A stretch of 64,000 nt of DNA from an uncultured Nitrospiraceae bacterium (GTDB taxonomy: Bacteria > Nitrospirota > Thermodesulfovibrionia > Thermodesulfovibrionales > Dissulfurispiraceae): NCBI GenBank assembly GCA_963727805.1, contig CAVSHF010000005.1:480001-544000 (forward strand). Direction: 5' to 3'. The notes under the pieces are model-generated. The model saw nothing but the letters and a program-made list of their open reading frames with translations, ran no database searches and was not told the origin of the DNA. Both the position numbers and the translations under genes were made by a program. Below, in pieces: positions 1-64,000 of the stretch (positions within the stretch are counted from its first letter, which is position 1; every line of letters starts with the position of its first letter).

Positions 1-74
1 ATCCATCCGCAAAGTACAAAGATAACGAAGGCCACTATCGATATCCGATACTCCATCACCACGTGAACTCTCAT
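1..74 (-). CDS. 5' end of a probable exported or membrane protein running off the window
   Basis: GGAGG 7 nt before ATG at 74; reads MRVHVVMEYRISIVAFVIFVLCGW... (hydrophobic, signal-like). Confidence 0.5.
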   Translation of the reverse strand, partial: MRVHVVMEYRISIVAFVIFVLCGW

Positions 75-90
75 ATCATAGCCTCCATTG

Positions 91-123
91 AAAAGAAAAC
101 CGGGAGAGGTTTCCCCCTCCCGG
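91..123 (-). terminator. Rho-independent terminator of the DUF3373-like gene
   Basis: CCGGGAG...CTCCCGG stem (100-123) followed on the minus strand by TTTTCTTTT, just after the stop at 130. Confidence 0.8.
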
Positions 124-129
124 CGTGTT

Positions 130-1704
130 CTAGAAGAGGACGTCGAAGGTCAGGTAGACATCCTGTGCGTTTTTAAGTACGGGAAAGAACTGAGGGACCG
201 TAGTCGGCCCAGGAGTGGAACTGAGACTGCTAATTTTCGAGGGTGCACCAACCCAGTTGTTACTGCCGCTGTATTGGAAGTCATAATACTGGTAACCGAG
301 CCTAAAGAACGCCTTCCCTCTCTTTGAGATGGGTTTCTTGTTCAGCTCCTGGATTACATATGCTTCAAGTACGCTTCCTCTGGTACCAAGCTTGCTCGTC
401 CACATGTCATCGGATGCGGGAGTAAAGGTTATCCAGTATTCGGACCCGTAGTTGTATTCGAGTCCGAGTTTCGTTCCGGTAGATTTGATATCATACCGTA
501 CACCAGTATAGGCACCGTACCCTGTGCGGCTCTTTTTTCCGGTACTGGAATCCCACATCAGCCCATATTGAGGGAGCATTCCCCCGCCCAAAGCCTGATC
601 GTTCGGGTCCGTATGGCTTGCGGCGGCTGAAAGGAAGAGATTTAAGTCGCCGGGGCCGAGATTGTCGATCTTGCCCGTAACAAGACCTCCGTATTGTGTG
701 ATATTACCAAGATTGGTATTCGGAAAAGATACAGGGCCTAAAAAGGTTTGAAAAGTTGAACTCATGGATTCAGGAAATGCGAAGATGTCGAACCCGCGGC
801 TCACTTGCAATTCCACATGTAAATTGTCGGTGTCATATGGGACAACATTGAAGCCGAGGAAATTAACGTCTTTCATGGAATTGGACGATGTCCTGAACCC
901 GCTGTCGAAGCCCTTACCATAGCAGAGTTTTGCATAAGCACCCGGAAGCACCGAAATATCTGGAGCGACGCCTATCGTGGCCCCGTCAAAAGCATAGTCT
1001 ATCAGCAGTCCCGGTACCCCCGCAGTCCCGATCTTTTCGGTATTCTGTCTGTAATTTGTCGGCACGCCGCCCGTTGAAGGTCTTCTGCCTACCGAGAACC
1101 ATATCGGCTGACTCAATATGTTGCTCCACGTAGCATAAGCGGAGTCGACGCGCAAGGCATTATCTGATGGAGTATGAGTAACATTTCCGTCAAAGACCGA
1201 TTGCTTATCAGCAAAGAAGGCATTATTCCCTGTGACAGGCTCGGAAGTCTCTTCCCCCCAGACCTTGTACATAAGCAATCTCGCTTTGACCTGAATATCT
1301 TCTGTTGCCTTTGCCTTTACATTTAAACCAAGGCGGTTCGTAAGTAAAGATTCGTTCTTGTAAGTCTGTGCATTGGAGGGTCCGTCGAAAGTAAATGCAT
1401 CGTGGGTTTTGCCGGTCAGATAATCATACCTTCCGCGGTAGTCTCCCCCGATCTCAAGCCATGATGGCCCGGCCGCCTCTTCAGCCTTCTTTTCGACCAC
1501 AGCGATCCTGTCATCCTTGACCGCATCTTTTTTCTGGATTTCCTGCATCTGCTGCTTAAGATTATCGAGTTCCTTCGAGAGCATATCGATTTTCTTAAGC
1601 AGATCGTCCTGGTCAACCGCTTGGGCCATGCCCGGCATACTGCACATAAAAAGTACAGTAACCAGCATAAGCCTTACAGCTAATCCGAAGCCAGTTTTTT
1701 TCAT
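130..1704 (-). CDS. DUF3373-family outer-membrane beta-barrel (putative porin)
   Basis: Signal peptide, N-terminal coiled coil, WLEIGGDYRGRYD, WFSVGRRPSTGG, alternating beta-strand pattern, C-terminal Phe; AGGAGG before ATG 1704. Confidence 0.75.
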   Translation of the reverse strand: MKKTGFGLAVRLMLVTVLFMCSMPGMAQAVDQDDLLKKIDMLSKELDNLKQQMQEIQKKDAVKDDRIAVVEKKAEEAAGPSWLEIGGDYRGRYDYLTGKTHDAFTFDGPSNAQTYKNESLLTNRLGLNVKAKATEDIQVKARLLMYKVWGEETSEPVTGNNAFFADKQSVFDGNVTHTPSDNALRVDSAYATWSNILSQPIWFSVGRRPSTGGVPTNYRQNTEKIGTAGVPGLLIDYAFDGATIGVAPDISVLPGAYAKLCYGKGFDSGFRTSSNSMKDVNFLGFNVVPYDTDNLHVELQVSRGFDIFAFPESMSSTFQTFLGPVSFPNTNLGNITQYGGLVTGKIDNLGPGDLNLFLSAAASHTDPNDQALGGGMLPQYGLMWDSSTGKKSRTGYGAYTGVRYDIKSTGTKLGLEYNYGSEYWITFTPASDDMWTSKLGTRGSVLEAYVIQELNKKPISKRGKAFFRLGYQYYDFQYSGSNNWVGAPSKISSLSSTPGPTTVPQFFPVLKNAQDVYLTFDVLF

Positions 1705-1763
1705 TGCCACCTCCTGATTTGTATTCTCCTGCCAAAGGCAGGTCCTCTTTTAAGAGAAGAGAT

Positions 1764-1779
1764 AGCAATGTCTGTGCCT
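1764..1779 (-). promoter_or_regulatory. sigma54 (-24/-12) promoter of the porin gene
   Basis: Minus strand AGGCACAGACATTGCT = GG-N10-GC. Confidence 0.65.
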
Positions 1780-1959
1780 CGCTAACCGGATAAACCAAGA
1801 TCCTAAATGTAATCAAATTACATCTATATTTTAATTAGTTGCAGAATTTCGATTCTGAGGCTGCAATAAAGATGCGTTTAGAGATACGTTAAGAGATTAA
1901 CGCCTTAACATGGAGATTAACAGTCGGAGGGCAAAATGCAATGGACAAGAGGACTTAAT

Positions 1960-3486
1960 CTAGCCTTTCGATCGTTCGTAGGTTTCCTCGAACTCACCCG
2001 CCAGGTTCTTGAAGGCTTGCAGCACCAACGGATCGAAGTGATGAGGCATAGTCCTGCCATCCCCTTCCACAATAATCCGGTATACGGTTTTATGGTCGAA
2101 CGATGGCTTATATACCCGCTCATTCCGAAGCGCGTCATACTGGTCTGCTATAGTAACTATCCTCCCTTCGAGAGGGATCTGATCACTCACCAGACCAAGG
2201 GGATATCCGCTCCCATCCCATCTTTCATGGTGAGTCAACGCGATATTGCCCGCCATCCCCAGCCTGAGATGCTCCCCGATGATCTTCTTACCGTAGAGAG
2301 TATGCTTCTTTATCTCCTCCCATTCTTCCGGAGTATGCTTTCCCGGCTTCTTCAGGATATCGGGAGGAGTATGGATCTTGCCGACATCGTGCATCTGCGC
2401 CTGGATTCTTATTGTCCTCACAAAAGCCTCGGGCATGCCAAGCTTGCGGGCGATTAGGGAACTGTATTCGCCAACCCTCACAATATGGTTTCCTGTATCC
2501 TCATCATTCAGTTCCGATGCGCGGGCAAGGGCATAAACAGTGTACTCGAAGGCATCCTCAGTCTCTTTGATTTGACTCGAGAGCGATTTCAAAAATAGGG
2601 CCTGCATAACCAGGCTGTCGAGGACAGCTGCGTCATGGGACGTGATATCTCTCCCATAATCCATAGCGATGATGCAAAAATCGTGGCTCGCGTGGAGAAC
2701 CATGTTAACGGTGCTCATGTTGAGCAAGCCGGCAATCTTCAAAAAGGGCTGAGTTTCGGATCGCATCATATCAGACGTATTGCAGATCAAGGTTGCCGAT
2801 TTTCCCTTTTCGGGCAAACTAACTGTGCACTGGATATCTCCGTGCAGTTCGTTCCTGCTCAGTCCTGCAAAAGCATATTCATATTGATACCACTTCCATG
2901 TGCTCAATCGTTCGTCAAATACTCCGACGACAACCACGCGTGGTTTGTCACTCGTTTCGGGGTCCCTCCGTATAATCTGCCCGACGATACTGTCGATCTT
3001 CGACATAAACTCAAAAGAGAAAGGATCAAACGCCTTGACGATACTCTCTCCGAATGAAACAAGATTATTTATATTGGCATACGCCGAATTGAGGCTGTCG
3101 TTCAGCTCCTTCATCCTAAGGAGCATTTTAATCCTTGCCACTACTTCAGCCTGATCAAACGGCTTTGATATAAAATCCTCAGCACCAGCCTCGATACCTT
3201 TGATGCGGTCCTTCTTCGACGCCAGTGCGGTAATCATGACAACAGGAATATTCCGGTAACGCTCGTCATTTTTAATGGCCTTGCATACTTCAAAACCGTT
3301 CATTTCGGGCATCATGACATCCAGAAGAGCCAGATCGATATTGAGCTTTCCAATCTGGTCAAGAGCCTCCCTGCCGTTCTGCGCCTTGACAACCTCATAC
3401 CCCCGGGGAACCAGCACCGCTTCAAGGAGCTTCAGATTAGCCGGTTCGTCATCTGCGCACAGTATTTTTTTTATGCCCCTAAGCAT
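1960..3486 (-). CDS. Response regulator with HD-GYP phosphodiesterase domain
   Basis: Receiver (ADDE, LDVMMP, SKPF); HDVGK and HHERWDGSGYP motifs. Confidence 0.92.
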   Translation of the reverse strand: MLRGIKKILCADDEPANLKLLEAVLVPRGYEVVKAQNGREALDQIGKLNIDLALLDVMMPEMNGFEVCKAIKNDERYRNIPVVMITALASKKDRIKGIEAGAEDFISKPFDQAEVVARIKMLLRMKELNDSLNSAYANINNLVSFGESIVKAFDPFSFEFMSKIDSIVGQIIRRDPETSDKPRVVVVGVFDERLSTWKWYQYEYAFAGLSRNELHGDIQCTVSLPEKGKSATLICNTSDMMRSETQPFLKIAGLLNMSTVNMVLHASHDFCIIAMDYGRDITSHDAAVLDSLVMQALFLKSLSSQIKETEDAFEYTVYALARASELNDEDTGNHIVRVGEYSSLIARKLGMPEAFVRTIRIQAQMHDVGKIHTPPDILKKPGKHTPEEWEEIKKHTLYGKKIIGEHLRLGMAGNIALTHHERWDGSGYPLGLVSDQIPLEGRIVTIADQYDALRNERVYKPSFDHKTVYRIIVEGDGRTMPHHFDPLVLQAFKNLAGEFEETYERSKG

Positions 3487-4050
3487 GTCCCTCTCTCGCC
3501 TGAATATTTATTCTCTATTTTACTATACCGGCACTACTCTACGCCTCTTTTACATTTCTCCCGAAAGAGACTTTAGATTGCCCAAGACGATGAAAATGAT
3601 CAAGCTCATGATGACTAACCCATCAGAAGGTTCTTTACAATGCAGCCATTATCCATAATATTCGTATGCCTTCCCACAAAGTTATCTGACCTGCAAAATA
3701 TAAACCACTCAATATCAATTGTAGGAGAATACATGCTGATTGTCGATCACTTTTAAATCCCTAATACCAACGGCAACGCTGATCTCCGCCTGAACGAGTT
3801 GCGTCTTCTTTATCAGAGCGCATCATTTCATAGGCAAAATTAAATTACGTACTAGAGTAGTATCGCAATATTTTAGGATATATTAGGAGAGGTGATTAGT
3901 ATTGTGTAGATGGACTATGGGAGTGGTGTTATGCCCTTGAATGATAGTAATTTCACCAAAACACTATGCATAATAACTCAGCGTCACGCACATCAGCGTA
4001 TTATTAACTTACAGATCAATTAGATCCAGGCGGCATGGGAGGATTGCCTA

Positions 4051-4066
4051 TGGCATGACACTTGCT
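4051..4066 (+). promoter_or_regulatory. sigma54 promoter
   Basis: TGGCATGACACTTGCT; -12 C is 13 nt before GTG 4078. Confidence 0.65.
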
Positions 4067-4077
4067 TCTATTATTCC

Positions 4078-4452
4078 GTGAAAAAAATATTAGTGGTTGA
4101 CGATAATGACTTGATGCTTTATAGCTTTGTGAAGACTTTTTGTCGCTACCCTGCGGAAATCTCCATCGCCCGCAACGGCATCGATGCATTGGTCAAGATT
4201 TCGTCTGACTTATACGACGTGTGTCTACTTGACACTCCCCTTTCTGATATCGACGGTATCGATATCATGAAGCGGATAAAGACGCTTTCGCCAGCCACAA
4301 AGATAGCATTTATCACGGCATCGCCTATGAGTGATGATTCAAGGGATTTCGTTGAAAAAGAGTCAATACATTCTATTTCAAAGCCTTTCGAACTGGCCGA
4401 AATGAAAATGATCATCAAAAATTTACTGGAGGATGCAAGTCCGTCTCTATAA
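4078..4452 (+). CDS. Single-domain response regulator (receiver)
   Basis: ILVVDDN, CLLD, SKPF; paralog of 47959..48333. Confidence 0.85.
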   Translation: MKKILVVDDNDLMLYSFVKTFCRYPAEISIARNGIDALVKISSDLYDVCLLDTPLSDIDGIDIMKRIKTLSPATKIAFITASPMSDDSRDFVEKESIHSISKPFELAEMKMIIKNLLEDASPSL

Positions 4453-4604
4453 AATCACTGGACCGCTTAGATGTGCCATCGTTGACAGTCAACAGGGGGA
4501 AAAGGGACATTTTCATTTTACCGAAAATCAGACATTATTTATTTTACCTTGACAGAAATATGCAATAGATTGACAGTTACATAAAATTTTGTTAATAAAG
4601 AAGT

Positions 4605-5231
4605 ATGCATAGATACAATTCTTCAGGTATGCTAATGATTAGGCTCTTCCATATATTATATTTTCTGGTGATAGTTCTCTTTTGGGTCGCGTCCGAATCG
4701 GCCCGGGCATCTGACTGTCTCGAATGCCACAAGGATCTAACAGAGGGCAAGGTAGTGCATGCGGCCGTTCAGATGGGTTGCGAAAGCTGCCACACAGGGG
4801 TTGACGCATCCGCGATTCCGCATAAGTTCATCGGCAACAAAGGGCTCAAGGCACAACCTCCAACTCTTTGTTATGAATGCCATTCCAAGGATACTTTTAC
4901 AAAAAAAATTCAGCACGTCCCAGTTTCAAAAGGTATGTGCCTGAGCTGCCATGTCCCGCATTCGGGGCCGAACGACGCACTGCTTTTGAAGGATACATAC
5001 CAGCTTTGTATACAATGTCATGAGAATGTCGACAAAAAGCCCCACGCGGTGTTCGGTACCCCTCCGCGAAGTCACGTGCTCAGGGGCCATCAAGATCCCA
5101 ATCGGGAAGGGAAGCGTTTTGATTGCTTAAGTTGTCATTTGCCTCACTCCTCTGCCTGGGGGAAATTATTCCGATATGAAGCACAGAACACAGCAGGGCT
5201 CTGCAAGAATTGTCATGATTTTATGCAGTAA
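4605..5231 (+). CDS. Periplasmic 7-heme cytochrome c
   Basis: Signal peptide and 7 CxxCH motifs, with H-P-V and CHxPH doubled-CxxCH pattern; start may be a later ATG. Confidence 0.9.
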   Translation: MHRYNSSGMLMIRLFHILYFLVIVLFWVASESARASDCLECHKDLTEGKVVHAAVQMGCESCHTGVDASAIPHKFIGNKGLKAQPPTLCYECHSKDTFTKKIQHVPVSKGMCLSCHVPHSGPNDALLLKDTYQLCIQCHENVDKKPHAVFGTPPRSHVLRGHQDPNREGKRFDCLSCHLPHSSAWGKLFRYEAQNTAGLCKNCHDFMQ

Positions 5232-5301
5232 AGCTAATTGATCAATCAGGCGTGACATCTCTTGATTATTGGATTTCTGAACAGCACATCGTTGAGCTAG
5301 A

Positions 5302-6445
5302 ATTGATGGCAGTAGTGATGTTCTTGATATAGGGGTTTGCGGAACAGAAGGGGTCTATTTTGCAACCTTCCACGAACGGCTGGACGGCGAGTCATAACCC
5401 CATTGACTATAATGGCATGAAACTGGTGCAGGAGGATGCGCGACCGATCAGCGGAGATACCGGTTTTAACGACATCAAGGAACTGGTGCGAGCCAACTGT
5501 TTTGAACCGGTGGATAGAATCGGAACCGTTGTGCCGTTGAACATCGAGTCTGCATATATATCCCACCTGCTTGGCTACGTGGACGTCTCTTCCCTGCGTC
5601 CGCTGAAGGTTGTAGTGAATTCTGGAAACGGCTGCGCCGGCAGGGTCATTGACCTACTTGAAAAGAGTCTTCCGGTATCGTTTATCAAAGTAAATCACCA
5701 ACCGGACGGGAGCTTTCCCAACGGTGTACCAAACCCTCTGCTGCCTGAAAATCGTGCCGCGACGATTGCCGCTGTGCGGGACAGCCGGGCGGACATCGGT
5801 ATTGCCTGGGACGGTGATTTTGACCGCTGTTTTTTGTTTGATGAACAGGGTGCGTTTGTCGAAGGTTACTATGTAGTTGGGCTCTTGTCATCTGCCATTC
5901 TGGCAAAGCACCCAAGTGGCCGCATCATTCACGACCCGCGTCTTACCTGGAATACAGTGGACATGGCGAGCAATGCCGGCGGGGTTCCGGTCATGACCAA
6001 GACAGGGCATGCATTCATCAAAGAACGAATGCGTGCGGAAGATGCTGTGTATGGTGGAGAGATGAGCGCTCACCATTATTTCAGGGATTTCGCTTATTGT
6101 GACAGCGGCATGATCCCTTGGCTTCTGGTGCTGGAGATTATGAGCAGTACCGGGCTGGCATTATCGAAGCTCGTCGTCGATAGGATCGGGCTTTTTCCGG
6201 TCAGCGGCGAGATCAACCGGACACTTGCCAATCCCGAAGCAGCCATCGAACGGATACGTCAGCACTACATTCCGCTGCATCCGGGCGTTGACTACACCGA
6301 CGGCCTTTCTAGGGAGTTTGAACAGTGGCGTTTTAACATTCGTCGTTCCCACACAGAGCCTGTTGTTCGCCTCAATGTCGAAGCGAGGGGCGATGAGACC
6401 CTCATGCGGGAGAAGACATAAGAGCTCCTCCGCCTGATAGATTAA
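5302..6445 (+). pseudogene. manB: Phosphomannomutase pseudogene
   Basis: [21 protein letters not shown] motifs; N-terminus missing; [19 protein letters not shown] sits in another frame upstream; in-frame TAA in ...EKT*ELLRLID*. Confidence 0.85.
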
Positions 6446-6476
6446 ATCCTCAAATGAGAACAAGGAGAGCTGTCGC

Positions 6477-7562
6477 ATGAAAAAAGCGCTTATTACCGGT
6501 ATCACGGGCCAGGACGGGGCATATCTGGCAGAATTCCTGCTCAAGAAAGGGTACATTGTGCATGGAATTAAACGCAGGGCGTCTATGTTTAATACAGGTA
6601 GGATCGACCATTTGTACCAGGACCCCCATGAGAAACAATTGAATTTAGTGTTGCATTATGGTGATCTTACGGATTCGACCAATCTAATTCGTATCATTCA
6701 GGAAGTGCAGCCTGATGAAATTTATAACCTTGCGGCACAGAGCCATGTGAAAGTTTCTTTTGAAACGCCGGAGTACACAGCGAATTCAGATGCCGTGGGG
6801 ACATTGAGACTTCTTGAAGCAATCAGGATATTAAGTTTGGAGAAAAAGACACGTTTCTATCAGGCCTCAACCTCGGAATTATACGGGAAAGTCCAGGAAT
6901 CGCCCCAAACAGAGAAAACCCCCTTTTACCCCAGAAGTCCTTATGCCGCTGCAAAACTCTACGCATATTGGATAACGGTGAACTACCGTGAAGCGTATGG
7001 TTTATTCGCCTGTAACGGCATTCTTTTCAACCACGAATCGCCGTTACGGGGTGAGACTTTTGTCACTAGAAAAATTACAAGGGCCGTGGCGAGGAAGAAG
7101 CTCGGCTTGCAGGATAAGCTTTTCTTGGGGAGTTTGGATTCCAGGCGTGACTGGGGCCATGCCAAAGATTACGTAGAGGCACAGTGGCTGATGCTTCAGC
7201 AGGACAGCCCTGAAGATTATGTGATAGCCACTGGCGAGCAGCATTCCGTCCGGGACTTTGTCGAAGCGGCTTTTAATGAAATCGGGATCAGGGTCAGCTG
7301 GGAAGGGAAGGGTATTAGCGAAAAAGGGTACGATTATCATAAAGGTGAGGTCCTGGTGGAGGTTGATCCGAGATATTTCCGCCCGACAGAAGTGGAGACA
7401 TTACTTGGTGATCCGTCTAAAGCAGCAGAAAAGCTGGGATGGAAGGCGAAAATCGGCTTTCATGAGCTGGTTGCTGAGATGGTAAGAGAGGACATAAAAG
7501 AAGCCGAGCGAGATCTGTTCTGTAAAAAAAGCGGGTTTAAAACATTCAGATATTATGAATAA
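6477..7562 (+). CDS. gmd: GDP-mannose 4,6-dehydratase
   Basis: [41 protein letters not shown]. Confidence 0.97.
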
Positions 7563-8550
7563 ATCAGCGAAAATATATGTTGCCGGACACCGGGGACTTG
7601 CAGGTTCGGCAATCGTCCGCAAGCTTAACGCAGAGGGCTATACCAAATTAATAGTGCGCACTAGCAACGAACTGGACCTGCGAAATCAGGCTGATGTTGC
7701 TGTTTTTTTCGAGCGGGAAAGGCCGGAATATGTTTTTCTCGCTGCGGCAAAGGTAGGCGGCATTGTCGCCAATAACACCTATCCGGCTGAATTCATTTAC
7801 GATAACCTGATGATCCAGAGCAACATCATTCACCAGTCTTATCTAACCGGTGTAAAAAGACTGCTGTTTTTGGGAAGCACTTGTATCTATCCAAAGCATG
7901 CCCCACAGCCCATGAAAGAAGAATACTTTCTCACCGGACCGCTGGAGCCAACCAACGATGCGTATGCTGTGGCCAAGATAGCAGGAATCACCATGTGCCG
8001 CTCATACAATCGCCAGTATGGCACACAGTTTTTAGCTGCCATGCCGACAAATCTGTATGGACCGGGCGATAACTTTGAACTTGAGACCTCCCATGTCCTG
8101 CCGGCACTTATGCGCAAGTTTCACGAAGCACAGGCTTCCGCAACTCCGACGGTAACTGTCTGGGGCAGCGGTACTCCGAAACGGGAATTTCTGCATGTTG
8201 ACGACCTCGCAGACGCCTGCCTGTTCCTAATGAATCTTCCCAAGGATGAATTCTTATCAATTCTCACACATTGCGATTCGCCTGCCCTGATAAACGTAGG
8301 CAGCGGTGAAGAGAGGACAATCCGTGAGCTGGCGCTTCTCATAAAGGAGATAGTTGGCTTTACCGGGGCGCTGGAATTTGACGGTACAAAACCCGACGGA
8401 ACGCCACGCAAACTCAGCGATATCGGCAAGATCGCAACGCTCGGGTGGAGACATAAGATCAAGTTGGAAAATGGCATAAGGAGAACGTATGAGTGGTATA
8501 GGGCATCCGAGCCTCTTCACTATCCCCCTGAACCACCGACCCCAGCATAG
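7555..8550 (+). CDS. fcl: GDP-L-fucose synthase
   Basis: [36 protein letters not shown]; overlaps gmd. Confidence 0.96.
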
Positions 8551-8771
8551 CTGAGGCCATAATGCATAGCAAGGTAATATGTGGGACTATGAGTTTCTTA
8601 TCCTTGCACGGGTGATCATATTTTTATCGGCTGCATATATATTATGCAATACCGTCCGAGCCGATTGAATCCACATAAGCTCGTTGCCGCACCGGATTAC
8701 CAAGGGAATAACGGCAATTTGACTATATCTTTTTTTCAACAGTAGGCGCAGCCCAGTTAGGGATAAGGTAT

Positions 8772-9083
8772 TTACTTCTCCTTTGATTCAAGCATGAACT
8801 TGTACAAAGCCTGGCACCTATCTAATCTTCGCAGATAAACTCTTCTCTGTATTTCGTCTTGTTTTTGGATAATTGGCTTTAACCTGTCACACCTATCAAT
8901 CAACTGCGTTAGCTGATCCTTTGTTAAGTCCATCGCGTCATCAGTCTGTGAGCAGACCGCCTCAAATTCCCTTTGCCACGCATCCACTGCATACACAAGT
9001 CCCGGTTCTGAGAATGTCGCAGCAAAAAAAGTAGCCAAAGAGATGATACAGAATATAAAACCTATCACCCCTGATGCTTTCAT
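8772..9083 (-). CDS. Small exported helical protein, last gene of the cytochrome operon
   Basis: Signal peptide; 4-bp overlap with upstream gene; three Cys in the mature part, no CxxCH. Confidence 0.75.
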   Translation of the reverse strand: MKASGVIGFIFCIISLATFFAATFSEPGLVYAVDAWQREFEAVCSQTDDAMDLTKDQLTQLIDRCDRLKPIIQKQDEIQRRVYLRRLDRCQALYKFMLESKEK

Positions 9084-9994
9084 TTGTCTGTTCCATGGTT
9101 GTGACCGAGGTTTTGCTTAACAGGTTGCCGTTCATTCTCACTGGATTCCGGTTGCTGAAGCGGTTCCCGTTGTTCGGGCTGATGCTCAGACTGTTCATCG
9201 ACCAACTTTGTATGGCATCTCTGACAATCAAGCAATGGAAAAGCGACTTTCCCATGGCATACACCGCAATACTTTCCTTCAAAGATCTCCGGCATGGAGT
9301 ATTTGGTTAGCCCTTTTTTCACCCCTGAGAATATTTCAGGATGACACAATTCACAACCGTTCCAAACAATATGTTTCTTATGAGAAAAGATGATCTGAGG
9401 CATCCCCTCAACTTTGGGCTCCAGAGAAAAATCTTTCTGAATTTTAAGCGATGGCCTCTTCACAGATATTCCCGGTAGAAATCCAATCGGATTGATCAAA
9501 CCTCTTTCTTCTGCCTTTTCCCAATCTATGCCGTTGCCAAACCGTTCCTTCGGCAATTTTTCAGTAAACTTACTAAAATCGTATTCTTTTTTCACCTCTT
9601 TGCCCAAGGAATGGCATCTCTCACATCTATTCAAATCCTTATGTCCATACTCCTTTGAACATGCTTCAAAGACCTTTCTGTCCTGCCATTGCATCTTACC
9701 ATTGTGACATGTACCGCAATAGTATCCTTTACTGTTGTCTGCCGCCCTAATGCCTGTCGCTCCGGCCTTCATCGCAAATGCGATATCTACGTGGCAAAGC
9801 CTACAAGTGAAATTAGATCTATGAAGCCAGTGGTCAAATACAACTGGAGCCAAATAAGCTTTTTCCGAGTAATTATTAATCACAACCCTTCCATATTCGA
9901 ACGGTAAGGGTCTTTTTTTCTTTACCCCGGTTTGAGCTAGCGTCAAGCCCGCAAAGGCAAGAACTAAAATCAGTATCACAAATACTCTCTTCAT
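9080..9994 (-). CDS. c7-type hexaheme cytochrome (two triheme domains)
   Basis: 6 CxxCH; FDHWLH and FSHKKH c7 motifs; GGGAGG before ATG 9994; Gln-rich tail. Confidence 0.88.
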   Translation of the reverse strand: MKRVFVILILVLAFAGLTLAQTGVKKKRPLPFEYGRVVINNYSEKAYLAPVVFDHWLHRSNFTCRLCHVDIAFAMKAGATGIRAADNSKGYYCGTCHNGKMQWQDRKVFEACSKEYGHKDLNRCERCHSLGKEVKKEYDFSKFTEKLPKERFGNGIDWEKAEERGLINPIGFLPGISVKRPSLKIQKDFSLEPKVEGMPQIIFSHKKHIVWNGCELCHPEIFSGVKKGLTKYSMPEIFEGKYCGVCHGKVAFPLLDCQRCHTKLVDEQSEHQPEQREPLQQPESSENERQPVKQNLGHNHGTDK

Positions 9995-10058
9995 ATGTTT
10001 CCTCCCCATGCTGACTTAACAAGACGGTCCTCAAAAGTATTGGGCGGTCATCTCCCGA

Positions 10059-10871
10059 TTAATGCAACTGCTTCACATGACACCTCTGGCATTCGGCAAT
10101 CGGGAAAGCTACATTGAGATGACATAAACCGCAGTATTCCCCCCTCGCGATCTCGAACATCGTATATTTCACGTCACCTCTCTTGACGCTCGGAAAAATT
10201 TCGGGGTGGCAGACCTCACAGCCGTTCCACTTGGCATGTTTCTTATGGGAGAATATTATGTCTGCTGATATCCATTGGCCCCTTGCCTTGATAATGAAAT
10301 CCTCTTGCGGCTTAATCGCTTTCCTCTTCACCGATATCCCTTTTAAAAAATCAACAAGGTGAATTCTGCCCTCTTCTTCAGCTGCCTCCCAATCTATACC
10401 GTTGCCGAGTCCTTTTTTAGGGAGGCGCTCAGTAAAGGTAGCAAAGTCGTATTCTTTCTTGACTTCCTTATCGAAAGAATGACACCGGTCACAACGCTGA
10501 TCCTTCACATCCTCCGATTTGGTAGAGCAAGTCGCAAACACTTTCTTGTCTTCAAAAACAAAAGTGCCGTTATGACATGACCCGCAATAAAATCCTTTTT
10601 CGTTTGTTTCAGCTTTGATTCTGGTTCCCCCCGCCTCCATGGCGAACCCAATATCCACATGACACAGCCTGCAGGTAAAACGAGCTCTGTGGAGCCAATG
10701 ATTAAATACCACAGGAGCACGGCCGGCACGGACCGAATAATTCTTTATAACGACCTGTCCATATTCCTGAGGGGGTACCGCGGTAAAAGCGGACAGTTCA
10801 TTGTTAACGCCAAGAACTCCGCCAATGACAAGGAAAACTATGCCCCAATTAATCACTCCTCTCAATAACAT
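10059..10871 (-). CDS. c7-type hexaheme cytochrome, paralog of 9080..9994
   Basis: 6 CxxCH; FNHWLH and FSHKKH; GNGIDWE shared with the neighbour. Confidence 0.88.
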   Translation of the reverse strand: MLLRGVINWGIVFLVIGGVLGVNNELSAFTAVPPQEYGQVVIKNYSVRAGRAPVVFNHWLHRARFTCRLCHVDIGFAMEAGGTRIKAETNEKGFYCGSCHNGTFVFEDKKVFATCSTKSEDVKDQRCDRCHSFDKEVKKEYDFATFTERLPKKGLGNGIDWEAAEEEGRIHLVDFLKGISVKRKAIKPQEDFIIKARGQWISADIIFSHKKHAKWNGCEVCHPEIFPSVKRGDVKYTMFEIARGEYCGLCHLNVAFPIAECQRCHVKQLH

Positions 10872-10878
10872 GGCATCA

Positions 10879-11787
10879 CTATTGTACTATACTGAATATC
10901 TCAACTCTGTTATTGTCCCTGTCTGCAATGAACAGATCGCCGCTGTTTGTGATGCATATTTGGGTCGGATAGTGAAGAAAGCCCTCTTTCCACCCTTGGG
11001 CCAAATGCCTTGCCTGAAAGGAGCCATCCCTGTTGACGGTAATAATCGTACTGCTGTTCTGGTCTGACAGGAATATGGTCCCCATGCTATCAATAGTGAT
11101 ATTGGCAGCGAAAGTTATGTTCTCTTTCAAGGATTTCGTCAGGGGAGTAAAACCTTGGGCGTCCTTACCGGCAGCGTATACGATGGAATTTACGCTATCA
11201 ATCAGAAATATCGCACCTTGAGCGTCCACTGCAAGATCTGATATGAAACCATATCCATCGGGAAATGGCAGCGACCGCATGAATTTGCCTGCTGGATCGA
11301 GAACCAGCACTCGTCCATTAAATATATCAAGGATATAAATAGCATCGGTTCTATCGATACTGAAGCTCCTCGGCATAAAATCAGAGGGAGCCGGTAGTCC
11401 CTGGGGTGTGATATAACCCGTTAGCGCACCCTCCGGGCTTATCCGGGCAATGCGACGCTGCTTTCCGTCAAGAACGAAGATTTCTCCCTTTGAATTCACA
11501 TGGACCCGCAGTGGATTGGACAGTCCTGAAACTGACAGCTCATCTCCCCCCTTCAATACGCCGTCAACGAACGTATACTTGAGCAGATGATTCCCCCCCG
11601 TATCGGCAACTACAACGAGCGATTTATAGTTGCAGGCGACCCCCTCTGGCAGTTTTATGGCGCCACCCTTGCTGTCAGTGTATATTGAAGCCACAAACCG
11701 AAGTTTGGTTGAGTCGGCACTGAATGCGCCAATCGGCAGGAGCAGAAGTACTACTACAGTAACCAGTTTTATTATCCTCTTTATCAT
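10879..11787 (-). CDS. Exported NHL-repeat beta-propeller
   Basis: PEGVA...VADTG, PTQICI...IADRDNNRV repeats; signal peptide. Confidence 0.88.
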   Translation of the reverse strand: MIKRIIKLVTVVVLLLLPIGAFSADSTKLRFVASIYTDSKGGAIKLPEGVACNYKSLVVVADTGGNHLLKYTFVDGVLKGGDELSVSGLSNPLRVHVNSKGEIFVLDGKQRRIARISPEGALTGYITPQGLPAPSDFMPRSFSIDRTDAIYILDIFNGRVLVLDPAGKFMRSLPFPDGYGFISDLAVDAQGAIFLIDSVNSIVYAAGKDAQGFTPLTKSLKENITFAANITIDSMGTIFLSDQNSSTIITVNRDGSFQARHLAQGWKEGFLHYPTQICITNSGDLFIADRDNNRVEIFSIVQ

Positions 11788-11791
11788 TTGA

Positions 11792-13081
11792 TCACCTCTT
11801 TAATTTAACGTGACACTGTGTGCATAATTCATTGATGGGAGAAGCATAAATCATGTACTTATGCTCGGTACCGTGAGCGCGGTGACAGCTCAGGCACTGC
11901 AGCGTAAGATTTTTGTTCCGAGGGTCTATTACCTTTTCACCGATCGGATGTGTCGAATGCTTCTGCCACTCATGACATGTACTGCACAAATCGATAACAT
12001 TCGGCTGTTTGAAAAAGTATGCATTGTCACTGGCATGGGGATCGTGACATGAGCTGCACATTCCGTCTTTTATCGGCGGATGCTTCGTCTGTGACCTGTC
12101 CTGACGCTCAATGCTATCGGCATGACAGGCGCCGCAAACTTGACGCATCGGAGCTTTTACAAGCTTGGGTTCGGCTGAAGCATGTGGATTGTGGCAGGTG
12201 AGACAGCTTTTTTTGGTCATTAGTGGCCAGTGTATCTTATTCTTGCTGAAAACATTGTTAAGCATAGAGACATGGCAATCCATGCATAACTGGGATCCCG
12301 ACTTCTTTGTCGCCAGCGGGTTCGGCGAGGTCGGATCTTGATGACATTGGCCGCACATCTTGGCTGCAACCGGTTTATGGACATTTTCAAAGAGAATGCC
12401 CGGCTTATTAGAGCCGTGCGGGTTGTGGCAGGTCGTGCAGCGAGCTTTCGCCACTGGGTAATTCATGTGCTGTTTGGCAAATATTGGCCTATTAGTAGTG
12501 TGGCATTTCAGACACAGTGACGGCACCTCATCTCTGAGGAGGAACTTCGCCTTTGTCGATGCGTGAGGGTCGTGGCAGCTCAGGCACCCCTTTTCCACCG
12601 GCGAGTGCTTGAACTTCACCTTCTGCACCGCTTCCCCCATTTCCTTATGGCAGCCGAAGCACAGCTCATTGCCTGCCTTCAACAGATTGAATTTGTTTTG
12701 GGATGAATGCGGATCATGACAGAGCACACAATTGTTTTCTACGACTACCTTATGAGAGCTTACGCTTTTTTCTGGGATCACTGTCTTATGACAGGTGCGG
12801 CAAATGGCGCTTTGGTCTGCAATAAGGAGCTTGCCGTGCTTTGAAGTATGTGGATTGTGACATCCGGTACATTCACCTGCTTTAACAGGGGTGTGAATAT
12901 AAGGATTTTTGAGCTTGTCCTGAAAGGCGACATGACAGTTCAGGCAGACCTTTCCCCTAGCCCCTATGTTCAGGTTAAACTTGTTGTCTGCTGAACTGGC
13001 AGGCGTTCCCACGGAGAGAACACAGACAATGAAAAGCAGAAGAGGCAATGTGATTTTCAAATATGAAACAGCTCCCTTCAT
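11792..13081 (-). CDS. 16-heme cytochrome c
   Basis: 16 CxxCH counted; signal peptide; CHNPH/CHDPH repeats. Confidence 0.93.
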   Translation of the reverse strand: MKGAVSYLKITLPLLLFIVCVLSVGTPASSADNKFNLNIGARGKVCLNCHVAFQDKLKNPYIHTPVKAGECTGCHNPHTSKHGKLLIADQSAICRTCHKTVIPEKSVSSHKVVVENNCVLCHDPHSSQNKFNLLKAGNELCFGCHKEMGEAVQKVKFKHSPVEKGCLSCHDPHASTKAKFLLRDEVPSLCLKCHTTNRPIFAKQHMNYPVAKARCTTCHNPHGSNKPGILFENVHKPVAAKMCGQCHQDPTSPNPLATKKSGSQLCMDCHVSMLNNVFSKNKIHWPLMTKKSCLTCHNPHASAEPKLVKAPMRQVCGACHADSIERQDRSQTKHPPIKDGMCSSCHDPHASDNAYFFKQPNVIDLCSTCHEWQKHSTHPIGEKVIDPRNKNLTLQCLSCHRAHGTEHKYMIYASPINELCTQCHVKLKR

Positions 13082-15060
13082 TTCTTACCTCCCACCACGT
13101 GGCATTCTTCACATGTCCGAGCATCAAAGGGCGGATGAACAACTTCTTTGAAGAAGTGCGCATCCTTTGATGCATGGGGGTCATGACACGTCCTGCAGTC
13201 GATCACATCGGGATTAATACCGATGTGTGCTTTGCTGAAGGCCTCGTCTTTCAGATCGTGACATTGACTGCATATATCTTTAAGAGGTTGGACAAGCAGT
13301 GTCCGCTCGCCCGAATAATGAGGCTTGTGGCAGGTCAGACAATCGCTGGCGGCCGGCGGATGGGCCTTTTCCTTCTTCATTTTCTCACTCTTGTCCTTAT
13401 GGCAGGAGAAGCAGAGATCGGGACCTTCCGCCAGCAGAAGCTTATTCAGTTTCGACTTATGCGGGTTATGGCATTTTGTGCACTCACCCGATGCAAGAGG
13501 CTTGTGTTTGCTCACGCTCCCGTCAAGTCCTTTGCCGAGTTCAACATGACACGAAAGGCAGAGCTTATTCTGCTTATCAAGAAGCACCCCGGAAACATCG
13601 CTTGAATGCGAGCTATGGCAGGAAAAGCACATGCCACCTGCAAATGGGACGTGGTTTGAACCGCCTTTAACTTCTTTCATGAGCTCGGCGTGGCACTTTG
13701 CGCATAACTGCGCTCCGTCAGCCTTCAGCAGTTTCTCTGTTGCCGATCCGTGAGGGCTATGGCAGGCGGCACATTGCGCTTTCCGCACCGGATCATGCAT
13801 ATAAGTTTTTTGGAACCGCGTTTCAGCATCGATATGGCAGCTAAAGCAGACCTTGTCCATTCTGTCCTTCATCATGCCCTGCAGATTCGAACCATGCGGA
13901 TCATGACACGTGCTGCACTTTTGCTCGGCAAACGGCGGGTGAATGACCTTGCTCTTCAGCACCTCTTTCAACTTAATGTGGCAGGTCAGGCAGATCTCGC
14001 CATCCTTGACCTGCAGGAGCCGCGGATTTTTTGCAGCATGCGGTGCATGGCATGACAGGCAGCCCTTCCCACCTGTAACCGCGGAGTGGCTAAAGGCAGG
14101 TTTTTCACTTTTATCTTTATGACATATGAAACAAAGATTATTGCCGCCTTGCATGAGCAGCCTTGGATTTTCCGATGAGTGCGGATTATGGCATGATAGG
14201 CAGAGGCCTTTTTTGAACGGTGCATGATCAACCGTCCCACCTGCCCTTAAAGATGCTGAATCATGGCACATTTCGCACATAGTGCTACCCTTTTGTGTCA
14301 CCTCAAATGGCTTCTGTGACTGGGCCGCTACGTGGCATACATCACATGTCCCCGACGCAACAGGGTTATGCACACTCGTCTTCAGCAGTTTCGGCTGTTC
14401 CGATGCATGGGGATTATGGCAAACAGTGCACGATTTGGTTTCCACCGGATACTCCCCGTGCGCCTTCTTAAAAACTGCAGCGCTCTTGTCATGACAGGAA
14501 AGGCATAATGGGGTCTCCGGCTTTATAAGCAGATTTGTCTCGTCGGAGCTGTGTGAGAAATGACATGCCTTGCAGCCCTCTGTTTGCATCACTTTATGAA
14601 TAACTTTCTTTTCAAACATCTCCTTCTTATGACACTGGAAGCAGACATCATTGCCCGTCGCATTCAACAAATGGCTCGCTTGTGATGCATGGGGATTATG
14701 GCATTGCGTACATTTGCCCGACTTCAACACAGAATGGACATGAGGTTTAGATAGACCGAGCTTCTCTTTTGCGTGGCAGGTATAACAGAGCTCGTTGCCC
14801 GCTTTTTTAAGGACGTTCTTTGGCACCATTCCATGCCTTATGTGGCATTCTTCGCACTTTTTCTCTTTCACCACGGCATGAACGCTCTTCATCGAAAAGT
14901 ATTTTTCAGCAAACGTTGTATGGCAGTCCAGGCATTCTTTACGGGTAAATTTCCTCTCGGCAGCACTCCCAAACACTGCAAAAAGAATAACCATGCTGCA
15001 CAAGAGCCCTGCCACCACCGCTAATCCCTTCTTATGTCGTGCCAATGAGCTCCTCCTCAT
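13078..15060 (-). CDS. 26-heme cytochrome c
   Basis: 26 CxxCH counted; GGGAG before ATG 15060; signal peptide. Confidence 0.93.
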   Translation of the reverse strand: MRRSSLARHKKGLAVVAGLLCSMVILFAVFGSAAERKFTRKECLDCHTTFAEKYFSMKSVHAVVKEKKCEECHIRHGMVPKNVLKKAGNELCYTCHAKEKLGLSKPHVHSVLKSGKCTQCHNPHASQASHLLNATGNDVCFQCHKKEMFEKKVIHKVMQTEGCKACHFSHSSDETNLLIKPETPLCLSCHDKSAAVFKKAHGEYPVETKSCTVCHNPHASEQPKLLKTSVHNPVASGTCDVCHVAAQSQKPFEVTQKGSTMCEMCHDSASLRAGGTVDHAPFKKGLCLSCHNPHSSENPRLLMQGGNNLCFICHKDKSEKPAFSHSAVTGGKGCLSCHAPHAAKNPRLLQVKDGEICLTCHIKLKEVLKSKVIHPPFAEQKCSTCHDPHGSNLQGMMKDRMDKVCFSCHIDAETRFQKTYMHDPVRKAQCAACHSPHGSATEKLLKADGAQLCAKCHAELMKEVKGGSNHVPFAGGMCFSCHSSHSSDVSGVLLDKQNKLCLSCHVELGKGLDGSVSKHKPLASGECTKCHNPHKSKLNKLLLAEGPDLCFSCHKDKSEKMKKEKAHPPAASDCLTCHKPHYSGERTLLVQPLKDICSQCHDLKDEAFSKAHIGINPDVIDCRTCHDPHASKDAHFFKEVVHPPFDARTCEECHVVGGKK

Positions 15061-15402
15061 GTATTCTCCCTCAATTTGGATTTGAATATTGTCCATTCAT
15101 AACTCGGAACGTCGATTAAGTCTTTTGATAGCAGGAAATTGTTTATAACAGTGTTTCCCCAACTGTGCACTCTCAGGTTATCGCTCTGTTCATTGCATGC
15201 GCTGACGGGACTTTGGAGGATGATCGTTTCTGCACGTGAAAAGCGTAGATCAGAAGGTTTTGCAATTGCACTTGCAACCGACAAAAAAAGGACCTCGGAA
15301 CCGCAGCCTAAAAGTCTGCGACCTTTCGGGGAACCCTGTGCAGAAATGCCGATTTCTTCCCACATAAAATAATTCCTGTATGTAGTCTGTAACTACTATA
15401 TA

Positions 15403-17193
15403 TTACCCGGATTTGGAAAGGTAAATCTTTACGTCGCCAGCCGCTCTCAGCCTGGCCGCATATTCTTCCACAGAATCTTTAAGCTTCTTGTTGTATACCT
15501 TTTCCGCTATTTTCTGCTGAACCGCAGTCAGGGTTTCAGCCTTCGGAGGCACAATCTGCTTTACAATAAGTACATAAAAATAGCCCCCGGGACTCGCAAA
15601 GAGTCTCGCATCATCCGCTTTGGCCCCGCCCACAACCTTCTGTATCCCCTCCGGCAGGCTTTTAACAGTCAGGATATTCCCCTCAAACGAGAGCGAGTCC
15701 TTGGCATCTTTCTTCACCTGCCCTTCGGCATTGCTCAGCAGCCAATTATAGTCGGTGCCCTTTCTCAGTTTCTCCATGGCATTTTCAGCATCTTCTTTTT
15801 TTGTAAAAGCAAGACTGTTCAATCTAATCATCTCTGGAGAGGAGTATTCGTTTATATGTTCTTTGTAATACCCCTCAATCTCATCTTTACTTAATTTCAC
15901 GTCGGGGGCTACAACCTTTTCGACGAACGTGCCGAAAATAACAGAGTCTCTGTATTCTTTTATCAAGGTCTTGAATTCATCAGTCTTGTCCACACCCTGT
16001 CTGGCGGCTTCGCTGTCCAGAAGCGCTTTATCAAGCATGTTCCCGAGCACTTCATATTTCTTTTCATTGATTCGCTTCTCGGCAACGGCCTCTTGTATGC
16101 CATGAAAGAATGACTTCTTGATGGCGGCAGCCAAAATACCAACGGTGACAGGCTTCTCTCCCTGTATTACCGCGACAGTCCTCTTGTCCTTCGAGAGTTT
16201 TTCGAGGCCGGGTTTAGCGGCTTCAAAATCAAGGTTTTTGAGTAGCTGTTTGTTGACTTTCACATATTTCCTAATGAGCGCTGCCATGTACTGCCGAATC
16301 ATTTTGGCCTTCTGGTCGGCAAGCGACCGCTGCTCCGCTTTTGCCTTTGCCTCCGCATTGTCCACATAGCGAACATCTATCAGCTTGACCACCGAATATC
16401 CCGAATTATCCTTGCCAGCCATAATCCTGATGACAGGACTTACAGAACCTGTCTTCATCACCGCCACGGCATCAGCCACCTGCGGGAGGAGATATGCGGG
16501 CGCGATGAACTCTTCCTGCTCATTTCCCTTCGCTTTTTTATCTGCTACAGCCTTTGCAGCCAGTTCCTCAAAGTTCTTCCCGGCCTTGATATCTTCCAGC
16601 ATATTCTTCGCGTCTTCTTCCTGGAAGAATAGAACGGATCTGATCTTCCATTCCTTGATCATGTCTCTGTATAGTGCCTCAACCTCTTTAGGGTCCGCCC
16701 TGGCGTCTTTCGCAGCTCCTTGCAGGAGCAGTTCCCTGCGTAACTGTTTCTCATAAGCGCTGACCGTATCCGTCACTTCAGGCAGCTCGTCGATACCCAT
16801 CCCATGGGCTTCCTGGACAATCAGCCTTACGTTAATAAGGCGATCGAGTATTGAAGCATAATCCAGCTTCTGAGCTGCCGTCTGTTCGCTCCTCTCTTCA
16901 TGAGAAGCAATCAGCGCGTCCCTGACTTCCTTAAGTGTGATGCTCTCGTCGTTTACCTTTACCACGGGGACGTTGGAAAATATTGGTGAAAAAAGCGGCA
17001 CGCTGAGACCTATATTTACCTCACCAGGGCCGGACTTTGGAGCAGGCTTTGCCTCGGGACCAGCTGTCTCGGATGTTTGAACGTAGCTTTCTGCAGGCGC
17101 TTTCTTATCTTCTGCGTACGCCGGGATAGTGAAGTAAATGGGCAGCATGAGTGTACAGACAAACACAATGATCATTCTCATTATTTTCTCCAC
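15403..17193 (-). CDS. Periplasmic parvulin/SurA-type peptidyl-prolyl isomerase chaperone (OscH-like)
   Basis: Two rotamase-like domains (GKNFEELA...GSVSPVI; GYFYVL), VKVNDESIT; strong SD before GTG. Confidence 0.85.
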   Translation of the reverse strand: MEKIMRMIIVFVCTLMLPIYFTIPAYAEDKKAPAESYVQTSETAGPEAKPAPKSGPGEVNIGLSVPLFSPIFSNVPVVKVNDESITLKEVRDALIASHEERSEQTAAQKLDYASILDRLINVRLIVQEAHGMGIDELPEVTDTVSAYEKQLRRELLLQGAAKDARADPKEVEALYRDMIKEWKIRSVLFFQEEDAKNMLEDIKAGKNFEELAAKAVADKKAKGNEQEEFIAPAYLLPQVADAVAVMKTGSVSPVIRIMAGKDNSGYSVVKLIDVRYVDNAEAKAKAEQRSLADQKAKMIRQYMAALIRKYVKVNKQLLKNLDFEAAKPGLEKLSKDKRTVAVIQGEKPVTVGILAAAIKKSFFHGIQEAVAEKRINEKKYEVLGNMLDKALLDSEAARQGVDKTDEFKTLIKEYRDSVIFGTFVEKVVAPDVKLSKDEIEGYYKEHINEYSSPEMIRLNSLAFTKKEDAENAMEKLRKGTDYNWLLSNAEGQVKKDAKDSLSFEGNILTVKSLPEGIQKVVGGAKADDARLFASPGGYFYVLIVKQIVPPKAETLTAVQQKIAEKVYNKKLKDSVEEYAARLRAAGDVKIYLSKSG

Positions 17194-17491
17194 AGAATTC
17201 CTCCCCCGTATCCCTGTATTAATGATTCTTTACGATGGCAACAATGCAAGCATACCGTGCAATAGTCCCATTATAACTATTTATTACGCCATTTTCAATA
17301 GTCCAAATCTAATCAAAATCTATCAGAATCTGACAAACCCGGACATGCCTGCGGGTCGAGTGCTTTAGTTATGTTGTGGCGCGAATTTCGTGTGAGGAGA
17401 CCTCCAGTTCTGATGAAAACCGCCGGCTATCCAAGAATAAGCCATAGATTCCGAGGTCATTGCGCATTTATCCGTTAATGAATTATTCGGG

Positions 17492-18664
17492 TTATGATTC
17501 CATAGAAGACTGAGTGATGAAAAGATTTTTCTGCAGCATTCTCAAGATCCTCGTGGTGATTCTGGAAGTCAACTCGTGGGCAGTGTATACTTTGCCCCAG
17601 TCAAAGGCGTATATGTAGTCATCCCCTTCATTATGACTTCTCGATGCCCATATGATCCTTCCGCTTGTGAATATCCCGCCTGTCCTGTATATGACATCCA
17701 TCGAGAATTCCACCTTTGCTGCCTCTGCCGAACTTTGAGGATCCAGATATTCAAAATCGTTGCCGATCAGCACAAGGTCTGTGTCAAGGAGGCTGCAGAG
17801 AAGATCGATGTCGGAGATTGATATGCCTTCAGGCGTTACCAGTCTCATGTTCAAAAGGTTCTGCCGTACAATTCCGGGCTCGATAACCTCGAAGTCTCCG
17901 CTTTTCACAAGTTTTTCGACAAAATTCAATGCAATCAAGTCACCTGCGTTCCGTCGCATACTTCTATTTGTAAATGGGACCACGGCAATGCTATGTCGTT
18001 TGCCCTTATGAAGAACAGCCGATGAGAAGACGGCCCTGGGACTATATCCCCACCCGCCTTTATTCAAAGTTCCGGCTTTGCCGGAAAAATTATCCACGAT
18101 GGAGTCATAGAGCCGCCCAAACGCCTTTGCTACCAGTTTTTCAGGGTCTTCAATCAACCAGATGCCTAATATCCCCGGTGACTCATCGCCCGCAAGCGAG
18201 ACACTATCTATCCAGAGAATCGACACCTGTTCTCCGGTTGAAACAAGGCGGCTGAGCACAGCGATTTTCGGCGGCGCCTTCTCATCGTATAATTCGATAT
18301 CAGTGATAAGCACTGCACCGATGTCTAACTCAGACTTGAAGGCTTGTGCTGTCTCGATATCTATGCCGCCTGTATAACGCAGTCTGTGGGCCGCCATAAA
18401 CCGATTGAGAGTTGTATCATCCAAGATGGAAAATCCCAAAGACTTTAGATGATCAACTGCCGATTGCCGGAAGGCTTTGAGCGGAACCGCCTTTCCGCTC
18501 AGGTTTTGAAATGGCAGGACTGCTATTTTGAGCTGGCCGATATTAGATTGTTTCGGGAGCGCCTGTTGTCTTGAGCCTGTTGCACAACCGAACAGAATGA
18601 GCAGGCTCAGGCATACCGGAATAACAAAAAAATATCTATTTAAAAAGCTTATCGAGCAGATCAT
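17492..18664 (-). CDS. Lipoprotein with two CsgG/TolB-N-like domains (OscG-like)
   Basis: LFG-C lipobox; IAVLPFQNLS and IAVVPFTNRS repeats. Confidence 0.75.
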   Translation of the reverse strand: MICSISFLNRYFFVIPVCLSLLILFGCATGSRQQALPKQSNIGQLKIAVLPFQNLSGKAVPLKAFRQSAVDHLKSLGFSILDDTTLNRFMAAHRLRYTGGIDIETAQAFKSELDIGAVLITDIELYDEKAPPKIAVLSRLVSTGEQVSILWIDSVSLAGDESPGILGIWLIEDPEKLVAKAFGRLYDSIVDNFSGKAGTLNKGGWGYSPRAVFSSAVLHKGKRHSIAVVPFTNRSMRRNAGDLIALNFVEKLVKSGDFEVIEPGIVRQNLLNMRLVTPEGISISDIDLLCSLLDTDLVLIGNDFEYLDPQSSAEAAKVEFSMDVIYRTGGIFTSGRIIWASRSHNEGDDYIYAFDWGKVYTAHELTSRITTRILRMLQKNLFITQSSMES

Positions 18665-19226
18665 TCACTGCTTTTTCGGTCACATCGTTCATAGGGGTAC
18701 CGCCTCCACCAAGGAGCCTGTCTTTTAGTTTTATTCCTCCTTTTGTGGAAGATGCTGTCCATACCACCCTTCCTGTTTGACCATCGAGTATCTGTAGGCT
18801 CATCGAAATGACGTTTGCTTCTGCACTTCCCGAACGCATTTCGCCATATTCTCTTATTACACCGGTGACCACAGCATTCACTTTCAAGTTAGATGCCAAG
18901 CTAATCACTTCTTCAGTGGACGGTGCAACAGGATTGGCTATATTGATCCTTGAGAGAGCGCGGTAGACTTCCCCGGGCGGCAGCACGTAAACACTCCCCG
19001 TCTCCATCAGCATGGGAGTGAAAACGTCTCTAACTCTATCGCCGGCCATTGAGTCCCTTGAGAGATTTGCAAATGGCATCACAGCCACCGTCTGTATCGA
19101 GGTGAAGTCCATATTCTGGTCTCGCCAGACCTCGCCATGTCCGCCACATCCCGATAGGGCGCTCACAGCAACCAAAAGGATAATCAGTTTAAATATGAAT
19201 GTTTTCATGTACTTTACAGTCTCCAT
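18636..19226 (-). CDS. CsgG/GNA1162-like lipoprotein (OscF-like)
   Basis: LSG-C lipobox; VAVMPFANLS, DGQTGRVVW; start may be 19208. Confidence 0.8.
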   Translation of the reverse strand: METVKYMKTFIFKLIILLVAVSALSGCGGHGEVWRDQNMDFTSIQTVAVMPFANLSRDSMAGDRVRDVFTPMLMETGSVYVLPPGEVYRALSRINIANPVAPSTEEVISLASNLKVNAVVTGVIREYGEMRSGSAEANVISMSLQILDGQTGRVVWTASSTKGGIKLKDRLLGGGGTPMNDVTEKAVNDLLDKLFK

Positions 19227-19296
19227 TTAACCATTCTAACATTAATACCATCTTCCTTCAACTTCGTTGCAAATATTTCCAAATGCCCAGCAAATT

Positions 19297-21606
19297 TCAG
19301 AATGTAGCATGGAGTATCGCATTAAACGTGTCCTGGCTTGTGTGCTGGGTTAAGCTTGTTATGATGGACTGTGACTTAAAGGCCAGATATGAAATGGTCA
19401 GAAATGCATACCTGCTGATATTCCAGCGAATGCTTGGCGAGAGTAATGTATCCTTCGTACTGTTCAATGAGGACAGATTTTGATTGTAGCTGCAATTGAA
19501 CAGGAGTGTGCCATCGGGGAACGGCGACCAGTTTGCGCCGTAACTCGTAAGCGTTGTCTGCTGCACATTGACTCCGGAAAAGATACCGTATGACCCGAAA
19601 AGGCTCAACGTAGGGAAAGGAGTATAAGTGAATGATATGTCGCTTCGTGTGGATATCGTCTTGGAATCGGGTGCGCCTCCTCCCGTTGTATTGGAATTAG
19701 TCCACGAATAGTCAGCGTTTATAGTCAGAACCCTGTAGGGAACGAGACTGAGTGTGGAGGTCATAATTTCACTTTTGTTTTCTTGAAGTGTCGCCGAGGT
19801 GCTCCAGCTTGCCCCCCCTGAGATCGATGCATTCACCCCTTTATATAATTCGGCCAGATTGGTGAGGAATAGCGAGGATGTGTCATTCGGCTTACCTCCT
19901 AACTGTTCCTTCCTGTTGCTGAAGACAAGTGAGTCACTCAGCGTCCTGATGGGTACCGCAGTAAGGGATGCATTACTGATATATGCGACGCCGGTACCCT
20001 GCAAGCCGTAGCTATCCTCCCTTGCCACCCTAGCGTTTGTAGAAAATACCGGGTTGAACTTGTAAGCCCCGGACAGTCCATTGGTGATAATGTAGCTTTT
20101 CTGGCTCGGTTGCCCGACAGCGAAGCCTGAACCCGCATTCGACGTCTCTGAATAGAAGGCCGACATGTCGTAATAAAGAGTCGGGCTGTTGAGTATTCTC
20201 GTCCTCACGTTCAGGTTATAGGTCTGTGAAGTCGTGGTAGTCTTGAATTTCGCATTTTGCGAAGAAGTTGCCGTATCGAATGCCTGGATTTGGCTGATCA
20301 GGATGTTATTGACATCCACTCCCGGCACAGCAGCCGGCACAGGGAGAGGCCTTGTTACCACCTTGATGAACTGGGTTGTTACTTTTTGAAAGGTAATTCG
20401 AAACGTCCTATCTATCTGCGAGAATATAAAAGTCGCCGCCGGCTGGTAGAGGGTCCACTGCTGCGTGGCTGTGGGATTCACCCCTTGCCCGATATTGGGG
20501 TCGGAGCTTATATAGACATCCCAGGAATACGATGTGGCTATACTGCTGACATCCTGATTAACAGTGACAAAAATGGCATTGACTTCAGTGGGCGTAGCAA
20601 AGGCCACCCCCATATCACGAGGGTTGCTGTCGGCCGGGTTCGTCTGGGGAAATCCGATATTCAGCTTTCCCACATTTCCGATGAAATCGCCGCCGTTAAC
20701 AAGGAAAGGTGTGGACTTCATCGCATCATTGGCCGGCGTATGAGGCGGCAAATCCACGCCTAACGGTGAGTCGGCTGTCGAGTCGACAGCGTATAGACCC
20801 GAAACGGGAAACAGGCTGACTTGTATCTGGCTGCTGCCCCCGCCACTGGCAGCAGTTGTGTCCTGCTGGGAGATGTCCCCATCGGCGGTGAGCGACACGC
20901 GGTTGTTAAGAAAAGAATGCCAATAGATGAATCTGCCCTCATTGGCGATTTGCTTTGTATCTGTATTCTGCAGTTTGTCCTTTGAATCGTTGTAAGTAAA
21001 CTGATAATTCAGATCGAGGTTGCTTATGGGGGTAAATTTGGAGCCCACGATGAACCGGTCGCCGATTGTATCCTGAAGGGCACGCTGTGCGTCATATGTC
21101 TCTGTCCTCTGCCCCGTCAAATCCAACTCCGGCAGCCCCGCAGGCTTGAAGGTGAACAGCCCGCTGTAATTATTATTGATAATGGTCTGGGGTGCCGAGC
21201 CTGTGGAATTCGTCGTAATCTGGAGCCTGTTATAAGTGATCACCGCTGAATAAGGTGCGCTGTTTAGAGTAAGGGTGACATTCGGTTGCAAGGTCTTTGT
21301 CCTGGACGTTGTGTCGACGTTATCCGTGCTGGACTTTGTCAGATCATCCTGAAAAATACCATTCGCAGAAAGTATGAGGTTGGGAAAGAGTGTCTTCTTG
21401 AGCATAAGGGTATATTGCTGCAGGTAATCATCCGTGGTCGTGCTGGAAACTTTTCCATTTCCACTGTCGGTCTTCGATCGGGTATTAGAATAGTCCCATT
21501 CCGCATTAACACTTATATCGTCGGCACAGGCACTTCCGGGGAATGCTGCCGTATTTATGATAGCAACGGCAAGCAGAAATAAACAGAACAGCCATTGTCG
21601 TATCAT
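19297..21606 (-). CDS. Outer-membrane beta-barrel with inserted domain (OscE-like)
   Basis: Signal peptide, Ser/Thr/Tyr-rich amphipathic strands, C-terminal ...LHATF. Confidence 0.75.
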   Translation of the reverse strand: MIRQWLFCLFLLAVAIINTAAFPGSACADDISVNAEWDYSNTRSKTDSGNGKVSSTTTDDYLQQYTLMLKKTLFPNLILSANGIFQDDLTKSSTDNVDTTSRTKTLQPNVTLTLNSAPYSAVITYNRLQITTNSTGSAPQTIINNNYSGLFTFKPAGLPELDLTGQRTETYDAQRALQDTIGDRFIVGSKFTPISNLDLNYQFTYNDSKDKLQNTDTKQIANEGRFIYWHSFLNNRVSLTADGDISQQDTTAASGGGSSQIQVSLFPVSGLYAVDSTADSPLGVDLPPHTPANDAMKSTPFLVNGGDFIGNVGKLNIGFPQTNPADSNPRDMGVAFATPTEVNAIFVTVNQDVSSIATSYSWDVYISSDPNIGQGVNPTATQQWTLYQPAATFIFSQIDRTFRITFQKVTTQFIKVVTRPLPVPAAVPGVDVNNILISQIQAFDTATSSQNAKFKTTTTSQTYNLNVRTRILNSPTLYYDMSAFYSETSNAGSGFAVGQPSQKSYIITNGLSGAYKFNPVFSTNARVAREDSYGLQGTGVAYISNASLTAVPIRTLSDSLVFSNRKEQLGGKPNDTSSLFLTNLAELYKGVNASISGGASWSTSATLQENKSEIMTSTLSLVPYRVLTINADYSWTNSNTTGGGAPDSKTISTRSDISFTYTPFPTLSLFGSYGIFSGVNVQQTTLTSYGANWSPFPDGTLLFNCSYNQNLSSLNSTKDTLLSPSIRWNISRYAFLTISYLAFKSQSIITSLTQHTSQDTFNAILHATF

Positions 21607-21627
21607 TACCGGCGACCGCCTCCTATC

Positions 21628-23055
21628 CTATCGTTCGCCCATTACGGTCACCCAGTATGGGTTAGCATCAACGTCTAGTTCCGCGATTACCTTTCTGCTC
21701 GTAAGATTAATGATCTTGACCAGCCTCTTTTCAGGGACGACAACGCAGAGGGTGTTCTCGTCGTTATCTATTGTCATAGAGACAACCTCTCCCTCCACAG
21801 GGATGAAGTCGCCAGCAATGAGAGAAAAGGGATCATGAACCTCGATGTCCCTTCCTCCGGTCAGCCCGATATACAGTATATTCGTCTGCGGATCTACCTT
21901 GATCGCGCTTCCTCCAGTACCAAGATAAACCCTGTTGCTGAGTGAGTTCGAAGCCGGATCGCGTATTGTCAGATACGGTGATCGCTGATGGAGCACGTAA
22001 AGTTTGTCTTCCCTGCTGCTGAACTGTCCGATAATGGGACCCGGTTCAGTGCGAATTGTTTGGACTGCCTGGGCAGTGACGGCACGACCGGACAGGAATG
22101 CAGAAAGGTTAATTACCGAAATGGTGTTGGAAAGAGAATTGAACACATAAGCCCTGCTCCCAGTCCTGTTGATGAGTATCGAATGAGACCCTTCTCCGAC
22201 GGGTACCCTCGCTATTGCGACCAGCGAGTTTGTATTGATAATGCTCACTGTCTGTGAGCCCTTGTTCACCGTAAGCAAAAACTTCCTGTCGGCGGTGAGC
22301 GCCAATTCACCGGGGCCGTCCCCTCCATTGAGAAATATTCTGTCGACAATCGTGCCTGACAAGAGGTCGATGATACCGACTGTGTCATCACCCTCAAACG
22401 CAACATAGGCCTTGCGCAAAGTCTGGTCCAGTGCTATACCCCTCGGCTGCTGACCTGTGGCAATGATCCCTTTCACGAGCCCTGACTGTTTGTCAAAAAC
22501 TGTAATAGTATTGGCCCCACTGTTGGATACATACCCGATAAGATTAGCCATCGTTGTACTTGGGATGGAAACAGTGAATACCGGCCTGAAACTGTAGTTC
22601 TCCTGCACCGCCTTGGCATGCTGATAGACAAGGCTGAGGAGAAGGGCCCTTTTCCTGGTCACTTCAAAGAGGAATTCGTTCTTCTGAGGCTCAGACGGCA
22701 CAAGAAGTGCCGCCTCACCCTCATCCGCAGTTACTTTCGCACTCTTCGCCTTTACGGAAAGGCCTGTATATTGACCTGGAGGAAGCTGGCCCGAGGCAAA
22801 GAAACGTTGTCTCTTGAGACTGCTTCCTTTCAGCGTTGCAAACGAAAGAGTAAGGGGAAACTCCTTGCCGTCAATGCGCGTCGCCGTAATGCTCTCGATT
22901 TCGATGGTAACCCTGTCTGCTTCCTGGGAGAAGGGCTGCAGATATACGAAGACCTCGCCATCATTTTCGAGCACCGGTTTCACCTGAGCTTTTATCACCT
23001 CACAGCCTGTGGTAAAGAGGAAGAAACAAAGTACAATGACGAGTGACCTTTTCAC
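21628..23055 (-). CDS. Lipoprotein with YVTN/YncE beta-propeller (OscD-like)
   Basis: TTG-C lipobox; YVSNSGANTITVFD, AYVFNSLSNTISVI repeats. Confidence 0.82.
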   Translation of the reverse strand: MKRSLVIVLCFFLFTTGCEVIKAQVKPVLENDGEVFVYLQPFSQEADRVTIEIESITATRIDGKEFPLTLSFATLKGSSLKRQRFFASGQLPPGQYTGLSVKAKSAKVTADEGEAALLVPSEPQKNEFLFEVTRKRALLLSLVYQHAKAVQENYSFRPVFTVSIPSTTMANLIGYVSNSGANTITVFDKQSGLVKGIIATGQQPRGIALDQTLRKAYVAFEGDDTVGIIDLLSGTIVDRIFLNGGDGPGELALTADRKFLLTVNKGSQTVSIINTNSLVAIARVPVGEGSHSILINRTGSRAYVFNSLSNTISVINLSAFLSGRAVTAQAVQTIRTEPGPIIGQFSSREDKLYVLHQRSPYLTIRDPASNSLSNRVYLGTGGSAIKVDPQTNILYIGLTGGRDIEVHDPFSLIAGDFIPVEGEVVSMTIDNDENTLCVVVPEKRLVKIINLTSRKVIAELDVDANPYWVTVMGER

Positions 23056-23433
23056 CCTTTATACCCCCCATTTTGAGAGATGGTAGATGCAATACTGTAA
23101 TCGTACCGCTGCCTGACTGTCGCCGCCATTGCAGCGGTAAACAAGAAGTTGTTAGAAGGCAACTGCCTTCAGATCAAGACCCCCGGAATGATAAAATTCA
23201 CCCAATACATATAGTAAACTCAGAACAGCAATAATTCAATATAGAAGCTGGAACTGATGCACGGAATCCGCTATGTGCTTCTCATTGTACCAATATGTCC
23301 TTTGGAAGGCAAGATATAACAGATATATCAGATATATCAGATGAAACAATATTTTGAGCTATCAATATCTTCTAAAAACGTGACAAAAGCCGATAATTCA
23401 TTAATTGCTATCGAGAAGACTGTGTTCATAAGG

Positions 23434-23470
23434 CAATATGGCGCCGGTCTCTCTGACCGGCGCCATATTG
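23434..23470. terminator. Perfect 16-bp hairpin just downstream of the omcS-like gene
   Basis: CAATATGGCGCCGGTC-tctct-GACCGGCGCCATATTG; no U-tract on the minus strand. Confidence 0.6.
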
Positions 23471-23503
23471 AATGCTCAAGGCGTCTATACTTTGTCTGCT
23501 AAA

Positions 23504-24910
23504 TTAGTCTTTCGCGTGGCACTTGTTGCAAAGTACGCGCTGATTCGCTGCAAATACACTTGACGGCCTGCCGTCCATTGCGTTTTTGTACTGTGCGCTG
23601 GAATATAATACTCCGCGTTGCCCCGGCGTAAGGTCATTACTTAGGTAGCTACCAGCTATCGTCGTCAGCTCGTCAGCAGCATCAAATCTGGTCATATTCG
23701 CCCATGCTGAGGCATGAGCCTTATGGCAGGAAAGACACGACACACTTTGAGAGCCGGTGACGGCTGGAGCGTTGTTGACAGTGGTGGCAGTTCCAGCAGC
23801 CAAGGCTACTAAGGATACGCCTTCTACGGGAACCAATGATGAGTAAAGATTGGTGCCGGTCAAGTTGCCGGAGTATACATAGGCGTTATAATTAGAAGCG
23901 AGGGTGTTAGTGCCGGCGGTGGCGACCCCCAGTAATGCAGTGCCGTCAGAGGTGCCGGCAGGGTGAATAAAGCTGCCCATTCCGCCTTTTATGTTGGTGT
24001 GACAGTTCTGGCACCATTCAGACATACCCTTGCCATATTGAACCACAACCTCCGTAGCAGCAGGCTGACCAGCCGTGATACCGAAGGTAGTGGCCACTAT
24101 GTCATAGTTGGTGGGTGCTATCGCAGTAGGGGAATCTTTGGCAAATGCATATGAGCTGCCGACAGACGCCGGTGCATACCCTGCGCCTGCAAGCAGCCTG
24201 TAAACGCCAACCGCAGAGCCTGTTGGTGCCAAAACACCATAGGACCCGGAACCATTAGTAGAAGAGGTTGTACCACCGGTGAATCCGCTTGTAAAGACGG
24301 TGCTCTTGATGTCACTTGTCTGCGTCGGATCTCCAGTAGTATGTCTGTATGTGCCGTGAGGGTCATGGCAGCTCGAGCAATGCAGGTTTGCCTGCGGATA
24401 GCTTCCGCCCGGTGCGGTCTGGAGCGTGATAGCATAACCGGCAGACGATCCCAAACCCCAGTCAGCCGCATTGATGTTGTGGCCGCGACGGCTCTTATCA
24501 TAGGATGAAGTCGCAGAAGCAGGAGTTGCCAGCAGCCAGCCGAAATCACCGCCGGGGGTAAAATGGGTCGGAAGGCCGGTTGTAACTGCATCAGGTGACA
24601 TAATATGATAACCTGAGCCAGGGGTTTCGGCATTGGCGTGGCAGTTCAGACAGGTAGAACTCTGGTCACTGCCCTGAAGCAGAAAAGCGTTACCCGAAAA
24701 CTGCGCCGAGGCTCCTTTATAGCTGAAGCCTGTCTGGGCTTTTACCCCGTGGCCTCCCATAACGCCTGTGGTACCGCTTGCATTGTGCATGGTATGGCAG
24801 CTGTCGCAAGTGGCGACACCGCCATCGTGAAAAGCATAGGAAATGCCGCTTAACCCGAGAGTCACCATCGCTGCTGCCATGATAACCATTAAAACTTTTG
24901 TTGCTTTCAT
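23504..24910 (-). CDS. omcS: OmcS-family hexaheme outer-surface cytochrome (nanowire subunit homolog)
   Basis: Mature N-terminus FHDGGVATCDSCHTMHN; TPGGDFGWL, APGGSYP..LHCSSCHDPHG, GMSEWCQNCH; C-terminus LCNKCHAKD; 6 CxxCH; AAGGAGG before ATG 24910. Confidence 0.9.
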   Translation of the reverse strand: MKATKVLMVIMAAAMVTLGLSGISYAFHDGGVATCDSCHTMHNASGTTGVMGGHGVKAQTGFSYKGASAQFSGNAFLLQGSDQSSTCLNCHANAETPGSGYHIMSPDAVTTGLPTHFTPGGDFGWLLATPASATSSYDKSRRGHNINAADWGLGSSAGYAITLQTAPGGSYPQANLHCSSCHDPHGTYRHTTGDPTQTSDIKSTVFTSGFTGGTTSSTNGSGSYGVLAPTGSAVGVYRLLAGAGYAPASVGSSYAFAKDSPTAIAPTNYDIVATTFGITAGQPAATEVVVQYGKGMSEWCQNCHTNIKGGMGSFIHPAGTSDGTALLGVATAGTNTLASNYNAYVYSGNLTGTNLYSSLVPVEGVSLVALAAGTATTVNNAPAVTGSQSVSCLSCHKAHASAWANMTRFDAADELTTIAGSYLSNDLTPGQRGVLYSSAQYKNAMDGRPSSVFAANQRVLCNKCHAKD

Positions 24911-25050
24911 CGAAGTCCTCCTTTTTTTTTGTTGCAGATTATTATTTCTTGTGAGTCGGCAAAACAACTTCTTAAGATGCTCATTGTTCAGTGTTTGCTT
25001 GGCTTATCCCGTCCGTCACCTCCTGATAAACTGAAATTGCTTTGCCTGCT

Positions 25051-25066
25051 AGCAATCACAGTACCG
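25051..25066 (-). promoter_or_regulatory. sigma54 promoter of the omcS-like gene
   Basis: Minus strand CGGTACTGTGATTGCT (GG-N10-GC). Confidence 0.6.
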
Positions 25067-25082
25067 TGTATTTTCATGTGCA

Positions 25083-26048
25083 TTATTGATCAAAGTTCAC
25101 GGCGAAAACGCTGACACCGCGCCCTCTCAATTGACTTACATAAACCTTGCCGTTGTTATCCACCGCCAGGTCATTGGGGACGATCAGGTTATCCGTGTTG
25201 AACCCCCTATACCCGAACTCCGTCTTGAAGTTATAGTCCCGGTCAAAGACTATGACTGCGCATTTGAGCTTGTCAGTTACATAAATATTCCCCTTGTTAT
25301 CCTCGGCAATCCCGGAAACAATGTTGAATTTCCCGGGAGAACTGCCGCGCTTGCCGAAAGATGTCAACGTGCCGTCGGGAGACACTATGTAAACACTGAA
25401 CATAGAGGGCATCGTGAAGAGGATCCTACCGCCATTGTCAACCGTGAGACCGAAGATGCCCGTATTGGACTGAATTTTTTTCTCGTCGAATTTAATCAAC
25501 GCTGCAAGATCGTAGCCGGCCTGGAAAATACCGTTTGAGTCGGTTACGGCAACCTTCATCTTTGAATCGCTTGCAAGGTAAAGGCGGCCGTTTTTATAAA
25601 AAAGTCGGTTGGGAAAAAAGTCGGATGCCATTTTCGGCGGGAAGCCCTTGAATTCGGTCCTTGAAACAAATTCACCGCGGTAGTTGCACTTCGTCAGTGT
25701 CGGCTGAGAGCCGGGGTTCTGATAATTAAGGAGGAGGAAATTGCCTTCATTATCTACCACGAAATCGACAACGTTACCAAACTGACCTGTGTCGAAATCA
25801 AAGATCTGCATCCCGAACTTGTTAAAAATCACTATGGACTGCGTTACCGGATCGGCGACCGAGACTTCTCCAGTAGCATCGTCAATACTCATCCGCACCC
25901 AGTTAAATGGTGCAATCCCGTCAAAATTGGAAAGACTATAAAGATATGAGGCCTTTGCTGCCAGAACATCCACCGGCATCAACGCTATTGTCATGATGAG
26001 CGCTAACGCCAAGGTTAGAAGAGTATTGTTTAGTCGCTTTCTTTCCAT
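25083..26048 (-). CDS. Exported NHL-repeat beta-propeller upstream of omcS
   Basis: FGKRGSSPGKF..GIAED..GNIYVTD, PNDLAVD..VYVSQ. Confidence 0.88.
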   Translation of the reverse strand: MERKRLNNTLLTLALALIMTIALMPVDVLAAKASYLYSLSNFDGIAPFNWVRMSIDDATGEVSVADPVTQSIVIFNKFGMQIFDFDTGQFGNVVDFVVDNEGNFLLLNYQNPGSQPTLTKCNYRGEFVSRTEFKGFPPKMASDFFPNRLFYKNGRLYLASDSKMKVAVTDSNGIFQAGYDLAALIKFDEKKIQSNTGIFGLTVDNGGRILFTMPSMFSVYIVSPDGTLTSFGKRGSSPGKFNIVSGIAEDNKGNIYVTDKLKCAVIVFDRDYNFKTEFGYRGFNTDNLIVPNDLAVDNNGKVYVSQLRGRGVSVFAVNFDQ

Positions 26049-26062
26049 GATAAAAAAGATAA

Positions 26063-26078
26063 AGCAATGTTTGTACCA
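26063..26078 (-). promoter_or_regulatory. sigma54 promoter
   Basis: Minus strand TGGTACAAACATTGCT; -12 C is 16 nt before ATG 26048. Confidence 0.65.
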
Positions 26079-26346
26079 GCTCGCATTAATCTTTCATATC
26101 ATTGATATTTCACGATTAATATCACATTGCACGTGCGCCATGCCCATCGAGCCGGTGTATGCACCAAGTCCGGTCAGCGGTTTCACCAGATAGCAATCAA
26201 GGGTTTTGAAGCCGGCATTGTTGCTTGTCGATGATAATAAATTGCCCGGCTGCGATGAAATCTATTCGCGTGGATTATATGGCTAAAAGAGGCAGCTGAT
26301 AATTAAAGAGGGTTACCGTCAGAAGGGTCGTAGCATTATGGATCTG

Positions 26347-26829
26347 TCAAGGATGGAATGTTACTCTTATCGGCACTCCTGTCAATTCTCTTGGTGGGAG
26401 CCCAAAAGGTGCAGCAGCATCTACTGCCTGCAATGCCGTCGCGTCGAAACTGGAATTGCCGGATCTTTTCTCCAGATTCTTCCCGCTAACATTTCCATCT
26501 CTAGAAATCTTGAACGTGATAACTGCAGAGAGGTCTTTGTAGATACCACTCGGCAAGATAAAGTGCGCTGCGATTTTGCCCTCAACACCAGACATATAAT
26601 CAGGCTTAACTTGTCCACTATCAGGCGATAATAGTAGTCGTCCAGCAGTATTACCTGATGCTCGTTTCGATGTTTGGTCACATGCATTGTTTCTAATTCC
26701 TGAGCTGCATACGTGCAAAATTCTATTAGTGAATTTAGTGTTTGCCACATCTTCTGCGGAAAGCATTCCAATAAAAAGATATAATGGAAGGATGAGTAGA
26801 ACTACATATGAACAATTTTTACATTTCAT
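26347..26829 (-). CDS. TonB/TolA C-terminal-domain protein
   Basis: N-terminal TM; FKISRDGNV...SGNSSFDATALQAVDAAAPF. Confidence 0.7.
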   Translation of the reverse strand: MKCKNCSYVVLLILPLYLFIGMLSAEDVANTKFTNRILHVCSSGIRNNACDQTSKRASGNTAGRLLLSPDSGQVKPDYMSGVEGKIAAHFILPSGIYKDLSAVITFKISRDGNVSGKNLEKRSGNSSFDATALQAVDAAAPFGLPPRELTGVPIRVTFHP

Positions 26830-27183
26830 AACAGTCTCTTCACTTTGGCATTTTATTAATGAGTTAATATATTTATAACATATTATAAGCAGTTTTTAAA
26901 AATACATACGACTTCGTCGGACTAGAAAGGCTTAAAGCGTATCGCAATCAATGCGGTCCACTTGGGCCAGATGTCGATGCATCCAATAGTTGCAAACACG
27001 CGATTGCAAGGCGATGTGGTCGGGAGGGGATGCCGAGCCAACTCCAAGTTACCCTCCCCCTATCCGTGAGATGTTGGTGCAGACATTAACGGAGATAAAC
27101 GGTTTTTTTGTAGAGATCAAAGGGTTGAGCATAAATTGACAAATTTCCCTAGAATGCGGGATATTATCCCAAACAGATAATCC

Positions 27184-28137
27184 ATGGGAATAAGTTCTAT
27201 GAGTACCCAGAAGGTAGCCGTTGTAATACCCGCATACAGGGTAGCCGATCACATCGAGGATGTAATTTCGTCGATTCCGGAGAATATTGATTTCATCATC
27301 GTTGTGGATGACAAATGTCCACATGCCTCCGGGAAAAAAGCTGAAGGACTGAACAGAGGTAATGTTGTCGTGCTCTACCATGAACGGAATGAAGGCGTGG
27401 GAGGAGCCGTCATTACCGGCTATAGAAAAGCCATCGAACTGGGCTGTGATATTATAGTAAAAATAGATGGTGATGGCCAGATGGACCCGGCTCATATCGA
27501 CGACTTTATGGAAATATTGCTGAAGGATGATGCAGACTATGCCAAAGGCAACCGCTTCAGGGATTTCAAAAGGCTCAAGCATATGCCCAAAGCGAGACTT
27601 TTGGGCAATAGTACTCTTTCGTTCCTCGTAAAGGCTGCGTCTGGGTATTGGAATATTATGGACCCCACGAACGGCTTCACTGCGATACAAAGCAAAGTCC
27701 TCAGCGATATCAGCATGGATAAGCTGTCGAAGCGCTTTTTCTTTGAGTGTGACATGCTGATTAATCTCAATATCGCCAACGCAGTTGTCACGGATATCAG
27801 TATACCGGCGCAATACGGAGAGGAAAAGAGTTCCCTCAAGATCAGAAGAATTCTGTTTCAGTTCCCACCACAACTCTTGAAGGGTTTTGTTAAACGGATA
27901 TTCCTCAAATATTTCGTCTATGATTTCAACATGGCCTCAGTATACCTGCTCATCGGCCTGCCTGTCTTCATCTTCGGTCTATATTTCGGAGTAAGCGAAT
28001 GGATTGATACCATCATTACAGGAAAGGCGCGGTCCGCTGGAACGATTATGCTCGCAGCTTTACCCATTATTGTCTCCTTTCAGATGCTTCTGCAAGCGAT
28101 AAACATCGATATCCAATCGACGCCGAAGAAAAAATAG
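27184..28137 (+). CDS. Glycosyltransferase family 2 (polyprenol-phosphate glycosyltransferase-like)
   Basis: VVIPAY, VVDD, NEGVGGA, KIDGDGQMD, DPTNGF; two C-terminal TMs. Confidence 0.9.
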   Translation: MGISSMSTQKVAVVIPAYRVADHIEDVISSIPENIDFIIVVDDKCPHASGKKAEGLNRGNVVVLYHERNEGVGGAVITGYRKAIELGCDIIVKIDGDGQMDPAHIDDFMEILLKDDADYAKGNRFRDFKRLKHMPKARLLGNSTLSFLVKAASGYWNIMDPTNGFTAIQSKVLSDISMDKLSKRFFFECDMLINLNIANAVVTDISIPAQYGEEKSSLKIRRILFQFPPQLLKGFVKRIFLKYFVYDFNMASVYLLIGLPVFIFGLYFGVSEWIDTIITGKARSAGTIMLAALPIIVSFQMLLQAINIDIQSTPKKK

Positions 28138-28239
28138 AACCATGTCCGCAGCAATCTCGGGGATTCCCTAATGCAGACCGGGAGGGAGGCAATCATGGTT
28201 GCGGAATAGTAATCCGTCATCAACTTTTCGCCGCCTTTG

Positions 28240-28915
28240 AAGCAATTCCCTTTTGCGTTTGGTCCTTGGGAGAAGGACGCAAAAAGTGAGACGCGCCTTT
28301 ACCATTCGTCACGCCTGCCGCAGGTCAAACTTTACAAAGGGAAAGAGGCTTTTGAACGCGTGAACGAAAATGGAAAGCAACAGAAGTATAGGGGGAATGG
28401 CGAATTTCGTAATTCGTGATGATATTAAGAAGCGCGTTCCTCGTATCGTAAAAGATACGCACGGGCGTATGGCGGCATGCTCCAGAATAGTCTCCAAACT
28501 TGTGAGAGACGAAGTGTGGGGGAGTATAAACCATCTATTGCCCGAACAGCCGGTATCTCCAACACAGATCAATGTCCTCAAAGTACATGAAATAATCCTA
28601 ATCAAAACCGCCGAAGCCAAGGGAATCATACCTGAGCACCATCATTGCGGCACGCACTCCGCCTAGCTCGTCCGGCAATTTGTATTTTCCCGAATCTTTG
28701 TCTAGAAATTAGATACCATAGACACCGCCATTGAACGTAATGACACTACCGACGGAGTTTATGATTCCAGTCGTGCAGAACATAAGGATCTTGCTCCCAA
28801 TAATCTCCACAGCTGCTTGTCCCTCAATGGCATCCGAGGAGTCCGTTCAACCATTCGGGAGTAACGACGGTATCGTTGTTGAAAAAAACGATATGAGATG
28901 CAGTCGCGGCAGGTC
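28240..28915 (-). pseudogene. Glycosyltransferase family 2 pseudogene
   Basis: Manual translation: IVFFNNDTVVTPEWL / IIGSKIL / GGFD*DYFMYFEDIDLCWR...*MVYTP; several stops and a frameshift. Confidence 0.8.
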
Positions 28916-29188
28916 GCTTCATCGACGAAGTGTACACGAGCAGGAAGTCAAGATTTGAGTCTAGAGTCAGTCCCAAAAGCTATAGTTGAAGGTGTGAAGG
29001 CCTCTGATACTCCCATATGTCTTCTTCCTTCACCCGCACGCTCTTCACCAGGCTGCAGATAAAGAAGAAGATCTTCAAGCTGTAGACGACAGAGAAGAAC
29101 TGGATTCTATCGACAAGAAATTACATGATCAATGCCACTCCCAACAACTGCAACCTCTTATCAATCATGGTTGGAAATTCAAATCACG

Positions 29189-29986
29189 TTACGGCTTGAT
29201 CCATCGATATATTATGCTGGTGCGTAGTCTCAATAGTCGGTGCAGCATCAGTGCACAGCGCCCTTTCATGCCGAAGCTGCCGGCATGCTCCCGGGCGGTG
29301 GTGTATGCCGCGTCTAACTGTTCCTCTGTCTGCCTGCTCCCCTTGGCTGCCCCATGAACCCGAAAATCGGCCAGTTCATCAGTAAGAACATACGGTTCAG
29401 CGATGAAGGCAAAGCGCAGCCAGAGATCATAGTCCATGTCGAGGTGTTTTTCGAGATTTAAACCGCCAGCCTGCTCCCACATCGGCCTGTTCCAGAAGAC
29501 TGACATCTGGGGGATGAAGTCCTCGGTCAGCAACTTCGCTGAAGAGAAACGCTTCCCCCGCCAGTTCTTATAACTAATTATAAAGCTCAGGATGGGCCGT
29601 CCCTCGGCGTTGATGATCCCAGCACGGCCGTAGAGCCATGCCGGTTCTTCCCTTTGTAGGAGGGGAACCACCTTGGCGAGGGCGCCGGTCCTCAGCCGGT
29701 CGTCGGAATTGAGCCACCCCAGGACATGTCCACTGATCAGGGCCATGCCACGGTTCACCGCATCCGACTGACCAGCGTCGCGGGCAAAATGCAAAATCAG
29801 TTTTGCACCGTATTCGGACTTCAGATACTGCAGTAAATCGCGAGAGCCGTCGGTCGAGCCGGGGTCCATCACTATCAGCTCCACATCGACCCCACGTTGG
29901 TCGAGAACCGAGCGCACCGCCTCCTCCAGATAGGCGGCCTGCTGGTAGGAGGGCATGACGATTGAAATAAGTGGCTTTTTTTCCAT
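29189..29986 (-). CDS. Glycosyltransferase family 2
   Basis: ISIVMPSYQQ, DPGSTDG, GQSDAVN, WLNSDD, MDYDLWLR. Confidence 0.92.
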   Translation of the reverse strand: MEKKPLISIVMPSYQQAAYLEEAVRSVLDQRGVDVELIVMDPGSTDGSRDLLQYLKSEYGAKLILHFARDAGQSDAVNRGMALISGHVLGWLNSDDRLRTGALAKVVPLLQREEPAWLYGRAGIINAEGRPILSFIISYKNWRGKRFSSAKLLTEDFIPQMSVFWNRPMWEQAGGLNLEKHLDMDYDLWLRFAFIAEPYVLTDELADFRVHGAAKGSRQTEEQLDAAYTTAREHAGSFGMKGRCALMLHRLLRLRTSIIYRWIKP

Positions 29987-30006
29987 AGTTCCATCAGAAC
30001 AGTGCG

Positions 30007-31230
30007 TCAGCTGGGCTTCCCGCAGAGTTCACCAATGAGCTCCAAGAGCGGCCGCAGGGTCACTTCCCACTCGAATTTGCGGGCTTGCTCCGCCACCCGG
30101 TCGAAATAGGAAGGGTTTGCCTCCAACTCCGTGAGGAATGAACTGATCGTCTCGATCCATGCCCCTTCTTCGAGGGAATCAACAAGTCGACCGCAAGCGT
30201 CGTTGATGAATTCCCGCGGCCCGCCGCTATTGTGGGAGACGACCGGCGTGCCGCAGGCGATCGCCTCAAGCGGCGCCATGCCGAACGGCTCCCCCACGCT
30301 CCCGTGGAGAAAAAGCATTGAACGGCGGTGGAGTTTCACTAACTCATCATTGCCGAGGGCTCCGTGGAACAGCACTCGTGAAGCGACTCCCAGCACCCCG
30401 GCAAGAGCCCGCAAGGCCCACTCGTCCTCACCCTGGCCAACGATGTGGTATACCATGTGCGGATGGCGCCGCAACACCCGTGCGAACACCCGCAGCAGGA
30501 AATCAACCCGTTTGAAGCGGCTGAGCTTCGCGACGGTGATAATTTCCCAACTCTTTTCCCTCAGCTCCCCCATTTGGAAAACGTTGAAATCTATAGCTGG
30601 ATAGGCTACGGCAGCGGGTTTCACGCCATACACCGACTCAACCTGGCTGGCGGTGAACAGGCTGTTCGCCGCCACCATATCGCAGAAACGGCTTAGGTAA
30701 CGGTCCACCGCTGAGAGGAGTGGCCGCAGCATGACGGCCAGGTATCGCTTCCAGAATGGCTCAAGGGCCGCAATCCAGTTCCGGGAGTGGATGAAGGCGC
30801 TCGGTTCGTGGCAGACCCACAGGAGCCTCGTTCCGCGGTGGCGCATCTTGTAAAGCCACCCCCACCAGTTGGCCGGAAAGATCTGGGGAAGGAGCACATC
30901 GGGGTGCCACACCGCGATCCGCCGGCTAATCCTGGTCTGCCAGAACGGGAAGAGCGTCCAGTACTCCATGCTAGACGTCACCGGCCCGTCGAGGGAGAGC
31001 ATCTCCACCCCCTGCGGTAGCGCGAACTTGGCCGAGTCGAGCCGCATAGTGAGGACACCAACAGTGGCGCCATGTTCTGCTAAGATCTCGGCCATCTTGA
31101 GCGCGTAATTTCCCGCCCCTCCTGGTGTGGTGAAATGGGGGAAGAGGATGAGCACGCGTTTCCCCGTCAGGGCCATGCCGTTATCGTTCGACAAATTGTT
31201 CACAGGACGCGTTCCCGCTGCGCGAAACAT
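30007..31230 (-). CDS. Glycosyltransferase family 4
   Basis: GGAG, EPFGMAPLEAIACGTPVV (EX7E); start may be later. Confidence 0.9.
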   Translation of the reverse strand: MFRAAGTRPVNNLSNDNGMALTGKRVLILFPHFTTPGGAGNYALKMAEILAEHGATVGVLTMRLDSAKFALPQGVEMLSLDGPVTSSMEYWTLFPFWQTRISRRIAVWHPDVLLPQIFPANWWGWLYKMRHRGTRLLWVCHEPSAFIHSRNWIAALEPFWKRYLAVMLRPLLSAVDRYLSRFCDMVAANSLFTASQVESVYGVKPAAVAYPAIDFNVFQMGELREKSWEIITVAKLSRFKRVDFLLRVFARVLRRHPHMVYHIVGQGEDEWALRALAGVLGVASRVLFHGALGNDELVKLHRRSMLFLHGSVGEPFGMAPLEAIACGTPVVSHNSGGPREFINDACGRLVDSLEEGAWIETISSFLTELEANPSYFDRVAEQARKFEWEVTLRPLLELIGELCGKPS

Positions 31231-31248
31231 TGTGTATCATCATCCATA

Positions 31249-32400
31249 CTAGGGTCTATCCGCCATGAAAACTGCATCCAGTTTCTTCCAGCAGCAGTCG
31301 GCGGTGAATTTCTCCCGGAAGTAATCGATCCCCTCCTGTCTTACCGAGCAGTAAAGGGCTTCGTCGGCAACCAGTCGAGTCACCGCATCGGCAAAGCTAC
31401 GTTCATCGTCGGCAAGGATGCAGCCGTTGCGGCTCTTTTGCAACATCCCGGTGAGACCCCATTTGGTGGTGACGACCGGTCTACCATAGGATAATGCCTC
31501 GACAACTTTCACCTTGAGACCGGTCCCCGAAATCAGGGGGCAGATGACAACCTTTGCTTTGCGGTAGATCGTGTCGAGATCGACTACATGAGGGATGAGT
31601 GTGAGGTTGGGCTTGGGTGCGACGGAACCCGCTATCTTTCCCACCACGGAAATCTTGAAGGTATCCGGTAGCAGAGGATATACCCGCTCCATGAACCAGG
31701 CCATTCCTTCTTTGTTAAATACGTTGTCGGAACCGATGAACATGGCATCGTACTGATACTCCCTCTCCGTTTGGAACCTCTCGACAAACGCTACAGGAAC
31801 GTCCACAAACCGAGTATGGGGGCAGAAAGGAGCAAGCATTACCGTTTCTTCTTCCGCAATGCTCAAGGCAAAGTCAAACTTGCTGATTGCATTCACCTCT
31901 GCCTCAAACATCCGGCCGAATTTGAACACTTTGTTCTTTGAAGTCAGATGCTCATTTAGCGTCACGAAATCATGGAGGTCGATTACGGTGGTTATATTTT
32001 CCCTTACAGCATTGACCAACTTTTCGTAATAAACGTAGCTGACGAGAACATAATCGTAGTTATGGCTACGGAGTGCCGTCTTCCATTGGGAGCGCAGGCT
32101 CGGCAGGGTCAGGTCAAATAATCGACCACGTATCTTTTTGATGTAGTCATACCACTTTAGCAATGGCTGCCATTCTAAAACATGGACGTTATCAAAGAAA
32201 GACTTTCCCTTTGCCAGAGATTCTTCGTCCCACCTGTTGGTGAACCCGCAGAAGCTAAAGAGGTCTAGAACAAAGCCGCGCGCCTTGAAATAACGTACAA
32301 GAGCGTCAAACCTGCTGTGGGTCCCCGAACTCATCTCAAAGAAGTTGTGGGGGTAGAAGATGAGTATTCTTTTTTGTTCAACAGTCATCAATTCACCCAA
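31249..32400 (-). CDS. GT-B fold glycosyltransferase (family 4-like)
   Basis: PLISGTGLKVKVVEALSYGRPVVTT. Confidence 0.88.
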   Translation of the reverse strand: MGELMTVEQKRILIFYPHNFFEMSSGTHSRFDALVRYFKARGFVLDLFSFCGFTNRWDEESLAKGKSFFDNVHVLEWQPLLKWYDYIKKIRGRLFDLTLPSLRSQWKTALRSHNYDYVLVSYVYYEKLVNAVRENITTVIDLHDFVTLNEHLTSKNKVFKFGRMFEAEVNAISKFDFALSIAEEETVMLAPFCPHTRFVDVPVAFVERFQTEREYQYDAMFIGSDNVFNKEGMAWFMERVYPLLPDTFKISVVGKIAGSVAPKPNLTLIPHVVDLDTIYRKAKVVICPLISGTGLKVKVVEALSYGRPVVTTKWGLTGMLQKSRNGCILADDERSFADAVTRLVADEALYCSVRQEGIDYFREKFTADCCWKKLDAVFMADRP

Positions 32401-32454
32401 TTTGTTTCGGATTTTACATTAATCATTACTTTAATTTACAGATAATTCCTCACC

Positions 32455-32915
32455 TTTATCAAAAAGCAGCAAGAGTTTCTCCGGCACAGCTATCCAATGA
32501 GAACTGCTTGGCGCGCTAGAAACCTTGATTGGCGAAGTGTTCCCTTAGATTTTCGTCGTTAAGTAATTGTCTTATCCCATCTGTTACATCATTAATTGCC
32601 TCTGGATAATCTATAAAGGCAGCTGCATTGTCCCCAAAAAATACTCTTTCTTTCTAATTTATAATAATTATTATTTAACTTATTCCATATATAGCTGAGT
32701 GAACGTGCAATTCTAATGAAAAGGAATCCTATTTTACATGTTCCATTTATATCATTAATAACTGATAAATTCTTATCTAATATAATCATTTGATAGATAA
32801 TTGGTTCATACAAACCATCGTATAAATAATATTCATTATCCGGAGCTATCTTTACAAAAGTTTTGACAAGATTATATGTATAATGGCCACTCCGGATAAA
32901 GGAGATTAGTCTTAA
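32455..32915 (-). pseudogene. GT4 remnant with large internal deletion
   Basis: GHYTYNLVKTFVKIAPDNEYYLY (N-terminal) and LLNDENLREHFANQGF*RAKQFSLDSCAGETL (C-terminal). Confidence 0.65.
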
Positions 32916-32924
32916 CTTTCTGAG

Positions 32925-33080
32925 TCATTTCGACGCTGCGGGCGTGTTGTCGATTGAGCCATTATCGACACCGATGATCTCGAACTGATTCGCTGCACAA
33001 TCGAGCCAGGCCAGTTACGGCAATGTTGCCTGCAAATCCAAGGCACGGTTATGCATGCATATACCCGCAGACCAATGTAA
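32925..33080 (-). pseudogene. GT2 N-terminal remnant
   Basis: SAGICMHNRALDLQATLP*...FEIIGVDNGSIDNT. Confidence 0.65.
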
Positions 33081-33082
33081 GC

Positions 33083-34231
33083 TCACGTGTCTTTGCTTCC
33101 ATATAAGCCCAGGGTTTCCTGGCACATCTTTTCTTTGGAGAAAAACGTCTTCACCCTTTGTGCCCCTTTCGCTCCCATATTCTTCCTTTTGACCTCTGAG
33201 TTTATCAGCGAACTAATGGCGGTGTAAAGCTGTTCTGCGTTTTTCGGTTCTATAATAGTGCCGGTCACGCCGTCAAGAACCGCTTCCCTGTTTCCCCCCA
33301 CGTCTGTTGCGATCACCGGTCTGCCGGCTGCCATGGCCTCAAGAACGACGAAAGGGAATCCCTCAAGCACAGAAGGGAGGACAAAGATATCTGCTAATTG
33401 GAGAATGTCAGGAATGTCATCACGGAAGCCTGCAAAACTAACGCTATGCGTAAGTTGTCTGGCCTTAACATCTGTTTCGAGTGAAGACCGCAGAGGCCCA
33501 TCGCCCACCAAAATTAAGATTGAGGACGGATTCTCCTTAGACAATCTTTCAAAAGCCTCAATAAGGTATCTCTGTCCTTTTTCTTCGGTGAGCCTACCGA
33601 CATTTACCACTACCGTGCTACCTTCACGAACGTTGAACTCCCGCCTAAGCGTTCCATTCTTTCCTTTGATAGTGGAGAAGGCTGTGTAGTCAATACCGTT
33701 ATGGATAACCAGCAACTTATTTGCCGGCATTCCATAAGTTTCAATTAGGACGTTCCTGTTTGTCTCAGACACGGTGATCACTTGTTCCGCCCTTTGGAAA
33801 GACAATTTCATGAGAGGATTGAACAGGAGATGTGCCCAGAAGACATATGCCCCACTTCTGTACGGATTTGCCAGGACGGAATGCTCAGTTATGAAATACC
33901 TGCGTTTAAGTAAGGCAGCAACCAATAGAAGCCATCGGCAAGAATGCGAAGAAGGAAGGGAAAAGTGGAATAGCTCCCTTGTATGCTTCAGAAAAAATTG
34001 CAGTGCAAGGTAGATGTTTAATATATAAATTGCCTTGTACTGCTGAACACCTATAACATTAATGCCATGGTCTTGCAATTTCCTTCTGAACTCCTTGTTA
34101 ATATCTTTGGGTGTTAAGGCCACTGAAACCGTGACAAAAGTATCAGAGGCCTTGATCGCCAAATCTAGCAAATATTTCTCAGCGCCACCATAACCATTCG
34201 AGTCAGTAATATAAATAATCTCTTTTTCCAT
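33083..34231 (-). CDS. Glycosyltransferase family 4
   Basis: GGAEKY, VIHNGID, EGFPFVVLEAMAAGRPVIATDVGG. Confidence 0.93.
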   Translation of the reverse strand: MEKEIIYITDSNGYGGAEKYLLDLAIKASDTFVTVSVALTPKDINKEFRRKLQDHGINVIGVQQYKAIYILNIYLALQFFLKHTRELFHFSLPSSHSCRWLLLVAALLKRRYFITEHSVLANPYRSGAYVFWAHLLFNPLMKLSFQRAEQVITVSETNRNVLIETYGMPANKLLVIHNGIDYTAFSTIKGKNGTLRREFNVREGSTVVVNVGRLTEEKGQRYLIEAFERLSKENPSSILILVGDGPLRSSLETDVKARQLTHSVSFAGFRDDIPDILQLADIFVLPSVLEGFPFVVLEAMAAGRPVIATDVGGNREAVLDGVTGTIIEPKNAEQLYTAISSLINSEVKRKNMGAKGAQRVKTFFSKEKMCQETLGLYGSKDT

Positions 34232-34244
34232 ATAGTCAAGTTAT

Positions 34245-35111
34245 TCACTTATAAAAAATAAATTTATTTCTAAAAGGTGTTTTTGCTTTTACGGATATCA
34301 CTATATTTAATATGATATCTTCTATCAGACATAATAACACCTTTATATCGAATCCATTAAATTGTTTTTTGGCAATCTTATGCAACAGATAATTGTATTT
34401 TGCGAAGATAAGTGTCCTCAGTGGTCTCCCTGTTTTACTAATAGTTGTTATCGAATTAGAATGGATCCGATATTTCAACAGCTCTTCGTCAATTTTTTCA
34501 ATTTTATGTCCGTCTGATGCTATTCTTAGCCACAAATCATAATCTTCAGCATCCTTTTGTTTTGGATTAAACCCATAATTGGCGATTACCTCCTTCCTAA
34601 TCATGACACCCGGATGAACGACACAATTCTCTTTGGGAAGTAGCTGATAGATTTCAGACCATGTTGTTGTATTCTTGTCCGCAAGCCATAGCCCGTCTTC
34701 AGTCCCTTTGGCATTGATTAACAGGGCTTTAACAGATACTACGCTAATTAGAGGATGAGAGTCTAGAAACAATACCTCTTTTGCGAATCGTTCAGGAAGG
34801 CTGATATCGTCAGCATCCATTCTTGCGATATATTCGCCATTAGCCAGTTTGACGCCTTTGTTCAATGTCGGGACCAACCCCATGTTTCTTTCATTGTGGA
34901 CCAGACGTATGCGCGGATCTCGGTATGATTGAATAATCTCGACACTCCGGTCGGTTGAACCGTCGTTGATGATCAATAATTCGAAATCGGTGAAGCTTTG
35001 GCCGAGAATACTTTCAATGGCTTCCCTCAAGTATTCCTCGCCGTTATATACCGGCATCAGAACCGTGACTTTGGGAATGTTCGACATATTCCAGACTACA
35101 TCCTTATCCAT
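34245..35111 (-). CDS. Glycosyltransferase family 2
   Basis: VTVLMPVYN, INDGSTD, ARMDADD, AEDYDLWLR; start possibly 35087. Confidence 0.92.
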   Translation of the reverse strand: MDKDVVWNMSNIPKVTVLMPVYNGEEYLREAIESILGQSFTDFELLIINDGSTDRSVEIIQSYRDPRIRLVHNERNMGLVPTLNKGVKLANGEYIARMDADDISLPERFAKEVLFLDSHPLISVVSVKALLINAKGTEDGLWLADKNTTTWSEIYQLLPKENCVVHPGVMIRKEVIANYGFNPKQKDAEDYDLWLRIASDGHKIEKIDEELLKYRIHSNSITTISKTGRPLRTLIFAKYNYLLHKIAKKQFNGFDIKVLLCLIEDIILNIVISVKAKTPFRNKFIFYK

Positions 35112-35986
35112 GTCTCGGGCAGAAGATCGGCAGTGTTGATGCTTTCGTCATTGAACCACCTCTTCGGCGCAATGACGATCTTACGGAGATCGGAGCCGAG
35201 CCATGCCCCCCACCAACTGAACGAACTATTTGCAATAATGTGATGCTTACAAAAAGTCATAAGTCGCAAATCTTCATACCCTTTGTCCGGACTATTATGA
35301 TCCAGAAAGGTTGGAACACAAGAAAACCGTAGGTTTTCTTGTGCCCATGCAGGGTCATCTGAAAAGACAAAGAAATGCGGGTGAGCCACGTCTGAAATGA
35401 TCTTTTCCATAGCGGATGCGTAATAATCCTGAGAGCACGTCCCGTGGAATGCGCTGGCAGTTGCACGCGATACGTAATCTCCCCTGCGCACGTGAATCGA
35501 GACCGCTTCGGTGTTCTTGATCTTTTCCATAAACTGTCTGTTAAGAGTGGTTGGTTCTGTCCTGACGGAAAATTCTTTGCGTATAATCTCTTCAACGTCT
35601 TTAAAATACTTTTCGCTCTGCCAGTACCCTTCGAGATAGACATCGCCTCGCAATTTCAGAAGAGTGGGATCAACATGATAATGTTTTTCAATGATATGGC
35701 TCGGCCTGTAGAAAGGGTTTATATTGGTTGCAAATCTTCTTGCGGCTACTTTAAAGAAAGCGTCTCTCCCCTTTCTTAACCGTGCCACTTCCTGCGCAGA
35801 GGCAAAATCTTCTTGTATGGCAAAAGGACCGAGTTCATAATGCCGGGGTGTCTCTAACTCTGATATGCTGTTAAGCCCGTCAAGGTCAAGTTTCAAGTTA
35901 GTGTTGTTTACAAGGGCAAGTCTCCGGCCAGCAGCATACTGGAACATCTGGTTTCCCATACCTCCCATGAGCCTTACGATTACCAT
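35096..35986 (-). CDS. Alpha-1,2-fucosyltransferase (GT11)
   Basis: GGMGNQMFQYA, GYWQSEKYF, IHVRRGDY, IIANSSFSWWGAW. Confidence 0.93.
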   Translation of the reverse strand: MVIVRLMGGMGNQMFQYAAGRRLALVNNTNLKLDLDGLNSISELETPRHYELGPFAIQEDFASAQEVARLRKGRDAFFKVAARRFATNINPFYRPSHIIEKHYHVDPTLLKLRGDVYLEGYWQSEKYFKDVEEIIRKEFSVRTEPTTLNRQFMEKIKNTEAVSIHVRRGDYVSRATASAFHGTCSQDYYASAMEKIISDVAHPHFFVFSDDPAWAQENLRFSCVPTFLDHNSPDKGYEDLRLMTFCKHHIIANSSFSWWGAWLGSDLRKIVIAPKRWFNDESINTADLLPETWIRM

Positions 35987-36003
35987 TAGCCGTGGCACTC
36001 CTG

Positions 36004-36705
36004 TTAAAGTTTTTTTGCAAGCACATGATACCCAAAACACAAAAGCTCTTCAGAGCCTTTGTCCGTGCTGCTGAACCGTGCAAGCATTTCCAACAAGACA
36101 GTAGTACATAATTTTTCCACTAAATTCATTTTGCTCTTACAATAGGTGTCTGCAATTTGGGGGATTCTGCGAACTTCCTGGGCAATATACTCAAAATAAT
36201 TGCCGTTGGCAGCGATTTCAGTAAGGTCAAATTCGACTTCTTTGAGATATTTTTTGTAGAAATAGGAATTGAAGCCAGTGTAGAAATGGTAGGGCGCAAA
36301 GTGGGTCAGACTACAAAAGGGGGCAGTAATGATGAGCTGTCCGCCTGATTTCAACAATCGCGCAAATTCCTGGATAGCCAGTATCGGATTCGGCAGATGT
36401 TCAAATACTTCGATGCACATAATGGCGTCAAATGAAGCATCCGGTTCAGGAATGGCTGTAACATCACTGATGATATCGAGCTTTGTCTGATCCCACGAGC
36501 CCATCTGCAAACCTCTGCTATCTCCGTGACCATCATACTGCGCAAAATCCTGAGCGACATAAGAAAGATGAGAGCAGAATCGCTGGAACTGCCGTTCTCC
36601 AGCACCTGCATCAAGAATACGCGATCCGGCTGGAATCTGTTTAAGGGTTTTTTCCAGCCAGACAATGCGGTTAGACTCATTTTTTGTGCCGACGGTTCTT
36701 ATCAT
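36004..36705 (-). CDS. Class I SAM-dependent methyltransferase
   Basis: ILDAGAG, FDAIMCIEVFEH, LIITAPF; ATG 36705 overlaps the upstream stop. Confidence 0.88.
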   Translation of the reverse strand: MIRTVGTKNESNRIVWLEKTLKQIPAGSRILDAGAGERQFQRFCSHLSYVAQDFAQYDGHGDSRGLQMGSWDQTKLDIISDVTAIPEPDASFDAIMCIEVFEHLPNPILAIQEFARLLKSGGQLIITAPFCSLTHFAPYHFYTGFNSYFYKKYLKEVEFDLTEIAANGNYFEYIAQEVRRIPQIADTYCKSKMNLVEKLCTTVLLEMLARFSSTDKGSEELLCFGYHVLAKKL

Positions 36706-37409
36706 GCGATTTTCCTGAACCATAAACACCCACAACCATAAGTTTCTGCATCCGCCATAGTTTTTGACGCGTTTCGAATCAACCCGCCATTCTTTGGGTC
36801 TTCCGGAATCAATGCAAATTCTTGGAGTTTAAGTTCCGAAAAGGAACTCATAATCTGGTCATACGAGTATATCCGATGGGCGTTGAACATTATTTTTGGT
36901 TTGCCAATGGGTACGACCAAGAGCAATGAACCTCCCACTGCCAGTACCCTCTTCAATTCGGCGATTGCCCTCAAATCTCCCTCCGGATCAAGCAAGTCTC
37001 CGTAGCGGCCCATGCCTATATGCTCTACAACGTGCATACAGGATAAAGACTGAATGCTCATGTCTGCAAAGGGTAGGGCAAGCAAGTCTACCGCTTCTGA
37101 AGTGAGGTCACTCAATTGCAGGTCAGCCGGACGGTAATCATAGAATTTGACCGGAATAAATGCTGAGACGATGGAACAAAAATGAAGAGTAGAAGAGATA
37201 TCAACATGAAAATCCGGTTTGTTTTGGGATAGTATACGCGCTGCCCAGGCAGGGTGGTAGACATAGTGGCGGTCGAAGCCTGTCGTTCTCGTCCTGTCAT
37301 TGAGGCAAGGATAACGGTCTCTCCACCGCATAGAGAATCGTCTCTCGGAAGAAGATGCTCTTATTTTAAATTTTATATATTCCTTTATGAAGCCAAAATA
37401 TTTGATCAC
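36702..37409 (-). CDS. DUF268-like methyltransferase-fold protein
   Basis: FDRHYVYH, SCMHVVEHIGMGRYGD, FNAHRIY. Confidence 0.8.
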   Translation of the reverse strand: MIKYFGFIKEYIKFKIRASSSERRFSMRWRDRYPCLNDRTRTTGFDRHYVYHPAWAARILSQNKPDFHVDISSTLHFCSIVSAFIPVKFYDYRPADLQLSDLTSEAVDLLALPFADMSIQSLSCMHVVEHIGMGRYGDLLDPEGDLRAIAELKRVLAVGGSLLLVVPIGKPKIMFNAHRIYSYDQIMSSFSELKLQEFALIPEDPKNGGLIRNASKTMADAETYGCGCLWFRKIA

Positions 37410-38083
37410 GTTAGCTTCCTAAATTTTTTAATAAGGTCTTCTAAAAATTGAGTAGGAACATTCTTTTTGTGTTTAGCCTCAAATACAATCTGACTTGAAT
37501 CTAAGCAAGTATATTTGATGTCAGTAACTTTCTTTGATTTTATATTGTCAAACCACTCATAACCTTCAAACATTATATTGTGGAGGGAAGAAATGAGTCC
37601 GTTGTGACCGGCAACTAATGATTTATAAAACACATCCTGTACTTCAAGAAAGTCATTCAAGTGGGTGTCCTTCTTCGCAACCCAATAAATGACGTCATCT
37701 TTGTGATGTAATATATTTTTATGAACTTTGAAGTTATAAATATACTCATAATAAATAAGAGGATATTCAATGTATCCTTTATCGGCTATACGAGTTAATT
37801 CACTCAAGAAATAATCGACATCTTCCACATGCTCCAAAACATGAGAACATATAACATAATTAAACTCTTTATCTTTAAACGGGAGTTGTCCACCTTCATA
37901 AAAAACGACTAGCTTGCCTGTTTCGAGTTCTGGAGTATAACCTCGTTGCTCCTCTGCTTCACTTTGCGTCTCAAACGCTTTTTCCAACAAGACGTCAGAT
38001 CGAGGATGAGGGCTCCCACCCGGACCTATTTCTAAGACCCTGTCAGTTGCTTTAATACTTTTTATTCGATTAGGAAAAAACAA
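37406..38083 (-). CDS. Methyltransferase type 11 domain protein
   Basis: VLEIGPG, LPFKDKEFNYVICSHVLEH. Confidence 0.85.
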   Translation of the reverse strand: MFFPNRIKSIKATDRVLEIGPGGSPHPRSDVLLEKAFETQSEAEEQRGYTPELETGKLVVFYEGGQLPFKDKEFNYVICSHVLEHVEDVDYFLSELTRIADKGYIEYPLIYYEYIYNFKVHKNILHHKDDVIYWVAKKDTHLNDFLEVQDVFYKSLVAGHNGLISSLHNIMFEGYEWFDNIKSKKVTDIKYTCLDSSQIVFEAKHKKNVPTQFLEDLIKKFRKLT

Positions 38084-38103
38084 TTTTCACTCTTTTTAAT
38101 ACC

Positions 38104-39414
38104 TTATAAACGTTCCCATTGCAGAACAGGTGCTAAAATTCCAGGTCTCTTTATCATCCAGTAAGGAGAGTCGCTTAACCCTCCTTGGATCGTTACATCA
38201 ATGGACGGTGCATCTACCCCGGGTTCAGACAACCATTGTTTATAGTAAAGAGCTAAAAGGAGCTCAATCCTATAAACACCCTCATTCAAGAATCTGCTTG
38301 GAAGTTGGCTTCTTAAAAGGCAATACCCTTCATTCAATGTTGGCCAATTCTCTTCTGCGGAATCGGTATGACATGACCAATATAAGAGAGTACCTCCTTC
38401 ATTGTAAAGAGCGTAGCCGATCTGCAAAGAAGGGTCTATTTGCTTAATATTACCTTCAATATAAAGATAGAACTCGGAATTGTTGCTGACAGCAGTATTT
38501 TGTTGATTGCCCGTGTTATCCGCAATATAAAATTTCAAAGGCTTAAAATACGGATTATCATATTTATTGTCAAAGTTTATCCATTCTGTTTTTTCTAGTT
38601 CATTTTCTTGACTGAATAAATATCTCTTTATTACGGACCTGACATCGCGATCATATTTTTTGATCCGCCCCTTCTCGATGAGCAGGGCTTTAGAACATAG
38701 TTGCTCAATGGCATTCATGTTATGACTCACAAACAGTACCGTCCTGCCTTCCTTCGATGAGACATCCTCCATCTTTCCCAGGCATTTTTTCTGAAACTGG
38801 GCGTCTCCGACAGCAAGCACTTCGTCGACAACCAGTATTTCTGGCTCGAGGTGCGCCGAGACGGCAAAGGCGAGTCTTACGTACATGCCCGAAGAGTAAT
38901 GCTTCACCGGCGTGTCGAGAAACTTTTCTACCTCGGCGAAGGCAACGATCTCGTCGAATTTTCTCTTGATCTCCGTCCTGGTCATCCCGAGGATCGCGCC
39001 GTTGAGATAGATATTTTCCCTTCCCGTCAATTCAGGATGAAAGCCGGTCCCGACCTCAAGAAGGCTCGCCGCTCGGCCCCTTATGCGCACCCGTCCTTCT
39101 GTGGGTTCGGTGATCCTGCTCAATATCTTAAGGAGTGTAGATTTCCCCGCCCCATTCCGGCCGATAATGCCAACCCGCTCGCCTTTCGCTACTTCGAAGG
39201 AAACGTCCTTGAGGGCCCAGAACTCTTCATGAGTGGGATCCGTCGAGGACGGACCGCGAGAGAGGAAAGGACGTATGAGCTTCTTCCCCATATTCCTGAT
39301 GCTGTTAGCCATCAAGTCCCGCAGGAGAGTGTAAGACTCCTTCTTCTGATGGCGGAGAATATATTGCTTGCCAAGATTCTCAACCGTTATAATCTTATCA
39401 ATACCGCTATTCAC
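38104..39414 (-). CDS. wzt: Polysaccharide ABC exporter ATPase with C-terminal carbohydrate-binding domain
   Basis: GRNGAGKST, YSSGMYVRLAF, LVVDEVLAVGD; C-terminal extension. Confidence 0.93.
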   Translation of the reverse strand: MNSGIDKIITVENLGKQYILRHQKKESYTLLRDLMANSIRNMGKKLIRPFLSRGPSSTDPTHEEFWALKDVSFEVAKGERVGIIGRNGAGKSTLLKILSRITEPTEGRVRIRGRAASLLEVGTGFHPELTGRENIYLNGAILGMTRTEIKRKFDEIVAFAEVEKFLDTPVKHYSSGMYVRLAFAVSAHLEPEILVVDEVLAVGDAQFQKKCLGKMEDVSSKEGRTVLFVSHNMNAIEQLCSKALLIEKGRIKKYDRDVRSVIKRYLFSQENELEKTEWINFDNKYDNPYFKPLKFYIADNTGNQQNTAVSNNSEFYLYIEGNIKQIDPSLQIGYALYNEGGTLLYWSCHTDSAEENWPTLNEGYCLLRSQLPSRFLNEGVYRIELLLALYYKQWLSEPGVDAPSIDVTIQGGLSDSPYWMIKRPGILAPVLQWERL

Positions 39415-39423
39415 TTCCTTGTC

Positions 39424-40251
39424 TCAAATAATGTCCGCAAACTTCTTTTCCGTATCCCTGAAATACCATATCCCCCCCAAAAAGGCCACTATGATGAGCG
39501 AAGTGGAGAGACAGAACCCGGGCCAGTAGATCTGAGCATCGCTCCCAAGTATAGCCCAGCGAAAACCGTCGATGACTCCGACCATGGGGTTGACAGAATA
39601 AAGAAGACGCCACTTTCCCGGTACTATGCTACTGCTGAACCCCACTGGCGATATATAAAGCCCGAACTGTACGATGAATGGTACGATAATGCGAAAGTCG
39701 CGATATTTAACATTCAGGGCTGCGAGCCAGAGTCCGAACCCGAAGGAGGCGAGAAAGGCGAGCATCAGAAATAATGGCAGAGTAAAGATGTGCCAGTTCG
39801 GAATAAACCGATACCACAACATGAGCATAGCAAGGATAACAAAGGAAATAAGGAAATCCACCATGCTGACGATCACCGCAGACGTTGGGATGATCATGCG
39901 GGGAAAGTAGATCTTCGTGAGCATATTGGCGTTCATGATCAATGAATTACTGCTCTCAGAGAGCGAATTCGCAAAGAACTGCCACGGGAGCATCGCCGTA
40001 AAAACGAGGATGGGGTATGGCACGCCTTCTGACGGAAACTTCGCCAGATTGCCGAAGACGATGGTAAAAACAACCATGGTAAGCAGAGGACGGATGATGC
40101 CCCAGGCGACCCCGATCACAGTCTGTTTATACCGTACTAAGATATCGCGCCAAGAGAGGAAATACAACAGTTCCTTGTACTGCCAGAGGTCTCGCCAGTA
40201 ATGCCTTATGCCCCTGCCAGGCTCGATGACCAGCTCATAATTATCCGCCAT
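39424..40251 (-). CDS. wzm: Polysaccharide ABC exporter permease
   Basis: RDILVRYKQTVIG, KIYFPR, LNVKYRDF, NPMVGVIDGFR. Confidence 0.93.
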   Translation of the reverse strand: MADNYELVIEPGRGIRHYWRDLWQYKELLYFLSWRDILVRYKQTVIGVAWGIIRPLLTMVVFTIVFGNLAKFPSEGVPYPILVFTAMLPWQFFANSLSESSNSLIMNANMLTKIYFPRMIIPTSAVIVSMVDFLISFVILAMLMLWYRFIPNWHIFTLPLFLMLAFLASFGFGLWLAALNVKYRDFRIIVPFIVQFGLYISPVGFSSSIVPGKWRLLYSVNPMVGVIDGFRWAILGSDAQIYWPGFCLSTSLIIVAFLGGIWYFRDTEKKFADII

Positions 40252-40271
40252 TCAATAACTCCCTTCGCGCA

Positions 40272-40643
40272 TCACAATGGAAAGACCGCCTTTATCATAT
40301 TGCTCTCCACGCCGTTTTTGAGGAGTTCACTGAAGATCTCGTCCTTCTTTATTCTTCCCATATCCTTAGTATAGTCCTGCAGAAGATCAGAGGTAAGGCG
40401 GGTCTTTTCGTTAGAACCCTTCGGGGTCAGGAAGTAACATACCGCTTCGGGGGTATGGATCTGACCGTGATATAGCCCTCGACGACCAAATTCTTTATGT
40501 AGGAGTTCACCCGTCCCAGCGCGATGCCGAGACACCGGCTCAGGTCCCTCTGTGTTACAAAGCCGTTGCTTGAGAGTTCATCGAGCATGTACAGGAAGCT
40601 GCGTGGTTCGGCATCCTGCAGGCTACTCTCTTTTTTTGTTCAT
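40272..40643 (-). pseudogene. EPS-associated MarR-type winged-helix regulator, frameshifted
   Basis: LDELSSNGFVTQRDLSRCLGIALGRVNSYIKNLV in one frame, YFLTPKG..EKTRLT in another. Confidence 0.75.
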
Positions 40644-40751
40644 ATTATGAACATAGCACAGACCGACACAGGAACTCAAGCTTTCTCACTATAGCGAATT
40701 GACTCACATAAAATGTTACCGGAGGTGAAAGGAAGAAGGTATCGTTGACTC

Positions 40752-41000
40752 TTAATGCATGTTATAGAGAAAAGGCATGCATTGATAAGGGGGTACTATG
40801 AGATTCTGGGGCATTACCAACTGCGTGATCGAGTCTCTGTGAGCCATGAGAAATTGGGCAATAATAAGGGCATCTTTCTTGTCTGTCTTTGCCTTCCTTG
40901 GGGAAAGCTTCGAGAAACTGGCGATCGGCAGCTGGCTGATGATAATTGTGTTGATTCCTTTCGCAGCCAAGAAGTAAAAGAGTATTGGTAGCAAAAGCGG
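40752..41000 (-). mobile_element. IS110-family transposase fragment
   Basis: FSKLSPRKAKTDKKDALIIAQF resembles the KTDxxDA motif of the IS110 DEDD domain; both ends missing. Confidence 0.65.
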
Positions 41001-41419
41001 TCGCTGAGATCCGAGATTTTCTTATCTTTCTTCACCCTCATGGATGAATATCACCCATGCCGGCAATTCCGTAAATGCTCTCGGCGGGGGCGAATGATGC
41101 AGCAACATTGATCGCTGGCATTGCGGCAATATCAACATTGGGGGTCCCAGCTCTTTTCTCAAACTTCTTCCTGCTGGCATTTTCCATTTCCAGAAAGCTT
41201 AATGACGATAATAGCACAAAAAGTCCTTGTGGAAACCTTGAGGTGGTATAAAGTTCGTTTGGATCATGCTCTCAACGAGACATAATCCGCCTTAACTCGT
41301 CCGGCATCGGGCAAGGGTGGCAATCGTCCATGATCGTGTCACCTGATTCCTCTTTTTAGGTGTGGTCATATGTTTTGTTTCTAATCTCTGACCTGCATAC
41401 GTCTAAATTTCTGTTTGTG

Positions 41420-41740
41420 AATCTATGCATGTGCATCGGAACCGGTTATGGGTGGCCGTAAAAAGCTTCCCGCTGCCCTGGCTGCTTATGGTTCCATACT
41501 TTACCTTAAAACGCTACATTGTCCAAGCACACGGAATAGCGTCTCGCGCGGAAGTGCATCGAAATTCAAAGAATAACAGCCGCCTGCAGCTATCTCGTCG
41601 AGCATAATCAGGGCTACTTCTCTGCAATGAAAAAGCTCCGGGAGATGTCTCAAAAAAAGAAAATCTCTTCCCGTGAATTCATCAAGCTAATGAAAAAATA
41701 CCGCGTATCCGTTTCGGAACTCGTATTGAAAGATTTATTG
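41420..41740 (+). pseudogene. GT2 C-terminal remnant
   Basis: RNRLWVAVKSFPLPWLLMVPYFTLKRY..., continued in another frame KISSREFIKLMKKYRVSVSEL. Confidence 0.5.
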
Positions 41741-41759
41741 CACATGACTGCACCCCGAG

Positions 41760-43574
41760 CTATCGGCTGGTAACGGCCTTGTTCAATAGCATGGCTTCTG
41801 CAATAGCGATATTTTTCTTTGCCTCGTCATAATCAGGCCTGAGTCTGAGGGCAGCCTGGAACTCCGTTATTGCATCATCAAAAAATCCCCAGCTCAGGTA
41901 GTCGTTTCCAGTGTTATAATGCGTAATCGCATAAGCGGTGTTAATCTCCTTGATGCCCTCCTCCCGGTGACCCGTCCTCAAGAGGGCCAATCCGAGATTG
42001 TTATGCGCATCAATAAATTGAGGATTCAAATTCAGGGCAATCTCATACTGTTCTATTGCCTTGTCAGTCCAGCCTTTCATCCGGTATGCATTGCCCAGAT
42101 TATTGTGGGCCAGATCATAGTCAGGTTCCAGCCTGAGAGCAATTTCATACTGTTCTATTGCACGATCATACTTTCCTTCATCGAAATATATGGGCCCGAG
42201 ATTGTTATGCGGCCGGGCCTTAAGAGGACTCTTTGCCACCACATCCTCCCATATGGTCTTTTGGCTCCCCCAAACAGTGTTCCGTGCATATGCCGCACCG
42301 GCGAGCACCACAACCACTGCAGTCAACGCTGCTGTTACAGCAGGCACTCCTCCCTTCACCACTTTCTTCCGCATAAGCAGAAAAACCACCGTAACCACCG
42401 CCATAAAAAATCCCACTGATGGCAGATACAGGCGGTGCTCGAAAATGACATCGATGATGGGGATGATGCTCGACTCCACCGAGAGCGTTACGAAAAACCA
42501 TAATATGCCGAATGAGATAAGTCTTAACGATGCCTCTCCGCCCCGCTGCGCCTTCCTCAGCAGCACTATCGCCAGCACAAAAAGCCCAAGCAGACACAAA
42601 AAAGAAAACGCCACCTGCGGCTCAAACAGTGAGTGGTATTGAGGATAGTCATAATCAAGGTTTTGACCCACAGGCAGAAACAACAACCGTATATACGTGA
42701 CAATCACCCTGAATTCCGTAATCAGATATTCCCACCGTGACAAGCTCGACTGCACCACCGTCACCTGGCTCACATCGGACAATACCTCTCCCAACGGCTT
42801 GCCCACATTCAGCATGCTCAGAGGAATGACGGCCGCTGTCGCCAGCAGCGGCAATGCCCACAACACCCTCCTCCTCATATCACCCCTGCCGAAAAAAAAC
42901 CATTCATACATCACCACTATAAGCGGCAATGTAAAAGCGATCTCTTTTGTCTTCATCGCCAGTACTGCCGACACCAGCGAAATGCCATAAAGCACATACC
43001 CCCTCCACCCTGGCCCCTCAGCAGATTCCTGAATAAGCCTGAACCGGATGTACGAACACAGCGAGGCACTGTAAAAGAGTGCTGCCAATGACGCAAGTCG
43101 TTGCACGATATACGTCACTGACTCCGTTTGAACCGGATGCACGGTAAATAAGGCTGCTGTAAAAAATGCGAGGATTCTTGAACGGGGCGCCAGTGATGAA
43201 CCCTTCATCAGGGGCGTTTTGAACGTTAGCACCACCAATCCATAGACCAGCAAGGCATTGATGATGTGTATTGCAAGATTGACTATATGGTAGCCTGTCA
43301 CATCGAAACCACCCCATGTATAGTTCAGGGCAAACGTCAGATACCCGATAAAACGATTGGGATTATAGCTGTAACCGGCAGAATTAAAAAGAAAATTACC
43401 GACATCATGGACTACATTGTTGTCTACTATTGAGGATGCGTCATCAAACACAAACGGCACATGAAAACTGTTGGAATAAGCAATGATACCTAACACTGCT
43501 ATCAGAAAGACGCTAATCAATGTCTCTTTTTGCCAGGTATGACTCTCCTCTGACGATCTGGACTTTTTACACAT
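41760..43574 (-). CDS. TMTC-like GT-C membrane glycosyltransferase with C-terminal TPRs (copy 2)
   Basis: YSNSF..PFVFDD, HPVQTESVTYIVQR, KEIA, EHRLYLPS, then TPR repeats. Confidence 0.88.
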   Translation of the reverse strand: MCKKSRSSEESHTWQKETLISVFLIAVLGIIAYSNSFHVPFVFDDASSIVDNNVVHDVGNFLFNSAGYSYNPNRFIGYLTFALNYTWGGFDVTGYHIVNLAIHIINALLVYGLVVLTFKTPLMKGSSLAPRSRILAFFTAALFTVHPVQTESVTYIVQRLASLAALFYSASLCSYIRFRLIQESAEGPGWRGYVLYGISLVSAVLAMKTKEIAFTLPLIVVMYEWFFFGRGDMRRRVLWALPLLATAAVIPLSMLNVGKPLGEVLSDVSQVTVVQSSLSRWEYLITEFRVIVTYIRLLFLPVGQNLDYDYPQYHSLFEPQVAFSFLCLLGLFVLAIVLLRKAQRGGEASLRLISFGILWFFVTLSVESSIIPIIDVIFEHRLYLPSVGFFMAVVTVVFLLMRKKVVKGGVPAVTAALTAVVVVLAGAAYARNTVWGSQKTIWEDVVAKSPLKARPHNNLGPIYFDEGKYDRAIEQYEIALRLEPDYDLAHNNLGNAYRMKGWTDKAIEQYEIALNLNPQFIDAHNNLGLALLRTGHREEGIKEINTAYAITHYNTGNDYLSWGFFDDAITEFQAALRLRPDYDEAKKNIAIAEAMLLNKAVTSR

Positions 43575-45214
43575 GTCCTATTAGCGAGAAATTATCTCGA
43601 GCAGCTGGCGTGCATTTTCCTCGTCAGGCTTTATGGCTAGCCCCGCGGCTAGTTCCTTCCGCGCAAGGTCCATTTGCCCCATTCTATAGTAAATCACCCC
43701 GAGATTAAAATACGCCTTTGCATAATCCGGGTCCCTGCTTATTACAAACTGCGATTCGCCCACAGCCTTATTAAGCATATTAAGCGCCTGATAAACAACG
43801 CCGAGGTTGCTATGCGCTTCGACGTACTCGGGTTGGAGCTTCACCGCAATTTGGATCTCCTTCATTGCCTTGTCGTACAATCTCAGCTTCGCATATTCAG
43901 TCCCAAGGCTGTTGTACCCCCGAGCATTCATGGGACTCTTGCTCACCACATCCTCCCAGATGCTGATGCCGCTCTGCCACACCACGTTCCTTGCGTATGT
44001 TGTCCCGGTCATCGCCACGACCGCCACGGCCAATAGAGCCGCAGCAGCAGGCACTCCCTTCACCACTTTCTTCCGCATAAGCAGAAAAACCACCGTAACC
44101 ACCGCCATAAAAAATCCCACTGATGGCAGATACAGGCGGTGCTCGAAAATGACATCGATGATGGGGATGATGCTCGACTCCACCGAGAGCGTTACGAAAA
44201 ACCATAATATGCCGAATGAGATAAGTCTTAACGATGCCTCTCCGCCCCGCTGCGCCTTCCTCAGCAGCACTATCGCCAGCACAAAAAGCCCAAGCAGACA
44301 CAAAAAAGAAAACGCCACCTGCGGCTCAAACAGTGAGTGGTATTGAGGATAGTCATAATCAAGGTTTTGACCCACAGGCAGAAACAACAACCGTATATAC
44401 GTGACAATCACCCTGAATTCCGTAATCAGATATTCCCACCGTGACAAGCTCGACTGCACCACCGTCACCTGGCTCACATCGGACAATACCTCTCCCAACG
44501 GCTTGCCCACATTCAGCATGCTCAGAGGAATGACGGCCGCTGTCGCCAGCAGCGGCAATGCCCACAACACCCTCCTCCTCATATCACCCCTGCCGAAAAA
44601 AAACCATTCATACATCACCACTATAAGCGGCAATGTAAAAGCGATCTCTTTTGTCTTCATCGCCAGTACTGCCGACACCAGCGAAATGCCATAAAGCACA
44701 TACCCCCTCCACCCTGGCCCCTCAGCAGATTCCTGAATAAGCCTGAACCGGATGTACGAACACAGCGAGGCACTGTAAAAGAGTGCTGCCAATGACGCAA
44801 GTCGTTGCACGATATACGTCACTGACTCCGTTTGAACCGGATGCACGGTAAATAAGGCTGCTGTAAAAAATGCGAGGATTCTTGAACGGGGCGCCAGTGA
44901 TGAACCCTTCATCAGGGGCGTTTTGAACGTTAGCACCACCAATCCATAGACCAGCAAGGCATTGATGATGTGTATTGCAAGATTGACTATATGGTAGCCT
45001 GTCACATCGAAACCACCCCATGTATAGTTCAGGGCAAACGTCAGATACCCGATAAAACGATTGGGATTATAGCTGTAACCGGCAGAATTAAAAAGAAAAT
45101 TACCGACATCATGGACTACATTGTTGTCTACTATTGAGGATGCGTCATCAAACACAAACGGCACATGAAAACTGTTGGAATAAGCAATGATACCTAACAC
45201 TGCTATCAGAAAGA
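42350..45214. repeat. ~1161-bp direct repeat (42350-43510 and 44054-45214; offset 1704)
   Basis: Both ends traced by eye; off-frame ORFs of 68, 97 and 99 aa are identical at an offset of 1704. Confidence 0.92.
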
Positions 45215-45287
45215 TATCTCTCCACCATATTTTCTTTTCAGTATTGTCCGCACTGATCACTGCCGCCTCTTTTGCGTTCTTAGACAT
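43581..45287 (-). CDS. TMTC-like GT-C membrane glycosyltransferase with C-terminal TPRs (copy 1)
   Basis: Same membrane domain as 41760..43574, different TPR region. Confidence 0.88.
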   Translation of the reverse strand: MSKNAKEAAVISADNTEKKIWWRDIFLIAVLGIIAYSNSFHVPFVFDDASSIVDNNVVHDVGNFLFNSAGYSYNPNRFIGYLTFALNYTWGGFDVTGYHIVNLAIHIINALLVYGLVVLTFKTPLMKGSSLAPRSRILAFFTAALFTVHPVQTESVTYIVQRLASLAALFYSASLCSYIRFRLIQESAEGPGWRGYVLYGISLVSAVLAMKTKEIAFTLPLIVVMYEWFFFGRGDMRRRVLWALPLLATAAVIPLSMLNVGKPLGEVLSDVSQVTVVQSSLSRWEYLITEFRVIVTYIRLLFLPVGQNLDYDYPQYHSLFEPQVAFSFLCLLGLFVLAIVLLRKAQRGGEASLRLISFGILWFFVTLSVESSIIPIIDVIFEHRLYLPSVGFFMAVVTVVFLLMRKKVVKGVPAAAALLAVAVVAMTGTTYARNVVWQSGISIWEDVVSKSPMNARGYNSLGTEYAKLRLYDKAMKEIQIAVKLQPEYVEAHSNLGVVYQALNMLNKAVGESQFVISRDPDYAKAYFNLGVIYYRMGQMDLARKELAAGLAIKPDEENARQLLEIISR

Positions 45288-45314
45288 GCCTTCAAAAACC
45301 TATCTTGATAGAGC

Positions 45315-45680
45315 TTACTCCAGACCGAATTTCTTTGTCTGATACCTAAAAGAATTATAACATCTCTTGAACAGTTTGAAGACAAGAGTTTTATTGTGAT
45401 TGGCCTCTCGAGGGGCAATCACAATAAGTCTTTTGTCGAGATCATCGAGTGAGACCCGTTTTTGGGCAGCGCAAATCCATTGTTTGAAACAGTGCCGGGA
45501 GCAACTTTCTCTCCGATAAGCTAGATGAGCAATGCACCGGGAGGATTTGTTCGGCATTTTCAAGCCCCGCAATGATTTCAACGATTTTTTAAAGCTCGCG
45601 CACATTTCCAGCCAGATATACGCAGCCATAATGGAAAGGGCTTCAGGAGAAAAACCTTGGATCATTTTTTGTTATATTAG
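45315..45680 (-). pseudogene. Degenerate 3' fragment of a sigma54 activator
   Basis: MIQGFSPEA...VSLDDLDKRLI...YNSFRYQTKKFGLE matches the C-terminus of 48473..49846. Confidence 0.8.
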
Positions 45681-45844
45681 GCAGTCGAACCGAATGCAGC
45701 AATAATCACACTACCGGAAGTGGCTAAAAATAATATGCCTTATCAAGCGTCCCTGCGTCCAGAGGAAAAAAGATGGGACTGGGTCTTCGGCAACTGAAGA
45801 CTTGATCCTGATACTCATTCTCCTTCTCCTTGACTGAGATAACC

Positions 45845-46320
45845 CTAAAAAGTTTTATTCGAGGCTGCATTTCTTGATTTGATCGCGAAGACTATCGTGA
45901 CTGGTATCCAGCAATTTTGCTGCAGCTGTCTTGTTCCCACCTGTCTCTTCAATGCCTGAATAGTAAGTTTCTTCTCCAGTTCCTCAAGGTCGATGACTCC
46001 ATCAGGAAGGAGAAATTCTTCGGAAATGGCCACCGCAGTTGACTGCTAGATGATCTTTTGGGGGAGATGCTCAGACAACATCATACCGGACCGGTGCTCT
46101 CAAGCACTATAATCCGTTCTATCGTGTACCTGAGTTCCCACACATACCCAGCCACCGGTAAGAACCCATGAGACTTTCCGCTTCCCAGAACAACCCGAAA
46201 TCATGGTTTTATTGTACTTTGCCGAAAGCCTGGAGAGAAAGCGTCTTGCTAGCCGGGGATGTCCTCCCTTCTATCTTTCAGAGAGGGCAAATACATTGAA
46301 AAGGTGTTAAATCTACAAAA
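45845..46320 (-). pseudogene. Second degenerate 3' fragment of a sigma54 activator
   Basis: DRREDIP / RLSAKYNKTMISG / ELRYTIERIIVLEST / LEELEKKLTIQAL across frameshifts. Confidence 0.8.
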
Positions 46321-46425
46321 TATAGAACTTCCTACTGTTGTGGAGGGCACATCATCTTTCCCCCACCCTTTTTGAATGGCGCAACGCCGTATAATTCGCA
46401 AAATAATCGATAAACTTATCTGTGT

Positions 46426-46887
46426 CTAGCGCTCGTTTTTTATCCGCTGAACCTGAATGAGTCCGATACCCTTATCCGCCAGTATCTTCTTAAATTCCGT
46501 AATCAGCGTTTGCACATCAGATGATTCAGGAGAAGTCGATTGGCCGTCTGAATAAATAGAATACTGATAACCCACAATATCGTTTCCATCTGGCGCGATG
46601 CCGTATGCTTTTTGGATCAGAAATTTATACGTCGGCCAATCAAGAAGAGGTTTTGTATTGAACGTATATCCTTTTTCTCTGCCACTCAATCTGGAGATAA
46701 TACCGCTGGGAAAACAGTTTTGAATTGCCACAGCGGCTGCATCCAAAATATCCAGCTCTTTTGCAATAACAAGCTCATAGTTGTTCGTCTCGCTTTCACT
46801 CACTATAGGACTAAATGAAGGGCTGCATGAAAATAAATAAAGACATAAAAAGACAACCACAGCCCTCAAATAATAACCTTGTCGCAT
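46426..46887 (-). CDS. Hypothetical lipoprotein
   Basis: AGGAGG SD; LFS-C lipobox; 153 aa. Confidence 0.7.
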   Translation of the reverse strand: MRQGYYLRAVVVFLCLYLFSCSPSFSPIVSESETNNYELVIAKELDILDAAAVAIQNCFPSGIISRLSGREKGYTFNTKPLLDWPTYKFLIQKAYGIAPDGNDIVGYQYSIYSDGQSTSPESSDVQTLITEFKKILADKGIGLIQVQRIKNER

Positions 46888-46942
46888 AGCTTGCTCCTCC
46901 TAGAAGAACGGTGGCACACTAACCCTATCGCCTGAAACAACA

Positions 46943-47319
46943 TTATCCAACTCTTCGATATCTGGATGATCTTCCGTCCAGTTTCAATGCGCCTCTTTTC
47001 TGAAAATTCATGCTAGTTTATTTTTTGAGTTGGAAAGCTTGAATTTCCATATCATTGTCATAAGATCCGCGTGTTTATCCGGCTTAAGACTAACAACATC
47101 CCCTTGAACGGAGTAGGTCCCCTTCACATTGACTGCTGTCTTCGTCATGTCCCATATTATGCTTCCATGAAATGACTTGTCCTTAAGAAATTCAATTGTC
47201 TACGCCCCACTTATCTTCTACCATCGGCCGACCTGTGCTTCTTCAGGCTTCGAGGCACAGGCCATGAGTAACAAAGCAAACACTATGACACAAGAAAATG
47301 TTCGGATTGATCGTATCAT
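46943..47319 (-). pseudogene. Lipoprotein pseudogene (beta-rich)
   Basis: MIRSIRTFSCVIVFALLLMA-C..GRW*KISGA*TIEFLKD...; two in-frame TAG and a 3' frameshift. Confidence 0.65.
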
Positions 47320-47930
47320 TGTTGATCTAACTCTCCTCAGTTCTTCAACCTTTTCATCACTCTTATTACTTATTCTAACCTTTCCATGCTTAGCAGACTA
47401 AATCTGCTCATGCAAGGTGCATGAGTCCACAAATAAAAAAGCACCTCGACCAAACTTCTCCAGCCAGGAATTCCAAACGCCAAGGAGGCGCTTATGAAGA
47501 AAGGATAACGGATAACGAAGAGAAAAACAATGGATAAAACAGAGTGTTCCCATGAATAAGATCAAATCCCTCAGTCCCTGAATCACCCTTCTGTCGAACA
47601 ATATATTATCACATGTATCTATAGTTGTCATCCGCAAATGCGATAGAATATGATTTTTTCTTTTTATCTTCAAACATGATAGTCTTCGTCACCCGGTGTT
47701 TAGAAAATTATTGCATCTAAACAGCAGCATGTAAAGATCACTTTTTGTGTAAAAAAAATAAGCAATCAGTCAAAAGGTTTTTCCCCTTTCTCCTTATTGT
47801 GGCCAATTTAAACAGCGTTATGCCCACTTATCGCCGCAAATTCACCATATCCAGAACCCATTGCAACGGCGGCCAGACTGCTTCATCTTTAAAATCAATG
47901 CTGTGTTAGCAATAAATTTTCCCCTGCATA

Positions 47931-47946
47931 TGGCATATAAATTGCA
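47931..47946 (+). promoter_or_regulatory. sigma54 promoter
   Basis: TGGCATATAAATTGCA; -12 C is 14 nt before ATG 47959. Confidence 0.68.
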
Positions 47947-47958
47947 AATTAAACGCTC

Positions 47959-48333
47959 ATGAAGAGAATATTGGTCGTCGATGATAATGACTTGATCGTT
48001 TATAGTCTTAGAAAAACGTTTTCCCATTGCCATGCGGAAGTCTGTGTCGCCTGCGACGATCACGATGTATTAGATAAGATCTCATCGCATTCGTATGACC
48101 TCTGCCTTATCGACATCCAGCTCCCCGATATAGATGGCGTCACTATCATGAAACATATAAAAACCTTCTCTCCCTCCACGAAGATAGCGGTCATGTCAGT
48201 ACCGCCTATCAGTGCTGATTCAAAGACGTTCGTAGATACGCAGGAGATCCCAATGATTGCTAAGCCTTTCAATCTGTCTGAAATGAAGACGCTCCTGCAT
48301 GGGCTGCTCGATGAGAAACCCCATACTCTTTGA
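47959..48333 (+). CDS. Single-domain response regulator
   Basis: ILVVDDNDL, CLIDIQLPDIDG, AKPF. Confidence 0.87.
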   Translation: MKRILVVDDNDLIVYSLRKTFSHCHAEVCVACDDHDVLDKISSHSYDLCLIDIQLPDIDGVTIMKHIKTFSPSTKIAVMSVPPISADSKTFVDTQEIPMIAKPFNLSEMKTLLHGLLDEKPHTL

Positions 48334-48472
48334 TCGCCGAAACGCTGCATCAAGATGATGCAGCGAATAACGGCAGGCACATGCCGCCAATACAAATATT
48401 ATTAGTCTTATATTCTGGGAAACTAACTGTGAAGTTTCAGAAGCCGAGATCGGATCGCCGCGCTGAAGGCAC

Positions 48473-49846
48473 TTATTCAAGACCAAATTTCTTTATCTGG
48501 TAACGAAGACTGTCATAACTCAAGCCAAGAAGTTTTGCCGCTAGGGTCTTATTACCTCCTGCCTTTGTCAGGGCCTGCATGATAAGTTTTTTCTCGAGAT
48601 CATCGAGGCTTATACCCTGATCTGGAATAACAAATTCGCCGGCCGGCGGAGTTTCGGTAGTCACTTGCATCGCTATTTCTTTTGGGAGATGCTCCGGCAT
48701 TATGACTTCCGTGCTTTCAAGCACGACGAGACGTTCTATCATATTCCTCAATTCCCGGATATTTCCAGGCCACTGGTAAGAAACCATAAGCCTTTCTACC
48801 TCTGGAGAAAACCCCAAAATCATCGTTTTGTTGTACTTTGCTGCAAGGCGGCCCAGGAAGTGTCGTGCCAATAAGGGGATATCCTCGGTTCTCTCCCTCA
48901 AGGCTGGTATATGAAGTGAAAAAGCATTTAACCGATAAAAAAGGTCGAGCCGAAAATCCCCTTTATCGACCGCCTCCTGAAGGTCGCGGTTCGTGGTCGC
49001 AATAACTACGACGTCGATCAGGAGTTCGTCCTTGGCGCCGATGCGGCGCACCGTCCTCTCCTCTAGGACTCTCAACAGCTTGCTTTGCAGAGCAGTTTTC
49101 ATCTCACCGATTTCATCAAGAAGTATCGATCCCCTGTCGGCAAGCTCGAAAAGTCCCCTCTTGTCTGCTTTTGCGTCTGTAAACGCCCCCTTTTCATACC
49201 CGAAGAGCTCACTCTCAAGGAGGGTCTCAGGCAACGCAGCGCAATTGACGCGTATAAATGGAGAGAATTCCTCTCCGTTCATATGGCGATGTATATATCT
49301 GGCGAGGAGTTCTTTCCCCGTTCCGCTCTCGCCGGTGACAAGGATAGTAGGGACGCGGGAATCGATAAGCTTACAGGCCTTTGCCTTCAATTCCTGTATG
49401 CCTTTTGAGTTACCTATAATCTCCTTCTCATACAATGCATAGTTGACCTTTCTAAGATAATCGACTTCATGTCTGAGCTGGACTTTTTCCTTGATATTCT
49501 TAATGACGATCTTCACTTCGTCCATATTGAAGGGTTTGGTGAAGTAGTCTGCAGCGCCGAGTTTCATCGCTTTGACTGCAGTCTCGGCGGTGTCATCCGC
49601 AGTCAGCATGACAACTTCGGCGTCGAGCTTCGCCTTGATTTCCTCAAGAATATCTATGCCGCTGCGCCCCGGAAGATTGATGTCGAGCATGACAATATCA
49701 GGAGACCGAGAGCGAATCTTATTTATGACATCGTCGGTACCGGCATCAGAATGGACTTCATACCCTTCGTTCTTCAGGGCCCTCGAAAGCATGGATACGA
49801 TCAAGTCATCGTCATCGACAAGAAAGATCTTTCCCTTGCTCTTCAT
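48473..49846 (-). CDS. NtrC/AtoC-family sigma54-dependent response regulator
   Basis: Receiver, GESGTGKE, ESELFG..GAFTDA, LLDEIGE, WPGNIREL, Fis-type HTH. Confidence 0.95.
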   Translation of the reverse strand: MKSKGKIFLVDDDDLIVSMLSRALKNEGYEVHSDAGTDDVINKIRSRSPDIVMLDINLPGRSGIDILEEIKAKLDAEVVMLTADDTAETAVKAMKLGAADYFTKPFNMDEVKIVIKNIKEKVQLRHEVDYLRKVNYALYEKEIIGNSKGIQELKAKACKLIDSRVPTILVTGESGTGKELLARYIHRHMNGEEFSPFIRVNCAALPETLLESELFGYEKGAFTDAKADKRGLFELADRGSILLDEIGEMKTALQSKLLRVLEERTVRRIGAKDELLIDVVVIATTNRDLQEAVDKGDFRLDLFYRLNAFSLHIPALRERTEDIPLLARHFLGRLAAKYNKTMILGFSPEVERLMVSYQWPGNIRELRNMIERLVVLESTEVIMPEHLPKEIAMQVTTETPPAGEFVIPDQGISLDDLEKKLIMQALTKAGGNKTLAAKLLGLSYDSLRYQIKKFGLE

Positions 49847-52044
49847 GTTACATTCTCCTTACGCCGCTTGACAGGAATGTTGATGATAAAAGTAGTGCCG
49901 CGGTCGGGCACGCTCTTTACCGTTAGCGCACCTCCATGCTCTTCTATAAGTCGTTTCGAAATCGGCAGTCCGAGCCCGGTTCCTCTGGCTTTAGTAGTAA
50001 AAAAAGGTTGGAATATCTTATCCATCGCATCAGTCCCAATCCCTTTACCCGTATCGGCAATCTCGATAATGATTGATGGGGTCTCTTCATCGTACCGCGT
50101 TGTTAAACGCAGCGTGCCGCCATCTCTCATTGCGTCGACAGCGTTCAGAATCAGATTAAGAAACACCTGCTTTACTTGCATGGGATCCGCCATCGTGGCA
50201 GGCAGACCGGTATCCAATTCCCTGACGACATTTATGCCCTGCTCTGATAGCACCCCCTTGCCCACAGAAAGCTCCAGGGTTGCATCAAGTATTTTGTTGA
50301 TGTCTATTATGCTGAACTGTGGTTTGGGAGGTCGCGCAAAGTTGAGAAGGTCCTTTAATAGTAGTTCGATCCTGCGAATCTCCCTGACAACCTTGCTTAA
50401 GACTTCCCGGTCCTCCTCCGAGCAGATGGCTTCTTCATAGAGCACTTCCATAGAAGACTTTATACCTGCGAGAGGATTCTTTATCTCGTGGGCGAGGCCA
50501 ACGGCTATTTCGCCTACCTCCTTCATCCGTTCGGCCCGCTGCAGCATTATCTCGGCATTCCTCCGCTCAGTGACATCGCGTGTTACCGATATGATACACT
50601 GTTTCCCCTCATAGTCGATTATCTCCGAAGACCTTAGCATCGTTAGGATGGCACCGGATCGTGTCCTGAAATGGACCTCCATGTTTCGTAACGATCCCTC
50701 CTTCCGAAGCGTCTTCACCATTTCTTTACGCTCATCAGAGTCCGTCCAGATGCCAAGTTCCTTCGCAGTACGGCCAATAACCTCTTCTTTACGGTAACCA
50801 CTCATGCGTTCAAAGGTATCGTTGACTTCTATATAACGGCCGTCATCGAGCGTGCTAATTGTGATCCAATCAGGGCTGGCCTGGAAGGCCTTTGAGAACT
50901 TTGATTCGGATAGGCTCAACGCCTCTTCCGCTTTCTTGCGCTCGGTGATATCCCGGTCGTAGGCGAGAATATATTTATGTCCATCAAGCTCAATCATCCC
51001 CGCAGTGATCTCAACGGGGAAAACGGTACCGTCCTTTTTCAGATGCGTTATTTCTTCCTTTACACTTTCTCCTCTGAGCATCTTCGCTATACGCTCCCCC
51101 ACTCCTCTGGCCGCCTCCGGAGTGTCGACAGCACTGATATTCACACCTACTATATCCTCTATCGCATACCCATGCATGTCGGCAGCCGACCTGTTTGCAG
51201 CGATGATGCGTCCTCTGTCCCCCTCTTCCGCATCAATGATGAAAATTGCATCACCGGCACTCTCAAAGAGTATGCGGTAGCGCTTTTCGCTCTCCTCCAA
51301 TTTCTTAATGTGGCCCGCCAGAGAACCAGCCATTTGATTTATGGAAGTCCCAAGCTCTTCGAATTCGTCCCGCAATCCTTCAATCCGGTGGCCCAGATTA
51401 CCTCCCTTCAGTTTCCTTGTTGCATCAAGCAGTACATTGATCGGTCGTGTAAACCCTCTGATGAAGACATAGGCTAGCAAAAGGGCGAGAAGCGGTCCCA
51501 CCGCAACAAGCACATAAAGGATATTCCTTGAATGATCGATGCGCAGAAGCGAGGTCTGGGTTCTCTTTTCAAGATTGGCCGTAGCCAGCGCAATCATGTT
51601 GTTGACCTTATCAACCAATTCCTCTCCTATTTTGTAGGCATTTTCTTCCTCCTCATCCAATCTTGTGATGTTTGCCCTCATCGTCAGCAACCTGCTTATG
51701 GATTGTTTATACAATTCAATCTGTCGTTCCATATCGTGGAGCCTGTTCTCGACCTCTTCGGTATGATGACAGGAAAAGCATGTCTGGGATATCTGCTCCA
51801 TATTGCGCACATTATTTACCACAGTATCGACGCTCCTGGCATAACGGGTGTTTTTAAGATTGAGGTCGGCCTGAACCTTCTTGATCTCCAAAAGAAGATG
51901 CTCCCGCAGGATCTCAACCTGATGGAGCATGATAAGTCTGTCGAGCATCGTTGTTGACTGAGTAATCGTAAATGCTATATACAGGCCTCCCAGAAAAAAG
52001 ATCACCGCGAAGATACTCAGCCCTATGACGATTCGTTTCTTCAT
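49843..52044 (-). CDS. Sensor histidine kinase (periplasmic CxxCH, HAMP, two PAS, HisKA, HATPase)
   Basis: Two TMs flanking CFSCH; AHEIKNPL; NLILNA; DTGKG; GTGLGL. Confidence 0.93.
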   Translation of the reverse strand: MKKRIVIGLSIFAVIFFLGGLYIAFTITQSTTMLDRLIMLHQVEILREHLLLEIKKVQADLNLKNTRYARSVDTVVNNVRNMEQISQTCFSCHHTEEVENRLHDMERQIELYKQSISRLLTMRANITRLDEEEENAYKIGEELVDKVNNMIALATANLEKRTQTSLLRIDHSRNILYVLVAVGPLLALLLAYVFIRGFTRPINVLLDATRKLKGGNLGHRIEGLRDEFEELGTSINQMAGSLAGHIKKLEESEKRYRILFESAGDAIFIIDAEEGDRGRIIAANRSAADMHGYAIEDIVGVNISAVDTPEAARGVGERIAKMLRGESVKEEITHLKKDGTVFPVEITAGMIELDGHKYILAYDRDITERKKAEEALSLSESKFSKAFQASPDWITISTLDDGRYIEVNDTFERMSGYRKEEVIGRTAKELGIWTDSDERKEMVKTLRKEGSLRNMEVHFRTRSGAILTMLRSSEIIDYEGKQCIISVTRDVTERRNAEIMLQRAERMKEVGEIAVGLAHEIKNPLAGIKSSMEVLYEEAICSEEDREVLSKVVREIRRIELLLKDLLNFARPPKPQFSIIDINKILDATLELSVGKGVLSEQGINVVRELDTGLPATMADPMQVKQVFLNLILNAVDAMRDGGTLRLTTRYDEETPSIIIEIADTGKGIGTDAMDKIFQPFFTTKARGTGLGLPISKRLIEEHGGALTVKSVPDRGTTFIINIPVKRRKENVT

Positions 52045-52955
52045 TTCTCGTTCAGAGAATCGAAGGCATGAAGGTCAAGGTTGATTTTCCGTGCATATTT
52101 ATAAACCGGTTCATAATCTTCATCCCTTGTTTCGATAAATTTGCTCGCACCGAATTGCTTCAGGACCTTCTGTCCTTCCGGATCCTGATCCATGTTAAGC
52201 ATGCTCTGTTTTAGTTTTTCCTTGAGTGCACTATTGAGGTCTCTTCGGACCACGATGCCATTTTCAGGGACGGCAGGTGATCTTTCAAGGATCATGAGTT
52301 CGTTGTTGATCCGGCTATCAGAGACTGCAAGTCTCTCGAACACCGTATTCTTTGCTGCACCGATATCGGCCTTCTTGTTCAGCACATCATAAAGTCCATC
52401 TTCATGAGTTCCTGTAAAATAGACTTCTTTCAGATACGTCCTGTAGTTCTTAATGCCCCTCGTTTTGAAATATACCACGGGGAACAGGTAGCCGGCCGTC
52501 GTTTCCTTATCGACAAATGCAAAGCTCTTTCCCTTCATGTCCTTGACCGTTTTAATGCCACTGTCTTTTCTCACAAAAATCAGACCGTAATAGGTTGATA
52601 TGCCGTCGAGGTTCTCGGGACGGGCAAGGACCTCAACGCCTAATTTCGTATGAGCAAGTACATAGGCAAAACTACCTAAGAATGCGGCATCGACGCCTGT
52701 AGAAACAATGTTATCAACGACATTCCCATAGCTGGGAATTACTTTCAAACGCACTGTCGCTCCGGTCTTTGCGGAAAGATACTCAGCAAGGGGCTGGTAT
52801 CTTTCCACCTGGTGGAAAATATTTTGCTCGGGGGGCAGTCCAATAGTGATTACTTGGACCGAAGGCGGTTTTTGCGGAGGGATCTTCCCCTGATTTTTAC
52901 AACCATATGGTGTACAGAGAAGGAGGCATAGAATTATGACTACTCTCTTAGTCAA
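52041..52955 (-). CDS. PhnD/PtxB-like periplasmic binding lipoprotein
   Basis: PLAEYLS, YYGLIFVRKDSGI, FAFVD..TTAGYLFP, FTGTHE; GGAGG before TTG 52955. Confidence 0.85.
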   Translation of the reverse strand: MTKRVVIILCLLLCTPYGCKNQGKIPPQKPPSVQVITIGLPPEQNIFHQVERYQPLAEYLSAKTGATVRLKVIPSYGNVVDNIVSTGVDAAFLGSFAYVLAHTKLGVEVLARPENLDGISTYYGLIFVRKDSGIKTVKDMKGKSFAFVDKETTAGYLFPVVYFKTRGIKNYRTYLKEVYFTGTHEDGLYDVLNKKADIGAAKNTVFERLAVSDSRINNELMILERSPAVPENGIVVRRDLNSALKEKLKQSMLNMDQDPEGQKVLKQFGASKFIETRDEDYEPVYKYARKINLDLHAFDSLNEK

Positions 52956-53176
52956 ATACCCTCCACTACAAATTCGATATGTTTGAATGTTGCCTTGCTC
53001 CATTATAAAACGGCAGTTTTACGGTTAGCAAGTTCGTGTATGTAAATCTTATTAATTTTGTTAGGGAAATAAGATCAAGATTCTTTAATCGCCAGCCTTT
53101 TTGCGATGAATAGGCTTTGGAGTATACAAAGGGAATCGTCCCGACATTTTCGATTGTCCGGTCAAAAATAACTAAC

Positions 53177-54253
53177 CTAATTGCCAGAATCATCTATATA
53201 ATCTCGTATAAACTTTATGCCAGTCCTATATAAATTATGCTCAGAGTGTAAGGTCTCTTTCCAAATGACAATCCCTGTTTTTGCCCTTAAGCCATCCGCA
53301 AACGTTACAAGCATGTCATCAGCGAGAGGAGTGCTTGTCCGGATGCACATCCCCCCTTCGCTGAAATCGTCCACAATAGCATCGAGTATTGATTTCTTCC
53401 AATCTCTGATGTTTATGCTCTCGACAGAATAAGGAGACAGTGGAGCTATCGGGCTTCTCCTGTTCTGCCTTCTCTCGGTGGCCATCCTTCCCCCGACTGC
53501 CCTGCTTTTTTCGACCTCGATCCTATACGTTTCGGGGTCCACTTTTTTTAGACAGTCGGGGCAGATGCCGTGAGTAAAAGAGGCGTCGGAATGTTCCTGA
53601 ACATAAGTTTCCACCTTTTGCCAGTATCCCTTGTCGTCACGTACTTTTTTACACCAGGCACACATGGGGAGCAATCCTGTCAGGATTTTTATCTTAGCGA
53701 AGGCTTCCCGAAGGTCAGTAATGAGCTTCTCTCTTTCTCTTTCAACAAACTTCCGCTGGGCGATATCTTTCTGAAGCTCCTCGTTAAGCTTTTTCAATTC
53801 TGCCGATCGCTCCTCTACGAGATCTTCAAGGTGAAGGCGATGCATTCTGAGTGCCTCTTCGTTCTGCTTCCGCTCTGTTATATCGCGCCAAATCGTTTGA
53901 AAAACCATGGTGTCCCTTACGGCAATCACTTTTGTGATCACGTTGACGTCCCTTATTTCCCCACTTTTGGTCTTATGCCTGACTTCGAAATCAGCCTTCC
54001 CTTTGCTCAACACCTCTGCGATGCTGGCTCGGATCTCTTCAGGCGTCTCATATGGATCAATATCCGCCAGGCTCAGTCTTGCAAACTCCTCACGGGAATA
54101 GCCGAGCTGGAGGTGGGTCGCCTCATTAAAATCAATTATTCCCCCCCGGGTGTCGATGATCAGGATACCGTCAGGGGATTGCTCAAACATTGCCCTGTAC
54201 AGCAGTTCTGCCGGGATGATTCCATTATCATCTTTTTTCCGAGAGAGGCTCAT
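53177..54253 (-). CDS. PAS + coiled coil + Cys4 metal-binding motif + PilZ protein
   Basis: PAS ending RDITERK; CAWCKK...HGICPDC; RRQNR and DFSEGG PilZ motifs. Confidence 0.82.
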   Translation of the reverse strand: MSLSRKKDDNGIIPAELLYRAMFEQSPDGILIIDTRGGIIDFNEATHLQLGYSREEFARLSLADIDPYETPEEIRASIAEVLSKGKADFEVRHKTKSGEIRDVNVITKVIAVRDTMVFQTIWRDITERKQNEEALRMHRLHLEDLVEERSAELKKLNEELQKDIAQRKFVEREREKLITDLREAFAKIKILTGLLPMCAWCKKVRDDKGYWQKVETYVQEHSDASFTHGICPDCLKKVDPETYRIEVEKSRAVGGRMATERRQNRRSPIAPLSPYSVESINIRDWKKSILDAIVDDFSEGGMCIRTSTPLADDMLVTFADGLRAKTGIVIWKETLHSEHNLYRTGIKFIRDYIDDSGN

Positions 54254-54580
54254 AACAATTAGTGATCCGTTCTATCATAATGTCCGCCTGGAGAGAAACT
54301 CACGCTATTTATTATATTAACAGAAAAAAGGGATATTCTATTGGTGCTGCAAGTAGTCAGCGATCTTTGTATAGTAATAGTAATAGTAATTGAGGCAACT
54401 GCTGGATGAAGAGTGCAATATACACAGATGGTTCATTTCTGATTTCAGTGTGTAGGCAGGCGACATGCAAATGGTGCTATCAGATTATGCCCTGATTCAG
54501 TAATCTATAGGGACATAGATGGTTCTATCCGGCTATACTTATCGGATACAGAGGCGTTGAGGAATTAAATCAGAAATCCC

Positions 54581-55294
54581 ATGGGTCAAAAAACTACTCA
54601 AGGTTCGAACAGCCAAGCCGACAAGTCGGCCGGCCTCCACTGCTTCATGGATATCGTGGCCAGGGAGGCAGGTGAGTATGCCGCTGATCATACAACTCCC
54701 ATGTCCACACTCCTCGAGGAAATCGAAGATTTTACCATGACAAGGACATCACATCCTAGTATGCTCACCGGACGCGTTGCAGGCCGGTTCCTGCAGTTAG
54801 CAGCCCAATTGTCCGGGGCACAACACATCGTCGAAATCGGTACCTTTACCGGCTACTCGGCCCTTGCCATGGCCGAGGTATTACCCGAAAACGGCGAAAT
54901 TCTGACCATCGAGCATAATCCCGATCATGTCAAGATTGCACAGGATTTCTTCGACAGAAGTCCCTACGGCTTTAAAATTATCCTGCGGATGGGCGAGGCC
55001 TTGGAAATCCTGAAGTCCCTGCCCGATGCAAAAACCGACTTTGTCTTCATCGACGCCGATAAACAAAACTATAGCGCGTATTACAGAGAATCGATGCGGA
55101 TTACACGAAATGGCGGCTTAATCCTTGCTGACAATGCCCTGTGGTATGGAAGGGTCTTTGATCCGAAGGATGACGAAAGCTTAGCAATTGCTAACTTCAA
55201 TGAACTTGTAAAAGCAGACAATAGGACTGAAAAGCTGTTCCTCACCATACGTGACGGCATTTATTTAATAAAGAAACGCGCTAGCTTTGTATAA
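54581..55294 (+). CDS. O-methyltransferase (caffeoyl-CoA OMT-like)
   Basis: VEIGTFTGYSAL, FVFIDADK, GGLILADNALW; start possibly 54647. Confidence 0.9.
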   Translation: MGQKTTQGSNSQADKSAGLHCFMDIVAREAGEYAADHTTPMSTLLEEIEDFTMTRTSHPSMLTGRVAGRFLQLAAQLSGAQHIVEIGTFTGYSALAMAEVLPENGEILTIEHNPDHVKIAQDFFDRSPYGFKIILRMGEALEILKSLPDAKTDFVFIDADKQNYSAYYRESMRITRNGGLILADNALWYGRVFDPKDDESLAIANFNELVKADNRTEKLFLTIRDGIYLIKKRASFV

Positions 55295-55450
55295 TTCCGA
55301 ACATACAGGGGCCAAGTCTCTCGTCCCTATTAGGTTTTTGAACTATTGCACTCTATGCATTGTCGTCCCAATTATTTTTTAACGGAGCTGGAACCCACTA
55401 ATATTAAAGATTGTTATCGGAACTGCGTATTCAATCGGTGTGTCATCAAA

Positions 55451-55487
55451 ATAGGCGTCGTTCTGTTGTGAACAGAATGACGCTTAT
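55451..55487. terminator. 17-bp hairpin between convergent genes
   Basis: ATAGGCGTCGTTCTGTT-gtg-AACAGAATGACGCTTAT (two G-U pairs). Confidence 0.45.
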
Positions 55488-55620
55488 TCATACTCCACAG
55501 AAATTACGATGAAAGTATATAAAGACTTTTTCTCGGTAGACTCAGTTCTAGAACTGATAGATTTGCATTCCTTTTGCACCGAGTTAAAGACTGAAATGAT
55601 CTGGTCTCCTGAAATAATTC

Positions 55621-56085
55621 CTAATTGCAGGCGAAAAACGTTACATATGTCCCGACTATTGAAATGCCAGCCCTTTGAATGTCATCTGCGAGCATATTCT
55701 TATCATGCCCGCTCGAGTTTTTCCAGGCAATAAAAAGCTCTTTGGCTGTACGGTAATTCCATCCTACATTTTCAACGCAACTGGTATGTCCCGAGTTCTT
55801 GAACCTCTGATCAAAATTGTCATGACAAAGAACGCCACGCCTTTGCATCTCGGCACAATGATCTTGTGCGAGGTGCGCCAACCTATCGTCGAAAGAGAGA
55901 GGCTTAAGGCCGCTACTCATCCGGTAATGATTGATCTGTGAAATCAACTCTTTAATATAGTATGCAGGCTTGCTGATGTATATTGTCGTATCTGAAGCCG
56001 ATGCGGCGGAGTAAAAGAGAAAGGCGGATAGTATGGCTGATATAATCATTCGCATACATAATATTAATATGATACAGGAATACAT
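55621..56085 (-). CDS. CAP/SCP domain exported protein
   Basis: INHYR..GLKPL, AQDH, ENVG, WKNSSGHDKNML. Confidence 0.87.
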   Translation of the reverse strand: MYSCIILILCMRMIISAILSAFLFYSAASASDTTIYISKPAYYIKELISQINHYRMSSGLKPLSFDDRLAHLAQDHCAEMQRRGVLCHDNFDQRFKNSGHTSCVENVGWNYRTAKELFIAWKNSSGHDKNMLADDIQRAGISIVGTYVTFFACN

Positions 56086-56254
56086 TTAGTGATCGTGCTC
56101 ACAGACAGAAGAAAAATATAGTGCGGGAGGAGGGGCTAACTTCAAAAGAGAGGTGGACTGCTTAGGTCCCCTCTGCCTTTATGATTGATTTCACTATTTG
56201 CGTTTGCAAAGGTCGTCAACATCCTGACACTGTAAATTCACTGCAAATATTGAT

Positions 56255-57145
56255 ATGCTTGTTATCATGAAGGTAATTGGGAAAAGAGGGAAAGAGCGTG
56301 TACACTGGATTTCTCAGTTGGTAGCAAATAAGATGGCATTGTTCGCACTTATTGTAGCTTCGTGCACTCCGAATCTTTATCAGGGCCAAAAGGGAACGGA
56401 ACCCGTTCACCCGCAGCACCTATCCGCGGAATCAAGAAAAAGTGGCTTCCTAGCTGAGGCTCGCTCTGCGGCCGCGTCAGTCGATGATGCTTTATCGGCC
56501 TGTCTCAAGTGTCATCAATATACGGAAAACCACCATCCTGTCGATTTTGTCCCTGCTCGTTCATCCAATTTCCCTTTTCCGCTATATGACGGAAAAGTCG
56601 AATGTCTGACCTGTCATATCGACAATCATATGGGAAGTGAGCCGCACATGCTACGAGGAGGGCCTTATACTAACCGAAGAGAGATTTGTTTCAAATGTCA
56701 CTACGAAGAAGACTATGCTCAGATTTATCCCCATAGTATGCTGGATAACGAAGGTAGAATTTTGCAGGTAAATGGTAACCCAGTATGTCTCGTATGCCAT
56801 GCCAAAACACCAGATCCCAAGGTTGACAGAACAAAAGACGTGGCATTCAGAGCGGACGTGGCCTTCCTCTGCTGGCGCTGCCACTCTCTGATGGCGCAAC
56901 TAACACTTAATAGGCATATCCTTATGAAGCCATCAGCAAATATGCTCCGGGATATAGAACAATACGAGCAGGAGATGAAGGTGACCATTCCACTTGTACC
57001 GCGGGAGCGTATTACTTGTTCTACTTGTCATAATCCTCATGAGAAAGGGGTCATCACTTATGAACCTTCCGCTAAGGGAGCAGACGAGCCCCAAAGGCTT
57101 CGTCTGCAGTCGCCAGCTATTTGTTTAGTATGTCACAAAATGTGA
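56255..57145 (+). CDS. 7-heme cytochrome c, probable lipoprotein
   Basis: 7 CxxCH; VAS-C lipobox-like; start uncertain. Confidence 0.87.
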   Translation: MLVIMKVIGKRGKERVHWISQLVANKMALFALIVASCTPNLYQGQKGTEPVHPQHLSAESRKSGFLAEARSAAASVDDALSACLKCHQYTENHHPVDFVPARSSNFPFPLYDGKVECLTCHIDNHMGSEPHMLRGGPYTNRREICFKCHYEEDYAQIYPHSMLDNEGRILQVNGNPVCLVCHAKTPDPKVDRTKDVAFRADVAFLCWRCHSLMAQLTLNRHILMKPSANMLRDIEQYEQEMKVTIPLVPRERITCSTCHNPHEKGVITYEPSAKGADEPQRLRLQSPAICLVCHKM

Positions 57146-57167
57146 ACAGAAGAATCCTTAAGATTGA

Positions 57168-57289
57168 TTAAGTTCCTTGCCGAGTCTCCACAAGATCGAC
57201 CACGACTGTAGGATCCGCAAGTGTCGAGGTATCGCCAAGGGCGTCTATCTCGCCCTTGCGATTTTTCTCCATATCCTTCTCATGATCTA
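57168..57289 (-). pseudogene. acs: 3' remnant of acetyl-CoA synthetase
   Basis: IMRRIWRKIA / GEIDALGDTSTLADPTVV..*, the conserved Acs C-terminus, frameshifted. Confidence 0.72.
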
Positions 57290-57859
57290 TCTTTGCTATT
57301 AACTTCCTCTTCTTGGGAAAGCCACAACGTAAGCCTCTACTGCAATGTATAATGCGTCAAATAAGGAGAAGAGTATATAAAAGGTCTTTCACTGTGGCCA
57401 TATCCTGACTAGATAAAATGCGATAGATTTGACGAAGGTGGCAATGATAGCTATGCTGCCCTTATACAGACGAATACGAATATTACGATATTTAAAGACG
57501 ATTTCAATCACCTGGCATGCTTGAGGAGATCATGCAGTTATCAGGCATGGAATCACATCAAAAATAACGAAATTGTCATCAGTCAAAAAAATTATTTCTC
57601 TAGGTATTCAATATATTCAATCAACGCCTGCAAGTCTGTCGGTTTTGTCAGTCTCGTCGCGATTAGCCATCACAAGTAATAACTGTCAGTCTTTACAGTT
57701 TCAGGATAACCCCGTGAAGCGCACTTCACGAGACCATAACTTAAGAGCTGCTCAAATCTCCCCAAACGAGGACATTGATCCTGATATCAGACAATGGCAC
57801 TTGGACCCACTTTTTATATATAACGTTATTTATCAGTTAGTTTAAGCTGGTCTTCAGAA

Positions 57860-57875
57860 TGGCATGCCAGTTGCA
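57860..57875 (+). promoter_or_regulatory. sigma54 promoter
   Basis: TGGCATGCCAGTTGCA, 50 nt upstream of ATG 57926. Confidence 0.68.
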
Positions 57876-57925
57876 AAATATAATTACAATGCAGCAAAAA
57901 TAAAAATAAAAAAGAGGTATATCGC

Positions 57926-58294
57926 ATGAAGAAAGTACTCGCATTGATCGTTGTTCTCCTATTCGCTCTTTCCGTAACCGCAGTATTCGCAGCTGACAAG
58001 GCTATGGATACAAAGGCGCCTACGACGATGGAAGAGAAGAAGATGGACGACCAGAAGGCAGCAGCCGACAAGAAGGCCGACGCCAAGAAAGCAGCAGCCG
58101 ACAAAAAGGCAGCAGCCAAGAAAGCAGCAGCCGACAAAAAAGCAGCAGCCAAGCAAAAAGCAGCCGACAAAAAAGCAGCAGCCAAGCAAAAAGCAGCCGA
58201 CAAGAAGGCAGCAGCCGAGCAGAAGGCAGCTGACACAAAAGCAGCAGCCGACAAAAAGGCGGCCGACAAGAAGGATGCAGTCGACAAAAAATAG
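57926..58294 (+). CDS. Exported Lys/Ala-rich low-complexity repeat protein
   Basis: GAGGT SD; signal peptide VFA-A; KAA(A)DKK repeats. Confidence 0.85.
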   Translation: MKKVLALIVVLLFALSVTAVFAADKAMDTKAPTTMEEKKMDDQKAAADKKADAKKAAADKKAAAKKAAADKKAAAKQKAADKKAAAKQKAADKKAAAEQKAADTKAAADKKAADKKDAVDKK

Positions 58295-58317
58295 TTTTTG
58301 CGATCTTTCATAAGTAG

Positions 58318-58356
58318 ATAAAAGGGCAGGTGCTTCGGCACATGCCCTTTTATTTT
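58318..58356. terminator. Bidirectional Rho-independent terminator
   Basis: ATAAAAGGGCAgGTGC-ttcg-GCACaTGCCCTTTTAT. Confidence 0.85.
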
Positions 58357-58500
58357 CGATCAAGAAGGGCAAGTGAAGTGCTCAAAATCCCTCGTGTTTC
58401 CTATCAAATGCGGATTCCGAGTGTATAGTATTGTGATTTATGAGTGCATTGCGGGATAATCCACGATTGTTCGCTTCAGCCAATCCTGGTTCACGTAGGA

Positions 58501-58872
58501 TTAATTGCGCCTGATTTCGGCCTTGATGGTTAACGTCACCTTCGGCCTTGCGGGGTCATTACTGTAAACACTTATGCTTTTTACGAGTGTGCCATTAGCG
58601 TTCCCTACGTCGACTGTCACGTTAATACTACCTTTTTCGCCGGGTTTGATCTGGCTCGAACTAGCCATTACCGCAGTGCAACCTCAAGACGGGTACAACT
58701 TCTCAATAAGCAAGTCTTCAGTCCCTCGATTGTATAGCTCAAAACTGTACTGTAACGCACTGCTCCCATTCACTATTGCAAAATCATGAACCTCGGAGTC
58801 AAAGCTGATAAAAGGCTGTGCGAAAGCCATGGGTGGCCACAACAACATCAAAAAGAACACTATCTTCTTCAT
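58501..58872 (-). CDS. DUF1573-like exported Ig-fold protein with in-frame UGA (candidate selenoprotein)
   Basis: HDF...FELYNRGTEDLLIEKLYPS-[TGA 58686-58684]-GCTAV...IKPGEKG...KSISVYSNDPARP; frame stays open for 60 more codons. Confidence 0.8.
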
Positions 58873-59257
58873 ATGCACAGTATAGCATAATTAGTGTAGC
58901 CCGTCTGCAAAGAGTTACCTGTCAGATGTATATGAATGTAAGATTACCTCTTGAGTCGATTTTAGTGCCTGCACTTCCTGCCATCGCTGAACGACGTCGA
59001 ACGAAATTCTCAAGTCGGTCAGAAACTGCATACCGGTTCACTATGAAAATAGGGGAGAAGCCGTAGCTTGATGCTACTACTATTAGGAGTAAAGCGAAGT
59101 CGATAACGTTTTCGGCCTGCTTTTCACAACCGAAAGATGTCCGCTAGTCTGCAAGAAATAGCGTTAGCGGTCTGTGAGAAGGAGACCGATGTTTCGCGTG
59201 TTTCGCGTGGTTGCTTTGTCTCTCATCTTTGATAGAATAGAATAAGGTGATCACAGT

Positions 59258-59725
59258 ATGAAAGCTTTCACTCATTCAGTTTACACACTCCTTCTTGCCC
59301 TCTGGGTAGGGGGTATAAGCCTTTTTACATTCATAGTGACGCCTGATATCTTCAGTGCATACAGCAGAGATGCAGCGGGGAAGATCGTAGGGGAGCTTTT
59401 TCCGCACTATTTCCTGTTCACCCTCGTCGTTTCAATACTCGTACTCTTAGTCCTCCCTCTTTGCAAGTCCCTTTTCGGGCAAGCTGCCCTCCGCTGGTCG
59501 CTTTCGTTTGCCATCATTGCTGTCGCTATCAATACATTTGTGACGTTCAAGCTCTATCCAGAAATCCTTCGGGTTAAGCAGGAGGTCCAGTCCTTTCAAT
59601 CGCTCCCGGAAGCGCCAGAGAGGAAAACTTTCCGAAAGCTCCATGCCGTAAGTGCAACGCTTAACCTCATGCTCCTCGCTGATGGAGTCACCCTGCTCCT
59701 CATCAGCACATCCCTTAAACGATAG
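59258..59725 (+). CDS. DUF4149-like membrane protein
   Basis: Four TMs; LWVGG, AGKIVGELF, FRKLHAVS. Confidence 0.85.
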   Translation: MKAFTHSVYTLLLALWVGGISLFTFIVTPDIFSAYSRDAAGKIVGELFPHYFLFTLVVSILVLLVLPLCKSLFGQAALRWSLSFAIIAVAINTFVTFKLYPEILRVKQEVQSFQSLPEAPERKTFRKLHAVSATLNLMLLADGVTLLLISTSLKR

Positions 59726-60604
59726 TCTCAGCGGTCTTCCTCTAATGTGTCTGATATTCTAAAAGAAGTACTCCGTAATCTTCACTTCTGAGGAGGAAGG
59801 CAAGCCGCAGAATGGCATTTTTCGGGACCCTGCAGTTTAAGCCCCGTACTGCGTATCCCCATCTCGGTGACAACACCTACACCCATTTATTGAATTGGAC
59901 AAAAATATTTTAACAGTTCTCTATGTTCTATTTTCAATGAGTTCATTATGACCGTATTGTTATTCTTACACACTCTATTTTTATGCTAGCCGGCATGGAA
60001 TCATATCGAAAATAATAAAAAAGTGTAATGGTGAAATATCTTCGCAAGATATCTAAGACCTACACCATATTATCACTCTCTCAGCCTTGTGTGGCGATTA
60101 CGCTCAAACATGGTTCAAATGAGTATGCGCCCGAATTTCTTTGGAGGTAGTATTGCAGAAAAGCCCCCTTTTTCATGCCCTGCATCTTTTGCCACGTACG
60201 GCTGATGGCTATTTTGACGACTTCACCTACACTGTTTTGGGGTATACCGGAAAGGTGTGTAATTCCAGTTCAACTGCGGATTAAAAATAGCAGCAGACCA
60301 GTTCACGGGTTTCCCGGAAGTCAACAGTCATGGTGAGTTAAGAAACAGTGACGCATTAGTTGGGAAATTTACACTGTCAAAAAACTTGTTTCGACGGAGG
60401 ATAAGGCCAGCTCAAACAGATCCCAACAGATGCCGTTCATGGCGAGCAAATCTCTGCCACTGCAGATTTTGCCAGCTAACTTGCCGACGCGGTGATACTT
60501 GAAAATGAGGCATGCCGAAAATAATCGTCATTGTGCTGAGCAGTTGCGAAAGATGCTTATTCGAAGTCGTCGAACTTTGGACAAAACTTCAATGACGATA
60601 ATTG

Positions 60605-61471
60605 TCACATGCTCAGAACTGGAATCGGCACCGCGCAAAGGATTGCGTAGCCATGGGTCCGCAGGTGACGGCCATAAGGGCGGCACCCGGTAACCAGCAA
60701 GTCCGCCTTTGTCTGCTTTACAGCTTGGCTCAGCACCATAGGCACGTCACCACAACCAATGTATACGTCTGCCTTGATCCCCATGGTTTGCTGGAACTCC
60801 GCCATATGCCGAGAAGCGTAGCCAACATACTCCTTTTTCAACTCTCGATTGACGTAGTTGCCACCCGGCCCCCACAACTCCACTCCGGGAGTGACGTGAG
60901 CGAGCGTGAGACGGGCACCAAATTTGTCGGCAATTTGCACAGCCCACGACACAGCTTTGTCATTATGAGCGGTAAAATCTACTGCGCATAGGACATGGCG
61001 AATCGCAAACTCCTGCACTGGCGATTTTTCCACGTGGGCGTCGGTCCAAACCGGGCACTCGGTCCCGTGAAGTACTTTCGCTGTCACAGAGCCCAGAAGA
61101 AACTCGTTGAACGTGTAGCCATAGGACGGCATCATGATCAGATCGGCTTTTTCCTCCTGAGCCGTCTCCACAATTGACCAGGCCGCGTCGCCTTCGACCA
61201 ATAAGCACCGAATGGTGACGTCTTCAAGCTCCGGCCCGAGAGACTCATCCAAGTTTTTCTTGGCCTCTCTGGTGATCTCCGCCATCATATCCCAACCAGC
61301 AAGCTCGGGGCCATCCTTTGGCACACAGGCGGGTTGGCTCAGCGGTGTCACGACGTGCAACATCACGATCTCAGAATGGAAATGGTGGGCCAATGTCGCA
61401 GCCTGATGAATTACATGCAGTGAGGTATTCGGGAAATCAACCGGAAGAAGTATTTTCTTAATATTCAGCAT
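60605..61471 (-). CDS. Tandem-domain universal stress protein
   Basis: ILLPVDF, LLGSVTAKVLH..CPV, VLCAVDF. Confidence 0.9.
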   Translation of the reverse strand: MLNIKKILLPVDFPNTSLHVIHQAATLAHHFHSEIVMLHVVTPLSQPACVPKDGPELAGWDMMAEITREAKKNLDESLGPELEDVTIRCLLVEGDAAWSIVETAQEEKADLIMMPSYGYTFNEFLLGSVTAKVLHGTECPVWTDAHVEKSPVQEFAIRHVLCAVDFTAHNDKAVSWAVQIADKFGARLTLAHVTPGVELWGPGGNYVNRELKKEYVGYASRHMAEFQQTMGIKADVYIGCGDVPMVLSQAVKQTKADLLVTGCRPYGRHLRTHGYAILCAVPIPVLSM

Positions 61472-61728
61472 CGCCCACCATCCGAAAAATCAAACTCGAC
61501 TTTCAGTCTATCGCCAGGAGAGCCTCTATAATCTCGAATAGAACGCTGGAAAGCACCTGTGACCTTTGTAAGAACCCAACTGGGGTCCATGGGGCTTTGA
61601 TAATATAACAAATCTGTCAACGCCCCAGAAAGACCAAACAAAATGACTCACCTGCGATGTGTTGGAGAAAAAAGCCTCTTCCTCGCGCTCTCATATATGT
61701 TGGCCGCCGACTACATTGATGCTTTTTG

Positions 61729-62010
61729 TCACCAAGTTCTCTCGTATAAGGACTTAGTCTTGGCTGTTATCTTTGCAACTAATTTACTGTTAGCAGTTGT
61801 AGATTTCTTCTTTGCAGCCACCTTTTTAGCGGTAGGTTCCTTGGAAGCTATTTCTTTTTTGGATGCAGGCATCGCAGTAGCGATTGCAGTCTGTCTGGAA
61901 TGCACAATTTTTTCCGCTTCAACCCAGTATTCGAGATCGTGGCCATGAATGCAACCATATTTCTGATACAGTTCATAGGCAATCTTTTCAATTTCTGCTC
62001 TTTTATCCAT
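61729..62010 (-). CDS. DUF2934-like protein with basic tail
   Basis: IEKIAYELY..G...GHDLEYWVEAE; GGAGG SD. Confidence 0.82.
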   Translation of the reverse strand: MDKRAEIEKIAYELYQKYGCIHGHDLEYWVEAEKIVHSRQTAIATAMPASKKEIASKEPTAKKVAAKKKSTTANSKLVAKITAKTKSLYERTW

Positions 62011-62450
62011 TTATCATGCCTCCAAGTTTTCTTTGCTGCCTGCATAGTATAGACGCTGTTGACAAGTAAAAAGTTACAATTAGTAAATTAATCGAAGCAG
62101 AGCAAGATTTAGGTAGAAGTCGAGAGCATAGTTTGACGTTTCTAAACACTTTTGAACACTTGGCTGAGTATTGATTAGCGGTTGATCTTACCCCGCGCAT
62201 TTTGAACAATTTTAAAGGCGTTGATTTCAGGAAGTACATCTCGGTGCATGTTTCAACTCGCAGTCCATCGCTCCCGTCCGAACTTAGTCGGAATAGTGTC
62301 CGAAGTAAATCGGAACAAGTGCCCGAACTCAGCGGAATATCCATTTAGCGCTATCAACCTCCGTAGCAGACTTTCACCGCCAAGTATGCACCCATACTGG
62401 GCGCACACGACAATGCGGGATATCTGAGATCATCATGCCTTAGTGGGCGC

Positions 62451-62774
62451 TTATCTAGGCATACTGATGCCATGAGTATCCCGTAATACATCAGGGTCCT
62501 CCATCGTATCAAGCGTTGCTCTCCAGCCTTTCGCCTGGGTTAGCTGAAATTCAAGGTCAAGGATGTTAGATTCCGCACAAGCGATGAGATAGTCCCTTGC
62601 CTCTTCCCAAGTATTAAAGTAGTTGTCGCCGGTAGGCAAATCTGACCTCTTTGGAATGCTACGTCCCTTTGGGTAAGCAGGGTGAGCACTAAAAACAGAT
62701 GACGTGGTTTCACGAAGGACTTCAACCTTCTGAATGCTTGAACGACTCGCAGAAACCAAATACTTTGTTGTCAT
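62451..62774 (-). CDS. Hypothetical protein
   Basis: 107-aa ORF with ATGA overlap to the upstream ORF. Confidence 0.5.
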   Translation of the reverse strand: MTTKYLVSASRSSIQKVEVLRETTSSVFSAHPAYPKGRSIPKRSDLPTGDNYFNTWEEARDYLIACAESNILDLEFQLTQAKGWRATLDTMEDPDVLRDTHGISMPR

Positions 62775-63091
62775 ACAGATGAATCACCTTTTGGCAATGG
62801 CTGACTGCCCAATTTAATTTCCCGGTTATCGAAGGCCTCGCTTACCAGCCATAACTTGTGCTCAAGCCCCGACCTATCCCATTGTTCACTGGAAAGATTG
62901 TGGAACCCCATTGTCTCTTCAGCAACATCGAGAACGCATGCATCAAATGCCGCCCGTTCTGTCTCGTAAGATTCGCGGAGTCTCTCTGGAAATTCCATCA
63001 ATGCTTTAAATAGGTCAGCCACAGTTGGAAGCCCCATGCTCGATGAGAAACCACTCCCGAGGACGAATACTCTATTTAATTTCCGAGTCAT
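62771..63091 (-). CDS. Short ORF starting like a SIR2-like domain (probably truncated)
   Basis: RVFVLGSGFSSSMGLPT..LF; remaining SIR2 motifs absent. Confidence 0.5.
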   Translation of the reverse strand: MTRKLNRVFVLGSGFSSSMGLPTVADLFKALMEFPERLRESYETERAAFDACVLDVAEETMGFHNLSSEQWDRSGLEHKLWLVSEAFDNREIKLGSQPLPKGDSSV

Positions 63092-63767
63092 TCAATAAAT
63101 TATGAGCATATAAGCTCTTATTGATTCCAATTGGAAAATATGCATAATTATACCATGCCTTGGCTGTGTGGACCTATCCCCGGTCATTGTGCCACTATGA
63201 ATTAGAAAATGCCAGCAATAGCAAGCTACCTGAATGTACTAGACTCGCAACGCTCCCTTTACAGTGCGCAGCAGGGGCTACTTACCGTTCGACTGTCTCG
63301 GCTGATCAATTTGGTAACACTCTACAAGGTGCTGGGTGGAGGTGGAGTGTAAATATGAACTCATTGTTCCTTTGACCATTTCATGTTTTTAGAGGCGACG
63401 TTAGAAGAGGTCGGGGTCAGACATAACGCGCTCGTGAAGGTTATTTTCGCAAATGACCAAATTTTCTGTGCTGGCGGCAGTGGATGTTTTTAGGTGCAGG
63501 CAATATTTTCAAGAGAAGAGCATCGCTCTAGCAGGAAGAAATGTTGCGAAAACGTCCCGATCTCTTCAGTCCACATTATAAGTAACAGCTCAAGCGCCGA
63601 TTCTCGATGTCACCTAAAAGTTATCGACTTTGCCAGCACTAACAATTTGGTGATTAGCCACAAAAACTATCATGGTTGCTTTGTTGAGTGCTTCCTTGTA
63701 ACGCGGCGATCTGCATGAATATACGTTTTCTGACCGTCCTTGCGCTTCCAAAGTACACGCCGAGAGC

Positions 63768-64000
63768 TTACGACGCCCTAAGGACCATGACCATCTGGCG
63801 GCCGTCCATCTTCGGCTGGGATTCAACTATAGCGATATCCGTCAGTTCCGACGCCAATCTGTTCAGAACACTCGCTCCCAGATCCTGGCGACTAAATTCC
63901 CGTCCTCTGAATCTAATGGTTACTTTGACCTTGTCCCCTTGATCGATGAATTTCCGCGCATTGCGCTTCTTGAAATCATAGTCGTGGGTATCAATCATCG
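63768..64000 (-). CDS. infC: Translation initiation factor IF-3, C-terminal part (5' end outside the window)
   Basis: IDTHDYDFK, GDKVKVTIRFRGRE, PKMDGRQMVMVL. Confidence 0.9.
   Translation of the reverse strand, partial: MIDTHDYDFKKRNARKFIDQGDKVKVTIRFRGREFSRQDLGASVLNRLASELTDIAIVESQPKMDGRQMVMVLRAS

Follow-up and report, generated by a model that had tools for sequence, protein, structure and literature searches.

An intact omcS-companion (osc) cluster with a single OmcS-family hexaheme cytochrome in a Nitrospirota genome

Results

An osc cluster outside Geobacteraceae

By gene content and order, a run of 13 genes in the window analysed here, a 64,000-nucleotide stretch of a Nitrospirota genome, is an intact omcS-companion (osc) cluster. 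The 13 minus-strand ORFs are all co-oriented, run from 26048 to 8772 and encode, in this order, an NHL protein, a hexaheme cytochrome, a YVTN propeller, a 769-aa barrel candidate, a lipoprotein, a two-domain lipoprotein, a PPIase, 26-heme and 16-heme cytochromes, a second NHL protein, two c7-type hexahemes and a small protein (Table 1). An earlier note on this DNA had listed the same order and a total of 60 CxxCH motifs, and a recount gave identical results (6+26+16+6+6). When residues were shuffled within the 13 proteins (1000 shuffles), 0.59 motifs remained on average and never more than 4, and the three plus-strand frames contain none. All 13 frames are uninterrupted and of orthologue length. 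Genes for a glycosyltransferase, Wzm/Wzt and TPR proteins border the locus; TPR and glycosyltransferase homologues also adjoin the G. sulfurreducens locus. In one metagenome run from freshwater sediment (X1), near-identical DNA covers 30/30 bins; the run is possibly connected with the source, and this match is not independent support.

Taxonomic placement assigns the host to Nitrospirota and rules out a Geobacteraceae host, in line with the earlier expectation that the organism lies outside Geobacter. The genome is 100% complete in 5 contigs and encodes dsrAB, aprA and a CcsB heme-attachment gene scoring over cut-off. A genome-wide search for DsrD (PF08679) gave no match over cut-off; a 79-aa ORF after dsrB matches PF08679 below cut-off (E 0.003). 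Judging from these genes, host sulfur metabolism likely runs in the reductive direction.

Table 1. Features of the osc locus and its candidate regulators (window coordinates; percentages are identities to the G. sulfurreducens counterpart)
Feature	Position	Strand	Remarks
Sigma-54 (-24/-12) promoter motif, likely operon start	26064..26078	-	first base 26078, the upper coordinate given in the earlier note
NHL beta-propeller, 321 aa	25083..26048	-	orthologue of gene preceding omcS (GSU2505 position); 43%
OmcS-family hexaheme, 468 aa, candidate filament subunit	23504..24910	-	ATG at 24910
16-bp RNA hairpin past hexaheme stop	23434..23470	-	z -6.2; 0/200 shuffles equally stable
YVTN beta-propeller lipoprotein, 475 aa	21628..23055	-	GSU2500, OscD by position; 39%
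Large predicted outer-membrane beta-barrel, 769 aa	19297..21606	-	GSU2499, OscE by position; 35%
PelC-like lipoprotein, 196 aa	18636..19226	-	GSU2498, OscF by position; 56%
Two-domain lipoprotein, 390 aa	17492..18664	-	GSU2497, OscG by position; 41%
SurA/PPIC-type chaperone (PPIase), 596 aa	15403..17193	-	GSU2496, OscH by position; 38%; PF13145 x2
26-heme cytochrome	13078..15096	-	GSU2495, OscI; 26 CxxCH; 54%; start may be 15060
16-heme cytochrome	11792..13081	-	GSU2494, OscJ; 16 CxxCH; 52% over 336 aa
NHL beta-propeller, 302 aa	10879..11787	-	GSU2493; 47%; PF01436
c7-type hexaheme, two triheme domains, 270 aa	10059..10871	-	TIGR04257 x2; accessory, lineage-specific
Second c7-type hexaheme, 309 aa	9080..10009	-	TIGR04257 x2; accessory
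Small exported protein, 103 aa	8772..9083	-	no known family; accompanies c7 pair
PhnD-like binding protein, PAS histidine kinase, sigma-54 response regulator	48473..53003	-	22 kb upstream; regulator at 48473-49846

The companion genes match the Geobacter cluster

The osc cluster (GSU2505-GSU2493) was described by Shen et al. (2025, Cell Chem Biol 32:239) in a paper whose title calls it "widespread and ancient"; its features are taken here from the summaries in PMC13194489 and bioRxiv 2025.11.06.686851. Nine companions of the Nitrospirota hexaheme match this locus in the same order (identities in Table 1), using genome G061, whose OmcS is identical to 6EF8, as the G. sulfurreducens reference. 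Whole-genome searches from G061 returned the cluster gene as the best host match for 9/9 companions. The reverse search, run for three of the nine (the first NHL, YVTN and barrel genes), agreed in 3/3; reciprocity for the other six is judged from one search direction and synteny. The eight-gene block GSU2500-GSU2493 is present in order at 35-56% identity. The match to the G. sulfurreducens osc cluster proposed in the earlier note is thus borne out for the nine companions; it had also included the c7 pair and the small gene, which are extra relative to the G. sulfurreducens cluster. Further differences are that G. sulfurreducens has omcS, omcT and GSU2501 where the Nitrospirota locus has one hexaheme, that a GSU2502-like gene is absent from the locus (best host match 27%, on another contig), and that no GEMM riboswitch precedes the hexaheme. 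The regulators lie 22 kb off and belong to another lineage than those of the G. sulfurreducens cluster, and the host is a Nitrospirota rather than G. sulfurreducens.

The YVTN propeller features a TIGR02276 match and a lipobox-like motif. The barrel candidate ends in Phe; its barrel fold is a prediction, since Pfam and NCBIfam searches gave no family and those atlas neighbours that have one are barrel clusters at only 0.77. The OscF-type lipoprotein matches the PelC profile (E 1e-6) and, by fold, PelBC 9H80 and PelC rings, while the second half of the OscG-position lipoprotein matches this neighbouring gene. As for the PelB-PelC exopolysaccharide channel (PDB 9H80), a PelC fold is encoded after a large barrel gene, although the lipoprotein is 20% identical and the cargo here would be a cytochrome. 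The modelled PelC-like fold fits a barrel-plus-ring channel. An MtrAB-type porin-cytochrome conduit (MtrB/PioB barrel plus DmsE-family decaheme) was also considered and rejected, the barrel having no NCBIfam or Pfam match; a separate MtrAB-like pair is encoded elsewhere in the genome.

By their distribution, the c7 pair and the small gene are lineage-specific additions. A c7 pair follows the NHL gene in 1/42 related loci, and searches of G061, G127 and G139 gave no full-length c7 match, which rules out the pair as core osc genes. The second c7-type hexaheme matches 3OV0 (E 3.5e-30). The c7 family is present in 58/230 genomes of the order; of the 13 genomes that encode a close OscF orthologue, five carry it. 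The small protein has a 54% homologue after the c7 pair of a relative (G013) and is placed by the atlas near unnamed clusters at 0.92-0.94.

The osc block is intact in 47/80 related loci spanning at least four phyla, and 32/115 hexahemes stand alone between NHL and YVTN genes, a single-gene layout already published (bioRxiv 2025.11.06.686851). In that preprint, Geomobilimonas luticola, Geotalea and Geomonas loci (layout 3, clade 3A) likewise place a single hexaheme immediately ahead of the eight-gene block. The cluster is therefore already described and common outside Geobacter, and its occurrence in Nitrospirota is no surprise. Of the distinctive features first proposed, the non-Geobacter host and the single hexaheme are real, but both are common. 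Our literature search listed no publication reporting such a cluster from Dissulfurispiraceae, although Shen et al. (2025) may itself list Nitrospirota. The passages of PMC12954529 covered by the search contained nothing on osc.

Promoter, hairpin and candidate regulators

The sigma-54 motif is conserved among relatives: it lies upstream of the NHL gene in 22/48 related loci versus 0/48 in-gene controls, and upstream of YVTN genes in 0/74. A sigma-70 promoter scan gave 38 versus 25 +/- 5, and a terminator scan 16 versus 16.5; neither yielded a usable signal. The hairpin past the hexaheme stop, also conserved, is likely a stabiliser or partial terminator: hairpins with z < -2 lie downstream of 61/120 OmcS-family ORFs versus 4/74 YVTN genes. 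Searches for a GEMM riboswitch before the hexaheme gave none at the gathering score or at E <= 10; seven over cut-off occur elsewhere in the genome, and the riboswitch is present in two relatives. This absence is ordinary, as a rough pattern places a riboswitch before 20/54 hexahemes in the OmcS position. The genes at 48473..53003, whose PAS histidine kinase bears a periplasmic CxxCH, are the best matches (43-75%) of kinase and regulator genes that adjoin the cluster in G013, G139 and G291, and are likely its cognate regulators.

We also considered whether the cluster was picked up as cargo and lies silent or in decay in its present host. Its spread is patchy (a close OscF orthologue in 13/230 genomes of the order), the companion-gene tree mixes phyla and the riboswitch of two relatives is missing. 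Against this, every frame is unbroken, promoter, hairpin and regulators are retained, and the family relatives G013 and G127 carry the same cluster lineage at 58-82%. The GC content of the locus (45-50%) equals that of the genome's large contigs (47-48%), so a compositional island is rejected and a recent foreign island is ruled out by the missing GC shift. We consider acquired cargo highly improbable.

The hexaheme belongs to a third subfamily

The hexaheme has a Sec signal, with the mature protein starting at residue 27, and matches OmcS (PDB 6EF8) at E 8e-72; identity is 46% to OmcS and 41% to GSU2501. It keeps 12/12 heme-ligand histidines, six in CxxCH motifs and six further (distal) ones, which are conserved in 108-116/116 family members. 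We take the subunit-bridging histidine of OmcS to be His16; the N-terminal distal histidine of the protein studied here is residue 42. OmcS has 12 axial histidines, one contributed by the neighbouring subunit, in a filament rising ~4.8 nm per subunit, according to PMC6584659. The same histidines are present in OmcT, OmcJ and GSU2501, so their retention is no proof of polymerisation.

A heme-free predicted structure (pLDDT 78) had 6EF8 as its sole PDB match (TM 0.70/0.80, E 3.9e-28). Like OmcS (GSU2504; PDB 6EF8, 6NEF), the hexaheme has the N- and C-terminal motifs and, in the model, the overall fold; its C-terminal end is of the OmcS/T/J type, not the GSU2501 type. Unlike OmcS, it has 442 rather than 407 mature residues and five insertions of 6-14 aa, one of them immediately past the N-terminal heme in a weakly modelled stretch. 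Whole-genome tblastn (E <= 1e-4) found one OmcS-like gene and no tandem or dispersed paralogues; the earlier note had reported a single such gene at the locus.

In the tree, a 100/100 branch sets the hexaheme apart from both OmcS/T/J and GSU2501. Grouping it with OmcS/OmcT/OmcJ (AU p 0.0044) or with GSU2501 (AU p 0.0015) was rejected, in tests on 49/116 rows under LG+G4 with groups named after an earlier tree. It clusters instead, with 100/100 support, with the proteins of G. luticola (L029) and Geomonas (L014), to which it is 47-49% identical. By this phylogeny, strict orthology to OmcS does not hold and the hexaheme belongs to a third subfamily; the original assignment to OmcS fails on grouping, a refuting condition named in the earlier note, with fold and ligands kept. 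Clade 3A is termed GSU2501-like in bioRxiv 2025.11.06.686851, whereas our wider tree puts it apart from GSU2501. The literature search gave no filament report for the third subfamily, and the PDB copy searched contained no solved filament for clade 3A proteins.

Position points both ways: the hexaheme directly precedes the YVTN gene, as GSU2501 does, and directly follows the NHL gene, as OmcS does. An identity as the accessory hexaheme GSU2501/OscC agrees with the former and was rejected on tree grouping and C-terminal tail. The GSU2501 position and the placement in neither tested clade would also suit a trans-envelope conduit without long filaments, in which electrons would travel by way of the 26- and 16-heme cytochromes and the barrel to a hexaheme bound at the surface. 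This hexaheme would remain a monomer or assemble into short oligomers, as may be the case for OmcT, OmcJ or GSU2501; only OmcS is known to polymerise, according to bioRxiv 2025.11.06.686851. The OmcS position, the OmcS-type C-terminus and the closer identity to OmcS count against such a conduit, as do a hairpin that implies subunit made in excess and a barrel without an MtrB/PioB match in a genome with its own MtrAB-like pair. We regard it as rather unlikely.

Discussion

On balance, we think it probable that this osc cluster exports its single hexaheme and builds from it a surface filament of stacked hemes, which would conduct electrons between the periplasm and partners outside the cell. The heme-bearing sensor kinase and the sigma-54 activator (48.5-53 kb) may induce a single transcript from the 26078 motif, and the hairpin after the hexaheme gene could then yield subunit in excess over the assembly genes. 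Export and heme attachment would rely on the hexaheme signal peptide and the genomic CcsB, both seen in the sequence. Osc proteins have been assigned to folding (OscH), secretion (OscE, F and G) and morphology (OscD), according to the summary of Shen et al. (2025) in PMC13194489; by analogy with this Geobacter work, the SurA-like chaperone would fold the subunit, the barrel and PelC-like lipoproteins would form the channel through which it leaves, and the filament would be shaped by the YVTN lipoprotein. PMC12307469 describes the secretion model as speculative. Subunits may be joined through a histidine binding the neighbour's heme, six of six distal histidines being kept, and the 26-heme and 16-heme cytochromes with the added c7 pair may feed in periplasmic electrons. 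Candidate acceptors are metal oxide, humics, sulfur or a partner cell.

Filaments could instead serve electron uptake, partner-cell linking or a biofilm matrix rather than mineral respiration, and the glycosylation genes nearby might give them a sugar coat. The dsrAB and aprA genes mean that soluble acceptors are available to the host, sequence cannot give electron direction, and PMC13194489 reports OmcS to be dispensable for Geobacter anode growth and Fe(III) oxide reduction. The glycosyltransferase, Wzm/Wzt and TPR genes beside the locus suit a sugar coat, but similar homologues adjoin the G. sulfurreducens locus. Moreover, nothing at the locus points to an uptake or matrix role, and 48 core hemes (26+16+6) in dedicated periplasmic-type cytochromes argue for electron traffic. 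Such a role seems improbable.

A more specific version is tentative, and we hold it to be doubtful: that members of the third OmcS subfamily (Nitrospirota, Geomonas, Geotalea, Myxococcota) each build a nanowire from one kind of subunit. In this host, read as a sulfate reducer, the wire would be charged by the operon's c7 pair, taking the part of PpcA-E in Geobacter, would be under the control of a heme sensor instead of a cyclic-dinucleotide riboswitch, and would be decorated with glycans on Ser/Thr-rich insertions by the adjacent glycosylation genes.

The locus represents no new kind of system, the osc cluster being described and widespread; it extends a described electron-export machinery to the near-complete genome of a dsrAB-bearing Nitrospirota. 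An intact, gene-for-gene copy of the Geobacter cluster tied to nanowire building makes it likely that the host moves electrons across its surface, and suggests that Nitrospirota, commonly regarded as sulfur cyclers, are also able to exchange electrons with minerals or with partner cells. Which OmcS relatives polymerise is posed as an open question in bioRxiv 2025.11.06.686851, and with one hexaheme outside the OmcS and GSU2501 clades this locus offers a clean test of it. If the third subfamily does build wires as sole subunit, a self-contained one-hexaheme locus would be the simplest system for asking which OmcS relatives make them.

Relationship to the Geobacter sulfurreducens osc cluster

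Thirteen genes on the minus strand of the window (26048 to 8772), all in the same direction, include what is near certain to be an omcS-companion (osc) cluster (GSU2505-GSU2493 in G. sulfurreducens). The gene order and total of 60 CxxCH motifs proposed in the earlier note were both confirmed (6+26+16+6+6); 1000 shuffles of residues inside the proteins gave a mean of 0.59 motifs and a maximum of 4. Pfam and NCBIfam matches bear out the gene assignments (propellers of NHL and YVTN type, a PPIC rotamase, doubled-CXXCH cytochromes and c7 triheme domains), and neither returned a family match for the barrel, two-domain lipoprotein or small protein. GC content is flat along the locus.

In a G. sulfurreducens genome (G061) whose encoded OmcS is identical to PDB 6EF8, the companions around omcS are collinear with the window, as had been proposed, with identities of 43% (NHL), 39% (YVTN), 35% (barrel), 56% and 41% (lipoproteins), 38% (PPIase), 54% (26-heme), 52% (16-heme) and 47% (last NHL). 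Reciprocal comparison supported this match: each of the nine G061 companions had its window counterpart as top match among all host ORFs, and the reverse whole-genome search, run for three of the nine, agreed in all three. The Osc letters D-H follow from the order of the genes lying between oscC (GSU2501) and oscI (GSU2495), names used in PMC13194489, which also lists an oscJ frameshift difference between strains. The single hexaheme gene of the window corresponds in G061 to three hexaheme genes plus one additional gene.

A lipoprotein profile identified 211 relatives in the genome collection, from which the best 80 loci were kept (by record label, 29 Thermodesulfobacteriota, 25 Nitrospirota, 12 Myxococcota, 8 unassigned, 3 Rokuibacteriota and one from each of three further phyla). 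The eight-gene block from YVTN to the last NHL gene is whole and in order in 47 of these best 80 loci, 12 of them Nitrospirota, and an OmcS-family gene immediately precedes it in 45 of the 47; other loci are cut by contig ends or have broken or rearranged blocks. A lone hexaheme between NHL and YVTN, as in the window, accounts for 32 of the 115 full hexahemes in the best 80 of 211 loci. Among 230 genomes of the host's order, 13 encode a close OscF orthologue (>250 bits) and 47 more a member of a distant group (107-149 bits). OmcS-family genes occur in 26 of 401 sampled Nitrospirota genomes; OmcS genes were already known from Thermodesulfovibrionia genomes according to PMC8478452. In a quick six-gene tree of 31 loci, phyla are intermingled, and the window clusters with L004 and L006, both from its family, rather than with L078 from the same genus (genome G005, 79% complete, 6% contaminated). 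This pattern would fit transfer or differential loss.

The hexaheme belongs to a distinct subfamily

The OmcS-like gene, single at this locus as the earlier note had it, is the only one in the 3.89-Mb host genome and encodes a hexaheme matching OmcS with an E value of 8e-72 (identity 46%, versus 44% for OmcT and OmcJ and 41% for GSU2501). Its predicted fold is OmcS-like (pLDDT 78, TM 0.70/0.80), with OmcS as sole PDB match. The proposed grouping with OmcS did not hold. Both trees (116 and 49 rows) placed the hexaheme with proteins from G. luticola, Geomonas, Geotalea, Myxococcota and other Nitrospirota, and a 100/100 branch separates this group from OmcS/T/J and from GSU2501. AU tests, with groups defined from the 116-row tree and LG+G4 as the only model, rejected forced grouping with OmcS/T/J (p 0.0044) and with GSU2501 (p 0.0015). 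Relative to OmcS, the window hexaheme carries five insertions, each 6-14 aa long; its Ser+Thr content is 22% (median 19%; rank 5 of 116).

OmcS has 12 axial histidines, one donated by the adjacent subunit, according to PMC6584659. Beyond the six motif histidines, exactly six more are near-invariant (108-116 of 116 family members), and the window hexaheme has all six. We take His16 to be the histidine bridging OmcS subunits. Eight of the 116 proteins lack this position, all encoded immediately after the osc block, where they make up 8 of 10 hexahemes; if His16 does bridge subunits, these could cap or anchor filaments.

Export, control and flanking genes

The 196-aa lipoprotein has a PelC fold and is followed by its two-domain relative, while a 769-aa protein ending in Phe, a predicted beta-barrel, is encoded ahead of both. 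These parts are consistent with the barrel-lipoprotein secretion model summarised in PMC13194489 and PMC13712944 and termed speculative in PMC12307469. The flanking glycosylation genes resemble blocks beside OmcE clusters described in PMC13712944. TPR homologues adjoin several further osc loci, including that of G061; the 99.7% identity of the tandem window copies may stem from a recent duplication, from conversion or from the assembly itself.

The sigma-54 motif of the window recurs 5' of the NHL gene at 22 of 48 related loci and in 0 of 48 controls; in the window, a transcript from it would begin only ~4 nt ahead of that gene's start codon. The hexaheme gene has a strong, purine-rich ribosome site and a 3' 16-bp hairpin (z -6.2); strong hairpins follow 61 of 120 OmcS-family ORFs versus 4 of 74 YVTN genes. 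A GEMM riboswitch precedes the hexaheme in G061, G013 and G127, and a search before the window hexaheme found none. In G013, G139 and G291 a kinase and a regulator adjoin the cluster; the top host matches of both lie 22 kb upstream, past the glycosylation block.

Features of the window, host genome and related loci
Feature	Position	Strand	Remark
Sigma-54 motif	26078-26064	-	motif match
TonB C-terminal domain gene	26347-26829		precedes operon; position kept in L004 and L005 (59-70%)
GT2, GT4, GT11 glycosyltransferases; methyltransferases; Wzm/Wzt; two membrane TPR proteins; GDP-fucose genes	27184-45287, 5360-8550		both sides of cluster
Tandem TPR membrane genes	41760-45287		1173 bases in common, 99.7% identical
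Kinase/regulator matches	48473-52044		kinase with periplasmic CxxCH
DUF3373 protein, 7-heme cytochrome	130-5231
Further 7-heme cytochrome	56255-57145
ExtKL-family cytochrome (above cut-off), 9-heme protein (weak ExtN/ExtO matches)	G000:C5:476692-479706 (L105)		just beyond window
DmsE-family decaheme (above cut-off), adjoining MtrB/PioB-like barrel (under cut-off)	G000:C5:1118183-1121292 (L101)
79-aa ORF	G000:C5:1189010-1189249 (L104)		immediately 3' of dsrB; DsrD match below threshold, E 0.003
Identical 129-aa c7-like triheme genes (two)	G000:C3:565290-565679, C5:1032744-1033133		separate contigs
G061 16-heme gene	L087:8189-9529		two overlapping frames, 10 and 5 CxxCH
Hexahemes without His16	L008, L011, L013, L017, L020, L033, L044, L058		after last NHL gene

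Host and function

The host lies outside Geobacter, as anticipated: G005, of the same genus, is labelled Dissulfurispiraceae and G013, of the same family and carrying locus L004, is labelled Nitrospirota, so the host is Nitrospirota, most likely Dissulfurispiraceae. Its genome encodes DsrA and AprA (both above cut-off), DsrB, CcsB and 28 ORFs with at least three CxxCH motifs; further genes, judged by their position, presumably represent dsrMKJOP and dsrC.

The two c7 hexahemes and small gene had been regarded as part of the known osc cluster. They proved not to be: the c7 pair is absent from the G061 osc locus, and of 42 related loci that extend far enough to show them, only one (L078) has c7 hexahemes behind the last NHL gene. 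In G013 the regulators are separated from the cluster by the c7 pair and the small gene. Of the 230 genomes from the host's order, 58 encode the c7 family, mostly without osc genes. The c7 trihemes PpcA-E are reported to charge OmcS wires (PMC10954620); we guess that the window pair may do likewise.

We judge that the cluster probably makes a filament used in electron transfer. It is rather unlikely to form a conduit without a filament; the DmsE decaheme and MtrB-like barrel, apart from the osc cluster, are a candidate second conduit. According to PMC13194489, anode and Fe(III) oxide growth do not need OmcS, so the presence of OmcS genes is a weaker guide to function. A filament with a different job is improbable, and silent cargo highly so. 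A literature search found no filament report for the hexaheme's subfamily. This subfamily and the small accessory module are the points worth following.
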